A stretch of DNA of 64,000 nt from Gammaproteobacteria bacterium. Lineage in GTDB: Bacteria > Pseudomonadota > Gammaproteobacteria > VBWC01. Made by a program: the position numbers and the translations under genes. The notes beneath the pieces were generated by a model that was not told the origin of the DNA, ran no database searches, and was given only the letters and a program-made list of their open reading frames with translations. Position 1 is the stretch's first letter; each line of letters opens with the position of its first letter. This document shows positions 1 through 64,000 of this stretch, one piece after another. Location: the NCBI GenBank assembly GCA_023266115.1, contig JAHFRU010000007.1, positions 9,939 through 73,938 of the forward strand. Direction: 5' to 3'.

Positions 1-125
1 TGGTCGGGCCGCCTGCTGAAAAAAGCGCACTGTGTTCGTGTATCGCCCGGGCTACGCTGCCCGACACGTTTTGCGTGACCGGTATTATTGAGAATTACCA
101 AATGACGTGACAACACATCGCGACC

Positions 126-254
126 GTCATTCCGGGCGGAGCGCAGCGAAGACCCGGAATCCAGCGGTTGTGAATGGCACTGGATTCCTCGGCGGCTGTT
201 CCCGACGCCGCCCTGCCTCCGGCATCCATGCAGTCGCGCTTTCGCGGTAATGAC
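126..254. repeat. R1 composite palindromic repeat (REP/MITE-like, termini GTCATTCC...GGAATGAC)
   Basis: Hairpin cattccgggcggagcgcagcgaagacccggaatccag, then ctggattcctcggcggctgttcccgacgccgcc...gcatccatgcagtcgcgctttcgcggtaatgac. A near-identical copy lies at 2334-2460. Related copies lie near 8.4, 15.7, 22.1, 34.8, 38.0-38.3 and 49.3 kb. Confidence 0.8.
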
Positions 255-561
255 AGCCGTTGGACGTGTCATGCTTATAGGTAATTCTCGATAGTATTGG
301 TGTCACGCTCAAACAATCGACGCGGGTCATCGGGCCGCGATAAGGTCGTCGAAACGAGACACGCCGGCGGCATAGGCCCTCGCTCGATCCTCTTTCAGAC
401 CGTGCGACAGTTTCCTCGACGAGACGCTCCACATGCCATAGATCGCCCGGGATGAAAACTATCGACCACGACACGATGCCCGACAAGGATCGGCGCCACC
501 CGGAAAACCGCAGATTGCTGTCATACCGATAAATGGCGATTTGACAGTGCTTGACTCGACG

Positions 562-1353
562 CTAGGCCACCTGTCGCTTCTGACGCTGGTACAGAAACTT
601 CAGCACTTCCGAGCGATAGCGATTGTAGTCAACGTTATCTGCCAGCACGACACGGTTACGCGGGCGCCGGAGCCCGACATCCAGCACCTCACCGACCGTC
701 GCCGCCGGACCGTTGGTCATCATGACGATCCGGTCCGAGAGTAGCACGGCCTCGTCGACATCATGCGTGACCATGATGACGGTATTACCCAACCCGGCGT
801 GAATCTCCATCAGCGAGTCCTGCAAAGTCGCGCGCGTCAGCGCGTCCAGCGCGCCGAACGGCTCGTCCAGAAGCAACACCTTGGGCTGCATGGACAACGC
901 GCGCGCGATGCCGACGCGCTGTTTCATACCGCCCGAGATTTCTTGGGGCAGTTTGTGGGCGGCGGGGCTCAGGCCGACCAGTTCCAGCGCCTCCGCGACT
1001 CGTCGCTTGAGGTCGGCCTTGCTCTCCTTGCCGCCGAAGACGCGCTCCACCGCAAGGTAGACGTTGTCCGCGCACGTCAGCCACGGCAGCAGCGAATGAT
1101 TCTGGAACACCACCCCGCGTTCCGGCCCGGGCCCGGCGATCTCGCGTCCGGCGCACAGCAGCGCGCCGCCGGTCGGCGCGATCAACCCGGCGACGAGATT
1201 CAGCAGCGTAGACTTGCCGCAGCCCGAATGGCCGATGATGGAGACGAACTCGCCCTGGCTGATCGTCAGATCCACGTCCTTCAGTGCCACGTAGCGGCCC
1301 GACCGTGTGTTGAACACCATCTGCACGTTTTCTATCTGCACGTATTTACTCAT
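562..1353 (-). CDS. nrtD: Nitrate/sulfonate/bicarbonate-type ABC transporter ATP-binding protein (NrtD/NasD-like)
   Basis: 263 aa ORF. Walker [10 protein letters not shown], signature ISGGMKQR, Walker B LLLDEPF. It is the last gene of an operon with a permease and an NrtA-like binding protein under a NasT leader. Confidence 0.85.
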
Positions 1354-1366
1354 GACTTCTCCACAA

Positions 1367-2257
1367 TCAGTAGTTATAGCGTCGCGCCAGCAACAGCAGC
1401 AACTGTTCCAGCACCAGGCCGATGATGCCGACGACGAAGATCGCGATGATGATGTGCTCGACGTTCAGGTTGTTCCACTCGTCCCACACCCAGAAGCCGA
1501 GACCGACACCGCCAGTCAGCATCTCCGCCGCGACGATCACCAGCCAGGCCACGCCGATGGACAGACGTATGCCTGTCATCACATAGGGCATCGTCGCCGG
1601 CAGCAAAATCGTCGTCAGGATTTTCCATTCCGACAGATTCAGCATGCGCGCGACGTTCAGATAGTCCTCCGGCACCTTGCCGACGCCGACCGCGGTGTTG
1701 ATGATCATCGGCCAGATGCTGGAGATGAAAATCACCCAGATCGCCGCCGGATCCGCCTGCTTGAACACCAGCAATCCGATCGGCAGCCACGCCAGCGGCG
1801 ACACCGGCCGCAGCAGCGAAATGATCGGCGACAGCATGCCGTTGATGAACGCCACGCGACCAATGATGAAGCCCAGCGGAATACCGATCAGCGCCGCGAG
1901 TCCGAAGCCGATGCCGACCCGCTCCAGCGAGCTGAGGATGTTCCAGCCGATGCCCTTGTCATTCGGGCCGTTGTCATAGAACGGATCGCTGAACACCTCG
2001 ACCGCCGACGTCCAGGTCTGCGCCGGCCCGGGCAGACCGTTGCCGCCACTCGCGATCAACGCCCAGACGAGCACGAACAGCGCCAGCCCGATTACACGCG
2101 GCAACGCTGTACAACCAAACCACTGGCCGACCTGCGCCACTCGCGATACGGATAGCGGCGGCGCTTCCACCGGCGGAATGATCACGGCCGTCTTCACCGC
2201 CGTCGAGTCGGCCACATGCGACGAGTCCGGCACATTCTTCATAACCACTACTGTCAC
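1367..2257 (-). CDS. nrtB: Nitrate ABC transporter permease (NrtB-like)
   Basis: 296 aa multi-TM ORF with a BPD-type permease core (EAAEMLTGG region). Tightly linked to the ATPase (13 bp gap). The exact start is uncertain. Confidence 0.85.
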   Translation of the reverse strand: MTVVVMKNVPDSSHVADSTAVKTAVIIPPVEAPPLSVSRVAQVGQWFGCTALPRVIGLALFVLVWALIASGGNGLPGPAQTWTSAVEVFSDPFYDNGPNDKGIGWNILSSLERVGIGFGLAALIGIPLGFIIGRVAFINGMLSPIISLLRPVSPLAWLPIGLLVFKQADPAAIWVIFISSIWPMIINTAVGVGKVPEDYLNVARMLNLSEWKILTTILLPATMPYVMTGIRLSIGVAWLVIVAAEMLTGGVGLGFWVWDEWNNLNVEHIIIAIFVVGIIGLVLEQLLLLLARRYNY

Positions 2258-2333
2258 GACTTAACCCTCCATACGAGAAACGACGCGCATTTATCCTCTG
2301 TCACTGCACCTTGGGAAACTATGACTAATTCAG

Positions 2334-2460
2334 CATTCCGGGCGTAGCGAAGCGAAGACCCGGAATCCAGCGGTTATTAGATGGACTGGATTCCTCGGCG
2401 GCTGTTCCCGACGCCGCCCTACCTCCTGCATCCATGCAGTCGCGCTTTCGCGGGAATGAC
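2334..2460. repeat. R1 composite palindromic repeat
   Basis: Near-identical to 126-254. Sits between nrtB and nrtA. Confidence 0.8.
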
Positions 2461-2493
2461 GATCTTTAGCTATGCCATCCTCATCGACGATTC

Positions 2494-3798
2494 TCAATTG
2501 TCAGAATTTCCCTTGATCTTGAACCCTGCGGCATACCCCTTCGGGTCCTTACCGTTCCAGACAGCGCCGTCGAACAGCTTGCTGCTGCGCATCACATCCC
2601 TGGGCACGGGCACCTTGAGCTGCGTCGCGGCCTGTTTGTAAAGATCGATCTGATTGATCTTCTTCGCCACGGCCAAATAATCCGGATCGCTTTGCAGCAG
2701 CCCCCAGCGCCGGTGCTGCGTCAGGAACCACATGCCGTCGGACAGATACGGAAAGTTCACCGCCCCGTCGTTGTAGAACTTCATGTAATCGGGATCCTGC
2801 CACTGCTTGCCGATGCCGTTGTCATAGTGCCCGAGGAAGCGTCCCTCGATCACCTCCTCCGGCGCGTTCACCCAGGACTTGCTCGAAATGACCTTGGCCA
2901 CCGATGCGCGGTTGGCCGTGGTGTCGATATACATGGACGCCTCCAGTACCGCCATGATCATCGCGCGCGTGGTATTGGGATATTTCTGTACGAACTCCAG
3001 CGTCGTGCCCAGCACCTTTTCCGGATGATCCTTCCAGATCTCCTGCGTGGTGATGGCCGTGAAGCCGATCTTGTCGGCGATCGCGCGCGCGTTCCACGGC
3101 TCGCCGACGCAGAAGCCGTCCATGTTGCCGACGCGCATGTTTGCCACCATCTGCGGCGGCGGCACGACGATGGTCTTCACGTCCGAGAACGGATTGATGC
3201 CGTGAGCGGCGAGCCAGTAGTAAAGCCACATCGCATGCGTGCCGGTGGGAAAAGTCTGCGCGAAGGTGTAATCGCGCTTCTCGGCATCCACCAGCTTCTT
3301 GAGCGACGCGCCGTCAGTAACACCTTTATCCTTGAGAGGATTGGCGAGCGTGATGGCCTGACCGTTATTGTTGAGGCACATCAACGTGGCCATATCCTTC
3401 TGCTGGCCGCCGATGCCCAGCGTCACGCCATAGATCAGACCATAAAGCACGTGCGCCGCATCCAGCTCGCCACTCACCAGCTTGTCGCGCACCGCGGCCC
3501 AGCTTGCCTCCTTGGACACGGTGACGTTGAGACCATATTTCTTGAACAGCCCCAGTTCACCCGCCATCACCACGCTGGCGCAATCGGTCAGCGGGATGAA
3601 ACCGATCTTCAGATCCGTCTTCTCCGGCGCGTCCGAGCCCGCCGCCCAGGCCGCGCCGCGCAGACCCGGCGGCGCCATCGACATCAGCCCAAAACTACCG
3701 AGCAGCGCGCCGCCGGTCCTGAGAAAATCACGCCGCGACACACCGGGCCGGGCATCCTGCTGATCTGACGGTTGCGGATCTTTCTTGTCACTGCTCAT
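2494..3798 (-). CDS. nrtA: Nitrate ABC transporter periplasmic substrate-binding protein (NrtA/NMT1-like, Tat signal)
   Basis: Twin-arginine signal SRRDFLRTGGALLG and an NrtA-like body. I prefer the ATG at 3798 because GAGGAG lies 6 nt upstream. The ORF track extends to a GTG at 3819. Confidence 0.85.
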   Translation of the reverse strand: MSSDKKDPQPSDQQDARPGVSRRDFLRTGGALLGSFGLMSMAPPGLRGAAWAAGSDAPEKTDLKIGFIPLTDCASVVMAGELGLFKKYGLNVTVSKEASWAAVRDKLVSGELDAAHVLYGLIYGVTLGIGGQQKDMATLMCLNNNGQAITLANPLKDKGVTDGASLKKLVDAEKRDYTFAQTFPTGTHAMWLYYWLAAHGINPFSDVKTIVVPPPQMVANMRVGNMDGFCVGEPWNARAIADKIGFTAITTQEIWKDHPEKVLGTTLEFVQKYPNTTRAMIMAVLEASMYIDTTANRASVAKVISSKSWVNAPEEVIEGRFLGHYDNGIGKQWQDPDYMKFYNDGAVNFPYLSDGMWFLTQHRRWGLLQSDPDYLAVAKKINQIDLYKQAATQLKVPVPRDVMRSSKLFDGAVWNGKDPKGYAAGFKIKGNSDN

Positions 3799-3825
3799 CG
3801 CATACTCTCCTCTAGTCACATTCCG

Positions 3826-3876
3826 AAAAAAAAGCGCCCCTGTCGCAGGATCACACGATCCCGAAGCAGGGGCGCC
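3826..3876 (-). terminator. Intrinsic terminator in the nrtA leader (target of NasT antitermination)
   Basis: On the minus strand: GCGCCCCUG...(inner hairpin GGGAUCGUGUGAUCC)...CAGGGGCGC followed by U8. It lies directly upstream of the nrtA RBS. Confidence 0.8.
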
Positions 3877-3888
3877 TTTGCCCGATAC

Positions 3889-3947
3889 GGACAGATCGCC
3901 ATTGATCCGTCCTGATGTCTGTCTTGCGCGGCTCGCCGTTGAGCCGC
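3889..3947 (-). promoter_or_regulatory. ANTAR dual-hairpin RNA motif (two stem-loops with hexaloops AACGGC and AAUGGC)
   Basis: On the minus strand: GCGGCUC-AACGGC-GAGCCGC (3928-3947) and GGACGGAUC-AAUGGC-GAUCUGUCC (3889-3912). Both hexaloops carry A at position 1 and G at position 4, as in described ANTAR targets. The motif lies between nasT and the leader terminator. Confidence 0.75.
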
Positions 3948-3960
3948 CGTAAAGGTACTG

Positions 3961-4524
3961 TCAACCTAACAGTTCAGCCGCCGTCACGATGCCTCTGGCG
4001 ATGTCATACAGCCGCTGATTCGAGTTCATCGCCACCCGACGCAGCGCGCGATAGGCCTCTTCTTCGGTGGCCCCACGCTGTTTCATGACGATACCCTTGG
4101 CGCGTTCGATCAACTTGCGCTCGGTGAGCTGCACCTGCATCTGATGCATTTCGCGCCGATGCCGCCCATTTTCGTCGTGCCTGACCCTGGCCATCTCCAG
4201 TATCAATGCAATGTTTCCAGCCGCCATGTCGCGTGTCACACACATCGCGACGCCTGCCCGGGCGGCATCCACGATCTGTTTCCTGTCCAGGCGGACCGAG
4301 ATCACCACCACCGGCAAGGGATACTGCTGGATAAAGATCCGCAGCGTCTCCAGCAGAGACATATCGATATCACCCACATGGCAGACCAGCAGCTCCACAC
4401 CGATTTTCTCCGCCGCGGCCCTCAGCTCCGGCAACGATTTCACGACCACCACATCGCCACCCGACGCCAGTTCCTTTTCCAGCATCACGTCATCCATCTC
4501 GCACGGATCGTATAACAACAACAT
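3961..4524 (-). CDS. nasT: ANTAR-domain response-regulator-like antiterminator (NasT)
   Basis: C-terminal ANTAR sequence ERKLIERAKGIVMKQRGATEEEAYRALRRVAMNSNQRLYDIA and an N-terminal receiver-like domain. I prefer the ATG at 4524 (AGAGG 7 nt upstream). The ORF track starts at 4548. Confidence 0.85.
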   Translation of the reverse strand: MLLLYDPCEMDDVMLEKELASGGDVVVVKSLPELRAAAEKIGVELLVCHVGDIDMSLLETLRIFIQQYPLPVVVISVRLDRKQIVDAARAGVAMCVTRDMAAGNIALILEMARVRHDENGRHRREMHQMQVQLTERKLIERAKGIVMKQRGATEEEAYRALRRVAMNSNQRLYDIARGIVTAAELLG

Positions 4525-4575
4525 GGAGCACCTCTTTGCGTTTGGCATATCTGGGCAACTATCCGGATCGTTCTA

Positions 4576-5799
4576 TCAAAATGATGTGCCTGTCCATAGC
4601 CAGATCTTGTCGGTGTCGACGGAAAAACCGTCGGTGCTGTAACCGGCGTACTTGACGCCGACGCTGTAGTCCTTAGCGAGTTTCGTGGCCGCCAGCAGAT
4701 CGATCTCCGATCCGTAGTCCGCGCCACCCTGGTCGGCGGTGAAGTCGTGATAGACAGCCGCCACCTTGACGCCGCTGAGCGTCGACTCGACCGAGAAATA
4801 CAGATCCTCAAGTCCATTGACCGGCGTCGTCAGAAACTTGTCCGCCCAGCCGTTGAACGCGTGCTTGGTCGCGAGCGGCGTCTGGAACGCATACACACCG
4901 TCGCCCGACAGCACTTCATAACCGACCTTGATCGTGCTCGCGCCGATGCCCGCACCGGCCTCCACCAGCAGGTAGTCCGCATCGACAGTCGACGGTGCAT
5001 CTGCGTAGTCCGATTGGCTCGCGTATTCGACCGCGTACACAGTCTTGACGCCTTCCGACACCGCGGTGGAACCATTGAACCGCGCGCCGAGCGTCTGCGT
5101 ATCGGTCGCCGTTTCGAAATCGAACAGATAGGCATAGGCTGTCAGCGTACCGGCCTTGAGACCGCCGTAAGACACGTTGATCAGGTGCAGCGCGTCGGAC
5201 TCCAGATTCGCGCCGGTAATCGTGTTCACGTTGGTGAGATAGGCGTAGTTCAGCGTGGTATCGGCAAGCGACTTGTTGACGATGGAAAAGCCGTCAAAGG
5301 TCTGTTCATTCTGTCGCCAGCCGACATTACCGATAAAACGCGCGTTGTCGTAGATGATCCGCTGTCTGCCCAACCGAATTTTAGTGGCGGCGACGCCGGC
5401 ATATTCAAGAAACGCCTGATTGACCTCGGTGCCCGCCGGATCGGACACAACCGGATAGCCGGTCTTGCCGTTCACGCTGCTATTGTAGCGCTCGGTGCCG
5501 ACCACCGAGATATCCTCGAATTCGATAAACGCGCCGGCGTCGTACCACGGCTTCGTCGCATAGCCCAGCGCAGTGCGCAGCGTCGATGCACCGGCCTGCT
5601 GCGTCAGCCCGTCCTGATCCACGTATTCGTACCGGTAGCGGAGATCGGCGCTCGCTTTTCCTTCGGTGATCGCCTGACGAAACGTATCGGCGGAGACCGC
5701 CGCCGGCAGCGCTATCGATGCACCGGCAACCGCCAATGATAATAAACTTCCTGTCCTGCCCTTCTGCCTGTATGAGTGGTTCATCATGTTCCCCTGCAA
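4576..5799 (-). CDS. Outer-membrane porin, alginate-export (AlgE-like) beta-barrel family
   Basis: 407 aa. Signal peptide ...SIALPAAVSA, DLRYRYEYVDQDG motif, aromatic C-terminus ...WTGTSF. Paralog of 9288-10442. Confidence 0.75.
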   Translation of the reverse strand: MQGNMMNHSYRQKGRTGSLLSLAVAGASIALPAAVSADTFRQAITEGKASADLRYRYEYVDQDGLTQQAGASTLRTALGYATKPWYDAGAFIEFEDISVVGTERYNSSVNGKTGYPVVSDPAGTEVNQAFLEYAGVAATKIRLGRQRIIYDNARFIGNVGWRQNEQTFDGFSIVNKSLADTTLNYAYLTNVNTITGANLESDALHLINVSYGGLKAGTLTAYAYLFDFETATDTQTLGARFNGSTAVSEGVKTVYAVEYASQSDYADAPSTVDADYLLVEAGAGIGASTIKVGYEVLSGDGVYAFQTPLATKHAFNGWADKFLTTPVNGLEDLYFSVESTLSGVKVAAVYHDFTADQGGADYGSEIDLLAATKLAKDYSVGVKYAGYSTDGFSVDTDKIWLWTGTSF

Positions 5800-6291
5800 A
5801 GTCGCACCATTGAATCAGTCACGTGTTGCGCACACGCGGGACCCGGTCTGCGCATCACGCCCACTGCCCGTCGCTGCGGCGTCGTTGCCGGGAGATGCGT
5901 CACTGCATCCGTCCAGAGCAGGCACTACGTATCCGTCATCCGGATGAACGGGCATTGCCAGATGTGTGCCAAGACTACGAGGTAGCACTATTTCGCAGGA
6001 AATACGCTGTTTCCCGGCTGAAACGGCCTGGTGCGATGCCGCGGTTGCACCACAACTGTTACGTCCGAAGATCAAAAGATCGCTCGTGGTGCAGACCGAC
6101 ATGCCTGGGAATTCGATGCAACGGGGCGAGTTCCAGTCGTACGGGCCGGCCTCCCCGGTAATATTTCACAGCGCGACTGTGCCTAATCTCATCGCCGCTA
6201 CCGTCGTCAATCACGACAATGTCCCCCGTACCGCAACAGATGCGGCAATCAACCCGGCCAACGGGAACCACAACTTCGGGAGATCGGAATC

Positions 6292-7194
6292 ATGTCACAA
6301 CTAGCGCTTAAACAAGTCGACACCAGCTGGACGCCGCCGGCGAAGGAATACCTGGACCGGAAGTTTCGTATCGAAGCGGAACTGAACCACCAGGGATCGC
6401 GCCTGGAGAAGCTGAACAAGCTTTCCTCCATCCTCGAGAACCTGCCGTCGGACCGCATCTCGCGGGAAGCCGCGAAGCTGGAACAGGCGCTCAAGGGCGT
6501 ACACGGCTTTACCAAGGCCATCCTTGACCACATGCAGAAGCTGCACAAGGACTACGAGAAGGCGGTCATGAAGCTGGCGCTGACCGGCAAGGTCTCCAAG
6601 CAGGGCTATACCAACTACCTGGTACAGGGCTGGTATCACACCCGCTACACGCCGACCTTCGAGCGCCTGTTTACCGATCGCCTCGCCGGTCACATGCGGG
6701 ACAACGGCGTCTCCATGTCGCATGTCGATTCCCAGGAAAACAAGTTCATGAAAATGCTGGACCACGACATCGACGAAGAGGAAGGTCATGAGCTCTGGGC
6801 ACTGCAGGACATTCTGCATATGGGAAAACGCGATGCGATCGACGTCTACAGCGATGTCTATCCTGAAACCAAGGCGCTGGTCGCGATCCAGTTTGACCGC
6901 CTGGCACGCAAGCCGTTTGTCGGGTTTCTCGGCTACTCGTTCTACCTCGAGTTCTTCATCGCCCAGCACTCACCGAAGTTCGTCAAGCTGCTGACCAAGC
7001 TGTTCAACTCGGATCGCTCGGACAACGCGTTCATCTACTACCACTACCTCGTCGACCAGGGCCACTCCATCGACAACATCGAGGTGCTGAACACGCTCGT
7101 TACCACCGAGGAGGACTACCGCGAGGTGATCGATCACATGAACACCGTGCACATGCTCTACAAAGGGCTGTCGCTGCGTTCGTTCGAGTCATAG
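6292..7194 (+). CDS. Heme-oxygenase-like di-iron (HDO / CADD / 'iron-containing redox enzyme') family protein with N-terminal coiled extension
   Basis: 300 aa. Contains DEEEGHELW (E..H) and HYLVDQGH (H-x3-D-x2-H). This spacing matches the carboxylate/histidine ligand pattern of CADD-type di-iron proteins. Confidence 0.6.
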   Translation: MSQLALKQVDTSWTPPAKEYLDRKFRIEAELNHQGSRLEKLNKLSSILENLPSDRISREAAKLEQALKGVHGFTKAILDHMQKLHKDYEKAVMKLALTGKVSKQGYTNYLVQGWYHTRYTPTFERLFTDRLAGHMRDNGVSMSHVDSQENKFMKMLDHDIDEEEGHELWALQDILHMGKRDAIDVYSDVYPETKALVAIQFDRLARKPFVGFLGYSFYLEFFIAQHSPKFVKLLTKLFNSDRSDNAFIYYHYLVDQGHSIDNIEVLNTLVTTEEDYREVIDHMNTVHMLYKGLSLRSFES

Positions 7195-7256
7195 GCAATC
7201 GTACGGGGCGGCGGTCCAGGCTCGCCGCCCAGTTAACGACACAGGGAGTTATCGCA

Positions 7257-7973
7257 ATGTTACGCCAACTCACGCAGGAACCCGGCAACAAGGTACAAAT
7301 CCATATTGTCGAACCCGGCACGCCACTGTTTCAACAAGGACGCGCGCTGGCCAAATCCGCCTACCATGACATCTGGGGCACCAAAAAAATGTCGGACGAT
7401 TACGATGCGGGTATCGTGATCGTCGCCGACGACGAGGTCGTGGCGAATCTGAATATACGCCTGCGCGACAACCACCGCCTGTTGCCCAGCGAGCGGTTCT
7501 TCCGGCCAAAACACTGGCAGGACTATTTCGACGGCAATCCGTTGAAGGTCGCCGAGATGTGCAGCCTGGCAGTCGACAAGCACTGCAACGGCCCGGTACG
7601 GGCGGTCGCGTTCGCCGGCCTGATCATCGGCAGCCATATTATCGCCAACGCACATGGCCTGGATCTTTACACCACGGTACAGCGCGACTTTCTGATCAAG
7701 CGCCTGCAAAAGGCCTATCAGTACAAATTTATCGCCAACGAAGTCATCAAGGAACCCTGTGCCGATGTGCCGGATGACCGCTACTGGTCACAGAACCCTC
7801 TGCCGCGGCTTTACTATGTCTATCCGCAGGACATGCAGACGGTCATGGCGAGCTTCCGGCTGATCTGCGATCTGATATGCAACGACGTCGGCATCTACTA
7901 TCTGAACCGGGCGCATTCGCCGGCCGAGATAGGCGATTCGTTCATGGCGCCTGTAACAGCGGCGGTCGCCTAG
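7257..7973 (+). CDS. GNAT-fold acyltransferase, FeeM N-acyl-amino-acid-synthase / thermostable-hemolysin-like
   Basis: 238 aa. By eye the layout (...VAEMCSLAVDK..., ...YTTVQRDFLIKRL..., ...DDRYWSQNPLPRLYYV) resembles the T_hemolysin/FeeM family. The assignment rests on recalled family features only. Confidence 0.45.
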   Translation: MLRQLTQEPGNKVQIHIVEPGTPLFQQGRALAKSAYHDIWGTKKMSDDYDAGIVIVADDEVVANLNIRLRDNHRLLPSERFFRPKHWQDYFDGNPLKVAEMCSLAVDKHCNGPVRAVAFAGLIIGSHIIANAHGLDLYTTVQRDFLIKRLQKAYQYKFIANEVIKEPCADVPDDRYWSQNPLPRLYYVYPQDMQTVMASFRLICDLICNDVGIYYLNRAHSPAEIGDSFMAPVTAAVA

Positions 7974-8255
7974 ATGAACGGGACCGCGGGGCCGGAACTG
8001 ACCATACAGGACCGATTGCTGGTACGCGATCTGCGCAACCAGTCGGTGCGAATTGCGTCGATGTATCTAGCTATCGCCGTGATTGCTGCCACCGGCCTCG
8101 GACTCGCCGCGCCACACTCCGCATCGGGCATGGCAGGAATGTTTCTGTGTGGCGCGCTCGCCGGACTGGCCATCGAAAAACTCGTCACGCGGCGCATCCG
8201 GCAAGTCGCCTGGCAGCTCTACGTCGATAGCGGCCGCCGCTTTCCGGGAGAGTGA
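7974..8255 (+). CDS. Small membrane protein (two predicted TM helices)
   Basis: 93 aa. The ATG directly abuts the stop of the upstream gene. Hydrophobic segments IASMYLAIAVIAATGLGLAA and MAGMFLCGALAGLAI. Confidence 0.45.
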   Translation: MNGTAGPELTIQDRLLVRDLRNQSVRIASMYLAIAVIAATGLGLAAPHSASGMAGMFLCGALAGLAIEKLVTRRIRQVAWQLYVDSGRRFPGE

Positions 8256-8298
8256 TGCCATGCGGTTTGGCAAGCAATCAGTCGCAGGATGCAGTGAG

Positions 8299-8455
8299 GA
8301 ACGAACCGCATCGTTCGCGACCGATGCGGTTCACTACGTTCGCCGCATCCTACGCTCCGATGCAATCCATCTTTGTCATTCCAGCGAAAGCTGGAATCCA
8401 GTCCCACTAATAGCAATGGATGCCGGGTCTCCGCTACGCTCCGCCCGGAATGACG
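8299..8455. repeat. Palindromic repeats (R2 hairpin gaaccgcatcg...cgatgcggttc plus R1-type hairpins)
   Basis: gaaccgcatcgttcgcgaccgatgcggttc recurs at about 15268-15305. The R1-type units are gtcattccagcgaaagctggaatccag and gggtctccgctacgctccgcccggaatgac. Confidence 0.7.
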
Positions 8456-8486
8456 GGCTAGCCATGGGTTTCACAAGTAACGGAAA

Positions 8487-9227
8487 ATGGGTCAAGCGAT
8501 GAATACAGAAAAAGTTCCACCGAAAATCTACTGCAACGTCCGCGAAGCCCAATTTGTCACGACCGACGTTATCCAGCTGTTTCTGCGTCCTGGCTCCGGC
8601 CAACGGTTGACGTATCGTGCCGGCCAGTACGTGAAGCTACATCTGACTAATGAACTGGTTCTGCCGATTTCGATTGCCAGCGCGCCGGAACAGCGCGGCG
8701 ACATCGAATTGCACATCAAAATCAAACGCAGCAGCGACGCCTTCAACGAGCTGTTTCGCCAGGCCGTGGTCGACGGAGTGCTCGTCATCAGCGGACCTTA
8801 CGGTAGTTGTACGCTCGACCCCACGTCGCGCCGGCCCTTGATACTGCTGGCCGCCGGCACCGGCTTCGGCCAGATCAAGGCGCTCGCCGAAGACGCGCTG
8901 CAGAAATCCGATGGCCGTGGTATCCACCTCTATTGGGGCGCACGCCGGGAGCAGGACCTCTACATGTTACCGTTGCTGGAACGCTGGGCCAGTCGCTGCG
9001 CCTCATTCCGCTACACGCCGGTCTTGTCGAACGATGGCGATGCACAGCGCTGGCAAGGCAAAACCGGCTATGTCCAGGACGCGGTACTGCAGGAAGTCAG
9101 CGATATCGCGGATCACGAGGTATACGCAAGCGGCCCGCGCGAAATGGTACTGGCGGCATACCAGGCGTTATCCGCGCAAGGATTGTCCCGGCCCTATATA
9201 CATGCCGACGCCCTGCCTGCCGCGTGA
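8487..9227 (+). CDS. fre: NAD(P)H-flavin reductase (Fre / FNR-like two-domain oxidoreductase)
   Basis: 246 aa. It is co-linear with E. coli Fre as I recall it. Motifs: RAGQYVKL, ISIAS, GPYG, LLAAGTGFG, YWGAR. The start may be the internal MNTEK. Confidence 0.75.
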   Translation: MGQAMNTEKVPPKIYCNVREAQFVTTDVIQLFLRPGSGQRLTYRAGQYVKLHLTNELVLPISIASAPEQRGDIELHIKIKRSSDAFNELFRQAVVDGVLVISGPYGSCTLDPTSRRPLILLAAGTGFGQIKALAEDALQKSDGRGIHLYWGARREQDLYMLPLLERWASRCASFRYTPVLSNDGDAQRWQGKTGYVQDAVLQEVSDIADHEVYASGPREMVLAAYQALSAQGLSRPYIHADALPAA

Positions 9228-9287
9228 CCGCCGATCAAGCGCCCCGGCAAAAACTTTTCCATTGCTGCCGCGCTTTCGCCATCACAT

Positions 9288-10442
9288 TTAAAATGCCGTG
9301 CTGACCCAGGTCCAGATCTTGTTGGTGTCCTTGTCGAAATTATCCGCGCTATAGGCGGCGAACTTGACCCCGACATCGTAATAATGCGCAAACTTTCTGG
9401 TGATGACAAAATCAAATTCCGAACCGAAGTCCGCACCGCCCGATTCCGGCGAGAAATCATGATACACGCCGAGCATGCTTAACGTCCCGATATCGGTGCC
9501 CAACGACACATAGATGTCCCGGAGTCCGTTGGCGGGCGTCACCAGAAACTTGTCGGCCCAGCCGTTGAACGCGTGCTTCGTCGCGAGCGGCGTCTGGAAG
9601 CCGTACACGCCATCTCCGCCCAGCGCCTCATAGCCGAACATGGCAGTCACACCACTGGTGTCGCCGCCGATCTCGAATGCCAAATAATCCGCGTCCGCCG
9701 ACGAGGGCGCGTCGGCATAATCGCTCTGCGTCGCCAGCTCGACGGCATAGATCAGGCTGGTCCACTGGTCATATACCTGCTTGCCACTGAAGCGGGCGCC
9801 GAAAGTGGCCGAGTCCTCCGCCGCGCCGTTCAGATCCAGCAGGTACAGATAACCGTCGACTCTGCCAACCGGCAGACCGGTATACGCAGCCTGGAAAAGA
9901 TGCGACTTCGACTCCAGCATCGCGCCGGCTACCGTATTCACGTGGGTGACAAAGGCGTAGGTCAGTTCGGTGTCGACCAGGGTCTTATTGACGGCCGACA
10001 ACGCATCAAACGTCTGCTCGTTCTGGCGCCAGCTATCGTTACCTGCAAAGCGCTGATTGCCCAGCACGATACGCTGCCGGCCGGCACGCAATACGGTGTC
10101 CTCCACGCCGTCGAACTGCACAAACGCGCGGTTGACCTCCGTCAGCGGCGGGTCCATGACAACGGCGTACGATGTTTTTCCGTTCAGTGTACTGTCGTAA
10201 CGCTCGGTACCGATGACGCTGATATCCTCGAATTCGAGCATTGCTGTAAAATCCTCGAAAGCCGCCGTGGTATAACCGAGCCGGGTGCGTAACGTCGATG
10301 CCCCGGCGTCCTTCTGAACGCCGTCCTGATTGACGTACTCGTACCGGTAGCGCAGATCGATCGCCGTCTTGCCGTCGGGATCGTCCCGGCTGCCTGCGGT
10401 GTCGTTACTGACAGCGCCGTCGTCATGCCGACGGCAAAGCAC
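9288..10442 (-). CDS. Alginate-export-family porin paralog; signal peptide lies in another frame (probable frameshift)
   Basis: 384 aa ORF with DLRYRYEYVNQDG, TPLATKHAFNGWADKF and C-terminal ...WVSTAF. The predicted leader MVTRNAFRSRKMTAGACFAVGMTTA is encoded at 10489-10410 in a different frame. Confidence 0.65.
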   Translation of the reverse strand: MLCRRHDDGAVSNDTAGSRDDPDGKTAIDLRYRYEYVNQDGVQKDAGASTLRTRLGYTTAAFEDFTAMLEFEDISVIGTERYDSTLNGKTSYAVVMDPPLTEVNRAFVQFDGVEDTVLRAGRQRIVLGNQRFAGNDSWRQNEQTFDALSAVNKTLVDTELTYAFVTHVNTVAGAMLESKSHLFQAAYTGLPVGRVDGYLYLLDLNGAAEDSATFGARFSGKQVYDQWTSLIYAVELATQSDYADAPSSADADYLAFEIGGDTSGVTAMFGYEALGGDGVYGFQTPLATKHAFNGWADKFLVTPANGLRDIYVSLGTDIGTLSMLGVYHDFSPESGGADFGSEFDFVITRKFAHYYDVGVKFAAYSADNFDKDTNKIWTWVSTAF

Positions 10443-10784
10443 GCGCCAGCGGTCATTTTCCGTGATCGAAAAGCGTTACGTGTCACCATTATCTTTGTAC
10501 TCCTGAATACAACAATCTGATTTTCAGCCAAGGCCAAGTGCGGGCATTGTGCCATTTCATGGTTTTCTCGGTCAAAACCTATTATGCGCGCTTGTTCATC
10601 GGTCTGCGACACGGTCCGGAAGCAGTAGCCCGGCTTGCGCAACAGACACCTGTTCGTTATTGAAACAGTACCGGCGTAACGAATCCGGCAGTGTTCGAAG
10701 CCGGAGCAATTCGACACCTGTGTTGATGCGCCCTGGCCGAGACCCTATAATGGAGCGCCCGCAGAATGTCCCCGGTCAACCATC

Positions 10785-12008
10785 ATGCCGCCATATTCCG
10801 AGACGTTGTTAAGTGAAGACGAGGCGCTGGAGCAATTGCTCGCCCATGCCCGACCGGTCGACACGATCGAATCCGTCCCGACCGACGCCGCGCTGGGACG
10901 GGTGCTCGCGCTCGCGCAACGGTCGTCGATCGGCGTGCCAGCAGCGGACAACAGCGCGATGGACGGTTATGCGATCCGTCACCGCGACCTGACCGCCATC
11001 CCGGCACAATTACCCGTCTCGCAACGTATCGCCGCCGGCGCCACCGGCACGCCGCTCGCAGCCGGCACGGCGGCACGCATATTCACCGGCGCAGCGATTC
11101 CGCCCGGCGCGGACGCGGTGGTGATGCAGGAGCACTGCGAGCGTCATGGCGACATCGTGACCATCAACAAACCGGTCAGCGCCGGACAAAACATCCGTCG
11201 CGCCGGCGAGGACATCAAGGCCGGCACCGCGATCCTGCCGGCCGGCATCCGGCTCGCGCCACAACATCTCGGCCTCGCCGCCTCCGTCGGCTGCGCCACA
11301 CTGCCGGTGTTTCGCCGCTTGCGCGTTGCGCTGCTGATCACGGGCGATGAACTCATTACGCCCGGCCAACCGCTGTCGCCCGGCAAGATCTACGACTCCA
11401 ACCGCTACGTCCTGACCGGCCTGCTGCGCGCATGGGGCTTCGACGTGATCGATCCCGGCATCGTGCCGGACGACTTCGATGCCGTCTGCGCCGCGCTGCG
11501 CGACGCCGCCGCCCATGCGGACGTCATCATCAGCAGCGGCGGCGTCTCGGTCGGCGAGGAAGATCACGTGCGTAATGCGATTGAAGCCATCGGCACGCTG
11601 CAACTGTGGCGCATCGCGATCAAACCCGGCAAACCGCTCGCGTTCGGGCGCATTGCTGAAACACCGGTCATCGGCCTGCCAGGCAATCCGGTGTCCGTAT
11701 TCGTCACCGGCTGTTTATACGCGCGGCCGTACCTGTTGCGCCGTCAGGGCATCACCGACGTGCTGCCGCGTTTCCTGAGCGTGCGCGCCGCATTCAAACG
11801 CGACCGCCCCGACACGCGCCGTGAATACCTGCGCGCGCGCCTCACCGGTGACGGCGCAGCGATGGTCGCGGAAATCTATAAACATCAGGGATCAGGCGTA
11901 CTCAGCTCAACAACGTGGGCCGATGGCTTCGTGCGCGTCCCGGAGAACCAGACGGTAACGGAAGGACAGATGGTGGATTACGTGCCGTTCAGTACGCTGT
12001 TGCAGTAA
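10785..12008 (+). CDS. moeA: Molybdopterin molybdenumtransferase MoeA
   Basis: 407 aa with full-length MoeA-like sequence (...NSAMDGYA..., ...SGGVSVGEEDH..., ...GLPGNPVS...). Confidence 0.92.
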   Translation: MPPYSETLLSEDEALEQLLAHARPVDTIESVPTDAALGRVLALAQRSSIGVPAADNSAMDGYAIRHRDLTAIPAQLPVSQRIAAGATGTPLAAGTAARIFTGAAIPPGADAVVMQEHCERHGDIVTINKPVSAGQNIRRAGEDIKAGTAILPAGIRLAPQHLGLAASVGCATLPVFRRLRVALLITGDELITPGQPLSPGKIYDSNRYVLTGLLRAWGFDVIDPGIVPDDFDAVCAALRDAAAHADVIISSGGVSVGEEDHVRNAIEAIGTLQLWRIAIKPGKPLAFGRIAETPVIGLPGNPVSVFVTGCLYARPYLLRRQGITDVLPRFLSVRAAFKRDRPDTRREYLRARLTGDGAAMVAEIYKHQGSGVLSSTTWADGFVRVPENQTVTEGQMVDYVPFSTLLQ

Positions 12009-12079
12009 CGCTTCCGCCGGCGCGCGCCCGGTATATTTTTCGCGGTAAACACAAGATCAGGAACAAAAGGACTGCGAAC

Positions 12080-13744
12080 ATGGAAAAACTGTTAACCAGC
12101 CTGACCGGCTATCGTGAACTCGCCGTCATCGGCGCCGAAATCGGCGCGTTGGTGCTGGTTTTTCTGTTGCTGTTCCTGGCGATCAGGCTGCTCCTTGGCC
12201 GCATTCACGTTATACCCCGGTTCAGCACATATGCGCCGCGCGCCAGGGCGTTGCAGCGCGCCAGCAACTGGCTGTTGTTTCTCACGTTGCTGATGGTATG
12301 TTTGCTGGTGGTCGCCGGTAATGGCTATCTGATCTATCAGGGGCAGGATATTTACGAGATGGCCCGCGCGTGGCTCGCGAATCTGCCGCCGGACTCCGTG
12401 CAGTCGGCGGCGCTCGCCGTGGCCAAAGTCATCGGCCTGGCGATAGCGGCTGGCCTCGTCATCCGGTTCGTGCGGCGCCTGCTCGGCAATATCAAAATGC
12501 GCGCCCTCGCCTATGAGCGCATCCGGTCCAACGACGCCAGCATCGAGCGGTTCTTCTCTCTGCTGGCGCGCAGTCTGGGCAACGGTGCATGGTTGCTGGT
12601 AATCATCGTCGCCGCGCGTCTGTTGTCGCTGCCGCCCGCGATACCGAACGGCCTGACCGTCGCGCTGAAGATCTACCTGCTGGTCAATGCCGGCCTGTTA
12701 ATGGTGACCGCCGTATCGGCCATAGTCGACAGTCTCGACGCACTGAGCGTGCGCTACGCAAGGCCGGAAAACTGGCTCGGCAAGTATGAACGGCTGCGCA
12801 TGCTGATACCGCTGCTGCGGCGCAGCCTCGAGTACATTATTTATGTGGTGGTCGCCAGCCTGGTAATGCTGCAGCTGGAGCTCAGCGCCGAATACTCCAA
12901 ATACGGCCCGGGCGTGGTGCAGGCCATCGGCATTATCTTCCTGGCGCGTGTCGCGGTGGAGCTGGTGCATCTGCTGGTCGACAAGTCCATGGCCATGCCC
13001 GACGACGTCAGCATCGCCGAGCAGCAGCGGCACATGACCATTACTCCTATCATCAAGAATCTGCTGAAGTACGGCGTCTACTTCGTCGCCTTCGTGCTGG
13101 TCCTCGGCGCGCTGAACCTTAATCCGTGGCCGCTGCTCGCCGGCGCCGGCATCGTCGGTGTCGTCATCGGCCTCGGCGCCCAGCCGCTCATCAACGACAT
13201 CGTCTCGGGGTTTTTCATCCTGTTCGAGAATCTGTATCTGGTCGGCGACTACGTCGAGACCGGCACGGGGCGCGGCATCGTGGAGGCGATCGAGATGCGC
13301 ACCACGCGTATCCGCGATCCCAACGGGCAGTTGCACATCATCCGTAACGGCCAGCTGGGGAACGTCGTGAATTTCTCCAAGGGATACACCAACGCCGTCG
13401 TCGAAGTCAGCGTTTCCTACGACGCCAATCTCGATCAGGTCTTTCAGGTGCTGCGCCAGGCAGGCGAGGAGTTGAAACAGGGCAATCGCGACGTACTGGC
13501 ATCGACCGAGGTCGATGGCCTGCAGCGCTTCAACGAATCCGACCTGTTGATCCGAACCGTCACCCGGGTAAAGCCGGGGCGCCACGGCGCCGTGGCGCGC
13601 GACTATCGCAAACTGATCAAGGAGGCCTTCGACCGCGAAGGCATCGAGATACCGTTCGCGCGGCGCGTGGTCATACTCAAGACCGACACCGCCGCCGGCG
13701 ACGAACCCGTCGCCTCATCCCCGGCAGTGACCGGGCCGAACTAG
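12080..13744 (+). CDS. Mechanosensitive ion channel (MscS family, large multi-TM form)
   Basis: MscS core GAQPLINDIVSGFFILFENLYLVGDYVE...IRDPNGQLHIIRNG preceded by several TM helices. The ATG at 12080 follows the moeA stop. The ORF-track start at 11915 overlaps moeA. Confidence 0.88.
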   Translation: MEKLLTSLTGYRELAVIGAEIGALVLVFLLLFLAIRLLLGRIHVIPRFSTYAPRARALQRASNWLLFLTLLMVCLLVVAGNGYLIYQGQDIYEMARAWLANLPPDSVQSAALAVAKVIGLAIAAGLVIRFVRRLLGNIKMRALAYERIRSNDASIERFFSLLARSLGNGAWLLVIIVAARLLSLPPAIPNGLTVALKIYLLVNAGLLMVTAVSAIVDSLDALSVRYARPENWLGKYERLRMLIPLLRRSLEYIIYVVVASLVMLQLELSAEYSKYGPGVVQAIGIIFLARVAVELVHLLVDKSMAMPDDVSIAEQQRHMTITPIIKNLLKYGVYFVAFVLVLGALNLNPWPLLAGAGIVGVVIGLGAQPLINDIVSGFFILFENLYLVGDYVETGTGRGIVEAIEMRTTRIRDPNGQLHIIRNGQLGNVVNFSKGYTNAVVEVSVSYDANLDQVFQVLRQAGEELKQGNRDVLASTEVDGLQRFNESDLLIRTVTRVKPGRHGAVARDYRKLIKEAFDREGIEIPFARRVVILKTDTAAGDEPVASSPAVTGPN

Positions 13745-13838
13745 CCCCGCGTTTTGCAATGCCAACGTCGCCAGCGGTCAACAACGCAGCGCGCCTTCCG
13801 ACGGCCCGGGCGCCGCAAGAAACACCTCAAGCCGGGCG

Positions 13839-14014
13839 GCCTGCGTTGCAAGTGAAGGGGGGTGATTCGGTCAGAATGGTGCGTTCCTGCGGAGCGTTAC
13901 CCGGTTAGAGTAACGATTCTGAAATTAAAATGCGGCTTCTAACGCGCGAAGCCACGCCGGTTATGGCCGGTATCGTTTTGTTACCAGATGATTAACCTGG
14001 TCCGGCCCCGAACC
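13839..14014 (+). repeat. Repeat element copy A (family ABC, ~130-180 bp, function unknown)
   Basis: Aligns almost end to end with 16572-16749. Shared blocks are gcctgcg.tgcaa.tgaagggg, gatggtgcgttcc, gttacccggttagagtaacgattctgaaattaaaatgcggc, ttatggccggtatcgttttgttaccagatgattaac and gtccg.ccccg.acc. It aligns more loosely with 15409-15533. Confidence 0.75.
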
Positions 14015-14154
14015 TGCCGGACCGCGAGAAAGTTCTGCGCCCGGTCAAGGTATCCGATGATCAGCTCAGATAGCGCCGCCTGGTTCCAGATTCTTGAATA
14101 CGGGGCAACGCCAGTAAGACGAAGATCAATCTACATTATCAGCAACCGGAGTCG

Positions 14155-14583
14155 CTACTTCTTCGCCACTGGCCCCTGTGCGTCAACCAGTTTCAACAAC
14201 TCTTCCGTGACCTTGATCAATTCGTTCAACAACTGCATCGGGATTTCCAGATGCCCTTCATACTCCGCCAGGTTGCGCTGCTTGTGGCACTGATCCAGCA
14301 CCCGCCACTTCGCTTTGTCCATACCAACGGTATGTTCCAGACATTGAAATACGAGATAGCGCTTTTCTGACCGATAGCCGTGCCAACGCATCGCCGCCAG
14401 AGCCAGCGAGTGCGCAGCACTATAGGCCAGAAAGAAACGGCCGTCATCGGATATACCCTTGACCCCGGCATCGCGCAGCTTGTTTCTTGCCGAGCGCACC
14501 ATGCCGTCAAACTCGGCCTGATCCGGTGGTTCAACCTTGAGCTGGCCGATCTTTACCAGATTATCGAGATTTCTTGATGCCAC
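14155..14583 (-). CDS. HEPN-domain toxin of an MNT/HEPN toxin-antitoxin pair
   Basis: 142 aa helical protein overlapping the upstream nucleotidyltransferase gene by 23 bp. Contains a HKQRNLAEYEGH region. AT-richer than its surroundings. Confidence 0.7.
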   Translation of the reverse strand: MASRNLDNLVKIGQLKVEPPDQAEFDGMVRSARNKLRDAGVKGISDDGRFFLAYSAAHSLALAAMRWHGYRSEKRYLVFQCLEHTVGMDKAKWRVLDQCHKQRNLAEYEGHLEIPMQLLNELIKVTEELLKLVDAQGPVAKK

Positions 14584-15160
14584 TCGCGGAACCTTTAATC
14601 CACAACTTCGGTTGCTTCATTATCTTTGACACAAACGCATTCCCGTCACGCCACTTGCGCTTGAACTGGGCCATATCATAAACGGAAGGGTTAACAGGCC
14701 GGCCCAACAACTCCTCCGCTACCAATAACACGCCCATCAAGTCCGAGTACGCCAGTTGATCGGTAATCACCAGCAAATCGATATCGCTGCTTGCCGTCAT
14801 ACTACCCCTGGCGACCGAGCCGTACACAAACGCCAGATCGATTTTGTCGACCAATGGCTCCAGGACAAACTGGAGCACACCCACAACACCAAACGTCTTG
14901 CGCACGATGACGAGTAGCTCGGCGTAGATTGGACAGTCAGCATTCGCCTGGTAATGGTTCTGGTTGCCGATGCGCTCAACGGTTACCAGGCCTGCCGCCT
15001 GCATTCTTTCCAGTTCGCGTTTGATCGTGCCCTTTCCCACGTTCGCCAGGCGAACAATCTCGTTCAAATAGAATGTTTCTCCGGGCCGTCCGTACAACAG
15101 GCCAAGCAGCTTCTGCTGGGTTTTGGTAAACAGCGCGTCGCCTAAGGAAATCGTGTCCAA
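14561..15160 (-). CDS. wHTH + minimal nucleotidyltransferase (MNT) antitoxin
   Basis: 199 aa. N-terminal winged-helix region (LNEIVRLANVGKGTIKRELERMQAAGLV) and an NTase motif YGSVARG...SDIDLLV. Confidence 0.75.
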   Translation of the reverse strand: MDTISLGDALFTKTQQKLLGLLYGRPGETFYLNEIVRLANVGKGTIKRELERMQAAGLVTVERIGNQNHYQANADCPIYAELLVIVRKTFGVVGVLQFVLEPLVDKIDLAFVYGSVARGSMTASSDIDLLVITDQLAYSDLMGVLLVAEELLGRPVNPSVYDMAQFKRKWRDGNAFVSKIMKQPKLWIKGSASGIKKSR

Positions 15161-15408
15161 TACTGTCTCCGGATAAGTCCCAATATGGGTACTTTAGGTC
15201 CCTTATCAGGACTTTTCAAGCCGGAAATCATCGGCGCTCAGCATAATCAGGATGCGACGAAACTGAATACCGGGAACCGCATCGGTTGCGAACGCAGCGG
15301 TTCGTCCGGTGCCGCGTAACCACCCTCCTGCTCATTAAACATCAGCGACAGTCACTCAGACGGCTGCACCATGTCCGGCAAACAGGCGATCGCAAACAGG
15401 AATCCGGT

Positions 15409-15533
15409 GCAGCGTTACTCTATAATAGAACAACGATTCTGACCTTGAATCGCGGCTTCTAAAGTCAGAATGGACCCTGATTATGGTCTGTTTATGCTGG
15501 TTTTCAAGTAATTAGCCTAGTCCGACCCCGGAC
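15409..15533 (+). repeat. Repeat element copy B (diverged member of family ABC)
   Basis: Shares agcgttac, aacgattctga, gcggcttctaa, ttatgg and gtccgaccccggac with copies A and C, in the same order and orientation. Confidence 0.6.
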
Positions 15534-15542
15534 AAGCTTCAT

Positions 15543-15590
15543 GAAGGACAAATGGTGGATTACGTGCCGTTCAGTGTGCTGCTGCAATAA
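15543..15590 (+). pseudogene. Duplicated 3' end of moeA (48 bp remnant including stop codon)
   Basis: 43 of 48 nt are identical to 11961-12008. It would encode EGQMVDYVPFSVLLQ* versus EGQMVDYVPFSTLLQ* in moeA. Confidence 0.85.
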
Positions 15591-15597
15591 TTATCGC

Positions 15598-15870
15598 CGT
15601 CATTCCGGCTGAAGCGGCTCACCGAAACACACACCGTCATCCCGGCCAAGCGAGCGGAGTGAGCGCGAGCCGGGATCCAGCCCGTAACGGAGTCGATGTA
15701 CTGCACCCATAACGCGGGCCGTTCGTAATCTGAGAGACTGGATTCCGGGTCGTCGCTACGCTCTGCCCGGAATGACAGACTCGGGAAAACGTTATCCCGG
15801 CTAAACGAGCGGACATGCCCGATGCAGTCCGTCATCCCGGCCGGGCAAGCGGACATGCCCGACGAAGCGG
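15598..15870. repeat. Cluster of R1-type palindromic repeats
   Basis: gtcatcccggccaagcgagcggagtgagcgcgagccgggatccag...cgtaatctgagagactggattccggg...cccggaatgac is co-linear with the copies at 49251-49378 and 38215-38334. Confidence 0.75.
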
Positions 15871-15967
15871 CCAAGCAAATGCGGCCACGCCGCGATCATC
15901 CCGACAAATGTGATACGGTTGATTGCCAGATGATCCGTCCCTTCATGAACAGCCACTATCTATTCCC

Positions 15968-16471
15968 ATGTCACGATACCGACCACCCCAACCCGCAAGC
16001 GCTGCCTACATCACACCCGAGGGCTACAAGGCCCTGGAGGAGGAACTGCAAGGCATCTGGAAACGTCGAGCAACGGTGACCGCCGCGTTGACCGCGGCAG
16101 CCGCCGAAGGGGATCGCTCGGAAAACGCGGAATATATCTATCGAAAAAAAGAACTTCGCGAGCTTGACCGGCGCATTAAATACTTACAAAAACGTCTGCC
16201 TGCCCTTACCCAGGTAAACCAAACCCCGACCGATAAAAATAAAATCTATTTTGGCGCCTGGGTGCGACTGGCGGATAGCGACGGCAACGAAACCGTCTAT
16301 CGTATCGTTGGCCCGGATGAGACCAACGCTAAGAAGGGATACATCAGTATGGATTCCCCTTTAGCGAAGTCACTCATGAAAAAAACCGTGGATGATGAAA
16401 TTCAGGTACAGACACCGGGTGGCAGAATAATAGTTTGCGTGCTTGAAGTGAGTTACTCGGCCATTGCGTAG
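15968..16471 (+). CDS. greB: Transcription elongation factor GreB
   Basis: 167 aa, co-linear with E. coli GreB as I recall it (ITPEGYKALEEEL..., GDRSENAEYIYRKKELRELDRRI, YFGAWV, YISMDSPLAKSLMKK). Confidence 0.9.
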   Translation: MSRYRPPQPASAAYITPEGYKALEEELQGIWKRRATVTAALTAAAAEGDRSENAEYIYRKKELRELDRRIKYLQKRLPALTQVNQTPTDKNKIYFGAWVRLADSDGNETVYRIVGPDETNAKKGYISMDSPLAKSLMKKTVDDEIQVQTPGGRIIVCVLEVSYSAIA

Positions 16472-16571
16472 CCGCTCGTCTTTGAGCCCGGCCAGCAGAC
16501 ATTAGTGGCACTAAACCACTGCTGTCCCCACCGGCCGCTCGGGGGCGGCCAGAAACGCGGCGAGGCGGAAT

Positions 16572-16749
16572 GCCTGCGCTGCAATTGAAGGGGGTGCTGA
16601 TTCAGTCATGATGGTGCGTTCCCATGAATCGTTACCCGGTTAGAGTAACGATTCTGAAATTAAAATGCGGCGCCTAACGCGCGAATCCTCGCTGATTATG
16701 GCCGGTATCGTTTTGTTACCAGATGATTAACGCGGTCCGACCCCGCACC
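16572..16749 (+). repeat. Repeat element copy C (family ABC)
   Basis: Close copy of 13839-14014, located just downstream of greB. Confidence 0.75.
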
Positions 16750-16793
16750 TCGCGCCGCATTCCCCGGCGGCCGTTCCCGACACCGCCCCGTCC

Positions 16794-17873
16794 CTATCCA
16801 TTCAGCGTCGGATAATCGGTATACCCCTTGGGCCCCGGCGTGTAGAACGTCGCACTGTCCGGCGTGTTCAACGCCGCGCCGGTCTTCCACCGTGTCACCA
16901 TATCCGGGTTGGCGAGCATCGGCCGCCCGACGGCGATCAGATCACACTTGCCCGCGGCGAGATCGCTCTCGGCGCGCGCGGCATCGTAACCGCCGGACAG
17001 TATCAGTGTGCGCTTGAACGTTTGGCGAAACGTCGCCTTCATCGACGCCGGCACCGGCGGCGCGCCCTGCGGCGAGTGATCGACAAGGTGGATATACAGC
17101 AGCCCGCGCGCATTGAGCTGTTGCGCCAGATACGTGTAGTCCGCTTCCATCTCCGGGTGCAGCGGCATGTCGTTGAACACCCCGAACGGCGACAGACGTA
17201 TGCCGACCCTGTCCTTGCCGATCGCGGCGATCACCGCCTCGGCCACTTCCAGTACAAAGCGCGCGCGGTTCCCGATAGCCCCGCCGTAACGGTCCGTGCG
17301 CTGATTCGAATTCGGGCGGATGAATTGCTCCAGTAGATACCCGTTCGCGCTGTGCAGTTCGATGCCGTCAAATCCCGCTGTCATCGCGTTCTTCGCGGCC
17401 TGCGCATATTCCGCGATCGTCGCCTTGATGTCCGCCTCCGTCATCGCCTGCGGCACGGGATGCGGCTGCAGGCCCTTGGCATCCGTATACATCTGCCCGG
17501 CGGCCGCGACCGCCGAAGGCGCCAGCACACGCGCGCCCGCGGGCAGATTAAGCGGATGCGCAATACGCCCGCAGTGCATGAACTGCACAAACATCTTCGC
17601 CCCCTGCGCATGCACCCCGTCGGTAACCGCCTTCCACCCCTTCACCTGCGCCGGCGAAAACATCCCCGGAATCCGCGGATACCCGAGACCGTTCGGCGAC
17701 GGCGACGTGCCTTCGGTGATGATCAGCCCCACCGACGCCCGCTGCGCGTAGTACTGCGCCATCAGCGCGTTGGGAATATTGTCCGTCGCACGGTTACGCG
17801 TCAGCGGACACATGACGAGGCGATTCTGTAATTTCAGTGGTCCAAGAACAGTTGCGGAAAACAACAGTGACAT
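16794..17873 (-). CDS. Old-yellow-enzyme family NADH:flavin oxidoreductase (alkene/N-ethylmaleimide reductase-like)
   Basis: OYE-type sequence (LKLQNRLVMCPLTRNRA, HSANGYLLEQF, RTDRYGG). The ATG at 17873 has GGAGGA upstream. Confidence 0.88.
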   Translation of the reverse strand: MSLLFSATVLGPLKLQNRLVMCPLTRNRATDNIPNALMAQYYAQRASVGLIITEGTSPSPNGLGYPRIPGMFSPAQVKGWKAVTDGVHAQGAKMFVQFMHCGRIAHPLNLPAGARVLAPSAVAAAGQMYTDAKGLQPHPVPQAMTEADIKATIAEYAQAAKNAMTAGFDGIELHSANGYLLEQFIRPNSNQRTDRYGGAIGNRARFVLEVAEAVIAAIGKDRVGIRLSPFGVFNDMPLHPEMEADYTYLAQQLNARGLLYIHLVDHSPQGAPPVPASMKATFRQTFKRTLILSGGYDAARAESDLAAGKCDLIAVGRPMLANPDMVTRWKTGAALNTPDSATFYTPGPKGYTDYPTLNG

Positions 17874-18089
17874 TGACGATCCTCCATGAGCGCGCATATG
17901 AAGCGAGGTTTTTAGGCTGGTTTTAAAAAATCGAGCCAGCCCATTTAATTCATTTTATGCTCAAAGGCTTCAACACAAACCAGCCGCCCTTGAGATTGCG
18001 TAGCAGTACCCACTCTCCTTTCTTATCCTTAAAGGGTAACGCTGGAGCGCCAGCCAACAAACGCCTTTCACATGCTGAGTGACCGGTCG

Positions 18090-19625
18090 TTACCCTCCGA
18101 CATTGTCGGTTACTCCCAAATCAGTGGCAATCGCCCGAAACTGCTCCAGCGCCGCTTCCAAATCCGCGACAATCTCCGCCGCGATAATATCCGGTGCGGG
18201 CAGGTTGTCGGAGTCCGACAGGCTCTCGTCCCTGAGCCAGAAGATATCCAGGCTCACCTTGTCGCGGGCGGCGATTTCGTCGTAGGTATAGGCGCGCCAT
18301 CGACCCTGCGCCGTCATTCCGGCCTCCGAGCCGGAATCCAGCCCCGAACGCCACGTTGCCTTTCGCTCGTGTCGATTGGCGGAGTTGTAGCACCTTACAA
18401 AGTCATCAAGATCTTCACGCTTCAACGGATCAGTCTTCAGTGTGAAGTGCATGTTGGTACGCAGATCGTATATCCAGAGCTTCTTCGTCCACGGGGTTTC
18501 GCTGGCGGGTTTCTTGTCGAAGAACAGCACGTTCGCCTTCACGCCCTGGGCGTAGAACAGGCCAGTGGGCAGGCGCAGCAGGGTGTGGACGTCGCATTCG
18601 TGCAATAACTTTCTGCGTATCGTTTCACCGGCGGCGCGGCCGTTTTGCTTGAGCAGGGTTTTAACGTGCTGGACGAAGTTGAGCTGTTTGTTCGAAGTGG
18701 TGGTCCAGAAGTCGCCGCGCTCGACGATGTCACGCTCTTTGCTGACTTTGCTTCTGACGTGCATGGATGCACTAATGTCGCGGGAGCCAGGGATGGCGGG
18801 AGCGACGTCGACGACAATCGTCGTGCTGCTCTTCTTGCCGAAGGGCGGATTGGTAAGTACGAGGTCGAAGCGGTCGCCGGGGTCGGCGGCCAGCGAGTCG
18901 GACACCACAATGGGCTCGAAGTCCTGGCTGCCGATACCGTGCAGCAGCATGTTCATGGCGCACAGCCGCGCCGTGGCCTGCACCAGCTCCCAGCCCTTGA
19001 AGGTTTCCTCCTTGAGCCTGGTCTTTTGCGGCTTGGTGAGGTTGGGATTTTGCTTCACCACATAGTCGTGCGCCGCGAGCAGAAAGCCGCCGGTGCCGCA
19101 GGCCGGGTCGCTCACGGTCTCGCCGGGCTTCGGGGCCATGACATCCACAATAGCCTGAATAAGTGGGCGCGGCGTGAAGTACTGGCCGGCGCCGGACTTG
19201 GTGTCCTGCGCGTTCTTTTCCAGCAGACCTTCGTAGGCATCGCCCTTCACGTCGGCGCTCATCGACACCCATTCTTCCTTGTCGATGAGATCGACCACCA
19301 GCCGCCGCAGCTTGGCCGGGTCCTGGAACTTGTTCTGCGACTTGTTGAAGATCAGCCCGAGCAAGCCCTTCCGGTTGCCCAGTGCCTCAAGCGTGTGGCG
19401 GTAGTGATCGAACAGCTCGTCGCCGTCTTTCTTGATGAGGCTCGGCCAATTGTATTTATCCAGCACCGGGCTCTTCTGGTTGTACGGCGCCCTGGTGCGC
19501 TCGTCGGCCATTTTGAGGAACAGCAGATAGGTGAGCTGTTCGACGTAGTCGCCATACGACATACCGTCGTCGCGCAGGACGTTGCAGTAGTTCCAGAGTT
19601 TTTGGACAATCGATGATGTGTTCAT
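18090..19625 (-). CDS. hsdM: Type I restriction-modification DNA methyltransferase subunit HsdM (with atypical internal features)
   Basis: 511 aa. HsdM N-domain MNTSSIVQKLWNYCNVLRDDGMSYGDYVEQLTYLLFLKMADE, AdoMet motif DPACGTGGFL, catalytic NPPFG. Carries an in-frame R1 repeat at 18311-18350. Confidence 0.9.
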   Translation of the reverse strand: MNTSSIVQKLWNYCNVLRDDGMSYGDYVEQLTYLLFLKMADERTRAPYNQKSPVLDKYNWPSLIKKDGDELFDHYRHTLEALGNRKGLLGLIFNKSQNKFQDPAKLRRLVVDLIDKEEWVSMSADVKGDAYEGLLEKNAQDTKSGAGQYFTPRPLIQAIVDVMAPKPGETVSDPACGTGGFLLAAHDYVVKQNPNLTKPQKTRLKEETFKGWELVQATARLCAMNMLLHGIGSQDFEPIVVSDSLAADPGDRFDLVLTNPPFGKKSSTTIVVDVAPAIPGSRDISASMHVRSKVSKERDIVERGDFWTTTSNKQLNFVQHVKTLLKQNGRAAGETIRRKLLHECDVHTLLRLPTGLFYAQGVKANVLFFDKKPASETPWTKKLWIYDLRTNMHFTLKTDPLKREDLDDFVRCYNSANRHERKATWRSGLDSGSEAGMTAQGRWRAYTYDEIAARDKVSLDIFWLRDESLSDSDNLPAPDIIAAEIVADLEAALEQFRAIATDLGVTDNVGG

Positions 19626-19631
19626 TGCGAA

Positions 19632-21095
19632 TCAGTGCACCGTTTTGACGAAGGCGCCAATGCGCCCGGGACAAGGCCAGCCATTCTTGCCCTTGTGTGG
19701 ATTGAGAGAACCATCATAAGACGAGCGCCTGAAAGTCTTGCCACATACCGTGCAGCGAAATACGTGCGTAGGCCCTTTGGAAGAGGATAATGGCCGCGTG
19801 GGTCTGTTATGTATAGTGAAGGGTTTCGCGATCCTCGGCCTACCCATTGACTGTCCCTCGATTGTCGGCGCCACCACAGGAGGCCCATCATCAGTTGGCT
19901 CGATGACGAAGCGAGGAATGAATGATCGACGTGTAGCCCTCGCGCCGGTGATTCGGTCAGCGCGATAGGCGCGCAATTCTCCTGTATCTACCTTGACCAC
20001 GTAGAACAGCAGGTTGCCCTCGCGGGTTCTCCACAACGTGTACGGCTCAACGGTGCGTGAACTTCTTCTGCCGCTCCCATCCCGATAATCGAGCTCCACA
20101 CACAGACGGTTCTCCGCCGCAAACCGAATCACCTCCAGCGGTGCCGAAACACCGAAACTACGCCAGGAAGTCGCCATGGCCGGCGGCCGCCACGAGATGT
20201 CGACCGGCTCCTCTTCTTCTTTGACGCGCATAACCGGAAGCTCGACTCGTGGCTTCTGCTCGAACAGCCAGGCAAAGACCTCCGGCAGCTCGCTCCAGAA
20301 GCTATCGAAGGGTGGTAGCTCAGGAAGTTGGTGGGCCAGCATCTGCTCCCATGCGGCGCGAAGCTCGCCCACGAGCGGCGACTCTCGAATCAACTGCAGC
20401 GTCGGAACCGGTATCGCTTTGAATTCGCACTTCTGCTGCAACGTCGAGAGAATTGCGGTGCGATCAGGCTCCAATTCTCGCCGGCGGTACAGGTCTACGA
20501 CATCATAGAGATCCCGCGGACGCAGTCTTTCAGCCAGCGCCCTGACCTTTTCCGCAAACACCTCTTCGAAGGAATAAGTAGTGACCACGATCCCGTCGGC
20601 AGGGCAATCGCTATAGGGGTGACGAACCTGCCTTCTGTCCGGGTCGAGCACGACACGTTCATCATCGGTCAGGTCAAGCTTGATGCGCGGTGCGTCACCC
20701 ACGCGTCCGAGCGGGCCCCGATAACCGATACGTCCTTCCGCCGATTTCCCGCCGCGAGGATTCGTGTACACATCCACCTTGCGCGTTTCCGGCGGCATGA
20801 CGAGCCCCGTCTGCTCGTAGACCCAGTCGGCGACTTCTTGAAAGAGTTTCCCAAGATACGCTTCGTCCAGATGTTTATGCTCAAGCAGCGTGAAGTCCAG
20901 ATCCTCGGAGAAGCGGTAGGTTTCGAAGAAACATTTCTTGAGACAGGTACCACCCTTGAAAAGCCATGAGTCGCGCGTGTCCGGGTGCTGACCAAAACCG
21001 GCCAGTAGCCAGCCCAGCGCATAATCCTTTTCAATGACATTTGACGCAAGACCGAAGTCTGCCGCCAGGTCGAGCATTTCCTGCCGCGGAATCAT
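19632..21095 (-). CDS. AbiEii/AbiGii-family nucleotidyltransferase toxin fused to a WYL domain and a C-terminal CxxC...H...C tail
   Basis: N-terminal NTase FKGGTCLKKCFFETYRFSEDLDF. WYL-like block LEVIRFAAENRLCVELDYRDGSGRRSSRTVEPYTLWRTREGNLLFYVV...LRAYRADRI. Tail FRCTVCGKTFRRSSYDGSLNPHKGKNGWPCPG. Its ATG at 21095 overlaps the abiEi stop (ATGA). Confidence 0.8.
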   Translation of the reverse strand: MIPRQEMLDLAADFGLASNVIEKDYALGWLLAGFGQHPDTRDSWLFKGGTCLKKCFFETYRFSEDLDFTLLEHKHLDEAYLGKLFQEVADWVYEQTGLVMPPETRKVDVYTNPRGGKSAEGRIGYRGPLGRVGDAPRIKLDLTDDERVVLDPDRRQVRHPYSDCPADGIVVTTYSFEEVFAEKVRALAERLRPRDLYDVVDLYRRRELEPDRTAILSTLQQKCEFKAIPVPTLQLIRESPLVGELRAAWEQMLAHQLPELPPFDSFWSELPEVFAWLFEQKPRVELPVMRVKEEEEPVDISWRPPAMATSWRSFGVSAPLEVIRFAAENRLCVELDYRDGSGRRSSRTVEPYTLWRTREGNLLFYVVKVDTGELRAYRADRITGARATRRSFIPRFVIEPTDDGPPVVAPTIEGQSMGRPRIAKPFTIHNRPTRPLSSSKGPTHVFRCTVCGKTFRRSSYDGSLNPHKGKNGWPCPGRIGAFVKTVH

Positions 21096-21925
21096 GGTGC
21101 TTGCCACCCCTCGGGCAGCCAAAGACGCCACGCCGTGACAAGTCGCTTGGCCGGCAGCGCCGGGTCCAGCTTGGCATTGCCTTTCGTGAGCGACCTGGCG
21201 CACTGCGCAATCGCCTCACGCTCGTCCGGTGCAAAGCGTTCCAGCAAATAGCCGAGCCGTTTGAACACGGCGCCTACGCCGAAGGTGTCCGCATAGGACA
21301 GGAGTTGTCCGACGTTTCGGTACTCCTTTGAGGCAAGATAGTTCTGCAGCATGTCAGCCGAAGACCGCAGCCCACCGCCGAGCGACGGATCTGACAGCAG
21401 ATCGATGATGGTTCGAGCAGGGTCGCTGACCTTCACCCGCGTTCGCCCACGCCAGATGGTCTTGAGCCCGAAGAACTCTTTTTCACTTACGGTGCGCAAA
21501 CGAAAAGCTATCCCCCCCATCTTCGGTTCACGGTTTCGAAAGCGGCGGGTTGTCGATACCTGCACTGTGCGAAAAACCTGCTCGGTCAGTCCCCAGTGCT
21601 CTGCGGCGCTCCAGCCGCTAATGAAGCAGGGAGCGAACGCCGCCTCGGCGATTACCCATGAATCTTCAGGGGACGGGTCTGCGCGCTCGCTTTCCAGGGA
21701 TACGGGGACGTAGATTCCCCGTCGCATCCGCTGTAACCAGCCTTGCGCGGCCCACCGCGAGAGCAGCTTCGCGGCATCGACTCGCGAAACCGATAAGACC
21801 TCCGCTGCCATCGCCGGGGTGACGGTACCGGTCGACTTGCGTAAGACTGCCGCTAGCTGCGCACGAGAGGCCTTTCCCAAGCCGGATAGGGACTGATCGG
21901 TATACTTTAGGCGCTTTTGTTCCAT
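21092..21925 (-). CDS. AbiEi-family type IV TA antitoxin (wHTH transcriptional regulator)
   Basis: 277 aa from the ATG at 21925. Typical AbiEi features are TPAMAAEVLSVSRVDAAKLLSRWAAQGWLQRMRRGIYVPV and GWSAAEHWGLTEQVF. The part of the ORF upstream of 21925 is hsdM-fragment and repeat sequence. Confidence 0.8.
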   Translation of the reverse strand: MEQKRLKYTDQSLSGLGKASRAQLAAVLRKSTGTVTPAMAAEVLSVSRVDAAKLLSRWAAQGWLQRMRRGIYVPVSLESERADPSPEDSWVIAEAAFAPCFISGWSAAEHWGLTEQVFRTVQVSTTRRFRNREPKMGGIAFRLRTVSEKEFFGLKTIWRGRTRVKVSDPARTIIDLLSDPSLGGGLRSSADMLQNYLASKEYRNVGQLLSYADTFGVGAVFKRLGYLLERFAPDEREAIAQCARSLTKGNAKLDPALPAKRLVTAWRLWLPEGWQAP

Positions 21926-21989
21926 TCCAGATGGAATTACAGCACTTCTAGTGTACTTTTTCAAGCCCTCTGGGCCCAACCGGCACGCC

Positions 21990-22325
21990 TTTGGAGATAA
22001 GGCTCGGCCAACTGTACATCGAAGGCACCGAGCTCTTTTGGTTATACGGCGCCTGCGACCGCCATGGATGGCGGAAGGTACGACTGCATGGATGCAGGAG
22101 GTACGAGTCCATGGATGGACGAGGTAGAGCGGCGTCTGGAACAGCCGCCGAGAGCAACGCATGGAGCAGTTGCCGAGGAGCGGCCTCGACATAATCGTCA
22201 TACGACATACCGTCGTGACCGGAGCGCAGCGCAGGAAATACTTGATGAACCCCAAAGGGGTTCTGAAGTGCGCGTAGGACGTTGCAGTAGTTCCAGAGTT
22301 TTTGGACGATAGTTGTAGTGTTCAT
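21990..22325 (-). pseudogene. 5' fragment of hsdM, disrupted by repeat insertions
   Basis: Encodes MNTTTIVQKLWNYCNVLR...DGMSYDDYVE...APYNQKS...WPSLI. These are the same blocks as the N-terminus of the full hsdM, interrupted by unrelated sequence and an R1-type repeat (22035-22160) and truncated at about 21990. Confidence 0.8.
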
Positions 22326-22367
22326 TCAATACTTCTCTTTGCTAGATTTGAACGTTCTTAGGTTCAG

Positions 22368-24263
22368 CTATGGTCCTTGCCACAGTTCACGCGCGAACTC
22401 AAATAGTTCTCGACTCCTTTGGTCAATAGAGCCCTCGTTCCATTCATGGGCGCGCATGAGTTTGCGATTAAGGTGGAGATTTGATTCTGCAAACAGAGCC
22501 TCTCGCTTACGATCAATCCCGTGATGTTGGAGACCTCTATTAACCCCATAGTGCAACAACGTGAGATTACCGATATTTACTTTTGCGTTTTCGCGTCGTT
22601 GGATTGCCGCGCTCCGGTCATTAGGTGCTGTTTCGAGAAACACATCCATCGCGGACTTCTCTAGCTCTTCTCTCGTTACGAAACTACCGTCTGTTAGCGG
22701 CCAATGCTCCAGCCAACTACTGGGCAGAATATGATCCACATCGAGCGCATCAAGAGCGAGAATAAGTGGCTCTTCTGTCCTCGCAGACCGCATCTTTCGT
22801 TCGAGCGATGCCAGTATTGATTTTGTGCGTGCTGCGTCAAGTCGTCCTGGGTACATTGCCGCCTCGAGCCATGACTTGCGAAACTCATCTTCGCGTGGCC
22901 ATCTGGACGCCGCTCCCTGCAATCCAGCCCGCGCTTTTCTCAACACCGCAGGCATCAGCTCTTCACCCGCGATATTCTTAAGCTGTTGGATAAATACCTT
23001 GTTGTAGTTCTTTGTCGTCAACCCACAGACTGCCCTGCGAACCAAGTAAGACTCAATGTCCGCGTACATAGCCGCCTGTTCAGTTTCGGTACATCCAGAC
23101 ATGGCCACTGCAAGCGCAAGAGGGTGCATTGTCGAGGCGTCCCAAGCTGCCACCTGCCGACCGAATCGTGCGATTGGCGTATCGCCCGTACCACTCACCA
23201 GTTGCCGATAGTGCTCCGAGTACTCATTCAGGATGCGCAATTGATCGCTTGCAGAAACTGTTGTCTTACGACCAACGGCAAATCGACGGTATCCGACGTA
23301 AAGTCGGCCGACGTCAACCTCTTCTCCCAACGCTGCCTGTAGCGCAGTTTGTATAAACCATTCAAGACGTGGCCGCTTGAGCCGACCACGACGCTGCTCT
23401 TCCGACCAGAATGTGCTTTCGAACGGGCTCCAGAGGGCATCATAGAGCTGGCCAGCGTCTGTGCCCTCTCGATCCGCGCGCATGAAAACGAAGTTACGTA
23501 TCAGATCGGTTGCATGTAGTTGCGCGCCGTGCCCATTGAGCGTTTCAAAGATAACTTGCGCATCATCGTCCTCACCCAGGGAGATCGTCACCATATTAAG
23601 GTCCTTTAATACGGCTTCGGTAATCGCAGTTGTACGCGCGATTCGCTCTGGGCCGTTCTCTTGGCCGATCCATTGCGTCATCTGTTCGTTGAAGTACCAA
23701 ATGGCCTCCAGCGCTGGCGGATGGTCGATACCAATTTTCCTGAGCCCACCGCCTTGGGTGAAGCTTTCCGGAAAGGTCTCGCGCAGTGAGGCCTTCTCGC
23801 GGGCCAGCATTGCTGCCTTATATGTAGATCGATCCCGAAATGTCGGCCACACCTTGAATACCTCTGTGTCCGGCTGTTCCATGGTTTCCGTATTTGGATT
23901 GGTAAGGCAGCCCTCAACTAGAAACAGCAGCGCCGCAGGGCCAGCGTCACGCAGAACGATCGCCAATGCCGCCAGCACATATTGAAGAGTCGTGAGGCGT
24001 TGTTGGCCATCGATTATGTGCAATGCCTCTACGCCCAATAGACCTCGACGTGGTTGGGGTTCTAGGACAGCGGCGCCTAAAAAGTGAGGGGCAGGCTGCG
24101 CGCCAGTTATTCTTCCCTCGGCTTTATCCTGAATATCTGCCCACAGCCGCTCCCACTGATCCTCCTTATTCCATACGTACGCACGCTGGTAAAATGGTAC
24201 ACGGTATTGCCGCCTATCTTGAAACAGCTGAAGCACTGCTATCGTTTCTGATTTCATGTACAT
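22368..24263 (-). CDS. DUF262/DUF1524 (GmrSD-like) type IV restriction-type nuclease
   Basis: 631 aa. N-terminal ParB-like DUF262 motifs FYQRAYVW and IIDGQQRLTTL. C-terminal His-Me/HNH-like DVDHILPSSW...NLTLLHYGVNRGLQHH. Confidence 0.85.
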   Translation of the reverse strand: MYMKSETIAVLQLFQDRRQYRVPFYQRAYVWNKEDQWERLWADIQDKAEGRITGAQPAPHFLGAAVLEPQPRRGLLGVEALHIIDGQQRLTTLQYVLAALAIVLRDAGPAALLFLVEGCLTNPNTETMEQPDTEVFKVWPTFRDRSTYKAAMLAREKASLRETFPESFTQGGGLRKIGIDHPPALEAIWYFNEQMTQWIGQENGPERIARTTAITEAVLKDLNMVTISLGEDDDAQVIFETLNGHGAQLHATDLIRNFVFMRADREGTDAGQLYDALWSPFESTFWSEEQRRGRLKRPRLEWFIQTALQAALGEEVDVGRLYVGYRRFAVGRKTTVSASDQLRILNEYSEHYRQLVSGTGDTPIARFGRQVAAWDASTMHPLALAVAMSGCTETEQAAMYADIESYLVRRAVCGLTTKNYNKVFIQQLKNIAGEELMPAVLRKARAGLQGAASRWPREDEFRKSWLEAAMYPGRLDAARTKSILASLERKMRSARTEEPLILALDALDVDHILPSSWLEHWPLTDGSFVTREELEKSAMDVFLETAPNDRSAAIQRRENAKVNIGNLTLLHYGVNRGLQHHGIDRKREALFAESNLHLNRKLMRAHEWNEGSIDQRSRELFEFARELWQGP

Positions 24264-24296
24264 CCCCTCATATAGGCGACAGACAACGGCTGTGCT

Positions 24297-25106
24297 TCAG
24301 GCAGAATGAATCTCTAGTAGCTCGACCAGCACGACTCTTACGAAATCGCGTACACGTAACACCTCGACCTTGTCCGTTGGCGTATGTGTTGAAACGCTTG
24401 AGCGCGTGTAAACACTTCTGACGAATGTCCCGAGTGACTCTTCGACTCCTTCGATAGCTGACTCAGCGGGTGCCGACACTGCCTTTGACGCGCCGCGACT
24501 TTTCAAGACGAAGCGAACCTTTTGTTTCATGGTAGGTCCGGTCGTATTTGGATCTTGTTTGTATCCCGGCATCTCAATTACATCTTCATCTGGGGCCAGG
24601 TAATCCAGTGTTTCCCTCAGCGCCTCTCGCAGATCAGTTGCTGGCCCACGCCATGACATCCTAGATGCGCTTTGGAGATCGGAGACCGCTTGCTGATACG
24701 AAAGAGCGGCTGATGGCACTATAGATTGGAGGGTCGCTACGATCTGCAAGTCTACCGACTCCAGCTTCTGTTTGTTGGCAGCAAGCGCAGAGGAGGACAC
24801 AACTTGGGCATCCATGGAAATAAGGCCTGACTTCGCGCCTGCAAGTAACTTTTGATAACTATTGGCACTACCACGCTTGTGACATAGACTCAACAACTCC
24901 TGCATATCCGAATCAACACGGCTAATGGCATCGCTCTGCTCTTGTTCACTTACGACGGACGGACGTACATCGTTAAAGTACCGTTCGACAAGCAGGCGCA
25001 ATCTATCTCGCTGTTTCTGAGAGTGGAGTTGTTGACCTTTTGCTTTGTTCAGCCCTCTTCGGGCATCCTCTACTTCCTGAATAAATGCTTGAAGATTTGT
25101 TGCCAT
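24297..25106 (-). CDS. Hypothetical protein X: N-terminal coiled region, C-terminal domain with HEPN-like R-x5-H motif
   Basis: 269 aa clean ORF, 5 bp downstream of gene Y. The C-terminal RSSVSTH is followed by a hydrophobic helix VLRVRDFVRVVLVELLEI. I can assign no family with confidence. Confidence 0.6.
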   Translation of the reverse strand: MATNLQAFIQEVEDARRGLNKAKGQQLHSQKQRDRLRLLVERYFNDVRPSVVSEQEQSDAISRVDSDMQELLSLCHKRGSANSYQKLLAGAKSGLISMDAQVVSSSALAANKQKLESVDLQIVATLQSIVPSAALSYQQAVSDLQSASRMSWRGPATDLREALRETLDYLAPDEDVIEMPGYKQDPNTTGPTMKQKVRFVLKSRGASKAVSAPAESAIEGVEESLGTFVRSVYTRSSVSTHTPTDKVEVLRVRDFVRVVLVELLEIHSA

Positions 25107-25111
25107 GGGCT

Positions 25112-25636
25112 TCAGGAGGATTTCTTAGCGGGCAGGCCATGGGCAACCAAGTTGTAACCGACTGCATTGAGTTTGTACTCTCCTCTTGCAGCCGTCTCGA
25201 AATACCCCGACTTCTTGGCATCCACCAATACTTGCGCCACTATCTTTGGGAGTTTGAAGTTTGCCTGCTTGAAATACTTTTCTATGTCCTGCGCAGAGAC
25301 AGTCTTCTTTCGCTCGCTTTCTGGAGCCAACTCCTGCAAGTAGTAGGCAACGATACACGCCATCTGCTTTGCTGAATCCGGATTCTTTTCCTCTTTGAGC
25401 GACCGTATATCGACTTTTTTTCCGTGGTGCTGCTGGGGCTGGTGATGTACTCCTGCCTCTGCCTGAACTGCCGGATACGCAGCACTACCCTGACCTTGCA
25501 TCTGCGGAGACAACTTCACGTTGAGATGCGCACAAGCAGCTGCAACAGCGGTGTTCCTGGCTTCCTGATCAAGTCCTTCTAGTGCAGAAATGATCGTGTC
25601 AATTGCTTGACCAAGCGTGGGTTTCGTATCCGACAT
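25112..25636 (-). CDS. Hypothetical protein Y: helical N-terminus, Q/H-rich linker, C-terminal winged-helix-like domain
   Basis: The ATG at 25636 is preceded by AAGGAG with a 7-nt spacer. The TTG start in the ORF track (25660) is less likely. It lies 20 bp downstream of the hsdS stop. AT-rich codon usage. Confidence 0.6.
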   Translation of the reverse strand: MSDTKPTLGQAIDTIISALEGLDQEARNTAVAAACAHLNVKLSPQMQGQGSAAYPAVQAEAGVHHQPQQHHGKKVDIRSLKEEKNPDSAKQMACIVAYYLQELAPESERKKTVSAQDIEKYFKQANFKLPKIVAQVLVDAKKSGYFETAARGEYKLNAVGYNLVAHGLPAKKSS

Positions 25637-25656
25637 GCGTTTCTCCTTTTTCCCGT

Positions 25657-27151
25657 TCAATATGCGGTTCTAGTCACTGGTTGCCCGGCTACTTGTCGCT
25701 GATCAATCAAAAGTCCACCGGAAAACGCCTCACAAAGGATCGATTGGCGCATACGTTCAGCGCGCCTGTAGTTGGTGTCGACTTGCACCTCGACTTCAGT
25801 GACAAGTGAAAGGCGGCGTTCAACTTCCGCAACGAGCCGATTCTGCTCAGCGACGGGCGGCAGAGGAACCGGGAATGCACTTAGCTTTGTGAGGTTGATA
25901 GATGCAAGATTCGTTGTCTGCTTACCCTCCCGCAAGAAATAGTCCTTGCCAAAGGAATTCCCCCACCATGACACGAGCTTCGGCGAAACCTCGCTCAAGA
26001 AAAGTCGCGCGCGGAAAACGTGGTTTTGATGGATGCAATCGGTCAACTGCCCTTCCCAAATCCAACCGCGACCAAGCTTGTCGCGGTCTCCACCTTCGTT
26101 GAAGAGAATGTCGCCACGCTGCAAGCGTAGCTCTTTTATGTCGGATTCTGGTGCATCAATGAATTTCACTTCGGAAAGATCGAGATAGCCGCGCTGGACA
26201 TTAGCAACACGAAGATACGCTACTGACCGAGCAGTCGAGTCTTTGCGCTTGCTATCGACGGTAATCCCGCCTTTGAGTGCAGCGATTACATCGAGTCGCG
26301 CCCACACCCACCCCTCTGGCAATTCAGGCAGATCGGTGGTGTCTGGCGCTGTAGGTTCTTTGTATTTGCCCTTGCCTTTCCACTGGCTGCGGCGGGTTTC
26401 GAGGATGCGTTGCAGGAGTTGCTCGCCGGTCTCAAAGCTGCGTACCTCTCGACGTGCAATCTCGGCTTCGGTTTCGACGAGGCGGCCTTCGACGGCGGCT
26501 TTGAGGACGGCGGCTTTGTAGCGCTTGAGGTTGACCTTGACGCGCTTGAGGTCGGCGACGGCTTCGTCGAGGCGGGAGAATTGTTTTTCGATTTCCGCGA
26601 CGATGCGTTTTTGTTGGTCGAGGGGGGGCGACGGGAATCGTGGCTTCTTTTAGATAGGTAGTTGAAACACGCTTCTGACCTACAGCACCCGTCATGTACC
26701 GTTCTGCCTCGCCACGGAATGACTGACTTGAAACGTAGTAGTAAAGATACTTGGCGTCGATTCCAGCCTTTGGTCTGAGCACATGGAACTCGGTTGAGCC
26801 AAAACCGTAGCCGTTAACAAGTTTCGGAACAACGGCCATCTTTCCGTTTTCCATACAGGGTGTAATCTTGGCAAAAAGAACGTCGCCCTCAAGAAATGCT
26901 GTAAATCCTTTTTTTACTTCACGCGCTGGTCGCGATTCATCAACGTGAATTGAGCCATCACCTGCACCAACCGCAGGCATCGGAACAAACGACACGGGCA
27001 AGTCATCGGCAATCACCGATTTGTCGAGGCGTGGATTGACGTCGGCGATCTGCTCAATGGGCAGCGCTGGCCATACGTCTTGGCCCGTCGCTTTGTCTTG
27101 GTGGGTTACGGCCTCCGGCCTAATCCACCCTACATTTTTATGATTCGTCAT
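25657..27151 (-). CDS. hsdS: Type I R-M specificity subunit HsdS, interrupted by a +1 frameshift at a C7 (plus-strand G7) tract
   Basis: TRD1 is 27151-26640 (...TEFHVLRPK...IPVAP). After the homopolymer at 26622-26628 the central conserved helix LDQQKRIVAEIEKQFSRLDEAVADLKRVKVNLKRYKAAVLKAAVEG continues in another frame. That frame runs into TRD2 and the C-terminal conserved region (25657-26322). Removing one C restores a single ORF. Confidence 0.85.
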
Positions 27152-27231
27152 GCCGCCAACGTATCGTTCAATTCTTCAATGATAGTGTTCAGCTTGTCGC
27201 CGAATAGTTGACGTACTTTGCCGAGTCCGCC
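27148..27231 (-). pseudogene. Duplicated 3' end of hsdR (remnant)
   Basis: Encodes ...GGLGKVRQLFGDKLNTIIEELNDTLAA* versus ...GGLGKVHQIFGDNLNTIIEELNETLAA* at the true hsdR end (28365-28448). Its stop overlaps the hsdS ATG. Confidence 0.8.
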
Positions 27232-27335
27232 CTCACCCCTGCCATCGGCAACTGCTCCCTGCGTTGCTCTACCTCCCGCATCCCTGCGGTCGTCTTCCAG
27301 AGGGGGAGGGAGAAAAAATGTTGTGGAGCCTCGCG

Positions 27336-28361
27336 TCATTTCTTCTTCGCCGGTTTGTCACTCGGCAACCGCTTGATGGCCTGATCGAAGTCGAGCTCGA
27401 CGCGGCTCGGTACCGCGAGTTGTTGTTTGCGGAATTTATCGTATTCCTGTTCGGCCTTATCCAGCGCTTCCTGGTGCGACACGTTCCCCGCGTGGGTGAG
27501 GATGTCGCGTTCGCCAAGGCGCAGGAAGTCGTCGAGTTTGGCGATCCAGTTTTTCATGTACATGGGTTTGCGGCTGCGCGCTTGTAGCTCGGCGAATTCG
27601 AGATAGCCGTTGACGATGCGGTTGAGCGTATCGAGTTCTTCGGCATTGAGATAATTCTTGGCGATAGCGGCGTCTTCCTTACGCGGTTGGCTTCCTGCCC
27701 ATGAGGTGAGGCCCATGTTTGCCTTCCCGGCATCAGCGCGCTCAACTATGACTTCGGCGGCGGTTTGGCCGTGCGCGGCCCAGTGCATTTTGTTTTGTAC
27801 GGTGGCAAAGAAAAGTTGCGAGGCTTCTTCCGCCGGGCCGTAGTCGATACTGGTGGCGTAGATGTCCAGCACTTTGCGCCAGAAAACTTTCTCCGAAGAG
27901 CGGATGTCGCGAATGCGCGCGAGCAGCTCGTCGAAGTAGTTGCCGCCACCGCCGCGCTTGAGGCGTTCGTCATCGAGAGCGAAGCCTTTGATGATGTATT
28001 CGCGCAATTGCTGCGTAGCCCAGATGCGGAATTGCGTGCCGCGATGGGATTTGACGCGATAGCCGACAGAGATGATGACGTCGAGGTTGTAGTGAGCGAC
28101 ATCGCGCTCCACCTGCCGTTTGCCCTCGCTTTGAACTATCCGGAAATTCCGGATAGTTGGTTCCGGGGTTAGTTCACCCTCTTCATAGACATTGCGTATA
28201 TGTTCGCTGATGGTGCGGACGTCCTTCTGAAACAGCTCGGCCATCTGCTTTTGAGTCAACCAGACGGTTTCGCCCTGAAAGGTTACCTCCAACCGAGTTC
28301 TTCCGTCCTCGGTCTGGTAGAGGATGAATTGGCCGGTGGATTCGTTGTTTTCTTTTTTCAT
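27336..28361 (-). CDS. rhuM: RhuM-family protein (DNA-binding protein commonly embedded in type I R-M loci)
   Basis: 341 aa. N-terminus FILYQTEDGRTRLEVTFQGETVWLTQKQMAELFQKDVRTISEHIRNVYEEGEL and the body are typical of the RhuM family. Confidence 0.8.
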   Translation of the reverse strand: MKKENNESTGQFILYQTEDGRTRLEVTFQGETVWLTQKQMAELFQKDVRTISEHIRNVYEEGELTPEPTIRNFRIVQSEGKRQVERDVAHYNLDVIISVGYRVKSHRGTQFRIWATQQLREYIIKGFALDDERLKRGGGGNYFDELLARIRDIRSSEKVFWRKVLDIYATSIDYGPAEEASQLFFATVQNKMHWAAHGQTAAEVIVERADAGKANMGLTSWAGSQPRKEDAAIAKNYLNAEELDTLNRIVNGYLEFAELQARSRKPMYMKNWIAKLDDFLRLGERDILTHAGNVSHQEALDKAEQEYDKFRKQQLAVPSRVELDFDQAIKRLPSDKPAKKK

Positions 28362-28364
28362 GGC

Positions 28365-31322
28365 TTATGCCGCTAATGTCTCGTTCAGTTCCTCGATGAT
28401 TGTATTCAGGTTGTCGCCGAATATCTGATGCACTTTGCCGAGGCCGCCTTCTTGGGTGAACGGCGGCAACTCGAAGTCATCCGCCTCGATGCTGAGATTC
28501 GCTGCGATGTGGTCGCGGATCATTTCGAGCCAACGAATTTGTTCTGCGGTGAAAGGCTCTGTAATTCCTGGACCCCGGCTTTCGCCGGGGTGACGGCCTT
28601 TTTGTTGGGTCGCGAGCCAGGCTTTGAAGTTGGCGTTGACGCGCTCGGGGAACGGGATGAGTTCGTTGTCCTGATGGATGGCGAAGCGCACGAGCGACAC
28701 GAGGTCAGTGAGGATACGTTTGCCGCTGGCGCCTTTGACCCTGGATTTTTCCAGCGCGGCGTAGGCGTTCCAGAGCTGGGATTCGTTCCACAGGTAGGGC
28801 GGTTTTTCGATGGCGTCGGCGAGTTCTTTCACGGCCTCGAAGGTGAGGCGGTGTTTCCAGGGTTTGCTGTAGAGCACTTGCAGGGCGGTGATTTCGTCTT
28901 TGTGTTCTGCAATGAATTGCTCGAAGGATTGGACCATGCCTTTGGCGCGGGCCAGGGCTTCGGGGGAGAAGGTGGCTTCGAGGACTTCGTCGGCGCTGAC
29001 GTGGTCGATGGTGATTTCGGTTTTGGCTTTTAGGTCAATCAACAATTGGCGCAGGGTTGGGTCGTGCAATGGTTTGACGGCGGCTTGCACGATTTGGCTG
29101 CGTTGCGCTTCGCGGTTGGGCGCCTGCGGCGCGGCTTGTACCCCCTCACCCCCGCCCTCTCCCGGAGGGAGAGGGGGTTGAGTTATGGCCTCGTCGATGG
29201 CATCGGGGTTCAGCGCTTGGACGATGCGATGCGCTAAATCTTTGAGGCCGTAGCCGCCGCTGGCGGCGCGAATCTTTTTGTCGTCGTCGGCGCTGATGCG
29301 GTGTTCCATTCTGGCCAGGCGGCCGGCGAGTGAGGTGAGTACGTCATCCTCGGTGTTGCCGAAGGCGACGGCTTGCATGAGTTTCTCGAAGCTGACGGTG
29401 GGCTTTTGCTCCATCGGTCTCGAATCGGTCTTGTCCTGCTCGCACACGCCAACGGCGTCGACGATGACGAAGTGGTCCTTGGCTTTGGCGTCGGGGGTGA
29501 CGCTTTGCAGGTCGTCGGCCTTCATGATGCGCACGCCGCGGCCTTTCATCTGTTCGAAGAAGGCGCGGGATTTGACAGCGCGCATGAAGAAAACGACCTC
29601 CACCGCCTTGATGTCGGTGCCGGTGGCGATCATGTCTACCGTGACGGCGATGCGCGGCATGGGGCTGGTGCGGAATTCGTTGATGAGGTCTCTCGGTCTC
29701 GCGCCTGTTGTTTTGTACGTAATTTTCTGCGCGAAGTCGTTTCCCTTGCCGAATTCCTCGCGCACGATCTCGACGATGTTTTCGGCGTGGGCGTCGTCCT
29801 TGGCGAAGATGAGGGTCTTGGGCACCCAGGTGCGGCCGGGGAAGATTTCGGTGAACAGTTTGTCGCGGAAGGTGCGGACAATGGTGCGGATCTGGTCCGG
29901 GGCGACCACGTCGCGGTCGAGCTGGTTGGGGTCGTAGTTGAAGTCGTCGTCGAGCTGTTCCCAGCGCTTCTTGCGGGTGTCGCGCTCCATGATCTGCACG
30001 GCATAGCCGGATTCGACTTTTGAACCGGCCTCGGTGATCCGGGTGCGGATGCGGTAGACGTCGTAGTTGACGTTGACGCCGTCGGCCACGGCCATTTCGT
30101 GGTTGTATTCCATCACCAGGTTCTGCTTGAAGAACCCGAAAGTCTGCTTGCCGGGCGTGGCGGTAAGGCCGATGAGGTAGGCATCGAAGTATTCCAGCAC
30201 CTGTGCCCAGAGGTTGTAGATGGAGCGGTGGCATTCGTCGGTGACGATGATGTCGAAGGTTTCGATGGGGATGGCCGGGTTGTATTCGATGGGCTCAGGC
30301 TGTTTGAACAGGCTGCCGAGTTTATCCACTGATTCTTCTTCGAGGTCTTCGGGCAGGTCCCTGCCCTTGAGTATGGAGTACAGGCGCTGGATGGTGCAAA
30401 TGCAGACCCGCGCGGTTTTATCGAGCGTGCTGCTCGACAGGCGCTGGACGATGTATTCCTCGGTGAACTTGAAGTTGTTGTAGGGCGAGGCGTATTGCTG
30501 GAATTCCTTGAGCGTCTGGTCGCCGAGGTTGCCGCGGTCCACCAGGAACAGCACGCGCCGCGCGCCGGCGAATTTGATGAGCCGGTAGATGAACGATATG
30601 GCAGTGAAGGTTTTGCCGGAGCCGGTCGCCATCTGGATCAGCGCGCGCGGGCGGTTTTGCTTGAGCGATTGTTCGAGGTTGTGGATGGCGGTGATCTGCG
30701 CGGGCCAGAGGCCTTCTACGATCAGCGGCGGCATGTGTCGCAGGCGGGCGAGGAAGGTAGCCCCCTCTCCCCAACCCTCTCCCGGAGGGAGAGGGAGAGC
30801 AGAAATTGGTGTCGCTTCTGCGACGTTTCCCCGGGATGCGCTTTGCTTATCCCAGGCTACATCCAGTAATTTCGCCAGAGCGGCCGGTGTGTGAAACGCA
30901 AACACAGGACGTGAACGCGGTTCCGGGTCCAGGCCGTTGGTGAACTGGGTTTCGATGCCGGTGGATTCGTACGCGAACGGTAACGGCCGCGACCACGCGG
31001 GTAATCCGCCCGGCAAACCTTTGGTGTATTTGTCCGATTGAATTTCCACGCCCTTGAGCGTTGTGCCGGCTTTCTTCGCTTCAATGACACCTGCGGCTTT
31101 GCCATCTATATAAAGAAGGTAATCCGCCGCGCCGTGTCCGGGCAGCGGGAATTCCTCAATCGCGACGCCGCGCGCAGCGTGAATATTGGCCTGATCGGCG
31201 GCGCAGACTTCCCAGCCGGCCAGTGTGAGCAACCGGTCGATTTTCGAACGCGCTTCCTGTTCTGGTGTGGCGCCTGGCGTCACTGTGGCTATTCCCTCCC
31301 CCGAGAGGTGGAATCGTAGCAC
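28365..31322 (-). CDS. hsdR: Type I restriction endonuclease subunit HsdR (SF2 helicase-nuclease), with two in-frame palindromic-repeat insertions
   Basis: Walker A MATGSGKTFTAI, DEAH-type box TDECHRS, helicase C motifs, conserved C-terminal domain. The true start is probably the GTG at 31283 behind GGGAGGG. Sequence upstream of that is shared with the 32.5 kb duplicate. Confidence 0.9.
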   Translation of the reverse strand: MLRFHLSGEGIATVTPGATPEQEARSKIDRLLTLAGWEVCAADQANIHAARGVAIEEFPLPGHGAADYLLYIDGKAAGVIEAKKAGTTLKGVEIQSDKYTKGLPGGLPAWSRPLPFAYESTGIETQFTNGLDPEPRSRPVFAFHTPAALAKLLDVAWDKQSASRGNVAEATPISALPLPPGEGWGEGATFLARLRHMPPLIVEGLWPAQITAIHNLEQSLKQNRPRALIQMATGSGKTFTAISFIYRLIKFAGARRVLFLVDRGNLGDQTLKEFQQYASPYNNFKFTEEYIVQRLSSSTLDKTARVCICTIQRLYSILKGRDLPEDLEEESVDKLGSLFKQPEPIEYNPAIPIETFDIIVTDECHRSIYNLWAQVLEYFDAYLIGLTATPGKQTFGFFKQNLVMEYNHEMAVADGVNVNYDVYRIRTRITEAGSKVESGYAVQIMERDTRKKRWEQLDDDFNYDPNQLDRDVVAPDQIRTIVRTFRDKLFTEIFPGRTWVPKTLIFAKDDAHAENIVEIVREEFGKGNDFAQKITYKTTGARPRDLINEFRTSPMPRIAVTVDMIATGTDIKAVEVVFFMRAVKSRAFFEQMKGRGVRIMKADDLQSVTPDAKAKDHFVIVDAVGVCEQDKTDSRPMEQKPTVSFEKLMQAVAFGNTEDDVLTSLAGRLARMEHRISADDDKKIRAASGGYGLKDLAHRIVQALNPDAIDEAITQPPLPPGEGGGEGVQAAPQAPNREAQRSQIVQAAVKPLHDPTLRQLLIDLKAKTEITIDHVSADEVLEATFSPEALARAKGMVQSFEQFIAEHKDEITALQVLYSKPWKHRLTFEAVKELADAIEKPPYLWNESQLWNAYAALEKSRVKGASGKRILTDLVSLVRFAIHQDNELIPFPERVNANFKAWLATQQKGRHPGESRGPGITEPFTAEQIRWLEMIRDHIAANLSIEADDFELPPFTQEGGLGKVHQIFGDNLNTIIEELNETLAA

Positions 31323-31473
31323 GCGGGGGGTGATGGGGAAATTTCGGGGCGACGCCGGTTACTCGTTCTCCCCGGTCCGTGCAAACCGGGCCAGTACTGC
31401 CTTGCCGTTCGCGGTCAGGCGGTACTTTGGCTTGTCGGGAACTGACATCTCCACGCGTCCGGCATCGAGACCA

Positions 31474-32484
31474 TCATCCTCTTTCGCCGTCCTCCTGAAG
31501 CAGATTCAGAATCAACCGAACCAGCAGTTGCTTGTGCGCCGGGTCGCTCGCGGCGACGAGCAAGGCGACGGCGACCAGCGCGTTATCGGCAAAACGTGGT
31601 GTTCCATCGGGTTTGGTCAACACACCGTTGCGATCGAGGTAAAGCAGAAACAGGAGACTGCCGACGCGTTTGTTGCCATCGGAAAACGGGTGATCCTTGA
31701 TCACGAAATATAACAAGTGTGCAGCGCGTGATTCGACACTCGGGTAGAGCATTTCACCACCGAATATTTGCTCGATGGCGCCCAGAATACCGTCCAGCGC
31801 GTTGCTCCGCTCCTGCCCGAATAACGCGGTGGCTTCGTTCTTCGCAATAAGCGACTGTTTCAGTCTCACGATGGCATCGCGGCACGCTTTGGGTGATAAA
31901 CCCGCAACGGGCGGCGTCGGGCGCGCGGGTACTTCGGGCAGACGGTTTTCGTCGTATTGCAACAGCAAGCGCCACGAGCGGGCATAGTGCGTCACTACAT
32001 CCAGCAGCGCCCTGCCTTGATCGTTAACCATCTCTTGCGCGGACAACGTTTTTGCCAGCAGACGCACGGCCGTCTCCATTTCGGTGAGGCCCTTTTCCCG
32101 CAGGCGGCGCTCGTTGAGCGTGTAGCCCCGGACCAGATGATCGCGGAGCGTGCGGGTGGCCCAGATGCGGAATTGGGTGCCGCGTTGGGATTTGACCCGG
32201 TAGCCCACGGAAATGATGACATCCAGATTAAAGAACCTGACGGGCTTGTCCGAACCTGCAATGTGCAAATTTTGCACATTGCTTTCTTCGTCCAGCTCGT
32301 CCTCCTTGAATACGTTATTGATGTGCTTGGTGATAACTGAGCGTTCCCGGCCAAACAGCTCAGCCATCTGCGCCTGGGTCAGCCAAACGGTGTCACGCTC
32401 CAGACGCACGTCCAGTCGGATTTGGCCGTCCGGGGCTTCAAACAGCGCGACTTCTCCACCGGGCCGGGGGTCGTTTTTTCTCAT
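31474..32484 (-). CDS. RhuM-like N-terminal domain fused to a Doc-type Fic domain (death-on-curing family)
   Basis: N-terminus VALFEAPDGQIRLDVRLERDTVWLTQAQMAELFGRERSVITKHINNVFKEDEL parallels RhuM. The C-terminus carries HPFSDGNKRVGSLLFLLYL, which is the Doc variant of the Fic motif. I prefer the ATG at 32484. Confidence 0.8.
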   Translation of the reverse strand: MRKNDPRPGGEVALFEAPDGQIRLDVRLERDTVWLTQAQMAELFGRERSVITKHINNVFKEDELDEESNVQNLHIAGSDKPVRFFNLDVIISVGYRVKSQRGTQFRIWATRTLRDHLVRGYTLNERRLREKGLTEMETAVRLLAKTLSAQEMVNDQGRALLDVVTHYARSWRLLLQYDENRLPEVPARPTPPVAGLSPKACRDAIVRLKQSLIAKNEATALFGQERSNALDGILGAIEQIFGGEMLYPSVESRAAHLLYFVIKDHPFSDGNKRVGSLLFLLYLDRNGVLTKPDGTPRFADNALVAVALLVAASDPAHKQLLVRLILNLLQEDGERG

Positions 32485-32634
32485 GCGAGTCGATGCCTGT
32501 TGTTCTGGTGTGATGGTACTACTGGTCGCCCTTCCTGACGTATTGAATCGTAGCACGCGGGGAGTGATGGGGAATATTTTGGGCGGGCGGACCAACGGTG
32601 GTTTGCTATCAGTAATTGTACTGCCCGACCGGTT

Positions 32635-32925
32635 TCAGGCTCTCGGCTTCCAATATCCCGGCGATCGCCTCAGGTTCATCACGGCGACGATTTCAATGGT
32701 GTCGGATCGTACCCGGTAGACTTACCCCATAGGGGAACCGCGCCATCCGGTACCTGCGTATTCCGCTTTCTACCTCGCGGTAGGACCGGGGTGACGCTGT
32801 ATGCGGTGCAGCGCTTCTTCGAGTTCGTCGACGAAACGTTGCGCCAGGCCCTGCTGTTGATCGTGGTAGAAGGCGGCGGCCGCATCTGCTTCTGCTTTGG
32901 CGTCCTCGTGCCAGCGCAGTTTCAT
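32635..32925 (-). pseudogene. ParE/RelE-family toxin gene with at least two frameshifts
   Basis: Frame a gives MKLRWHEDAKAEADAAAAFYHDQQQGLAQRFVDELEEALHRIQRHPGP. Frame b gives YREVESGIRRYRMARFPYGV. Frame c gives VYRVRSDTIEIVAVMNLRRSPGYWKPRA*. The ATG overlaps the antitoxin stop (ATGA). Confidence 0.75.
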
Positions 32926-33161
32926 CGCGCGTATTTTGCCCGCAGTTCGTTGATCACGCTGGCGCTGTCGATCAACGTGGTTTTTTTGCTATCGATATCC
33001 GCGCAGCGGCGGCGAATCCCTTCCAGCCATTCCTGCGAGACGGCGAAGTCCTGATCAAGATCGAGGCTTTCAATGAGCGTCTCCGCGACGAAGGCGCGTT
33101 CGGTGGGTTCGAGCTGCATGGCATCGTCGAGGATTTTTTTGGGATCGGGTTTGGCGGCCAT
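32922..33161 (-). CDS. Addiction-module antitoxin (TIGR02574-like 'putative addiction module component')
   Basis: 79 aa. ILDDAMQLEPTERAFVAETLIESLD...SQEWLEGIRRRCADID is typical of this antitoxin family. Confidence 0.75.
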   Translation of the reverse strand: MAAKPDPKKILDDAMQLEPTERAFVAETLIESLDLDQDFAVSQEWLEGIRRRCADIDSKKTTLIDSASVINELRAKYAR

Positions 33162-33405
33162 GATGTACCCCCTTCAGGTGACCAACGCTGCGTTCAGGCT
33201 GTCAATTATGTGCGCGATGTATCCGTCAAACAACTTGCAAGCCGCTGTTATCGCTCCGGGGAAACTCAGGTCCCTCCACCATCACCGCTGGATTCCGGCT
33301 CGCGCTCGCGTCCGCTCGCCTGGCCGGAATGACGCGGTAAGAAATCAACATGCGCCGGTGCGATCAGCAACCGGTGCGACGGGCAGCGCCCGAAGATCGC
33401 CCGGG

Positions 33406-34029
33406 TCAAACAAACTCGAACAGATATTCCTGCACGCCGTTGCGCAACAAGTACGAGCGCTCGACGCGGAAGCTGCGCAGAAATTCGAGCAGCCCGCCCT
33501 GGCGGTAGCGGGGGCAAACGCGTTCTTCGGTGGAGGTGGACTGGTAGATCAGCTTGTCCTTCTCGACGATCTTGAAGTGGGTCGGCGACGCCGGGATCTT
33601 CGGCCGCGTTGACACCAGCGCGTAGAGCAGTGTGCCGCGATGACAAAACCGCCGCAGGTGTCGTATCAGGCGGCGAATATTGTGGCCATCGAGGTAATCG
33701 AGCAGGTCCCACATCAGGATGACATCGAAACGCGTGTCCTCGCGGTACGGCAGCAGCGCTTCGTAGACGGGGCAGAACGTGCTCTGATCGCCGTTGAACG
33801 ACGGGTCCAGCGAGGCGAGTGTCTGGTAAAGATCCTCGATGCAGATCTTGGATGAGAACCGCGACAGGAATTCCACATTGGCGCCAAAGGCCGGTCCGAG
33901 TTCCAGCACGCGGCACGGGGGTCTGCTCGCGATCTTGTCGACGAGCATACCCAGTGCCAGCGAGTTGAACGATGTCTCGATGTGCTGTACCGGTGTGCCG
34001 CGCCACGCGGCGCCAACGGAATTCCGCAT
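33406..34029 (-). CDS. Class I SAM-dependent methyltransferase
   Basis: 207 aa. Motif I-like VLELGPAFGANVEFL and post-I/II blocks (FDVILMWDLLDYL). The start lies 2 nt after the bactofilin stop. Confidence 0.7.
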   Translation of the reverse strand: MRNSVGAAWRGTPVQHIETSFNSLALGMLVDKIASRPPCRVLELGPAFGANVEFLSRFSSKICIEDLYQTLASLDPSFNGDQSTFCPVYEALLPYREDTRFDVILMWDLLDYLDGHNIRRLIRHLRRFCHRGTLLYALVSTRPKIPASPTHFKIVEKDKLIYQSTSTEERVCPRYRQGGLLEFLRSFRVERSYLLRNGVQEYLFEFV

Positions 34030-34031
34030 GC

Positions 34032-34529
34032 CTATCCGGATCGCGCGGCGGCGGCCTCGGCCTTCATGTCGACGCCGCTGATCACAGCCGTAACATTACG
34101 CGTCGGCTCGGCAACGACCTTTTTTCCGGACAACTTGGTTTCCATGTCGATGCTGCCCTTGAAGGTACAGCCATCCTCCATCGTCACACGCGGGGCGATG
34201 ATGTTGCCACGCACGATGCCGCTTTGCTTCACCAGCACCTGCTCCTCGGCGTACAGATTACCCTCGACGTGACCATCGACACGAATAACCTTGGCGTAGG
34301 CATCGGCGTTCAGGCGGCCACTCTTGCCGACCACCAGACTATGCTGCTTGAGCGTCACGGTTCCCTCGACGGTACCATCGACCGTCAAGTTCTCGTCGCC
34401 GGACACATCGCCCTTGATGCGTATCGTGGAGCCTATCGTTGCCTGGGCTCTGGGCGCCTGCGGCTCACGCGAGGCGGCACTGGTCTGCGGTTCTGGCTGC
34501 TGGACTTCTGGTTCTGATCTTTTAAACAT
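34032..34529 (-). CDS. Bactofilin (polymer-forming cytoskeletal protein, CcmA family)
   Basis: 165 aa from the ATG at 34529 (GGAGAA upstream). Beta-helical repeats are IKGDVSGDENLTVDGTVEGTV...VVGKSGRLNADAYAKVIRVDGHVEGNLYAEEQVLVKQSGIVRGNIIAPRVTMEDGCTFKGSI. The longer ORF upstream is repeat sequence. Confidence 0.85.
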   Translation of the reverse strand: MFKRSEPEVQQPEPQTSAASREPQAPRAQATIGSTIRIKGDVSGDENLTVDGTVEGTVTLKQHSLVVGKSGRLNADAYAKVIRVDGHVEGNLYAEEQVLVKQSGIVRGNIIAPRVTMEDGCTFKGSIDMETKLSGKKVVAEPTRNVTAVISGVDMKAEAAAARSG

Positions 34530-34692
34530 GGAATTCTCCTTCCAGTGTCGTCGTTTCCACGCCGTATTCCAGTGGAACCGGTAGTTTAAACACAAGTGTG
34601 ATGCGACGCGACTACCTTTTATCCCGATTTGCGCCGTTGACCGGAAAGTGCAAGCAATGTGCCATGACGTTTTTATGGCTGACGGGTGTAGC

Positions 34693-34929
34693 GCAATGAC
34701 GCTGCTCTGTGCGTCATTGCGGGCGGAGCGTAGTGTAGACCCGGAATCCAGCCCGTAGCGGGACCGCGGTGCTCCCGATTGCACGGACCCTTCGTAACCG
34801 GATGGCCTGGATTCCTCGGCGGCTGTTCCTGACGCCGCTCTCGGTCCTTGCTCCCGGCAGGACTCTACCTCGCGCATCCGTGCGCTCGTACCTCGTCCAT
34901 CCATAGACTCGCGCTTGCGCGGGAATGAC
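34693..34929. repeat. Cluster of R1-type palindromic repeats
   Basis: gtcattgcgggcggagcgtagtgtagacccggaatccagc...ctggattcctcggcggctgttcctgacgccgc...gcgcgggaatgac. Confidence 0.75.
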
Positions 34930-34948
34930 CTAAGAATACTGGCGCGAT

Positions 34949-37861
34949 TCATTCCGCGCCGAGAAATTCCTTCCAGATGTGCCGCACTTCTTCGCGATAG
35001 TCGCTGAACTCGCCAGCGGCGATGACGGCCTTGTGCTCCTGTAATGCCAGTCGATGCACCTCGGCGCGATAGGCGCGGTAGGCATCGGCCAGCATAGCGG
35101 CGTTAGTTGCCGGCATGATGCCGGTGCTGCTCAGCGTGTCGAGCAGGCGGATGTTGTCGGTCCAGCGCAGCAACTCCGGATACTGGTGCGCATAGCGCAG
35201 CACGCCGTACTGCACGATGAATTCAATATCGGCAATACCGCCTTCGTCCTGTTTGAGATCGAACTGCCCCGGATCACGGCTGCCGTGCTCGGCGGACATG
35301 CGCGCGCGCATGTCGATGACTTCGCCACGCAGCTTGTCGACATCGCGCGGCGCCGACAACACCTCGTCGCGTATCGCGTCAAACCGCCTGGCCAGTCCCT
35401 CGTCGCCGGCGACGACGCGCGCACGCACCAGCGCCTGATGCTCCCAGGTCCACGCCTGCCGGCGCTGATAGTTCGCGAATCCGTTGATGCCGGTCGCCAG
35501 CAGACCCGACGCGCCTGATGGCCGCAGTCGCATGTCGAGCTCGTACAGCACACCGGCCGACGTGGCGGTGTGCATCATATGAATGATGCGCTGGCCGAGG
35601 CGCACGAAGAACGTCGCGTTGTCGATCACCACCGGTCCACTGGTCTGCGGGATGTCACCGGTGTCGTCATGGATGAACACCAGATCGAGATCCGAACCAT
35701 ACCCGAGCTCGATGCCGCCCAGCTTGCCGTAGGCGACGACGATAAAGCCGGCCGCTCGCTCCGCGCCATCGACCCGGAGCCGGGGATTGCCGAACTTCGC
35801 GGCGACATGGCGCCACGCAAGCCCGAGTACCTGCTGTAGCGATACGGTGGCAATTTCCGTCAGATGATCGCTGACGACCATCAGCGGGTAAACCCCGGCG
35901 ACATCAGCAGCGGCGACGCGCAACACGTTGGTTTGCCTGAACAGGCGCAGCGCCTCCATCTGCGCCTCAAGATCATTCCCGGGCACGCGCTCCAGCATCT
36001 GGACGATCTCGGCCACAAGCGACTGCCGATCGAGCGGAGCATACAGTGTGCGCGGGTCCAGCAACTCATCGAGCAGTATCGGACTGCGCAACAATAATTG
36101 ACTGATCCACGGGCTTGCCGCGGCCAGTTTGACGAGCTGCGACAACGCCAGCGGATGCTCCACCAGCAAGCTCAGATACGTGGTGCGCCTGGCAATCGTC
36201 TCGATCAGGCGGAGCAGTCGCTGCAACGTAACGGCCGGATGCCGCGCTTTCGCGACGGCTGCCAGCAACAGCGGCATCAGCTGGTCAAGACGTGCGTGAC
36301 CTTGCGGAGTCAACGCACGAAACGCACTGCCATTGCGCAACTGCGTCAGCAGACGCGTGACCTCGCCAACGTCGTCGTAGCCCGCCTGTGCCAGCGCGGC
36401 CTGCGATTTCTCAACGTCGAACCGGCCATGCCATACCGCTGCCAGTCCCGAGTCCTCGCCAACACCCTGGTCCGCCTGCGGCATGGCAATCAGTTGTTCA
36501 AAATGCCCGTGGACGTGCCGCATATGACGCGTCAGTTCGTTTTCAAAATCGGCGGCACTGGCATGGCCCATCGACAATGCCAGCCGCTCCCGGTCGGCGG
36601 ACTGCACAGGAAGCGTGTGCGTCTGCTCATCGTCGTACTCCTGCAGCCGGTTCTCGACGCGACGCAGGAACCGGTAAGCGGCGATCAACTCATCGACGAC
36701 ATGCCGCGGCAGATAGCCGCTGTCCGCGAGCCGCTTCAGCACCTGCTGGATCGGCCGCTCCTGCAACTCGATCTCCCGTCCACCGCGAATCAGCTGGAAT
36801 GCCTGACCGATGAACTCGACCGCGCGGATACCGCCGGCGCCCAGCTTGATATTGTGTTCCATGCCCTTGCGCCGGACCTCGCTTTCGATACGCTGCTTCA
36901 TCGCGCGCAGCTCATCGAAACTGCTGAAATCCAGATAGCGGCGATAGACAAACGGCCGCAGGATCTTCATCAGACCATCGCCGGCGCCGGTATCACCGGC
37001 GACGACACGGGCCTTGATCATCGCGTAGCGCTCCCACTGCCGGCCGTGCGCCTGATAGTAGGCTTCCAGCCCCTCGAAACTCATGGCCAAAGGACCGGTA
37101 CTGCCGAACGGTCGCAGCCGCATGTCGACACGATAGACACGGCCGTGCTCGTTCGATTGCTCAAGGATGTTGACCAGCGCGCGGCCGAGGCGCACAAAGA
37201 ACTCCTCGTTGCTCAGCACCACACGACCGCCAGCGATTTCACCGTCCTCCGGGAAGGCGAATATCAGATCGATATCCGACGAGAAATTCAGTTCGCCGGC
37301 GCCGAGCTTGCCCATGCCGAGCACGACCATATGTTGCGCGTGACCGGTATGCCGGCCGAGCGGCCGGCCGATCTCCTCGCATTGCCACTGATGCAGTCTG
37401 CCCAATGTCTGATCAACGATCGCACAGGCCAGGCGCGACAGATCCGCCAGGGTCTCGTCCAGCGCCGCCCAACCGGCGAGGTCGCGCCAGGCGATGCGCA
37501 CCATCTCCCACCGGCGCAGCGACCGCAGGCGGTCGCCCAGTTCATCAAGCGTAGTCGCAGGGGCAATCGCGACGCGCACCATTTCAATATAGTCCGCTTC
37601 GGCACGAACGTGCTGCAGATCGCCGGAACGGAGCAACGCGTCAAACTGTCCCGGATAACGAATGCACGACTGCGCGATGAAGCGGCTGTAACCCCACACG
37701 CGCGGCAACGCGTCGGCGACACCCGCCGTAAGTTGCGGCGCAACGCCGTCCTCCTGAGCGGCCTTGCGGAAGGATTCAAGGTCGGCCGCGACACGCCCGA
37801 GCATCTCGCGGGGGAAGGTTTCAGGCAGTGCGGCAACGTCCGCGAGCGTCGGCATGGTCAT
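34949..37861 (-). CDS. glnE: Bifunctional glutamine synthetase adenylyltransferase/adenylyl-removing enzyme GlnE
   Basis: About 970 aa with two nucleotidyltransferase halves (GMGKLGAGELNFSSDIDLIF and AYGKLGGIELGYGSDLDLVF). Start is MTMPTLADV at 37861. Sequence upstream of that is repeat. Confidence 0.92.
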   Translation of the reverse strand: MTMPTLADVAALPETFPREMLGRVAADLESFRKAAQEDGVAPQLTAGVADALPRVWGYSRFIAQSCIRYPGQFDALLRSGDLQHVRAEADYIEMVRVAIAPATTLDELGDRLRSLRRWEMVRIAWRDLAGWAALDETLADLSRLACAIVDQTLGRLHQWQCEEIGRPLGRHTGHAQHMVVLGMGKLGAGELNFSSDIDLIFAFPEDGEIAGGRVVLSNEEFFVRLGRALVNILEQSNEHGRVYRVDMRLRPFGSTGPLAMSFEGLEAYYQAHGRQWERYAMIKARVVAGDTGAGDGLMKILRPFVYRRYLDFSSFDELRAMKQRIESEVRRKGMEHNIKLGAGGIRAVEFIGQAFQLIRGGREIELQERPIQQVLKRLADSGYLPRHVVDELIAAYRFLRRVENRLQEYDDEQTHTLPVQSADRERLALSMGHASAADFENELTRHMRHVHGHFEQLIAMPQADQGVGEDSGLAAVWHGRFDVEKSQAALAQAGYDDVGEVTRLLTQLRNGSAFRALTPQGHARLDQLMPLLLAAVAKARHPAVTLQRLLRLIETIARRTTYLSLLVEHPLALSQLVKLAAASPWISQLLLRSPILLDELLDPRTLYAPLDRQSLVAEIVQMLERVPGNDLEAQMEALRLFRQTNVLRVAAADVAGVYPLMVVSDHLTEIATVSLQQVLGLAWRHVAAKFGNPRLRVDGAERAAGFIVVAYGKLGGIELGYGSDLDLVFIHDDTGDIPQTSGPVVIDNATFFVRLGQRIIHMMHTATSAGVLYELDMRLRPSGASGLLATGINGFANYQRRQAWTWEHQALVRARVVAGDEGLARRFDAIRDEVLSAPRDVDKLRGEVIDMRARMSAEHGSRDPGQFDLKQDEGGIADIEFIVQYGVLRYAHQYPELLRWTDNIRLLDTLSSTGIMPATNAAMLADAYRAYRAEVHRLALQEHKAVIAAGEFSDYREEVRHIWKEFLGAE

Positions 37862-37967
37862 CAACGCGAGCTTAACGGGCGTGAACAGGGCATGACAATA
37901 GGATACTCCGTGGCACACCTCTCTTTCCGGGGAGTGCCGTGAGAGTCCAGGTTTATCGCGGTTGGAT

Positions 37968-38334
37968 GGACTGGATTCCTCGGTTGCTGTTCCAGACAAA
38001 ACCCCCGGTCCTCGCTCCCGGCAGGACTCTACCTCGCGCATCCATGCAGTCGTGCTTTCGTGAGAGTGTCACCCCCACTTCCGTCATCCCGGGCGGAGCG
38101 AAGCGAAGACCCGGGATCCAGCCCTTATCAGAGCCGCTGCATTCAGTACACGTGGGCCTGTCGTAACCGGACGGGCTGGATTCCTGCTTTCGCAGGAATG
38201 ACGCTGCTCTGTCCGTCATTCCGGGCGGAGCGTAGCGTAGACCCGGAATCCAGCCCTTAGCGAAGCCGCTGCATTTCCACTTTCATAGGACAGTCGTAAT
38301 CTGAGGGACTGGATTCCCGCGTACGCGGAAATGA
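37968..38334. repeat. Cluster of three or more R1-type palindromic repeats
   Basis: Successive units end in ...aggaatgac and ...ggaaatgac. Contains cattccgggcggagcgtagcgtagacccggaatccag and ggattcccgcgtacgcggaaatgac. Confidence 0.8.
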
Positions 38335-38487
38335 CGGCAAGGCGATTAATCAGCTTCCACAGGTAATGCTCAATTAAGGTAACGCGAAAAAAAGCTTTGA
38401 CCGCGAGAAATGCAATCGTGACGGGAATGGAGAAAAGAAAAACCGCATGCCGCGCGTTGGCGGCATGCGGTTTGGATCGGGGCGGGT

Positions 38488-39438
38488 TTACCGGCCGACG
38501 ATCAGGGCGCCTTTGCCGGCTTTCGGGTCGGCGTCGGGCTTGTTCATCAGCACGGTGATCGCGCCACGCATCGCTGCGCCCATGGTGTGGTCGACGATCG
38601 CGTTGTTAGTCGGACGATCCGCCGGCGAGACGATATCCAGCGTGGCCGCTTCCGAAACGCCGAGCTGGTACGTGGCCATGCCATAAACCACGTTCTTCGG
38701 GTTGCCGTTCGGATAGACGCGATCCCAGATGCCAGCGATCGGGTGAATCGCCGCCGGCAGGTTCACGTTCGCGTTGACGTAAAAGATACGCACGCGCTCA
38801 CCCGGCTTGGCTTCGAGCACCTGACTGGCGTTCGGATCATGCACCGGATCGTAGTGGAACATCTTGCCGTTGATCAGCGTGCCGCTCCAGCCCTGGTTTT
38901 CCATGATCGCGTGATCGTCGTCGGCCTTCGGGAAGAACTGCCCCTGCACCAGGACGTACTCGCGATCGGGCTTCGGATAGCGCTCGCTGTAGCCTTCCTT
39001 CGGATCGACGATGACGATGCCGTACATGCCGCGCGCGATGTGCTGATGCATCGGCATCGAGCCGCAGTGGTACATGAACACGCCGGGATACTTGGCGTCG
39101 AACTTGAACTTCTTGCTCTCGCCCGGCTTGATGGGGGCGAATTCGCCGAGCACATCGACGATCGCGGCATGGAAGTCCATCGAGTGGCTTTCCTTGTTGG
39201 TCGCATCGTTGATCAGTTCGAAATCCACGACGTCGCCTTCCTGGACCCGCACGACCGGACCGGGGATGCCGCCGTCATACGTCCAGGCCGGATACTCCGT
39301 GCCCTTGTTGTCGATCGCCACGGAATTCTCCTTGGCGTGCATCGTGACCTTGACCGTCTTGGCCAGCGCCGCGCCGGTGTAACTACCGGTCAGGATCGCC
39401 GCGACGGCCATTGCCAGTACGCTTTTCTTGAGTGTCAT
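38488..39438 (-). CDS. nirK: Copper-containing nitrite reductase NirK (two-cupredoxin-domain)
   Basis: Signal peptide, then HSMDFH (H-x2-D-x-H, T1/T2 Cu ligands and catalytic Asp) and YHCGSMPMHQHIARGM (H-C...H-x4-M). Confidence 0.8.
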   Translation of the reverse strand: MTLKKSVLAMAVAAILTGSYTGAALAKTVKVTMHAKENSVAIDNKGTEYPAWTYDGGIPGPVVRVQEGDVVDFELINDATNKESHSMDFHAAIVDVLGEFAPIKPGESKKFKFDAKYPGVFMYHCGSMPMHQHIARGMYGIVIVDPKEGYSERYPKPDREYVLVQGQFFPKADDDHAIMENQGWSGTLINGKMFHYDPVHDPNASQVLEAKPGERVRIFYVNANVNLPAAIHPIAGIWDRVYPNGNPKNVVYGMATYQLGVSEAATLDIVSPADRPTNNAIVDHTMGAAMRGAITVLMNKPDADPKAGKGALIVGR

Positions 39439-39534
39439 GACATGCTCCTTTGTTGACTGATGATGATTTCGATTGCCCCCATACCGCGAGCCGCTCTCCT
39501 GCGCCCCGCTGTGTAACTTGCGTCTACCTTGCTC

Positions 39535-39903
39535 TCACTTGCTGCCATACGTGCATTGACACAGTTTGCGCAGGTGCGCGACGAGGCCCCTGATCTCCTC
39601 GTCGTTCAGAACGTCGCCCCACGCCGGCATCAGCACCGATTTGTTGATCGCTACACCGCCTTCCTTGATTACCTTGAACAGGTCGTCATCGGAGCGCGCC
39701 GCCATCGCCTCCGCATCGGTGTGGTCGCGCGGCTGCACCGACATGTCGCGGACGTTGATGCCCTTGCCATTACCCTGCAGGCCGTGGCACTGCACGCAAT
39801 AGGTACGGTAGTTGTCCTCGGGTTTTTCCGCGGCCTGAACCGCCATGGCCCACAGCAGCGCCGCGCCGCAAACGAAGGCGCCGGGAAATCGATACGCGCT
39901 CAT
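39535..39903 (-). CDS. ncgC: Monoheme cytochrome c (NcgC-like)
   Basis: 122 aa from the ATG at 39903 (ATGA overlap with the upstream gene). Signal peptide and a single CVQCH heme motif. Confidence 0.75.
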   Translation of the reverse strand: MSAYRFPGAFVCGAALLWAMAVQAAEKPEDNYRTYCVQCHGLQGNGKGINVRDMSVQPRDHTDAEAMAARSDDDLFKVIKEGGVAINKSVLMPAWGDVLNDEEIRGLVAHLRKLCQCTYGSK

Positions 39904-40604
39904 CGTTCGCTCTCCTCGCTCAGCAACCGCAGGTAGTGCACGAGCTTCTGCAGATCGGTGTCGCTGAGATGCTTGTTGGGCATGAAGGTCTTCGGGTCCC
40001 ACGCCTGCGGATTGCGCAGGTAACTGATGAGGTAATCCTCCTGCAGGCGCGCGCCGGCGGTGTAGACCTCGGGACCGGACAGCCCGCCGAAGCCCGGCTC
40101 GATTTCGTGACAGGCGAGACAGCCGCGGAACTTGTCGAACATCATCTCGCCGGTGCTGCTGGAGATGGTGCCGGGCGTGTACGCGCCCGCCGTCACAAAA
40201 TCGCTGCCGGATTTGCGCTGCATCAACACGGCGGTTACTGCTTTCGCATCCTCCGGCGATAGCGCGGGATGCTTGTCCAGCGTTGCGTCGTCGATCTCAT
40301 CACTCTTCGGTCCCGGCTTGATGTGCGCGGCGTAGAACATGCCGGCCGGGCGAATGCGCGTCGGCTTCTGCAACCATTGCTGCATCCACAGCGCCTTGTA
40401 TTTATTGCCCGCGTAGAAAAGATCGGGGCCCTTGCGGTCCCACAGCGCCTGCAGCGTCGCGGGCGCCGGACCGGTCAGGTTGTGGCAACCCGCACACCGT
40501 GATGCCAGCAGTTGCTCGCCGTCGGCCGCGGCGCACGTCAATACAACGCTGAACAACGCTGTGCCGGCGACGAACCTAATCGTCAGATTCGGTCGTCGTT
40601 TCAT
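39900..40604 (-). CDS. ncgB: Diheme cytochrome c (NcgB-like)
   Basis: Two CxxCH motifs (CAGCH, CLACH) and a signal peptide MKRRPNLTIRFVAGTALFSVVLTCAA. Confidence 0.75.
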   Translation of the reverse strand: MKRRPNLTIRFVAGTALFSVVLTCAAADGEQLLASRCAGCHNLTGPAPATLQALWDRKGPDLFYAGNKYKALWMQQWLQKPTRIRPAGMFYAAHIKPGPKSDEIDDATLDKHPALSPEDAKAVTAVLMQRKSGSDFVTAGAYTPGTISSSTGEMMFDKFRGCLACHEIEPGFGGLSGPEVYTAGARLQEDYLISYLRNPQAWDPKTFMPNKHLSDTDLQKLVHYLRLLSEESER

Positions 40605-41709
40605 GTCCACCTCTCCTGCGCTCCGCACGACCCTTCGCTTCCAGCGGCACGCCCGCGAAGTGCGCGTTGCTGTGCAGCCCGTACGGCTTTTTCATCGACT
40701 CACTGTAGTAAAAGTCCGGATCGTTGTCCGGCAGCGCACCGTGCGGATCGCCTTCGACCGCCGGTTCGATGCCGTCATAGACGAACATCGTCATGACGCC
40801 GCCGCCGTGTTTGCCGTTGTTGGTCACCTGCGGATCGACGTGATCGTGCACCATGAACAGTCCGGGGTTGTCCATTTCCATGATGGCGTCATAGCGCTCG
40901 CCGGGACCGATCAGCAGCGTGTCGACGTAATAAGGCGCCGTCAGCGGACGTCCGTCCTTGTGCGTGACGAGCATGTCGTGGCCGTGGGTGTGTATCGAGT
41001 GGATCTCCGCGCCTGCGCCGAACAGCCGCAGCCGCACCACGTCACCCTCTTTCACGTGGATGGGTTGCGTCATCGGGAATGCGCGGCCGTTGATCGAAAA
41101 GTAGTTCGGTACATCGCGCGGCCCACCGCCGTTTCCGAGCTTCTCGGCGTAGTCCGAATCCCATGAACTGAGCATCATGATCACGTCCTTCGTGACCTTC
41201 TTTTCAAGCTTCGTCGGCTTCGCCGGATCGACGATCAGCGGGCCCCACATACCGCGGATGCCGACGTGCTCGCTGACGTTGACGTGGCAGTGATACCAGA
41301 GGCTGCCGGTCTTTTCGGCCTTCCAGTGATAGGTGAACGTGTCACCGGGCTCGATCGCCTTCTGCGTTACGCCGGGAACGCCGTCGTTCTTCCAGTTGTT
41401 GCGCTGGTAGAGGCCGTGCCAGTGGATAGTGTGCGGCAGCGTGGTATTGTTGACGACATTGACCGTAACATCGTCGCCTTCACGCACATGGATCAGCGGA
41501 CCTGGCACCTGGCCGTTGAACGCGAACACCTGATAGCTCAGGCCGGGCGCGACGTCGATCACGCGCTCTTCGATGGTCAGATTGAATTCCCGGTCCTGGG
41601 CCTGCGCGGCGCCAGAGGCCAGCAGGACAACAACGGCGAGCAGGCATAATGTGGCGCTGAACCGATGCGGCGAAACAAAATCAACGGCCTGTCGATGTGC
41701 GGTATCCAT
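40576..41709 (-). CDS. ncgA: Two-domain multicopper oxidase (NcgA-like, T1 Cu in N-terminal domain)
   Basis: HTIHWHG, WYHCHVNVSEHVGIRGM, HSIHTHGH and MVHDH copper motifs. About 377 aa, so two cupredoxin domains. Confidence 0.8.
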   Translation of the reverse strand: MDTAHRQAVDFVSPHRFSATLCLLAVVVLLASGAAQAQDREFNLTIEERVIDVAPGLSYQVFAFNGQVPGPLIHVREGDDVTVNVVNNTTLPHTIHWHGLYQRNNWKNDGVPGVTQKAIEPGDTFTYHWKAEKTGSLWYHCHVNVSEHVGIRGMWGPLIVDPAKPTKLEKKVTKDVIMMLSSWDSDYAEKLGNGGGPRDVPNYFSINGRAFPMTQPIHVKEGDVVRLRLFGAGAEIHSIHTHGHDMLVTHKDGRPLTAPYYVDTLLIGPGERYDAIMEMDNPGLFMVHDHVDPQVTNNGKHGGGVMTMFVYDGIEPAVEGDPHGALPDNDPDFYYSESMKKPYGLHSNAHFAGVPLEAKGRAERRRGGHETTTESDD

Positions 41710-41845
41710 AGTCCACCCCTGCGATCAGCGTGGTTCTCCGCCCGAAGCGCGACGCTTACGCGTTAGTAAAAACATAGCTCACAATAACTACTGATGATCA
41801 CCCGGATGTTTCCGGATCGCGTGCGACAAACACGCATCCTCTGGC

Positions 41846-41878
41846 CCATTAACGTGTATTTATAATACATGTTAATGG
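41846..41878. promoter_or_regulatory. Putative NsrR operator (33-bp near-perfect palindrome containing TATAAT)
   Basis: ccattaacgtgtatt-tat-aatacatgttaatgg, with 15-nt arms and one mismatch. The core AACGTGTATTTATAATACATGTT resembles the 11-1-11 NsrR box as I recall it. It lies in the AT-rich divergent region between ncgA and nsrR. Confidence 0.7.
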
Positions 41879-41978
41879 GTATACTGTTCAAGCACGGTGC
41901 TAATGTCAAGACCTCGCCTGCGGATTCTGGCAAAATCCACGTAACCACCGGCGTATTAACGAGTGGCACTCACTGACG

Positions 41979-42446
41979 ATGCAACTGACGCTCTATACCG
42001 ACTATTCGCTACGTGTCTTGATCTATCTGGGCGCCAATCCGGAGCGCTTGGTCACGATCGGCGAAATCGCGACCAGTTACGGCATTTCCCGTAACCACCT
42101 GGTGAAGGTGGTACACAATCTGGCAACACGGGAATTTATTCGGACAACGCGCGGCAAGGGCGGCGGCATGCAGTTGCGCAAGGCCCCCGGCGACATCAAT
42201 CTCGGCGACCTGGTACGCCGGACCGAGGGCGGTTTTGAACTGGTGGAGTGCCTGAACCAAATCACCAATACCTGCCCGATTGCCGCGGTATGCGGGCTAA
42301 AAGGGTTCGTGAGCGAGGCGCTCGACGCATTCATCGGCGTGCTCGACAAATATACGCTCGCCGACGTGCTGCACAACCGCCGCCAGCTCAGCGATATCCT
42401 GCGTCTTCACCCTGCAAAGCCCGCGCGCGCTGCCCGGCGGCCGTAA
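41979..42446 (+). CDS. nsrR: Rrf2-family NO-sensing repressor NsrR
   Basis: 155 aa. N-terminal wHTH MQLTLYTDYSLRVLIYLG...IGEIATSYGISRNHLVKVVHNL. Three-Cys cluster region CLNQITNTCPIAAVCGL. Confidence 0.85.
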   Translation: MQLTLYTDYSLRVLIYLGANPERLVTIGEIATSYGISRNHLVKVVHNLATREFIRTTRGKGGGMQLRKAPGDINLGDLVRRTEGGFELVECLNQITNTCPIAAVCGLKGFVSEALDAFIGVLDKYTLADVLHNRRQLSDILRLHPAKPARAARRP

Positions 42447-42475
42447 TCGCAGCCACAAGATCGGATCGCGCGCTT

Positions 42476-44488
<2,013 letters not shown>

Positions 44489-44497
44489 GTTTGCTCA

Positions 44498-46006
44498 TCA
44501 ATTCGCCCGCAGGCGTGGATCAAACGCGTCACGCACCGCATCGGAGAAAACATTCGCCGCCAGCACCAGAATAAACATGAACGCGAACGCCGCCGTCAGC
44601 GACCACCAGACGACCGGCTCGCGCGCCATTTCCAGACGCGCGCCGTTGATCATATTGCCCCAACTGATCATCGACGGGTCGACCCCGACGCCGACATAGG
44701 AAAGTACCGCTTCCGCGAGCACCAGTCCACTGAAATCCAGCACGACGATGATCAACACAATGTGCATAACGTTCGGCAGAATGTGGCGACTCAGTATTCG
44801 TACATGGGCCACACCAAAGGCCGTTGCCGCCTGCAGATAATCGAGTTCGCGCAGCTTGAGACTTTCGCCGCGCAACAGCCGGCATAACCCGGTCCAGCTG
44901 GTAATACCAAGAATAATGCAGAGAAACAGCAGCCGCGCGTCGGCGCGATCGGCCACCGTTTCGAACGCCTCCGGGTGATTCGCCATATAGACCTGCAGCG
45001 CCAGTATCGACGCGGCGATCAGCAGCACGCCCGGTATTGAATTCAGCGTGGTATAGATATATTGAATGATGTCATCGATCCAGCCCCGAAAATAACCGGC
45101 CATCACCCCGAGACTGATTGCGAACGGCAGCATGATCAACGTCGTCAACGTGCCGATCACCAGGCCGGTGCGTATACTTTTCAGGGTCTGATACAACACG
45201 TCCTGCCCGACCTTGTCGGTACCGAACACGTGATATTTCCCGCTAAGTTCAATCAACACCATGGCGCCGACCAGCATGATTGCCAGCGTCAGCAGTACCA
45301 CGTGCCACGCCATGGCGGTTTGGACACGCACGATCCGGGCAAGCGTCGCCGCTGACGTCGCGCGGTAGTGTCGGGCCAGCAGCATCACGATGGCCAGCGA
45401 CACCAGCACGGCGATGCCGATGCCCTTCATCAAGCCAGCCGATACCGTAACAACGATGTCGGCACTTTGCTCCGTCTCCGGATCGCGCAAATGGGCGCCG
45501 CCATACTGCAGGCGCGGGTAGACGCGCTGTTGCGTGCCGTCCGGAAGCTCCTGCATCTCCCTGGCGTACAGATGCGCTGCCAATGGCGCCGAGTAGGTCT
45601 TCTCCACGCGCAACCGCAACGGCTCCACCAGTTTGTCGAAAACGCTTAGCACCTCAACCGAATGTCCGCCCGATTCACTAGCGTCGACCGACAGCAGCGG
45701 CTCACGGAAATGCATCGAGTCCAGCAGGCCGACCAGCACGTAAGCGCCCAGCACCACCAATGCGGCCATGCCGGCGCGGCTGCGCCATACGCGGCGCCAT
45801 GGCGCGCGCAGATGTTCATGCTGGCGCGAATAGATCACCACGCCGGCGATCACCAGCACCAGCAGATAAATCAGCACGTCGGTCCACAGAAAAACGGGTT
45901 TGAGGCCGAACATCGCAATCACCCCCGTAACAGCCATGCCCGCCACGACCAGCATTACCAGCATTAGCAGCACGGGTCGATTTTTGTATCGAGGCATCGT
46001 GTTCAT
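44498..46006 (-). CDS. Peptide-type ABC transporter permease (YejE/DppC-like) with long N-terminal extension
   Basis: 502 aa. The C-terminal 300 aa form a DppC-type permease. The N-terminal ~190 aa add TM helices. Confidence 0.85.
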   Translation of the reverse strand: MNTMPRYKNRPVLLMLVMLVVAGMAVTGVIAMFGLKPVFLWTDVLIYLLVLVIAGVVIYSRQHEHLRAPWRRVWRSRAGMAALVVLGAYVLVGLLDSMHFREPLLSVDASESGGHSVEVLSVFDKLVEPLRLRVEKTYSAPLAAHLYAREMQELPDGTQQRVYPRLQYGGAHLRDPETEQSADIVVTVSAGLMKGIGIAVLVSLAIVMLLARHYRATSAATLARIVRVQTAMAWHVVLLTLAIMLVGAMVLIELSGKYHVFGTDKVGQDVLYQTLKSIRTGLVIGTLTTLIMLPFAISLGVMAGYFRGWIDDIIQYIYTTLNSIPGVLLIAASILALQVYMANHPEAFETVADRADARLLFLCIILGITSWTGLCRLLRGESLKLRELDYLQAATAFGVAHVRILSRHILPNVMHIVLIIVVLDFSGLVLAEAVLSYVGVGVDPSMISWGNMINGARLEMAREPVVWWSLTAAFAFMFILVLAANVFSDAVRDAFDPRLRAN

Positions 46007-46007
46007 G

Positions 46008-46985
46008 TCAGACCAGCCGTATACGGGGATCGACCAGCGTGTAGGAAATGTCCGTCAGTATCAGCCCCACGATGTACAGCGCGGAACCTAGAAACACCAT
46101 GGCGCGGACGATGGCAAAGTCCTGCGAGCCGATCGCATCGATCGTATAGCTACCGAGCCCCGGAATGCCGAAGAACGACTCGAGTATCAGGCTGCCCATG
46201 AATAGCAACGGCAGTATCGCGACCGCCCCGGTCATTATCGGTATCAAGGCGTTCCGTAGCACGTGGCCAAACATCACCTGTGGTTCCGACAAACCTTTCG
46301 CGCGCGCGGTGCGCACATAGTCCCGGCCGATCTCTTCGAGAAAGATAGTGCGGTACCAGCGCGTTCCAGCGCCGATACCGCCTATGATGCCGACGATCAC
46401 CGGCAGGATCACGAAACTGACAGCATCGAAACCGTCGTCGTAACCCGAGATTGGCACCAGATGCAGCAGTTTTCCGACCAGATACTGGCCACCGATGATA
46501 TAGAACAGACTGGATATCGACATCAGCACGACGCACAGGAACACACCCCAGTAATCGATATACGTCGCGCGAAAGAACGCGATCAACAAGGCGAAGGTGA
46601 CGTTCGCGAGAATACCGACAATAAATACCGGGATCGCAATCGCCAGGCTCGGCCACATACGTTGACTGATGTCGTAACCGATGTCGCGCCCGGCATCGGA
46701 ACTGCCAAACCGGAAGGCGAACAGGCTGACCGATTTCTCGAAGAAAATCGTATTGGTGACAGACCTGGCGCCGTCTTCCGCGCGGTTTAGCAGCAGCGGT
46801 TTGTCATAGCCCCGCTCCTGTTTCCACTTGTCTACCGCTTCCGGGGTCACACGCTTCATGCCGAGATGCATGCGCGCCATATCGTCCGGCGAGTTGACGA
46901 CGAAAAACAGGAAAAAGGTGATCAGATTGACGCCAATCAGGATCGGCACCGCATAGAAAACGCGCCGGAGTATATAGGCTAGCAT
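46008..46985 (-). CDS. Peptide-type ABC transporter permease (YejB/DppB-like)
   Basis: Starts MLAYILRRVFYAVPILIGV, a typical DppB/OppB N-terminus, at 46985. The ORF-track start (47042) overlaps the SBP gene. Confidence 0.88.
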   Translation of the reverse strand: MLAYILRRVFYAVPILIGVNLITFFLFFVVNSPDDMARMHLGMKRVTPEAVDKWKQERGYDKPLLLNRAEDGARSVTNTIFFEKSVSLFAFRFGSSDAGRDIGYDISQRMWPSLAIAIPVFIVGILANVTFALLIAFFRATYIDYWGVFLCVVLMSISSLFYIIGGQYLVGKLLHLVPISGYDDGFDAVSFVILPVIVGIIGGIGAGTRWYRTIFLEEIGRDYVRTARAKGLSEPQVMFGHVLRNALIPIMTGAVAILPLLFMGSLILESFFGIPGLGSYTIDAIGSQDFAIVRAMVFLGSALYIVGLILTDISYTLVDPRIRLV

Positions 46986-47001
46986 CGGCTGGCGCCCCGT
47001 T

Positions 47002-49161
47002 TCATGCGGTGGCCGCCGCCTGCTGGCGACGCCGGTAGACACGGATCGCCGGCAGCGTTCCGACGACCAGTAGCGCCACGACCAGGATCACGGGCCACAC
47101 CACCGGCCTGTTCCACTCGGTTCGTTTTGCGGCCCGCAGCACCGGATCGATCCGCGTGAATTTCAGCGCGTTGTTGGCCATCAGATTCGGCTTCGTGTTG
47201 TAGTACCACGCATGATACAGACCGAACTGCTTCGGGTGAAAACCCCATATCCATGGCGCGTCGCGCCGCGCAATGGCCATCATGTCATCGATGATACGTT
47301 GGCGTTCCAGTCCGTTCTCCATGTTTTTCATCCGCTCGAACAGCCGGTCGAACTCCGCGCTGGCGTAATTGGCGGCATTTTCACCGTTGTGCCTGACCTT
47401 GCCGTTCGGCCCGCAGAGCAGAAACAGAAAGTTCTCCGGATCAGGGTAATCGGCATTCCAGCCCCATTGAAAGAGCTGCGCCGCGCCCGTGCGCATCTTG
47501 TCCTGGAAGCGGTTGTAATCGGTGTTGCGGATATCCAGTTCGATGTTGAGCTTGCGGAACTGCTTGCGCATCCAGTCCAAACGCGCCTTGTCGTCCGGTC
47601 CGGACGACGCGGGAACATCGTAATGCAGCACCAGCGCATTGCCGGTCGCGGCATCGCGACCGTCGGGGTAACCGGCCTCCGCAAGCAGGCGCCGGGCAAT
47701 TTCCAGAGCCTTGCGCCGCGGTGCGTTGCCAACCCAGTCATAGACAAACGGATTGATGCCAGTCGCACCGTCAACATAGCCGAAGATGCCTGGCGGGATC
47801 GGGCCCTGCGCCGGAATACCGCGGCCGTTCAGGAAAATCGAAATGTATTCCTCGTAATCGAGCGCGATCGATACCGCCTGACGCAGCTTGCGCGCGCGCT
47901 CGCTGTCGCCGCCCACCACCGGGTCCAGCATGTTGAAACCAAAGTAATACGTCGAGGCGCCCACGGCGGTCTGCAAACGTATCCCCTTGCTCTGCATCTC
48001 ATCGGTCAAGGTGGCCTCGCCCCCGGCGCCGAAGCGTATCGCCTGATCGAAACTGTCCGAACTGATGCCGGACGAGTCGTAATAGCCCTGCTGAAACTTG
48101 TTCCAGTACGGAATGGACTCTTTCTCGAGACTGAACACCACGCGTTCAATAAACGGGATCGGTTCGCCGGCATCCGCCAGCAATCCCGCTGCCGCATCGC
48201 CAGCCTCGCCGGCCGCCGGATAGACCTCACCGTGAAAATTCGGGTTGCGATCCATGACCATTTGCCGATTCGGATTGTTCTCGACCAGCATGTAGGGCCC
48301 GGTGCCAACCGGCCACCAGTCCAGCGACAGATTTTTCTCGGCAAATCCGGGCTGCGCGTAGAACCGGTCGGCCTCAGGCGGCACCGGCGCGAAGAACGGC
48401 ATCGCCAGCCAGTACAACATCTGCGGATACTTGCCGCGCACCTTGAGGCGATACGTGTACCGGTCAACCACCTGCGCCCCTTCCAGCGGGTACTCCGCCA
48501 GATCGAGGAATTCTCGATCGCCCTGCGCTTTCGCCGCCGCCACCAGTGTTTCGCCGTACTCCTTCAGGCCGACGATATATTCCGTCATCAACCCGAATAT
48601 CGGCGATTGCAGTTTCGGATGCGCGAGCCGCTTGATCTGATAGACATAGTCGGCGGCCACCAGCTCGCGACTGCCGGTTTGGTTGAAATCGGCCAGCGTC
48701 CGGACGCTGGCGACCGCCTCCGCGGACAAGGCATGGTAAAGAAAGCCACCACGCGAGTCGGTGGCAAACGCGGGGTGCGGCTGATAGCGGACGCCCGCCC
48801 GGATGCGGATATTATAAATACTGAATAAGATCTGATCCGGCGCGGCATCGTCCGGCAAGGTCTGTCCGTTCTGGTCGACGAATACCGGCTGAGGAAGCTC
48901 GACTGCGGTCAATGGAACCAGCTCGTACGGGCGTTTCAGGTAATCATATTGCAGCGGTGGCTCGTAGATCTGACCGGTGAATACCACTTCATTCGAACTG
49001 TAGGATTGGGCGGGATCCAGATGTTTCGGTTTTTCCGAAAACGACGAATAAAGAATATTCCTGTGGTCGTCGGAGGCGGGATAGGGATTATTCCATGGCC
49101 GGTCGCCGCAGGCGGATAACGCCGTCACGACCATGAATACCAGCGTTGTCCGGCATCCCAT
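47002..49161 (-). CDS. Family-5 extracellular solute-binding lipoprotein (YejA/OppA-like)
   Basis: Start at 49161 gives MGCRTTLVFMVVTALSAC with a lipobox. Large SBP_bac_5-type body. Confidence 0.85.
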   Translation of the reverse strand: MGCRTTLVFMVVTALSACGDRPWNNPYPASDDHRNILYSSFSEKPKHLDPAQSYSSNEVVFTGQIYEPPLQYDYLKRPYELVPLTAVELPQPVFVDQNGQTLPDDAAPDQILFSIYNIRIRAGVRYQPHPAFATDSRGGFLYHALSAEAVASVRTLADFNQTGSRELVAADYVYQIKRLAHPKLQSPIFGLMTEYIVGLKEYGETLVAAAKAQGDREFLDLAEYPLEGAQVVDRYTYRLKVRGKYPQMLYWLAMPFFAPVPPEADRFYAQPGFAEKNLSLDWWPVGTGPYMLVENNPNRQMVMDRNPNFHGEVYPAAGEAGDAAAGLLADAGEPIPFIERVVFSLEKESIPYWNKFQQGYYDSSGISSDSFDQAIRFGAGGEATLTDEMQSKGIRLQTAVGASTYYFGFNMLDPVVGGDSERARKLRQAVSIALDYEEYISIFLNGRGIPAQGPIPPGIFGYVDGATGINPFVYDWVGNAPRRKALEIARRLLAEAGYPDGRDAATGNALVLHYDVPASSGPDDKARLDWMRKQFRKLNIELDIRNTDYNRFQDKMRTGAAQLFQWGWNADYPDPENFLFLLCGPNGKVRHNGENAANYASAEFDRLFERMKNMENGLERQRIIDDMMAIARRDAPWIWGFHPKQFGLYHAWYYNTKPNLMANNALKFTRIDPVLRAAKRTEWNRPVVWPVILVVALLVVGTLPAIRVYRRRQQAAATA

Positions 49162-49250
49162 GTTTTTTTTCACGCTGTCTCCGGGTAACCCGTCTCGTAT
49201 GCGCGTCATTATCGAGCATTCCCCGTTTGCCGGACAACACAAAGCAGCCG

Positions 49251-49378
49251 CCATTCCGGCCAAGCGAGCGGATGCGAGCGCGAGCCGGAATCCAGTCCGC
49301 AACGAAGCCGCTGCCTTACCGCTGCGGCACGGCCGTTCGTAATCCGAGGGACTGGATTCCCGCTTTCGCGGGAATGAC
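49251..49378. repeat. R1 composite palindromic repeat
   Basis: cattccggccaagcgagcggatgcgagcgcgagccggaatccag...cgtaatccgagggactggATTCCCgctttcgcGGGAATgac. The second hairpin fits ATTCCC-N8-GGGAAT. Confidence 0.8.
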
Positions 49379-49544
49379 GAGCTTTAGCCTTCGTTTGCTT
49401 GTCGAAAACTGTCAACCGTCCGCCCCGTTCGACTTCGCACGGGCACTGCCCAACCTCTGTCGGCATCGACTCCCATGGTATCATTGCGCGATCCGGCGAT
49501 GTGTGTCGCAACAATAACTGGCTAACCGAAGACGGGGTAGGTAT

Positions 49545-50342
49545 ATGGGATTTCTCAGCGGCAAACGGGCGTTGATCGTCGGCCTGGCAAGCAACCGGTC
49601 CATCGCATGGGGAATCGCGGACGCCATGCGGCGCGAGGGCGCGGAACTCGCGTTCACGTTCCAGAACGAGAAGCTGCAGTCGCGTGTCGAGAAAATGGCC
49701 GCGGAATGCGGCTCGACTCTGACGTTTCCGTGCGACGTCGCCAGCGACGAACAGATCGCCGCCGTGTTCAGCGAGCTGGCGAAGACCTGGGACGGCCTGG
49801 ATATTATCGTACACTCGGTCGCGTTCGCGCCGCGCGAGGAACTGGAAGGCTCGTATCTGGAAAAGGTGACGCGCCAGGGTTTCCAGATGGCGCACGACAT
49901 CAGCTCCTACAGCTTCGTGGCGCTCGCCAAGGCGGGACACAGCATGATGAAAGGCCGTAACGGTGCGCTGGTGACGCTGAGTTACCTCGGCGCGGAGCGC
50001 GTTATTCCGAACTACAACGTGATGGGTCTGGCCAAGGCCAGCCTCGAGGCGAACGTGCGTTATATGGCACAGTCGCTGGGCCCGGAAGGCATACGCGTCA
50101 ACGCGATTTCGGCTGGCCCGATCCGGACGCTGGCGGCATCCGGTATCGCCAATTTCAGGAAACTGCTCGATTCGTTCGCCAAGGTGGCGCCACTGCGGCG
50201 TAACGTGACGATCGAGGAAGTCGGCAATACCGCGGCTTTTCTGTGTTCCGATCTTGCGTCCGGCATCACCGGCGAGATTACCTATGTCGATTGCGGCTAC
50301 AACATCACCGGCATGGGGCCGCTGGAAGTTCAGGCAGACTGA
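49545..50342 (+). CDS. fabI: Enoyl-[acyl-carrier-protein] reductase (NADH) FabI
   Basis: 265 aa. [25 protein letters not shown]... matches FabI over its full length. Confidence 0.93.
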
Positions 50343-51610
50343 CGGTCAGTCAGCACGTCTTTTTCACCCTCAAGCCGCGCAATGATCACAGCGCCGCAGG
50401 CGTCGCTGAACACGTTGACGGCAGTGCGGCACATGTCCAGCACCCGGTCGACGGCCAGGATCAGCCCGATACCCTCGGCCGGCAGGCCGATCGCCGTCAG
50501 GATGATCGCAATCGCCACCAGGCTTGCGGCCGGAATACCAGCGACACCGATCGACGTCAGCAGCGCGAGGAGCACAATCACAAACTGCTGTGCCACCGTC
50601 AGCTCCAGCCCGTAGGCCTGGGCAATGAACATCGCGGCGACGCACTCATACAGCGCGGTGCCGTCCATGTTCACCGTCGCCCCCAGCGGAATCACAAAAC
50701 TCGCGGTACGATTCGATACACCGGCATTCCTTTCCACGCATTCCATGGTCACCGGCACGGTTGCGGAGGATGATGCCGTCGAAAACGCGGTCAGCAGCGC
50801 CGGTGCCATCGCGCGGTACTGGCGCAACGGACTGACGCTGCCGATGAATCGCAACAATAGCGGAAAGGTCACCAGCATATGAATCAGCAACCCGCCCAGC
50901 ACGGTGAAGAAAAACACCGCCAGCGGCTTGAACGCAGCAAAGCCGGTACTCGCGACGACCTTGGCCACCAGGCCAAACACGCCGAGCGGCGCGAATTTCA
51001 TGACCAGTTCGGTGATCAGCATCATGACGTCGTAGACGCCCTGCCAGAACCGTTGCAGCGCGCCGCCGGATGATTCCGGAATTCTCGTCATGAAATAGCC
51101 GAACAGCAGACTGAAAAAGATCAGGCCGAGCATCTCCCCGTCGGCGGCAGCCTGGACAACGTTGGTCGGGATCATGCGCAGAAAGATGTCGACAACGTCG
51201 CCGGCATCCTTGCCCGCCACCTTCTCGGTCACCGCTGCAGCATCCTCGCTGAGACCGATGATCTCGCGCGCCGGTGCGCCATCGACGATGCCCGGCTGCG
51301 TCAGATTGACCAGGAAAAGGCCGGTCAGGATCGCAAACAGGGTCGTCGACAGATAGTACAACACAGTCCTGCCGCCAAGACGCCCGAACGCCCCGCTGTT
51401 TCCGGCCCCCGCGATACCGACAATGATTGACGAGACGATCAGCGGAACGATGATCATTTTCAGCGCATTGAGAAACAATGTGCCGATGAAGTCGTAGACT
51501 TCGAAACAGGTGACACCAAACATGCCGGCTGTGGTGCCGGACAGGCTGCCCGCCGCCAGCGCGAGCAACAGCGCGATCAATATCTGCCAGTGGAGTTTAC
51601 GCGGCCACAT
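50330..51610 (-). CDS. Dicarboxylate/amino acid:cation symporter (GltP/DctA family)
   Basis: 426 aa multi-TM protein with the SDF-family motif [10 protein letters not shown]. Confidence 0.88.
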
Positions 51611-51786
51611 GACGGCCGATTATAACAGCGGTATTGCCTGACGCGATCAAATCGGCACAGAAACCGGATGCAACGGGTAGCGAGCCGTTGGTCGGCACAC
51701 CGCTTTCACCACGCGAGATGACGCCAATGGATACCCCGCCACATGCCGCAAAACGACAACATCGCCCGAATTCCGGGCTGGACCCG

Positions 51787-53685
51787 TTATATCTGCGACT
51801 CGTATCGGGTGATATCGGCGCGCTTCACGAGGCCGCTGACCACCGACCGCTGCTCCGCAGTACCCCGCGTGCGCGCGTCTGTCTCACGCAGACTGGTGCG
51901 CGCCGCGTCGTCGAGCGCTGCAAGGTCGCCGTCCTTCACCACGGTAAGCCTCACTATCGCGTAGTCGCCGTCGGCCAGAGCAATGCCACGATACAGGGCC
52001 TGGTTTGCGGCGGGCCTGCCAACGCTGAACGCGGCAGTGACAATCGCCGCATCCATCGCCGGATCGTTACGCTTGATGAATTTGGCCTCGTTCCAGACCG
52101 CTTTGTGTGCGTGCGCGACCGCCACATGATCGCTGTCGTCCTGCAATTTCGCCAACAGGTCGGCACCAAACGTTCTGGTTTTTTCCCGCGCCTGTTCGTT
52201 ATGCAGCTGACTGATGATCTCGTCCCTGACCTCTGCCAATGGCCGCGTTGCGGACGCCTTGCGCTCGTTTACCCGGATGACAACCACGTGATCCGGTCCT
52301 ATCTCGATCGGAACGCTGTTGTTACCTTCTCGGTAGACCTCGTCACTGAAAGCCGCTTCGCGTACCGCCGCATTCGCGGCAATACCACCGCCGGTCGCAC
52401 GATCGAAGAAATTACTGGTGTTTACTTCAAGTGCGAGCGCCTGTGCCGCAACGGTCAGCGTGTCCGGATGTTCAAAGGCGGTGTTCGCGAGTATTTCTGC
52501 GCGATCAAAAAACAGCTCTTCGGCAGTGCGTCGCCGTAAATCGTTTTCAATCTGGTCACGTACCTCGTCGAAACTTCTACCACCACCGGTTTGTATGCCC
52601 GTCAGCTTGATGATGTGAAAACCGAACGCGCTCTTAACAACGTCGCTGATATCACCGGTTTTTTCGAGTGCAAAGGTCGCTTCCTCAAACGCCTTGTCCA
52701 TAATACCGGCGCCGAAGAATCCGAGATCGCCACCGTTGCCGCTCGAGCCTTTGTCCTCGGAATATTCCTTGGCCAGCTTTCCAAATGACTCGCCCGCGAT
52801 CGCCCGCTGACGCAGTTTCTCGGCTTTTTGACGGGCGGCCTCGACGTCATCGCCGAATTCGATCAGCACGTGGCTGGCGCGCCGTTGATCTTCCGCCGCG
52901 AACTCGCTGCGCCTGGCCTCATAGGACTCGCGAACGCGATCTTCATCCACCTGAACGGATTTCATCAAGTCGTCAACCGAAAGGTCTATGTAATCGACAC
53001 GCGCCTGCTCGGGGAGTGCATACCTCTCGTGATTGCTTGCGTAGTAACTGTTGACGGCCTCCTCATCAACGACCACGTCACCGGAAAAACGGCTTAACGG
53101 CACGGTCAGATAACTGACTTCGCGCTGCTGATCACGCAATTGCACGACGCGGCTCAGATCTGCCCCCGTAATAAACGTGGTGTCCGCGATACCACTCATA
53201 AATTGATCGAGCAGCATCATGCGTCCGACGCGCCCTTCGAACGATGCCGGTGTTTCTCCCTGGCTGCGCAACAGGCGCTCGTACCGGGCGGGGTCGAAAT
53301 TACCGTCGGTCTGCAGGTCGGGAAGACCGCGAACCTCGGCAGCGATCTGCTGGTCATTGATCCGGTAGCCGGCTTTCGTCGCCGCCTGGACCGTCACTTC
53401 CTCTTCGATCATGTTATCGAGCACGCGACGCTTCAGCCCGAGGCTTTCAAGCATGGCGGGATCGAAGCCCGAACCCAGCGACTGTTGCAGTCTGGCGCGG
53501 GTAAGTTGAAAGGCCTGCTGATATTGCCGCACCGGTATCTGTACATCATTGACCTTGGCGACATACTGTGCGGCATTCGGTTTGATGTATTCGTTGATGC
53601 CCCACAAGGCGAACGGAATCACCAGCAAAATAACTATTGTCCACGCTACCCAGCCTTGTGCTTTTGTTCGAATCAGCTCAAGCAT
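51787..53685 (-). CDS. ppiD: Periplasmic chaperone / peptidyl-prolyl isomerase PpiD
   Basis: 632 aa. N-terminal anchor MLELIRTKAQGWVAWTIVILLVIPFALWG and a parvulin block (SSGNGGDLGFF...FGFHIIKL). Sits in the conserved position next to hupB. Confidence 0.9.
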   Translation of the reverse strand: MLELIRTKAQGWVAWTIVILLVIPFALWGINEYIKPNAAQYVAKVNDVQIPVRQYQQAFQLTRARLQQSLGSGFDPAMLESLGLKRRVLDNMIEEEVTVQAATKAGYRINDQQIAAEVRGLPDLQTDGNFDPARYERLLRSQGETPASFEGRVGRMMLLDQFMSGIADTTFITGADLSRVVQLRDQQREVSYLTVPLSRFSGDVVVDEEAVNSYYASNHERYALPEQARVDYIDLSVDDLMKSVQVDEDRVRESYEARRSEFAAEDQRRASHVLIEFGDDVEAARQKAEKLRQRAIAGESFGKLAKEYSEDKGSSGNGGDLGFFGAGIMDKAFEEATFALEKTGDISDVVKSAFGFHIIKLTGIQTGGGRSFDEVRDQIENDLRRRTAEELFFDRAEILANTAFEHPDTLTVAAQALALEVNTSNFFDRATGGGIAANAAVREAAFSDEVYREGNNSVPIEIGPDHVVVIRVNERKASATRPLAEVRDEIISQLHNEQAREKTRTFGADLLAKLQDDSDHVAVAHAHKAVWNEAKFIKRNDPAMDAAIVTAAFSVGRPAANQALYRGIALADGDYAIVRLTVVKDGDLAALDDAARTSLRETDARTRGTAEQRSVVSGLVKRADITRYESQI

Positions 53686-53807
53686 CGTCTCTTTTCCGTA
53701 TTGTCGGTTTACAACGAGTGATTACTACTGTAGCCAGCGATGAACCTGCGCTTAGCCCGAAAATTAAAAAAGGCGCACCTGCTAGTGGTGCGCCTTTTGT
53801 CGTAGAT

Positions 53808-53884
53808 TGGCGGAGTGGACGGGACTCGAACCCGCGACCACCGGCGTGACAGGCCGGCATTCTAACCAGCTGAACTACCACTCC
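53808..53884 (-). tRNA. tRNA-Asp (GTC)
   Basis: Reverse complement is GGAGTGGTAGTTCAGCTGGTTAGAATGCCGGCCTGTCACGCCGGTGGTCGCGGGTTCGAGTCCCGTCCACTCCGCCA. It folds as a cloverleaf with anticodon loop CTGTCAC. Confidence 0.95.
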
Positions 53885-53893
53885 TGCATTGAC

Positions 53894-53969
53894 TGGTGGG
53901 TGCTGAGGGGATCGAACCCCCGACATTCGCCTTGTAAGGGCGACGCTCTCCCAGCTGAGCTAAGCACCC
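53894..53969 (-). tRNA. tRNA-Val (TAC)
   Basis: Reverse complement is GGGTGCTTAGCTCAGCTGGGAGAGCGTCGCCCTTACAAGGCGAATGTCGGGGGTTCGATCCCCTCAGCACCCACCA. Confidence 0.95.
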
Positions 53970-53981
53970 CTAAGGAGGCCG

Positions 53982-54254
53982 CTATTTTATGGCATCCTTG
54001 AAGGCCTTACCAGCCCTAAATGCAGGCGTTTTCGATGCCCTGATCCTGATTTCTTCCCCCGTCTGCGGATTCCGACCCTTGCGCGCGGCGCGCTTGCGCA
54101 CGGTAAACGTGCCAAATCCAACCAGCGTTACCTGATCCCCTTTCTTGAGGGCCTTGGTCACTGAAGTCGTCATCGCGTCTATGGCACGCCCGGCGGCCGC
54201 CTTCGACATATCAGTCGAGTTCGCAATCGCATCCACTAAGTCTGATTTATTCAC
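53982..54254 (-). CDS. hupB: Nucleoid protein HU beta
   Basis: 90 aa. [11 protein letters not shown]...[24 protein letters not shown]... Confidence 0.95.
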
Positions 54255-54419
54255 GGTTGTTTACTCCTTACGTTGAACAACGGAGAAAGAGCAACATTTT
54301 ACGGGCAGCCTTAAGGCTGAAATTGTTATACCAACTGCCCGAAAGCCGTGTCAAGCAATACTTTCCGGCGATAATCGCCGGAAAGTATTGCGCAAAAAAA
54401 GCGGCGGGGGTGATGCGTG

Positions 54420-56861
54420 TCAATGCGCGCGGATATGCGTGCGCTTCTTACGCTTGGTGGATTTTTCCTGTCCGACAACCGGCGCCGATCCTGCCTCAAT
54501 CCAGGGCTCCGGCAGGCGTTGCAACGCTACCTCAAGGACTTCATCGATCCATTTAACCGGCCGAAGATCGAGGTGTTGCTTGATGTTCTTCGGAATCTCC
54601 GCGAGGTCACGCCGGTTTTCTTCGGGTATCAATACCGTACGAATACCGCCGCGATGCGCAGCAAGCAGCTTCTCCTTGAGGCCACCGATAGGCAAGACCT
54701 CCCCACGCAAGGTAATTTCGCCGGTCATCGCTACATCCGCACGCACCGGAATACCGGTCAACACCGACACCAGCGTCGTGCACATGCCGATGCCCGCACT
54801 CGGACCATCCTTGGGTATTGCACCTTCCGGAACGTGTATGTGCACGTCACGTTTCTGGTAGAAGTCCGGCTCGATACCGAGCGACGCGGCCCGGCTGCGC
54901 ACGACGGTCATCGCCGCCTGCGCGGACTCCTGCATGACATCGCCCACCTGGCCGGTAATCATCAGCTTGCCCTTGCCGGGCAACACCGCACTTTCAATCG
55001 TCAGCAGATCGCCGCCCACTTCGGTCCAGGCGAGACCGGTCACCTGGCCGATCTGGTCACGCTCTTCGGCACGACCGAAGCGGAAACGTTTTACGCCAAG
55101 ATACTTCTCCAGATTCCGGCAGGTCACGGTGACCATCTTCGTCGTCGGCACGAGCAACACACGCTTCACAACCTTGCGACAGATCTTGGAAATCTCGCGT
55201 TCAAGATTCCGCACGCCGGCTTCGCGCGTATAGTAACGAATGATGCCGCGCAGGGCACCCTCGGTCACACTGATCTCCGATTCCTTCAACCCGTTGGTGG
55301 TTATCTGCTTCGGCACCAGGTAGCGCGCGGCGATATTCATCTTTTCGTCCTCGGTGTAACCGGGGATACGGATCACTTCCATACGATCGAGCAACGGCGC
55401 CGGAATACCGCTCAGCGTGTTCGCCGTACAGACGAACATGACATCGGAAAGATCATAATCGACCTCAAGATAGTGGTCAGCGAAAGTATTGTTCTGCTCA
55501 GGATCGAGCACCTCGAGCAGAGCGGACGACGGATCGCCGCGAAAATCCATCGACATCTTGTCGACTTCATCGAGCAGGAACAGCGGGTTCCTCACCTTTA
55601 TCTTGGCCAGGTTCTGCACGATCTTGCCGGGCATCGAACCGATATAGGTGCGGCGGTGACCGCGGATCTCGGCCTCGTCACGCACACCACCCAGCGACAT
55701 GCGCACGAATTTCCGGTTGGTCGAGCGCGCAATCGAGCGGCCCAGCGAGGTCTTGCCGACACCGGGAGGTCCGACCAGGCAAAGCACCGGGCCCTTCAAC
55801 TTGCTGACACGCTGTTGCACGGCAAGAAACTCAAGTATCCGCTCCTTAACCTTCTCCAGGCCGTAGTGATCAGCCTCGAGTATCTTTTCCGCTTCGCCCA
55901 GATCGCGGAAAATCTTGGTGCGCGCCTTCCACGGCACAGTAACCATCCAGTCAATGTAGTTGCGCACGACCGTCGCTTCGGCTGACATCGGCGACATCAT
56001 CTTCAGCTTGTTGAGCTCAGCCGTCGCTTTTTCCTTGGCCTCCTTGGGCATACCAGCCTTTTCGATCTTGCGCGCCAGCTCTTCGGTTTCATTGGGCACT
56101 TCGTCCATTTCACCGAGTTCTTTCTGGATGGCCTTCATCTGCTCATTCAGGAAGTATTCGCGCTGGCTCTTCTCCATCTGGCGCTTGACGCGGCCGCGAA
56201 TGCGCTTTTCAACCTGCAACAGGTCTATTTCGGATTCGATGATCGCCATCAGCCGTTCGAGACGTGCCCGCGCGTCTTCCATCTCAAGCAACGCCTGCTT
56301 TTCATCGATCTTCAGCGACATATGCGCCGCCACAGTATCGGCCAGGCGGCCTGGATCATCGATACTGGCGAGCGAAGACAGAATTTCTGGCGGGACCTTG
56401 TTGTTGAGTTTTACATATTGATCGAACTGGTTGAGTATCGAACGTGCAAGTACCTCGGCCTCGCGCTCGGACAATTCGCTGGACTTCAGAGGCTCCACTT
56501 CCGCCGAGAAATATCCGGAGTCCTCGGTAACGAAAGTCTTGATGCGACCGCGCTCGGTCCCCTCCACCAGCACCTTGACGGTACCATCGGGAAGTTTCAG
56601 AAGCTGCAGGATGCTGGACACGGTGCCCACATGGTAGAGATCGCTTTCGCCCGGATCGTCGATCGCCGCATCCTTCTGCGCGATCAGAAAGATCTGCTTC
56701 TTGGCTTCCATCGCCGCTTCGAGCGCACGAATCGACTTTTCACGCCCGACAAAAAGCGGTATCACCATATGGGGATAGACGACGACGTCGCGCAGCGGCA
56801 GGACCGGTATATTCGCGAGCCGTTCTTCCGGCGTTTGGGCTGTGTCCTTCGCTTTGGCCAT
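54420..56861 (-). CDS. lon: ATP-dependent Lon protease
   Basis: Start MAKAKDT... at 56861. Walker [10 protein letters not shown]. Protease site PKDGPSAGI. Confidence 0.95.
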
Positions 56862-57079
56862 ATGCAGTTTACCTCTGGTTAAATGCCCGTGCGGCTCACT
56901 TTCGTGCCTCACCGACGCCAATGCTCGTTGGGTCATGACGACTGCCGCGCAGTGGCAGGCGTCAAGATACCTACATGGAGTCACCTTTCCGGTATTTCAA
57001 GCAGGTTTTGTGCCAGCCCCCTGCCACCGAGCCTGGCTGTCGCCGCGGCAGTGACCCGCCGCGGGACATGGGCTCTCGC

Positions 57080-58363
57080 TTAGTCAGTATGTGCGACCAG
57101 CAGTTGATTTTCGCTGCTTTCAAAAATCAGCAGCGGCTTGGAATCCTCTGCGATAACCGACTCGTCGATGACAACCTTGGAAACGTCGTCCATCGATGGC
57201 AGATCGTACATGGTGTCGAGCAAAACGTGCTCGAGTATGGAGCGCAAACCACGCGCACCTGTTTTGCGCTCCATCGCTTTGAGGGCGACCGCACGCAAGG
57301 CGTCGTCGCGAAATTCGAGCTCGCACCCTTCCATCTCGAACAGTCGCGTGTACTGTTTCGTGATGGCGTTCTTCGGCTCGGTGAGAATCTGCATCAATGC
57401 ATCTTCATCAAGCTCCTCCAGCGTCGCCACTACCGGGAGCCGCCCGACAAACTCCGGAATAAGACCGTATTTGATCAAATCCTCGGGCTCGACCGAGTGG
57501 ATAACTTCGCTCAGGCTGCGTTTGTCATCCTTGCTGCGCACCTCGGCCGCGAAACCGATGCCGCCCTTTTCGGTACGCGCGCTGATAATTTTTTCCAGGC
57601 CCGCGAACGCGCCGCCGCAAATAAACAGAATGTTCGAGGTATTGACCTGTAGAAATTCCTGCTGCGGATGCTTGCGACCTCCCTGTGGCGGAACCGACGC
57701 GATAGTGCCTTCGATCAGCTTGAGCAGCGCCTGCTGCACGCCCTCGCCCGAGACATCGCGCGTAATCGACGGATTGTCCGATTTACGCGAAATCTTGTCG
57801 ATTTCGTCGATGTAAACAATACCCGTCTGTGCCTTCTCGACATCGTAGTCACATTTCTGCAACAGCTTCTGGATGATGTTTTCGACATCCTCACCGACAT
57901 AGCCGGCCTCGGTCAACGTCGTAGCGTCGGCAATCGTGAACGGCACGTTCAACAAACGCGCTAGCGTCTCGGCTAATAAAGTCTTACCGCAACCGGTAGG
58001 ACCGATCAGCAGAATGTTGCTTTTCGCAAGCTCGACATCATCTTTCTTGTTGCTGGCGTCAAGACGCTTATAGTGGTTGTACACCGCCACCGACAGCACC
58101 TTTTTGGCATGCGACTGTCCGACTACGTATTCATTAAGAATGTTATAGATCTCGTGCGGAGTTGGCAGCTTGCCTTTTCCGGTAACGCCTTTCTCCTGCA
58201 CTTCTTCACGGATGATGTCATTACAGAGTTCCACGCACTCATCGCAAACGAACACCGACGGCCCGGCAATGAGTTTACGAACCTCATGCTGGCTTTTGCC
58301 GCAAAACGAGCAATACAACAGCTTGTCGCTGTCATCGCCTTTGTTGTGTTTGTCGTCGCTCAT
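57080..58363 (-). CDS. clpX: ATP-dependent Clp protease ATP-binding subunit ClpX
   Basis: Zinc-binding N-terminus CSFCGK...CDEC. Walker A GPTGCGKT. Confidence 0.96.
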
Positions 58364-58446
58364 AACGGGTTCCGCTCTGCTAATGTAGACACTGATACTT
58401 TAAACGAGTTCGCCAGCCTGTAAACACGTCAATCGCGTTGTCGGAT

Positions 58447-59139
58447 TCAATCTTTCTCGACCCCGGCCTCGACACTGGCCACTTTACGCCGTTCCAGCAC
58501 CGAATCGACAAGCCCATACTCCACTCCTTCCTCGGCGCTCATGAAGCGGTCGCGATCGGTATCCACCCTTACCTTCTTTAGCGGCTGACCCGTGTGTTTC
58601 GTGAGAACCTCATTGAGGCGGTCGCGCACACGCAGAATTTCCTTCGCATGGATATCGATATCCGTCGCCTGGCCCTGGAATCCGCCCAGCGGCTGGTGAA
58701 TCATGAGGCGGGAATGCGGCAGGCAATAGCGCTTTCCGGCAGCGCCACCAGCCAGCAACAAAGCCCCCATGCTCGCGGCCTGACCGATACACATCGTGCT
58801 AACGTCTGGCTGAATAAACTGCATCGTATCGTATATCGCCATACCGGCTGTCACGGCGCCTCCCGGTGAGTTGATATACAAATGAACGTCCTTGTCTGGA
58901 TTCTCGGACTCCAGAAACAGCAGCTGTGCGACAACCAGATTTGCCATATGGTCTTCGACAGGTCCAACCAGAAAAATGACCCGCTCTTTAAGCAGACGGG
59001 AATATATGTCATATGCCCGTTCGCCCCGGGCGGACTGCTCGACGACCATCGGCACCAGATTAAGGCCGATAGGCTGGGGTACCGAACCACTCAATATCGT
59101 TTTAGTCACGCGTATACCTTCCGTAGTTGTATCCAGCAA
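58447..59139 (-). CDS. clpP: ATP-dependent Clp protease proteolytic subunit ClpP
   Basis: [30 protein letters not shown]..., active-site region GQAASMG. The real start may be the GTG at 59109 behind GGAAGG. Confidence 0.93.
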
Positions 59140-59426
59140 ATTTTAAGCCATCGGCGGCCATCGTGTAAGACATGCGGATTTTCAACTAACCGTAAACCAT
59201 ATTCACCCGCCGCCGCCTACTGGCCGCGGGACCACCGTCAAGCGCCCGAATGCGCCCACGCTGGTATTTCCGCGCCACCATACCATAACACCCTGAAATT
59301 TGTCAGAAGTTCCGGAAATCTACACGCATGGAGACCACCCTGCGGCAAAAAGCGACGGGGCGACGGCGAGATGCTCCGCCGTCACATTGTTGACGATGCC
59401 GGCCGCGCAACCGGCGCGCGACGAAC

Positions 59427-60755
59427 TTAAGACGATTGTTCGTTGAGAATCGATTGACGTTGGTTGATCAACTCGGCAAAGGTCGTGGGCCGATCGTTGA
59501 CCGTCACACGCGCCAGAATCCAGTCCACAAGCTGCTGTTCCAGTGTGACGCCCTCCATATCGGCCAGACGCTTGCGATCGGCGTAGTACCATTTAACAAC
59601 TTCTTCCGGATTATCGTAACTTTGCGCAAACGACTCGACGGCGGCTCGCAGCGCCTCCGGCGTCACCTTGATGTTGTTCTGGCGCATGGTTTCCGCGAGG
59701 ATCAGGCGCAATACCACGGTACGCCTGGCACGGACCTCGACTGTCTCGCGCGGAATATTGAGTTTGGCCGCCCTGGCCGGATCGATGCCCATACGCTCGA
59801 AGAAACGCGCCAGTATCTCGTTAGTCTCCTGATCGACGAGCGCCTGCGGGACTTCCACCGCGTTCGCCTTCGCCAGGGCATCCATAACTTGCGCGCGCAC
59901 GGCGGTCTTGATCGCGTCCCGCTGCTCATGCGCCATACTCTTTTTCATCTCCTCGCGCATCGTGTCCACATTGCCATCGACGACGCCAAACGTTTTCGCG
60001 AACTCCTCGTCGATCTCGGGCAAGCGCGCGGCTTCTACCATCTTGACTATCACCTTGAACTGCACCGGCTGACCGGCCAGTGCGACGACGTGATAATCCG
60101 CCGGAAACGTCAGATCAAGCGTTAACGCATCGCCCGCCGCGGCTCCGATCAACCGATCCTCAAACCCGGGGATCATGGCGCCGGATCCCAGCATCAACTG
60201 AAAATTCTCGGCACTGTTACCGGCAAACGGCTCGCCCGACATATTGCCGACGAAATCGATGGTGCCACGGTCGCCATCGGCTGCGGTACGATCCACCGCA
60301 GCCCAGGTCGCGCGCTGGCGGCGCATCTTCTCCAGCATCTCGTCAACATCCTGCTCGGTGATATCCGCCGTCGGGCGGGAAATCGTTATCCCTTCCAGTG
60401 ACACGCTGTTGATCGTCGGGTAGACCTCGAACGTCGCCGTATACGCCAACGGCTTGCCCGGCTCGATCTTCACCTCACCGATCTTCGGCGCGCCGGCGGG
60501 ACGCAGGCTTTTCTGGACCACGGCCTCGGAGAAACTGGATTGCACCACATCGCTGACGACTTCGTCGCGCACCTGGGGGCCATATTTACGTTCAATCACT
60601 TTCAGCGGCGTCTTGCCGGGCCGGAAGCCCGCCACGCGCGCGGTACGCACCATGGATTTCAATCGGGCGTGGATCTCACTTTCAATACGCTCCGCCGGAA
60701 TCTCCACCGTCATGCGGCGCTCGAGGCCTTGCGTGGTAGTCACAGACACTTGCAT
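59427..60755 (-). CDS. tig: Trigger factor
   Basis: Start MQVSVTTTQGLERRMTVEIP at 60755. Full-length Tig-like sequence. Confidence 0.94.
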   Translation of the reverse strand: MQVSVTTTQGLERRMTVEIPAERIESEIHARLKSMVRTARVAGFRPGKTPLKVIERKYGPQVRDEVVSDVVQSSFSEAVVQKSLRPAGAPKIGEVKIEPGKPLAYTATFEVYPTINSVSLEGITISRPTADITEQDVDEMLEKMRRQRATWAAVDRTAADGDRGTIDFVGNMSGEPFAGNSAENFQLMLGSGAMIPGFEDRLIGAAAGDALTLDLTFPADYHVVALAGQPVQFKVIVKMVEAARLPEIDEEFAKTFGVVDGNVDTMREEMKKSMAHEQRDAIKTAVRAQVMDALAKANAVEVPQALVDQETNEILARFFERMGIDPARAAKLNIPRETVEVRARRTVVLRLILAETMRQNNIKVTPEALRAAVESFAQSYDNPEEVVKWYYADRKRLADMEGVTLEQQLVDWILARVTVNDRPTTFAELINQRQSILNEQSS

Positions 60756-60838
60756 TTCAGTTCCCCTGAGGCATGTCATGCACGCCACGATATTGTTAAG
60801 CAATAACTATCTGGCTCACGTCGACGTTCCTGCCAAGC

Positions 60839-60923
60839 TGGTGCGAAAGGAGAGACTCGAACTCTCACGGGTTTCCCCACTGGCACCTAAAGCCAGCGCG
60901 TCTACCAATTTCGCCACTTTCGC
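60839..60923 (-). tRNA. tRNA-Leu (TAG)
   Basis: Reverse complement is GCGAAAGTGGCGAAATTGGTAGACGCGCTGGCTTTAGGTGCCAGTGGGGAAACCCGTGAGAGTTCGAGTCTCTCCTTTCGCACCA, with a long variable arm. Confidence 0.93.
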
Positions 60924-61073
60924 TGCTATCAACCGCCAATTATACCGGACCCGGCCGGACGCACCCGTCCTTTACGCCGACATCCGGAAGTGGCGCACGC
61001 ACTGGGGCTATTCACACGATCCGTCATGCGTCGCTGAGAAATCCATGGCAGGATTTTTCAACGTTTCCCAAAC

Positions 61074-61102
61074 AAAAAAAGGGCCAATGCGCGCGCAGGC
61101 CC
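61074..61102 (-). terminator. Intrinsic terminator downstream of tRNA-Lys
   Basis: On the minus strand: GGGCC-UGCGCGCGCAUU-GGCCC followed by U7. Confidence 0.55.
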
Positions 61103-61111
61103 TGATAATTG

Positions 61112-61187
<76 letters not shown>

Positions 61188-61243
61188 GTTATTAACTTAT
61201 AAGTGAGCCATATCCTCACGGACGGGCTCACACGATTGCAAAA

Positions 61244-61320
61244 TGGGGTGGACGACGGGGCTTGAACCCGCGACAACCGGAATCACAATCCGGGACTCTA
61301 CCGACTGAGCTACGTCCACC
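61244..61320 (-). tRNA. tRNA-His (GTG), with G-1
   Basis: Reverse complement is GGTGGACGTAGCTCAGTCGGTAGAGTCCCGGATTGTGATTCCGGTTGTCGCGGGTTCAAGCCCCGTCGTCCACCCCA. Confidence 0.95.
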
Positions 61321-61363
61321 GTTGACAAATCGTTGTTGTAACTCCCCTACCCGGGTGGCAGAT

Positions 61364-61440
61364 TGGCGCGCCCGGCAGGACTCGAACCTGCTACCCTCGG
61401 CTTAGAAGGCCGATGCTCTATCCAGATGAGCTACGGGCGC
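61364..61440 (-). tRNA. tRNA-Arg (TCT)
   Basis: Reverse complement is GCGCCCGTAGCTCATCTGGATAGAGCATCGGCCTTCTAAGCCGAGGGTAGCAGGTTCGAGTCCTGCCGGGCGCGCCA. Confidence 0.95.
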
Positions 61441-61523
61441 ACGGCAAACGAGCCTCAAAGTATAACGATTTCCCGCCGGGCCAGGGACACTCCCCGCTGC
61501 CCTCGACCTCGCCTCCGGTGCGT

Positions 61524-61600
61524 TGGTCGGGGTAGAGGGATTCGAACCCCCGACATCCAGCTCCCAAAGCTGGCGCGCTACCAGACTGCGCTATACCCCG
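61524..61600 (-). tRNA. tRNA-Pro (TGG)
   Basis: Reverse complement is CGGGGTATAGCGCAGTCTGGTAGCGCGCCAGCTTTGGGAGCTGGATGTCGGGGGTTCGAATCCCTCTACCCCGACCA. Confidence 0.95.
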
Positions 61601-61753
61601 ACGATGCAAAATCACCGGCACCACAGGCACTTGTCTCGCACGCTGCTGTCCCGCGCGTCGCGGCTGAGCCCCGAGGAACGAGGCTGGCGATGATACGCGG
61701 CGCCTCATCCTCGCGTCAAATCCGGACGGCACCAATAGCAGTGAGGCCACGCT

Positions 61754-62881
61754 TCAGCCCCGCACCCGAAACCAGGCGATCAGAAAAGCCGCGGCGCTGA
61801 TGCACGCCGCGACCATGAACGTCAACGTCGCGCCCCCGGACTCCCACAAATAGCCGCCGTAAAGTGCGCCGACCGCACCGCCGGCGCCGAAGCTCAGGCT
61901 GCTATACAACGCCTGGCCGCGCCCCTGATGGCACCCGACGAAATTGCGGTGAATCAGCTGGATGGCCGTCGCGTGAAAAAGACCGAAACTGGCTGCGTGC
62001 AGCAGCTGCGCTGCGATAAGCAGCGGCATCGCGTCGACATACCAGCCGATCAGCACCCAGCGCAGTGAGGCGAGCACCAGACCGCTCAGCAACAGCCCGC
62101 GCAAGCCAAACCAGGGCAGCAGCCGGGGCATGACCAGAAACACACCGACCTCGGCGATCACGCCGAGCGCCCAGAGCTGGCCGATGACGCTGCGGGAGTA
62201 ACCGTGCTCCTGCAGATAGATCGAATAGAACGTGTAGTAGGGACCGTGACTGGCCTGCATCAGAAAGCAGACCACCAGCAGGGCGATCACATCGGGCCGT
62301 TTCAGCACGTTGAGGATAGGCTCGTGGCGGCCATCGAACGGCGGTGCGTCACGCTCCGGTACCGCCAGGCTGGCCAGCCAGATCCCGGCGAACAGCACCA
62401 GCAGTACCGGCGGCAGCAGCGTCACACCATGCCGGTCGAGCAGCGGCCCCAGGCCGGCGACCGCGCAGATAAAGCCGATCGAGCCCCACAGGCGTATGCG
62501 GCTGTAGCGATGCGCATGCGCGCCGAGATAATTCAGCGTGGTCGCTTCGAATTGCGGCAACGACGCGTTCCAGAAAAAGCTGAAACCCATCATGATGAGC
62601 GCCAGCCACCAGTAACTGCTGCCAAAGAATACGCCGGCGAAAGCTACCGCGGCGCAGAACGAAGCAATACGAACAATCGCGATGCGCCTGCCGGTATGAT
62701 CGGCGATCCAGCCCCATACGTTGGGTGCGATGATCTTGGTAGCCATAATCAGCGCCATCAACTCGCCGATATCAGCGGCACTGAAGCCGAGTGCATCCAG
62801 GTACAGCGCCCAGTATGGCAACAGCGCACCGAGCGACGCGAAAAAGAACAGATAGAATGTCGACAGCCGCCAGTAAGGCAT
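61754..62881 (-). CDS. MFS transporter (HcaT / PPP-family-like, MFS_1_like)
   Basis: 375 aa with 12 predicted TM helices. N-terminus MPYWRLSTFYLFFFASLGALLPYWALYL is typical of this MFS subfamily. Confidence 0.8.
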   Translation of the reverse strand: MPYWRLSTFYLFFFASLGALLPYWALYLDALGFSAADIGELMALIMATKIIAPNVWGWIADHTGRRIAIVRIASFCAAVAFAGVFFGSSYWWLALIMMGFSFFWNASLPQFEATTLNYLGAHAHRYSRIRLWGSIGFICAVAGLGPLLDRHGVTLLPPVLLVLFAGIWLASLAVPERDAPPFDGRHEPILNVLKRPDVIALLVVCFLMQASHGPYYTFYSIYLQEHGYSRSVIGQLWALGVIAEVGVFLVMPRLLPWFGLRGLLLSGLVLASLRWVLIGWYVDAMPLLIAAQLLHAASFGLFHATAIQLIHRNFVGCHQGRGQALYSSLSFGAGGAVGALYGGYLWESGGATLTFMVAACISAAAFLIAWFRVRG

Positions 62882-62933
62882 GGTGATACAGTTTGCGTAA
62901 GCTACACGGGCGAGAAGTGGCGCCGGGCCGGCG

Positions 62934-64000
62934 TCAAGTATCGCGGCGTATGAATCGACCGGCGGGAATAATCGGCGTCACGGAAACCACGTCCCTGTTC
63001 TGCGCGCGATGGCGCAGCACATGGTCCATCAGCACCAGCGCGAGCATCGCCTCGGCGATCGGCGTCGCGCGTATGCCAACGCACGGGTCATGCCGGCCGG
63101 TCGTTACAACCTCCGCCGCTGCACCGGTGATGTCGACGGTCTGCCCCGGAATGCGGATGCTCGAGGTCGGTTTCAGCGCCATGCTCGCGACGATATCCTG
63201 CCCCGAAGAAATGCCGCCGAGTACGCCGCCGGCGTTGTTGCTCAAGAATCCGTCCGGGGTGATCTCGTCGCGATGTTCGGTGCCGCGCTGCTCGACGCAG
63301 GCAAAGCCCGCACCCAGTTCCACCGCCTTGACGGCGTTGATGCTCATCAGCGCATGGGCAATATCCGCATCGAGGCGATCAAAAATCGGCTCGCCGAGTC
63401 CCGGCAGCACACCGGTCGCCACCACGGTAAGACGCGCGCCGATGGAATTGCCTTCCTTGCGCAGCGCATCCATGAACGCCTCCATCTCCGGCACCTTCGT
63501 GGCGTCCGGGCAAAAGAACGGGTTGCGCTCGACCTCGGCCCAGTCGAAACGCTCGGCCCGTATCGGGCCGAGTTGCGCGAGAAAGCCGCGGATGCGGATG
63601 CCGTAACGGCTCGCCAGATATTTTTTTGCAATTGCGCCGGCCGCGACACGCATCGCGGTCTCGCGCGCCGACGAACGCCCGCCGCCGCGGTAGTCGCGCA
63701 CGCCGTATTTCTGCTGATAGGTGTAATCGGCGTGGCCCGGACGAAAACGGTCCATGATTTTGGCGTAATCCCGGGACCGCTGGTCGGTGTTCTCGATCAG
63801 CAGACCGATCGGCGTGCCCGTGGTCTTGCCTTCAAACACACCCGAGAGAATCCGGACCTCGTCGTCCTCGCGACGCTGCGTGGTATGACGCGACTGGCCG
63901 GGCTTACGCCGGTCCAGATCGCGCTGCAGATCGGCCTCGTTAAGCTCAAGCCCCGGTGGGCAACCATCGACGATGCAGCCGAGCGCCGGCCCATGACTCT
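62934..64000 (-). CDS. aroC: Chorismate synthase AroC (5' end beyond window)
   Basis: ...[24 protein letters not shown]...[14 protein letters not shown]...[11 protein letters not shown]... The frame stays open to the window edge. Confidence 0.93.

What the first reader, a model, noticed from the sequence alone, without database searches (positions are those of the whole stretch)
18090..33161. 15-kb defence island assembled on a scrambled type I R-M scaffold
On the minus strand the gene order is:
- RhuM-Doc
- hsdR
- RhuM
- hsdR 3' remnant
- hsdS (frameshifted)
- Y and X
- DUF262/DUF1524
- hsdM 5' fragment
- abiEi and abiEii-WYL
- full hsdM

A decayed ParE-type TA pair sits at the upstream edge. 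That makes at least six accessory immunity or TA modules interleaved with the three hsd genes.

The hsd order is R-S-M, and about 6 kb separates S from the only full M. The usual arrangement is an hsdM-hsdS translational unit, so this order is unusual. No integrase or transposase is present, so site-specific mobility does not explain the mosaic.
Basis: partly seen in the sequence, partly recalled or inferred. Interest (0 to 1): 0.7.

Follow-up and report, generated by a model that had tools for sequence, protein, structure and literature searches.

The report
Defence genes nested in restriction locus
This 15-kb stretch is a type I restriction-modification locus, in its family's normal gene order, with four other immunity or toxin modules between its genes and one just upstream; this kind of defence island is already known, but leftover gene-end fragments here hint at how the modules were added.

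Summary
The gene list is correct. On the minus strand lie a ParD-like antitoxin, a decayed ParE, RhuM-Doc, hsdR, RhuM, an hsdR 3' remnant, hsdS (frameshifted), Y, X, GmrSD, an hsdM 5' fragment, abiEi, abiEii-WYL and hsdM.

The "scrambled scaffold" reading is not supported. In all 48 related loci where hsdR and hsdS were both detected next to an hsdM homologue, the order is R-S-M on one strand. Compact loci have the genes abutting or overlapping. R-S-M is this family's native order.

The hsdR|hsdS and hsdS|hsdM junctions are insertion hot spots. S-M gaps range from 5 nt to 8.8 kb, and the gap ORFs match 77 Pfam families. Genes embedded in type I loci are already described in the literature.

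Three things are less ordinary:
- Inserts are often bounded by co-oriented fragments of the adjacent hsd gene end (11-12 of 47 hsdM-side loci, 6 of 16 hsdR-side, zero control hits). This points to integrase-free, homology-anchored capture of cassettes.
- Y-X is a conserved, uncharacterised gene pair absent from PADLOC.
- hsdS carries one extra C in a C7 tract, so the type I module is off as assembled.

Close relatives carry different content at the same chromosomal site.

The parts
32922..33161 (-). ParD-like antitoxin (Unstab_antitox), intact, at the upstream edge
   Evidence: PF09720 at 6.6e-10; TIGR02574. It is conserved next to the MT207 gene in relative L167.
32635..32925 (-). ParE-like toxin pseudogene with two frameshifts; its start overlaps the antitoxin stop (ATGA)
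   Evidence: Sequence and three-frame translation. The repaired protein hits PF05016 ParE_toxin at 2.1e-14.
32495..32590 (-). Scar: a duplicate of the hsdR leader (with a TGCTACGAT extended -10-like motif) and the first hsdR codons (TPEQQA), lying upstream of RhuM-Doc
   Evidence: Repeat D9, 88% identical; alignment; 92% over 39 nt. In L167 the ParE remnant runs straight into the hsdR leader with no RhuM-Doc.
31474..32487 (-). RhuM N-terminal domain fused to Fic/Doc (PADLOC candidate PDC-S23)
   Evidence: PF13310 and PF02661; PDC-S23 at 3.8e-126.
28365..31283 (-). hsdR, full length, probable GTG start at 31283. It carries two in-frame palindromic insertions at 29141-29175 and 30761-30795.
   Evidence: ResIII, Helicase_C, EcoEI_R_C and HSDR_N; NF008521 at 1e-114; 78-82% amino-acid identity to relatives; palindromes.
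27336..28361 (-). RhuM (PADLOC PDC-S05), inserted between hsdR and hsdS
   Evidence: PF13310 at 1e-117; PDC-S05 at 3e-151.
27148..27339 (-). 63-codon bridging ORF. Its start overlaps the RhuM stop (ATGA). It runs through REP-like elements (27245-27310) into the last 28 codons of an hsdR remnant (27148-27234). Its stop overlaps the hsdS start (ATGA).
   Evidence: Sequence; repeat D2 at 79%; 82% over 85 nt with no control hits; match to the L081 hsdR 3' end at 84%.
25657..27151 (-). hsdS with two target-recognition domains, broken by one extra C in the C7 tract at 26622-26628
   Evidence: PADLOC Specificity_I PDLC03127, positions 12-162 and 248-454; sequence; alignment to intact relatives; a 497-aa ORF after removing one C.
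25112..25636 (-). Y: small protein with an N-terminal helical domain, a variable linker and a probable C-terminal winged helix. It is the obligate upstream partner of X.
   Evidence: No Pfam, PADLOC or NCBIfam hit. About 1395 homologues. AlphaFold2 pLDDT 75.5, with only weak winged-helix matches in the PDB. Directly upstream of X in almost every locus whose contig extends that far.
24297..25106 (-). X: all-alpha protein with a pP_pnuc_1 (predicted pPIWI-associating nuclease) domain and an invariant R235-x5-H241 motif
   Evidence: PF18165 at 2.7e-11. About 1386 homologues. Invariant columns. AlphaFold2 pLDDT 77 with no PDB fold or sequence match.
22368..24263 (-). GmrSD-type type IV (modification-dependent) restriction enzyme
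   Evidence: GmrSD_N and GmrSD_C; PADLOC mREase_IV at 3.9e-192; 91% amino-acid identity to the L081 copy in the same slot.
21986..22325 (-). Scar: about the first 200 nt of an hsdM gene, keeping the GmrSD-hsdM junction seen in L081 and interrupted by REP-like insertions (around 22100-22270)
   Evidence: Repeats D6, D7 and D11; alignment with L081; identities; REP copies.
21092..21925 (-). abiEi (antitoxin and transcriptional regulator)
   Evidence: AbiEi_4 and AbiEi_1; PADLOC AbiEi at 1.4e-101.
19632..21095 (-). abiEii nucleotidyltransferase toxin fused to a WYL domain and a Cys-rich tail
   Evidence: AbiEii and WYL; PADLOC AbiEii at 2.5e-169. The same pair sits directly upstream of hsdM in L006, L014, L031 and L073.
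18090..19625 (-). hsdM, full length, with the NPPF and DPACGTGGF motifs present
   Evidence: N6_Mtase and HsdM_N; PADLOC MTase_I at 1e-184; sequence.

Best explanation
What it is (shown). The block is one chromosomal type I R-M locus of a widespread family whose native, co-directional order is hsdR-hsdS-hsdM. In compact members hsdR and hsdS are translationally coupled and hsdM follows directly.

Hot spots (shown). The R|S and S|M junctions of this family are insertion hot spots, and to a lesser degree the hsdR 5' end. Here they hold RhuM-Doc, RhuM, Y-X, GmrSD and AbiEi/AbiEii-WYL. All are co-oriented with the hsd genes and tightly spaced.

How the cassettes arrived (inferred). They came by RecA-type recombination anchored in the conserved hsd gene ends, not by a site-specific recombinase. 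An incoming piece from another locus of the family pairs on one side within hsdM or hsdR. On the other side it is joined illegitimately a short way into the resident gene. The resident gene end is left behind as a scar, and the imported end restores a full-length gene. Repeated events would stack cassettes, with the newest next to hsdM or hsdR.

Order of events here (inferred). An L081-like R-S-Y-X-GmrSD-M locus later gained AbiE at the hsdM 5' end, RhuM at the hsdR 3' end and RhuM-Doc at the hsdR 5' end.

Function (inferred from the families). The modules give layered immunity:
- Type I restriction acts on unmodified DNA.
- GmrSD acts on modified DNA.
- AbiE, RhuM/Doc and Y-X act as abortive-infection or toxin modules.

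As assembled, the extra C in hsdS switches off both type I methylation and restriction. The embedded modules should not depend on HsdS.
For: Gene identities.

R-S-M is the family norm:
- All 48 genome loci with R, S and M share that order and strand, and no locus has R or S downstream of M.
- S starts at the last R codon in L004, L006, L016, L044, L048 and L076.
- The RefSeq plasmid NZ_CP028920 is annotated helicase-S-DUF262-methyltransferase.
- The hsdR remnant in the window still ends in an ATGA overlap with the hsdS start.

Hot spots:
- S-M gaps run from 5 nt to 8.8 kb.
- 144 gap ORFs hit 77 Pfam families. These include RhuM, Fic, AbiE, HepT, DarT/Macro, GmrSD, Schlafen/AlbA_2, AAA_15/21, reverse transcriptases and HerA.

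Scars:
- hsdM 5' fragments occur in 11-12 of 47 loci with an S-M gap over 1 kb, and three loci have two fragments.
- hsdR 3' fragments occur in 6 of 16 enlarged R-S gaps.
- Each fragment type occurs only in its own gap and only in the gene's orientation. There were zero opposite-strand hits and zero cross hits.
- Fragment ends differ from locus to locus, from about amino acid 11 to at least 150 of HsdM.

Before and after:
- L081 is colinear at about 80% nucleotide identity. It has R-ORF6N-S-Y-X-GmrSD-M, without AbiE, RhuM or RhuM-Doc.
- The window's hsdM scar keeps L081's GmrSD-hsdM junction.
- L167 joins the ParE remnant directly to the hsdR leader.

No recombinase gene lies in the block.

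Literature on embedding: PMC11411939, PMC12255303 and bioRxiv 10.1101/2024.01.29.577857.
Against: - No donor sequence is available, so the illegitimate joints and any microhomology cannot be seen.
- The sliding-window comparison of the window's hsdM with L081 shows no sharp breakpoint. Identity is about 89% over the first 300 nt and about 93% after that. Import of the present hsdM 5' end is therefore not demonstrated.
- About three quarters of the filled S-M gaps have no detectable scar. Either scars decay or other routes exist.
- Two DDE transposase ORFs occur among the gap ORFs of other loci, so transposition contributes elsewhere.
- Defence activity has not been tested for RhuM, RhuM-Doc or Y-X.
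- The hsdS frameshift could be a homopolymer sequencing error.
- Consensus promoter and terminator scans were at chance level, so co-transcription is only inferred from spacing and orientation.
Confidence: 0.75

Rival explanations
1. One reading: an ordinary hsdM-hsdS/hsdR locus was rearranged (scrambled) into R-S-M while accessory genes accumulated.
For: The classical enterobacterial type I loci are R-M-S or M-S-R (general knowledge). The locus contains hsd fragments.
Against: R-S-M is found in 48 of 48 relatives across many phyla, including compact loci with overlapping genes and an annotated plasmid. The fragments are only termini of the adjacent gene, in the same orientation. No inversions were found.
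Confidence: 0.03
2. The scars are leftovers of a second type I locus that once lay in tandem, or of a tandem duplication, and was mostly deleted. On this view cassettes were not captured one by one.
For: The fragment and the full copy are diverged (73-90% identity), as two old paralogues would be. L167 shows that large internal deletions of hsd genes do happen at this site.
Against: No hsdS fragments and no internal hsdR or hsdM fragments lie in the gaps. Only hsdM 5' ends occur in S-M gaps and only hsdR 3' ends in R-S gaps, with zero cross hits in any of the 64 distinct loci examined. The same pattern recurs independently in many phyla. Several loci have two nested scars of the same end.
Confidence: 0.1
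3. Cassettes are inserted by a site-specific or transposition machinery encoded elsewhere (in trans) that targets hsd gene ends and carries a replacement end, as tRNA-targeting islands do.
For: Full-length hsdM and hsdR are always restored. Scars lie on the outer side of the cassette, as with islands that target gene ends. DDE transposases occur in two gap ORFs of other loci.
Against: No recombinase lies in or next to the window's block. Scar lengths vary widely, from about 30 to about 450 nt. No shared border repeat was seen. The cassette families are unrelated to one another.
Confidence: 0.1
4. The locus is a decaying remnant: a type I system already dead (hsdS frameshift, ParE decay, REP invasion), with its embedded genes in neutral decline rather than forming a working defence island.
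For: hsdS is frameshifted. ParE has two frameshifts. REP-like elements have colonised both scars and even hsdR. Relative L167 has lost most of the type I system.
Against: hsdR, hsdM, GmrSD, AbiEi/Eii, RhuM, RhuM-Doc, X and Y are all full length and match full-length profiles. The REP insertions in hsdR are in frame and lie in linkers that vary among relatives. hsdS has a single lesion, in a homopolymer, which may be reversible or an assembly error.
Confidence: 0.15

Closest known systems
Defence genes embedded in type I R-M loci ('guilt by embedding', Payne et al., bioRxiv 10.1101/2024.01.29.577857; PADLOC PDC candidates)
   Same: Co-oriented accessory defence genes lie between hsd genes. RhuM (PDC-S05), RhuM-Doc (PDC-S23), GmrSD-like proteins and AbiE are among the known embedded families.
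   Different: That work gives no mechanism for embedding; it offers only the 'genomic sink' idea. Here the borders carry hsd-end scars. Y-X has no full match in PADLOC-DB 2.0.0.
TgvAB in the Vibrio cholerae VPI-2 type I R-M cluster (PMC11411939), and RloF in Campylobacter jejuni
   Same: A GmrSD-family type IV restriction function sits inside a type I operon. It is thought to complement restriction of unmodified DNA by attacking modified phage DNA.
   Different: TgvAB is a two-protein system lying between hsdR and hsdS. Here a single-chain GmrSD lies between hsdS and hsdM, together with three other modules.
DarTG2 embedded in the EPEC type I R-M island RRDM (PMC12255303), and PrrC in EcoprrI
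   Same: A toxin-antitoxin or abortive-infection module sits inside a type I locus and is co-regulated with it. DarT/Macro also occurs in gaps of this family.
   Different: Those loci are in M-S-...-R order with one embedded module. No RptR-like first gene was identified here.
Homology-facilitated illegitimate recombination and allelic replacement at the enterobacterial immigration control region (general knowledge, not tested here)
   Same: Foreign DNA is acquired through one-sided or flanking homology, without an integrase.
   Different: It has not been described, to my knowledge, as the way cassettes are stacked inside type I loci. Here it is an inference from scars, not an observed event.
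Phase-variable type I hsdS genes with homopolymer tracts, e.g. NgoAV of Neisseria gonorrhoeae (general knowledge)
   Same: A frameshift in a homopolymer run inside hsdS.
   Different: The tract has only 7 C. The truncated N-terminal product lacks the central helices. No population data exist, and a sequencing error cannot be excluded.

Membership tests
Type I restriction-modification system | HsdR with an SF2 helicase motor and an N-terminal PD-(D/E)xK nuclease | tested here: met
   ResIII, Helicase_C, HSDR_N and EcoEI_R_C; NF008521 at 1e-114. MATGSGKT, TDECHR and D...EAK motifs are present in the sequence.
Type I restriction-modification system | HsdM N6-adenine methyltransferase | tested here: met
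   N6_Mtase at 8.6e-58 and HsdM_N; MTase_I at 1e-184; NPPF motif.
Type I restriction-modification system | Intact HsdS with two target-recognition domains and conserved central and distal helices | tested here: not met
   Both target-recognition domains and the central region are present, but the ORF is split by one extra C in a C7 tract. It would be met after a 1-nt correction.
Type I restriction-modification system | Motif-specific m6A methylation and ATP-dependent restriction | not testable with these tools
   Needs methylome data or assays.
R-S-M subfamily of type I loci (operational, defined here) | Order hsdR-hsdS-hsdM on one strand, with an hsdR stop / hsdS start overlap | tested here: met
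   48 of 48 relatives. The window's order is R..S..M, and the hsdR remnant keeps the ATGA overlap with hsdS.
Embedded defence cassettes in type I loci | Non-hsd genes between hsd genes, in the same orientation, belonging to defence or toxin-antitoxin families | tested here: met
   RhuM, Y-X, GmrSD and AbiE lie between hsd genes, all on the minus strand.
AbiE (type IV toxin-antitoxin / abortive infection) | Adjacent AbiEi antitoxin and AbiEii nucleotidyltransferase | tested here: met
   AbiEi at 1.4e-101 and AbiEii at 2.5e-169, with overlapping genes. Activity was not tested.
GmrSD type IV restriction enzymes | DUF262 (GmrSD_N) plus DUF1524 (GmrSD_C) in one chain | tested here: met
   Both domains; mREase_IV at 3.9e-192 over the full length.
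ParDE-type type II toxin-antitoxin pair | Intact toxin ORF next to the antitoxin | tested here: not met
   The toxin has two frameshifts and is recognisable only after repair.
Integron-like or integrative cassette platform | Integrase or recombinase gene and conserved attachment sites at cassette borders | tested here: not met
   No recombinase ORF. The borders are hsd fragments of variable length, with no common repeat.
Phase-variable (contingency) hsdS | Homopolymer tract in the ORF whose length varies within populations | tested here: inconclusive
   A C7 tract with a +1 shift is present. Length variation cannot be assessed from one assembly.
HEPN nucleases (considered for X) | All-alpha fold with a catalytic Rx4-6H motif | tested here: inconclusive
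   An invariant R235-x5-H241 motif and an all-alpha model. But the motif lies in a low-confidence loop, and there is no fold or sequence match to any solved HEPN structure.

The most novel reading that the evidence does not exclude
Two linked ideas.

1. Type I loci of the R-S-M family may act as integrase-free platforms that accumulate cassettes. Cassettes would be stacked at the conserved hsdM 5', hsdR 3' and hsdR 5' ends by one-sided homologous recombination plus an illegitimate joint. Each event would leave a nested hsd-end scar that records the order of insertion and could serve as a homology arm for further spread or loss. Scar ORFs may also keep translational coupling, as in the chain hsdR - RhuM - 63-codon bridge ORF - hsdS.

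2. One cargo, Y-X (a winged-helix protein plus a pP_pnuc_1-domain protein with an Rx5H motif), may be an undescribed two-gene toxin or defence module.
Probability: 0.4. Interest if true: 0.55.

Novelty: new member of a known kind. Interest (0 to 1): 0.35.

Why it matters
As a defence island the locus is ordinary. Type I loci with nested RhuM, GmrSD, AbiE and similar genes are catalogued, and this one adds an example from an uncultured, probably gammaproteobacterial, chromosome.

Its value is as a clear before-and-after series. L081, L167, L169 and the window together show how embedded islands grow and shrink at one site without a recombinase. The recurrent, orientation-specific hsd-end scars offer a testable mechanism for "embedding", which the literature leaves open.

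The scars could also be used to find cassette borders, and so new defence candidates. Y-X is one such candidate: about 1,400 homologues and no annotation.

A practical point follows for annotation. Pipelines that expect hsdM-hsdS units will mis-score this R-S-M family.

Tried and rejected
- Exact-sequence look-up of the window's HsdM found nothing. The source genome is not among the species representatives; the best HsdM match is 83%.
- A near-identity search of the whole 15 kb against plasmids found no match.
- Consensus promoter and terminator scans of 17.8-33.5 kb were at or below chance, so transcription units remain undefined.
- I looked for a recombination breakpoint inside the full hsdM by sliding-window identity to L081 and others. 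There was no sharp change, so import of the hsdM 5' end is unproven.
- Scar-to-resident-gene identity was considered as an age measure for nested scars. I rejected it because it mixes donor divergence with age.
- Fold and sequence searches of X and Y against the PDB gave no significant match for X and only weak winged-helix similarity for Y.
- A guilt-by-association test for stand-alone Y-X pairs showed mostly housekeeping neighbours, with no obvious defence enrichment. A defence role for Y-X therefore rests only on its embedding in a sub-clade.
- The pPIWI-RE paper (PMC3702460) gave no information on PF18165.
- No tRNA gene lies near the block. The low-GC stretch at 52-60 kb is housekeeping (tig-clpP-clpX-lon-ppiD), not another island.

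Full report

Yes.

From 33161 down to 18090 the genes are:
- An intact Unstab_antitox antitoxin (32922-33161).
- A ParE-like toxin (32635-32925) with two frameshifts. It is recognisable as PF05016 (2e-14) only after repair.
- RhuM(N)-Fic/Doc (31474-32487; PADLOC PDC-S23, 4e-126).
- hsdR (28365-31283).
- RhuM (27336-28361; PDC-S05).
- An hsdR 3' remnant (27148-27234).
- hsdS (25657-27151).
- Y (25112-25636).
- X (24297-25106; pP_pnuc_1 domain).
- GmrSD (22368-24263).
- An hsdM 5' fragment (about 21986-22325).
- abiEi (21092-21925).
- abiEii-WYL (19632-21095).
- Full hsdM (18090-19625).

The hsdS lesion is a single extra C in a C7 tract at 26622-26628. Intact relatives read GC[A/G]CCCCTCGAC there. 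Deleting one C gives a 497-aa HsdS with two target-recognition domains.

No ORF in the block is an integrase or transposase, and there is no tRNA gene nearby.

The flanks are housekeeping genes: an OYE reductase and a greA-like gene on one side; a methyltransferase, bactofilin and glnE on the other. The rest of the window includes tig-clpP-clpX-lon. The context is therefore chromosomal.

**2. Is the hsd order scrambled?**

No. A scan of one genome per species with HsdM returned 80 loci from many phyla, at 57-83% identity. I mapped the window's proteins onto them.

- All 48 loci in which hsdR and hsdS were detected have R, then S, then M on one strand.
- No locus has R or S downstream of M.
- In compact members the S ORF begins at the last codon of R, and M follows within 5-260 nt.
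- A RefSeq-annotated Gemmobacter plasmid reads helicase (HsdR) - subunit S - DUF262 protein - methyltransferase, with overlapping genes.
- In the window, the hsdR remnant still ends in a TGA that overlaps the hsdS ATG. This is the family's ancestral R-S coupling.

So R-S-M is the native architecture of this family, and an hsdR-hsdS translational unit replaces the textbook hsdM-hsdS unit.

**3. What varies?**

The R|S and S|M junctions vary. S-M gaps run from 5 nt to 8.8 kb, so the window's 6.0 kb is within range.

The 144 ORFs found in these gaps hit 77 Pfam families. These include Schlafen/AlbA_2-HATPase_c_4, RhuM, AAA_15/21 ATPases, Fic/Doc, DUF5131, AbiEi/AbiEii/WYL, HepT, DarT plus Macro, GmrSD, HerA and reverse transcriptases.

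The AbiEi-AbiEii(WYL) pair sits immediately upstream of hsdM in four other loci from different phyla (L006, L014, L031, L073).

This is the known phenomenon of defence genes embedded in type I loci. Examples are TgvAB in V. cholerae (PMC11411939), DarTG2 in EPEC (PMC12255303), and the systematic "guilt-by-embedding" survey that produced the PDC-S05 and PDC-S23 models (bioRxiv 10.1101/2024.01.29.577857).

**4. History of this particular locus**

L081 is a 1.5-Mb contig of a Gammaproteobacteria MAG. It carries hsdR-ORF6N-hsdS-Y-X-GmrSD-hsdM, colinear with the window at about 80% nucleotide identity, in a different chromosomal neighbourhood. It lacks AbiE, RhuM and RhuM-Doc, and its hsdS is intact.

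The window's hsdM fragment keeps L081's GmrSD-hsdM junction. It is slightly closer to L081 than to the window's own full hsdM (96% against 89% over the first 56 nt). It ends about 200 nt into the gene and has been invaded by REP-like elements of the host genome.

At the same chromosomal site in close relatives (found through glnE):
- L169 (glnE 76% identical) has glnE-bactofilin-methyltransferase followed directly by an hsdR that is 85% identical in protein.
- L167 (glnE 89% identical) has the same antitoxin and ParE remnant joined directly to the hsdR leader, with no RhuM-Doc. After that comes only an internally deleted hsdR remnant, followed by a different set of genes (a D12-class methyltransferase, a DUF87/HerA-like ATPase and others).

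The site is therefore a fast-turnover hot spot.

**5. How were the cassettes added?**

Each of the three later inserts in the window is bounded on its outer side by a fragment of the adjacent hsd gene:
- The hsdM 5' end lies before AbiE.
- The hsdR 3' end lies after RhuM.
- The hsdR leader plus its first codons lie before RhuM-Doc.

I tested whether this is general. For each locus I searched its own hsdM 5' 450 nt against its own S-M gap, and its own hsdR 3' 450 nt against its own R-S gap.
- hsdM 5' fragments occur in 11-12 of 47 loci with an S-M gap over 1 kb. L002, L060 and L078 each have two.
- hsdR 3' fragments occur in 6 of 16 enlarged R-S gaps. L003 has two.
- There were no opposite-strand hits in any locus.
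- There were no cross hits (hsdR 3' in S-M gaps, hsdM 5' in R-S gaps) in any locus.
- Fragment end-points differ between loci, from about amino acid 11 to at least 150 of HsdM.
- hsdR-leader duplicates upstream of hsdR are rarer: the window and L082/83 only.

Variable end-points, strict orientation and position, and the absence of a recombinase fit recombination anchored in the conserved hsd ends. The donor cassette plus its adjoining hsd end pairs homologously on one side. On the other side it is joined illegitimately a short way into the resident gene. The resident end is stranded as a scar. Once a scar exists it can serve as a second homology arm for spread or loss.

This step is inference. 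No donor is available, and the sliding-window comparison of hsdM shows no sharp breakpoint.

**6. The unknown pair Y-X**

Each of X and Y has about 1,400 homologues.

In 80 metagenomic loci, Y lies directly upstream of X in almost every case where the contig extends that far.

Only the clade at least 61% identical to the window's X is embedded between hsdS and hsdM of this type I family (L081-83, L085-89, L117). More distant pairs stand alone, in neighbourhoods that are mostly housekeeping.

X is predicted to be all-alpha (pLDDT 77) and has no fold or sequence match in the PDB. It has an invariant R-x5-H motif, which is reminiscent of HEPN nucleases but unproven.

Y has a probable C-terminal winged helix, based on weak matches.

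Neither protein has a full match in PADLOC-DB 2.0.0. The arrangement suggests a toxin-antitoxin-like module, with a DNA-binding partner first and the effector second. Its function is unknown.

**7. Function of the whole block**

These roles are inferred from the families.
- The type I enzyme would restrict unmodified DNA.
- GmrSD would attack modified DNA, the complementarity shown experimentally for TgvAB.
- AbiE, RhuM/Doc and Y-X would act as abortive-infection or toxin modules.

The genes are co-oriented, with gaps of 0-190 nt. The 63-codon ORF at 27148-27339 overlaps the RhuM stop at its start and the hsdS start at its end. It may preserve translational coupling, although an open frame of that length could arise by chance.

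As assembled, hsdS is out of frame, so type I methylation and restriction should be off. The data cannot distinguish phase variation, a true pseudogene and a homopolymer sequencing error. Other long genes in the window are intact, which argues against pervasive indel errors.

**8. Verdict**

It is a real, variable defence island on a type I locus. It is not scrambled, and it belongs to a described kind.

Novelty: new member of a known kind.

The modest extra interest lies in two things. The scar pattern gives a testable, integrase-free mechanism for embedding. Y-X is an uncharacterised pair.

Noticed in passing
window 29141-29175 and 30761-30795 (inside hsdR): Two copies of a palindromic element (CCCTCTCCCGGAGGGAGAGGG) are inserted in frame in hsdR. 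They encode PLPPGEGxGEG in linker regions that vary among relatives. These are the only copies in the 64-kb window. Relatives carry other REP-like in-frame insertions at the same linkers (L001, L003, L004, L081).
   Followed up: partly
window 189, 2395, 22126, 22151, 27245, 34816: A second REP-like family (AGAGCRRCG..GCCGA hairpins) has six copies in the window. Three of them lie inside the hsdM and hsdR scars. This implies the scars have been resident long enough to be colonised by the host genome's repeats.
   Followed up: partly
window 27148-27339: A 63-codon ORF starts with an ATGA overlap on the RhuM stop and ends with an ATGA overlap on the hsdS start. It reads through the REP-like elements into the last 28 hsdR codons. 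It may act as a translational-coupling bridge, or the open frame may be chance.
   Followed up: no
L167 9763-15394: In the closest relative (glnE 89% identical), the type I locus at this site is reduced to an internally deleted hsdR remnant. It is followed by a D12-class adenine methyltransferase, a DUF87/HerA-like ATPase and two unannotated ORFs, possibly a different defence system.
   Followed up: no
window 14561-15160 (minus strand): An ORF combines a MarR-like HTH with a Pol-beta/MNT-type nucleotidyltransferase domain, about 3 kb outside the island. It may be part of another toxin-antitoxin-like module.
   Followed up: no
window 34032-34952: The bactofilin ORF has a roughly 130-codon N-terminal extension made largely of translated REP-like repeats (SFPRKRES...). 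Relatives' bactofilins are 169-174 aa, so the true start is probably internal.
   Followed up: no
L087 5630-6183 and 7467-8933; L086: Another S-Y-X locus has a long hsdM 5' fragment (at least 449 nt, 84% identical) followed by about 1.3 kb of inserted DNA and then a full hsdM. This is an independent example of the scar pattern next to the Y-X cassette.
   Followed up: partly
L017, L050, L055 (hsdR): Several hsdR genes are split into many frames. L017 and L050 are 'MFD' MAGs; L055 is a Verrucomicrobiae MFD MAG with four pieces. The cause was not examined; it might be assembly indel errors. It is a caution when reading frameshifts such as the window's hsdS C7 tract.
   Followed up: no

Follow-up and report, generated by a model that had tools for sequence, protein, structure and literature searches.

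Genes Y and X, two small neighbours lying between hsdS and a GmrSD-type restriction gene in the 64,000-nucleotide stretch of DNA analysed here (the window), form, judging by their sequences and by their arrangement in other genomes, a genuine co-inherited two-gene unit that is translationally coupled and occasionally fused. X combines a Y-specific N-terminal helical domain with a portable C-terminal PF18165 domain, whereas Y begins with a short, conserved helical region that a disordered linker joins to a winged helix. The pair in the window belongs to a clade whose members occupy a fixed place in an EcoEI-type type I restriction-modification (R-M) operon, between hsdS and hsdM. The explanation we favour, tentatively and at slightly less than an even chance, is that Y and X make up a two-gene cassette of the toxin-antitoxin (TA) or abortive-infection type that is autonomous and spreads horizontally; as a TA-like or anti-phage system it is a reasonable but unproven candidate.

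The features of the locus are as follows.

25657..27151, minus strand: hsdS (Pfam Methylase_S), the upstream operon neighbour, given as context and outside the module
25643..25648, minus strand: Shine-Dalgarno sequence AAGGAG, 6 nt before the Y ATG, read from the sequence
25112..25636, minus strand: gene Y, an ORF of 174 aa counted from the ATG; partner protein without a named family
25517..25624, minus strand: Y N-terminal two-helix region, approximately residues 5-40 (AF2 helices 8-19 and 24-37)
25418..25507, minus strand: Y linker, residues 44-73, low-complexity, variable in length, unalignable, and holding a Q/H-rich stretch (pLDDT <50)
25127..25414, minus strand: predicted Y C-terminal winged-helix domain, approximately residues 75-170 (AF2 and Foldseek)
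24297..25106, minus strand: gene X, an ORF of 269 aa; PF18165 (pP_pnuc_1) family, putative effector
24792..25106, minus strand: X N-terminal helical domain, approximately residues 1-105 (AF2 helices 2-21, 30-51, 59-77, and 81-114)
24309..24764, minus strand: X C-terminal PF18165 domain, approximately residues 115-266, a portable conserved module
24384..24404, minus strand: R235-S-S-V-S-T-H241 (R-x5-H), candidate catalytic motif (sequence and conservation)
22368..24263, minus strand: GmrSD-type type IV restriction enzyme (Pfam GmrSD_N and GmrSD_C; PADLOC mREase_IV, 3.9e-192)

The ORF coordinates, the AAGGAG ribosome-binding site, and the spacings of 20, 5, and 33 nt recorded in an earlier note on this DNA are all exactly as read off the sequence: the hsdS stop (25657-25659) is separated from Y by a 20-nt gap, the Y stop from the X ATG by 5 nt, and the X stop from the GmrSD ATG (24263) by 33 nt. 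Most related loci have a GGAG-type site 5-9 nt ahead of the Y ATG; an alternative start, a TTG eight codons upstream, would extend Y to 182 aa. The window hsdS is frameshifted, with the frame switch near 26621-26637. Pfam and PADLOC searches identified HsdR, RhuM, HsdS, GmrSD, AbiEi/AbiEii, HsdM, and a RhuM-Fic/Doc fusion among the neighbours, which confirms the list compiled earlier from the sequence (AbiE, GmrSD, RhuM, Doc, and type I R-M). Y and X had also been described as AT-richer than the backbone, and the direction of this difference holds (50.7 % GC for Y and X together vs 58.9 % for the window), whereas the accompanying hand-count figures were rough. At third codon positions, GC3 of X and Y is 0.49-0.54, compared with 0.76-0.80 for hsdR and hsdM.

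The proposal that Y and X belong together was borne out well beyond this genome. A total of 61 X loci were found among 185,579 species genomes, so the family is rare, and Y lies immediately upstream of X in 52 of them, across many phyla. Paired loci occur in Nitrospira, Actinomycetes, Omnitrophota, Planctomycetota, Dojkabacteria, Acidobacteriota, Verrucomicrobiota, and Gemmatimonadota, as well as in Alpha-, Beta-, and Gammaproteobacteria. In 45 of 47 loci the distance from the Y stop to the X start lies between -4 and +13 nt, and in L029 the two genes are naturally fused in frame. The homologue totals in the 90 % cluster database are nearly equal, with 1,386 for X (length about 268 aa) and 1,395 for Y. 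No conserved third gene was found beside Y-X across approximately 52 loci; all-against-all clustering together with Pfam and PADLOC scans of 262 neighbours showed that only type I R-M subunits recur.

The earlier statement that neither protein could be placed in a named family remains correct for Y, for which no family was found, and does not hold for X. X matches Pfam PF18165 at 2.7e-11 (43.7 bits, with a gathering cut-off of 26.3) and the PADLOC model Aga_Nuclease at 3.3e-8. PF18165 scored above threshold in all 51 X relatives scanned (best E 2.8e-15), is carried by 120 of 120 X homologues among those listed, and gave matches in all ten architectural variants scanned, while a profile search with X reached 767 clusters at the 50 % level. 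PF18165 is pP_pnuc_1, the "predicted pPIWI-associating nuclease" of the family name; the nuclease activity of this family is only the prediction that the name carries. A full-text literature search on the family names found no paper, the domain is not described in the 2013 pPIWI-RE paper, and searches of the PDB with profiles of full-length X and of its C-terminal domain revealed neither a solved structure nor a characterised relative. No PIWI or Argonaute protein appeared among the Pfam annotations of Y-X neighbours in 16 annotated loci look-ups.

In the AF2 model X is all-alpha, with long helices at the N-terminus. Its N-terminal domain is specific to the Y-paired form and is replaced by unrelated N-termini in relatives that lack Y, whereas the C-terminal domain recurs with these other N-termini, several of them HTH-like on visual inspection. 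Because the loss of the X N-terminal domain coincides exactly with the absence of Y, we infer that the N-terminal helices of Y are the docking region for that domain. An alignment of 23 divergent C-terminal domains revealed invariant Q139, D143, S151, R153, G154, R160, E161, R164, and E165, followed by D168, D173, P191, Q195, K196, R230, Y233, and H241; the invariant polar or charged residues were counted as sixteen.

None of the Y homologues in the 90 % cluster database has a Pfam domain. Y itself gave no Pfam match above the cut-off and no PADLOC or NCBIfam match, and its sole matches in PHROGs were at E 0.095 and 0.24. The alignment shows a conserved N-terminus (TLGQAIDQII..ALEGLD..AR.TAI.AAC.HL). 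For the C-terminal domain, AF2 predicts the order H-beta-H-H-beta-beta-H with pLDDT of about 90 or more, and the top Foldseek matches are mostly winged helices (CRP, MarR, IclR, MCM8-WH, and forkhead), at probabilities of 0.75-0.95 but with E-values of 0.16 or worse. The model and the fold search thus support a C-terminal winged helix, a DNA-binding fold, in Y, and they agree with the helical N-terminus, Q/H-rich linker, and winged helix that had been recognised by eye.

The R-x5-H motif of X had been read as that of a HEPN RNase. The conservation of the motif and its position just before the last helix speak for this reading: all 51 close relatives retain both R235 and H241, and in the divergent C-terminal domains H241 is present in 23 of 23 and R235 in 22 of 23, the exception being a homologue with Leu at this position (L062). 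According to AF2, the C-terminal domain comprises helices 131-144 and 153-170, an insert (171-212), helix 213-232, the motif, and helix 246-264, with residues 206-221 and 226-240 modelled at pLDDT <50. HEPN domains are described as four-helix up-down bundles in which an insert separates helices 2 and 3 and the motif falls where helix 3 ends or the loop leading to helix 4 begins (PMC3710099). The helix order and motif position predicted for X are compatible with this description, with the motif stretch at pLDDT <50. Other details agree with HEPN usage in part. The residue after R235, which in HEPN is normally N, D, or H, is Ser in 22 of the 23 divergent domains (Thr in the remaining one) and nearly invariantly Ser in the 51 close relatives. 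The preceding helix does carry acidic residues, the invariant E161 and E165, but they are spaced as R-E-x-x-R-E, compared with the Ex3[K/R] typical of HEPN helix 2.

Comparisons with HEPN families, structures, and profiles returned no match. No HEPN family was among the 25 most frequent families listed when 51 X members were scanned against Pfam at E up to 10, and no HEPN structure was recovered in the PDB profile searches with full-length or C-terminal X. The HEPN core envisaged in the earlier note did not emerge from Foldseek either, with no HEPN protein among the 50 PDB matches listed (best E 0.28) and none in BFVD. Alignment of the X C-terminal profile with hhalign to PF05168, the one HEPN family covered by profile-to-profile comparison and built from the MNT-linked gene in L006, gave a probability of 1.6 %. 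Since none of the profile or fold comparisons linked X to HEPN, its membership in this superfamily is unproven, and we use the label HEPN-like solely for the motif and the predicted helix order.

Several observations suggest that Y-X is a horizontally mobile cassette, among them its lower GC3 than that of the flanking hsd genes. In L006 the cassette sits as an insertion within a menaquinone operon, with an MNT/HEPN pair and an IS200-like fragment next to it, and in L002 it lies between transposase and integrase genes. No carriage of Y-X was found in phage, plasmid, and viral-contig collections, which covered 72,556 plasmids. With respect to regulation, the coding strand around Y-X yielded no promoter-like site, the region did not exceed shuffled sequences in its number of terminator-like sites, and no operator-like palindrome or inverted repeat exceeded shuffles upstream of Y in 19 standalone loci. 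An apparent TTGGG motif upstream of Y proved sporadic when the loci were inspected.

The arrangement hsdS-Y-X-(variable cargo)-hsdM was found in 11 loci, the window and ten related ones, which constitute essentially one clade, and Y overlaps the hsdS stop in L001, L070, L074, and L078. In this clade Y-X is expressed as part of the R-M operon. Published work describes HEPN and other toxins within R-M operons as well as the predictive value of "guilt by embedding", and a place inside a type I R-M operon is accordingly a recognised pointer to a defence function (PMC3710099; bioRxiv 10.1101/2024.01.29.577857). About 40 of the 56 lineages of X are standalone and lack any R-M gene within 6 kb, so the module works without R-M. 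The neighbourhoods of most Y-X pairs, those outside the R-M clade, are heterogeneous, unrelated, and not obviously defence islands, so that the defence-island location proposed earlier does not characterise the family as a whole.

In the two-gene cassette that we favour, the PF18165 domain would be the effector, probably a nuclease. Its most plausible chemistry would be that of a metal-independent RNase built like HEPN and using R235 and H241, with the helix bearing the invariant E161 and E165 possibly assisting catalysis. The N-terminal helices of Y would bind the X N-terminal domain and hold X in check, the winged helix of Y would bind nucleic acid as a foreign-DNA sensor or a regulator, and an infection or stress signal would release X. 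In the R-M-embedded clade the cassette could then be a second layer behind restriction, and GmrSD, AbiE, RhuM, and Fic/Doc would be independent further cargo of the operon. A broader and more speculative proposal, which we regard as unlikely, is that PF18165 is a portable effector recruited by different sensors, Argonautes in some systems and Y here, and that Y-X is an undescribed Argonaute-independent immune module serving in the hsdS/hsdM clade as a PrrC-like fail-safe when type I restriction is overwhelmed or inhibited.

An alternative of similarly low probability is that Y-X of the R-M clade is a PrrC-like guard, silenced by HsdS, HsdM, and HsdR and firing when a phage anti-restriction protein disables restriction. 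Such a guard would fit the slot immediately downstream of hsdS that Y-X occupies in all 11 loci of one clade, often with an overlap of the hsdS stop, and also the constancy of Y-X where the other cargo of the slot varies, and PrrC-EcoprrI and 16 R-M-linked HEPN clades offer precedents. However, the predominance of standalone lineages shows that the R-M link is not obligatory for the family, Pfam detects no ATPase domain in X or Y, unlike the ABC-ATPase of PrrC, and Y and X are intact in the window although its hsdS is frameshifted.

Somewhat less probable still is a plain addiction module of the toxin-antitoxin kind, which would stabilise genomic islands or operons and have no anti-phage role. 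Y-X resembles such modules in consisting of two small overlapping genes with the DNA-binding partner first and in its patchy, HGT-like distribution, and other TA pairs occur nearby, namely HigBA, BrnTA, and RES-Xre in L001, Phd/ParE in L070, and MNT/HEPN in L006. Addiction modules are usually common on plasmids, yet Y-X is absent from the plasmids searched. It also has no palindromic operator upstream of Y, and both the Y-X fusion and the HTH-like N-termini fused to the X domain would be unusual for systems with a labile antitoxin.

We consider it about equally doubtful that X is non-enzymatic, with PF18165 acting as a helical adaptor or as a nucleic-acid-binding or nucleotide-sensing domain comparable to ZorC, so that Y-X would be a regulatory or sensor pair with its effector elsewhere. 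Neither PDB profiles nor Foldseek nor hhalign links X to any nuclease by fold or profile, and the invariant helix rich in R, E, and D could bind phosphate or metal rather than catalyse. EH_Signature (PF15611), the ZorC family of Zorya, also gave weak matches confined to the N-terminal region in 18 of 51 X relatives (best E 6.6e-4, below the cut-off), which are not independent because they come from related sequences. Ten X members taken individually scored 12.9-16.6 bits vs the 27.5-bit cut-off, the PDB profile search with X recovered no ZorC chain, and a link of X to EH_Signature was rejected since all matches are sub-threshold. An enzymatic role is favoured by the flexible loop ahead of the last helix, whose invariant His and near-invariant Arg are typical of an active site, and by the finding that no other candidate effector is conserved beside Y-X.

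A three-component system with GmrSD, suggested by the common strand and 33-nt spacing in the window and by the same gene order in L001, is very improbable and was rejected by co-occurrence, since among the 11 R-M-embedded loci only these two have GmrSD after X and no standalone locus does, no third gene recurs, the GmrSD protein is a complete single chain by its mREase_IV match, and its position next to X is explained by the independent defence genes, GmrSD-type enzymes among them, already known as cargo of type I R-M operons (PMC11411939).

Should Y-X prove active, it would provide the first function for PF18165, so far the subject of computational prediction only, and would show an "Argonaute-associated" domain working without an Argonaute. 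It would also add a compact two-gene system to the defence and TA modules found inside type I R-M operons. The R-M clade, in which a constant cassette is accompanied by varying cargo, is a natural experiment that can distinguish cooperation of embedded genes with restriction from mere hitch-hiking. Should Y-X instead be inactive or a mere addiction module, it will be one more uncharacterised passenger of defence loci.

Among known systems, AbiE (the AbiEi winged-helix antitoxin and the AbiEii toxin) and other type II and type IV TA systems share with Y-X adjacent overlapping genes, a winged-helix partner encoded first, and a patchy distribution, and an AbiE pair is also present in the window operon. 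Y and X show no sequence relatedness to AbiE, the effector belongs to PF18165 and is not a nucleotidyltransferase, and Y-X differs from these systems in its natural fusions and its lack of an operator palindrome. TgvAB and related GmrSD-type systems of type I R-M clusters are, likewise, independent defence genes inside R-M operons (PMC11411939), but they are DUF262/DUF1524-based and have no domain in common with Y or X. As regards PF18165 and Aga_Nuclease, the X C-terminal domain scores above the curated Pfam cut-off and matches the PADLOC model, whereas the partner here is a winged-helix protein and the inspected neighbourhoods contain no PIWI or Argonaute. A possible picture of a "pPIWI-associating nuclease" is given by Agap-HEPN of Alteromonas macleodii, co-encoded with a pAgo and composed of an unassigned domain and a HEPN domain that depends on its Rx4H motif (R262/H267) to cleave RNA (PMC11162769). 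By its published description, it differs from X in a spacer of four residues instead of five and in acting with an Argonaute.

The HEPN proteins of R-M operons, PrrC/EcoprrI and DUF3644/EC042_2821 (HEC-08), differ from X in several respects: X shows no statistically significant resemblance to the HEPN families and structures compared, carries Ser after the motif Arg, and possesses neither the ABC-ATPase of PrrC nor the Zn-ribbon of HEC-08, and its wHTH partner is a separate polypeptide. The likenesses comprise a conserved R-x5-H motif, predicted in X to lie where the penultimate helix ends, invariant acidic residues in the conserved helix before it, with a long insert separating them from the motif, the position in a type I R-M operon, and the association with a wHTH, which in some members of HEC-08 is fused to the HEPN protein.

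The two minus-strand genes, Y (the upstream, winged-helix partner) and X (the downstream gene), are both genuine, with homologous 90 % clusters numbering 1,395 for Y and 1,386 for X and, in an exhaustive profile search, 767 X clusters at the 50 % level. Their layout in the window, where the ORF listing and the sequence bore out the reading frames and spacing proposed in an earlier note, is as follows.

24297..25106, minus strand: X, ORF of 269 aa
25112..25636, minus strand: Y, ORF of 174 aa from ATG, with an alternative TTG start at 25660
25643-25648, minus strand: AAGGAG, read from the sequence, 6 nt ahead of the Y ATG
25657-25659, minus strand: hsdS stop codon, read from the sequence, followed by a 20 nt spacer before Y

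The Y stop is separated from the X ATG by 5 nt, and the X stop from the ATG of the DUF262/DUF1524 (GmrSD) gene by 33 nt. The segment is compositionally distinct from the window (GC content 50.7 % vs 58.9 %; GC3 0.49 for X and 0.54 for Y, 0.76 for hsdR and 0.80 for hsdM); earlier hand counts of 48 % and 65 % had the direction right and the values wrong. Since no promoter-like site was found near Y-X on the coding strand of the window, and shuffles had at least as many terminator-like sites as the region around the pair, Y-X is most probably transcribed together with the restriction-modification (R-M) operon.

Y and X are co-inherited, translationally coupled and occasionally fused. Scanning 185,579 species, each represented by one genome, yielded 61 loci with X homologues (numbered L001 onwards), and the proposed co-occurrence held beyond this genome, with a Y homologue directly upstream of X in 52 of them; the others comprise two at contig ends, five with a Y-less variant architecture and two fragments. 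The distance from Y stop to X start is -4 to +13 nt in 45/47 loci, a spacing typical of translational coupling, and in an Acidobacteriota MAG (L029, 6987-8693, plus strand) the two proteins form a natural fusion in a single reading frame (Y, residues 104-265, and X, residues 318-567, of the stop-to-stop ORF). Y is absent exactly where the N-terminal domain of X is replaced, which suggests that Y may dock onto this domain. When the neighbours within 6 kb were clustered all against all, only HsdR, HsdS and HsdM recurred and no third gene proved to be conserved, and no PIWI/Argonaute family occurs in any annotated Y-X neighbourhood.

The pair is horizontally mobile, and one clade is stably embedded in a type I R-M operon. 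The order hsdR-(cargo)-hsdS-Y-X-(cargo)-hsdM, with an EcoEI_R_C-type HsdR, is found in 11 loci (the window, L001, L003, L009, L010, L011/L073, L070, L072, L074, L077 and L078), and overlap of Y with the hsdS stop is common among them. The cargo slot after X differs between them, holding GmrSD (window, L001), Phd/ParE (L070), a 169-aa protein plus Fic (L078), DUF6880 (L073) or nothing (L003, L072, L074). Neighbour joining of 56 X proteins groups the embedded copies in a single clade, except for L074, which branches just outside it; L039 represents an independent adjacency, and about 40 other lineages are standalone. Standalone copies occupy clearly mobile or arbitrary sites: the L002 pair has a transposase on one side and an integrase on the other, and in L006 (5035-8396) a menaquinone biosynthesis operon is interrupted midway by a joint insertion of Y-X, an MNT (Polbeta)/PF05168-type HEPN pair and a fragment of an IS200-like Y1 transposase, with a small remnant of ECH_1 (MenB) left behind. 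Y-X is therefore an autonomous module; a type I R-M operon captured one of its lineages, which now travels with the operon. A PrrC-like dependence of Y-X on the R-M complex is unlikely in our estimation, and we give slightly less credence still to a plain addiction module.

Several further features were observed in the R-M region of the window. A frameshift divides hsdS (25657-27151, minus strand) into two ORFs, with the switch near 26621-26637: against the intact HsdS proteins of L003 and L009, the alignment runs in frame -1 as far as about 26621-26630 and resumes in frame -2 at 26637. This may leave the specificity subunit, and with it the whole R-M system, inactive or phase-variable, and a sequencing error is possible too. 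Between GmrSD and hsdM lies an AbiEi/AbiEii(+WYL) pair (19632-22325, minus strand), and 21990-22325 is a diverged duplicate of the first ~66 codons of hsdM; in L001, the closest relative, hsdM directly follows GmrSD. The AbiE pair looks like an insertion into the hsdM 5' end with target duplication. Within hsdR, two in-frame copies (29141-29175 and 30761-30795) of a 35-nt G+C-rich element, 91 % identical and containing the palindrome CCCTCTCCC-GGA-GGGAGAGGG, occupy linkers in which the protein departs from the L001 HsdR, coding there for PLPPGEG(W/G)GEG; 0 copies are expected by chance, the window holds no further ones, and the repeat resembles a REP/MITE-like element tolerated within coding sequence. 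A full RhuM-family gene (27336-28361, minus strand) separates hsdR from hsdS, and a RhuM-N-terminal/Fic-Doc fusion (31474-32595, minus strand) lies just upstream of hsdR; such an R-M, RhuM and Doc arrangement has been described in a HEPN survey (PMC3710099).

Y has no Pfam match above cut-off and none in PADLOC or NCBIfam (PADLOC-DB 2.0.0 holds no model for it), its sole PHROGs matches being at E 0.095 and 0.24. In its alignment and AF2 model, the conserved N-terminus consists of two helices (residues 8-37); a variable and disordered linker (44-73) follows, and then a confidently modelled C-terminal domain of order H-beta-H-H-beta-beta-H (pLDDT ~90 or more), which supports the winged helix proposed earlier. 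The best Foldseek matches are mostly winged-helix domains (CRP/FNR, MarR, IclR, MCM8 WH, forkhead; probability 0.75-0.95), but the E-values are no better than 0.16, as linker makes up most of the query.

X, previously considered unplaceable, belongs by score to Pfam PF18165 (pP_pnuc_1, predicted pPIWI-associating nuclease; 43.7 bits, E 2.7e-11, curated cut-off 26.3 bits), which all 51 relatives scanned also match, and it matches the PADLOC model Aga_Nuclease (3.3e-8). The AF2 prediction (51-sequence alignment, mean pLDDT 77) is all-alpha, with long helices over residues 2-114 and C-terminal helices at 117-144, 153-170, 193-203, 213-232 and 246-264. Residues 13-142 (window 24681-25070), in the N-terminal helical region, gave weak sub-threshold matches to Pfam EH_Signature, the ZorC domain of Zorya, in 18/51 relatives (profile positions ~52-172), which may reflect helical-composition similarity only. 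Residues ~105-267 form a portable, conserved module, joined to unrelated N-termini in divergent relatives (alphaproteobacterial L056, L061, L062, L064 and L065; representatives P0274, P0275, P0282, P0286, P0303 and P0349); some of these N-termini appear HTH-like by eye, and those of L056, L061, L062, L064, L065, P0275 and P0303, which lack a Y gene, gave no Pfam match. Across 23 C-terminal domains, Q139, D143, S151, R153, G154, R160, E161, R164, E165, D168, D173, P191, Q195, K196, R230, Y233 and H241 are invariant, and R235 is kept in 22 (Leu in L062).

For the earlier suggestion that X is HEPN-like, the motif and the modelled helix order agree with it, and every profile or fold similarity test was negative. 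HEPN domains are described as four-helix up-down bundles with an Rx4-6H motif where helix 3 ends or the loop to helix 4 begins, a conserved acidic residue in helix 2 and frequent inserts between helices 2 and 3 (PMC3710099). The order in X (helix 131-144; helix 153-170 with the invariant R160, E161, R164 and E165; insert 171-212; helix 213-232; R235-SSVST-H241; helix 246-264) can be mapped well onto this description, and the positive case consists wholly of this modelled layout and the motif. The motif Arg is followed by Ser, where N, D or H is usual in HEPN domains, the acidic motif reads RExxRE in place of Ex3[K/R], and the motif loop has pLDDT < 50. For the 51 members scanned, the 25 most frequent Pfam families listed include no HEPN family, profile searches of the PDB were negative, the Foldseek matches listed (best E 0.28) include no HEPN, and hhalign gave 1.6 % against one PF05168 family, the sole HEPN family compared profile-to-profile. 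Given this single comparison and the notorious divergence of HEPN families, membership is unproven rather than excluded, and we put the odds of a HEPN-like RNase at roughly even. Since invariant charged residues are far more numerous in this domain than in a typical HEPN, it may use a different chemistry or bind a ligand; that X is a non-catalytic sensor or adaptor we consider about as improbable as the addiction module.

A three-gene system with GmrSD, raised earlier, is highly improbable, as this gene adjoins X only in the window and L001; its product is a whole type IV enzyme on a single chain (PADLOC mREase_IV 3.9e-192), and type I R-M loci are known to carry genes of the GmrSD type as independent cargo (PMC11411939).

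We tentatively favour, at a little under even probability, a TA/Abi-like pair in which X would be the effector, a predicted nuclease, probably an RNase acting via H241 and R235. The N-terminal helices of Y would tether it to the N-terminal domain of X, which Y would control, and its winged helix might contact DNA as sensor or regulator; in the R-M-embedded clade, Y-X would back up restriction. Both the nuclease activity and the defence role are what we infer.

We found no paper mentioning PF18165 or the Y-X pair, which is well defined, widespread and testable, but uncharacterised embedded cassettes are numerous. Y-X is similar in design to the R-M-embedded HEPN toxins PrrC and HEC-08/DUF3644 and to wHTH-plus-toxin pairs such as AbiE, yet is not a demonstrable member of either group. 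Agap is an experimentally verified pAgo-associated HEPN RNase (PMC11162769). X is a PF18165 member by score, yet lacks the Argonaute context behind the family name. PF18165 was already known as a predicted effector domain, and what is new is its Argonaute-free partnership with Y, partly fixed into type I R-M.
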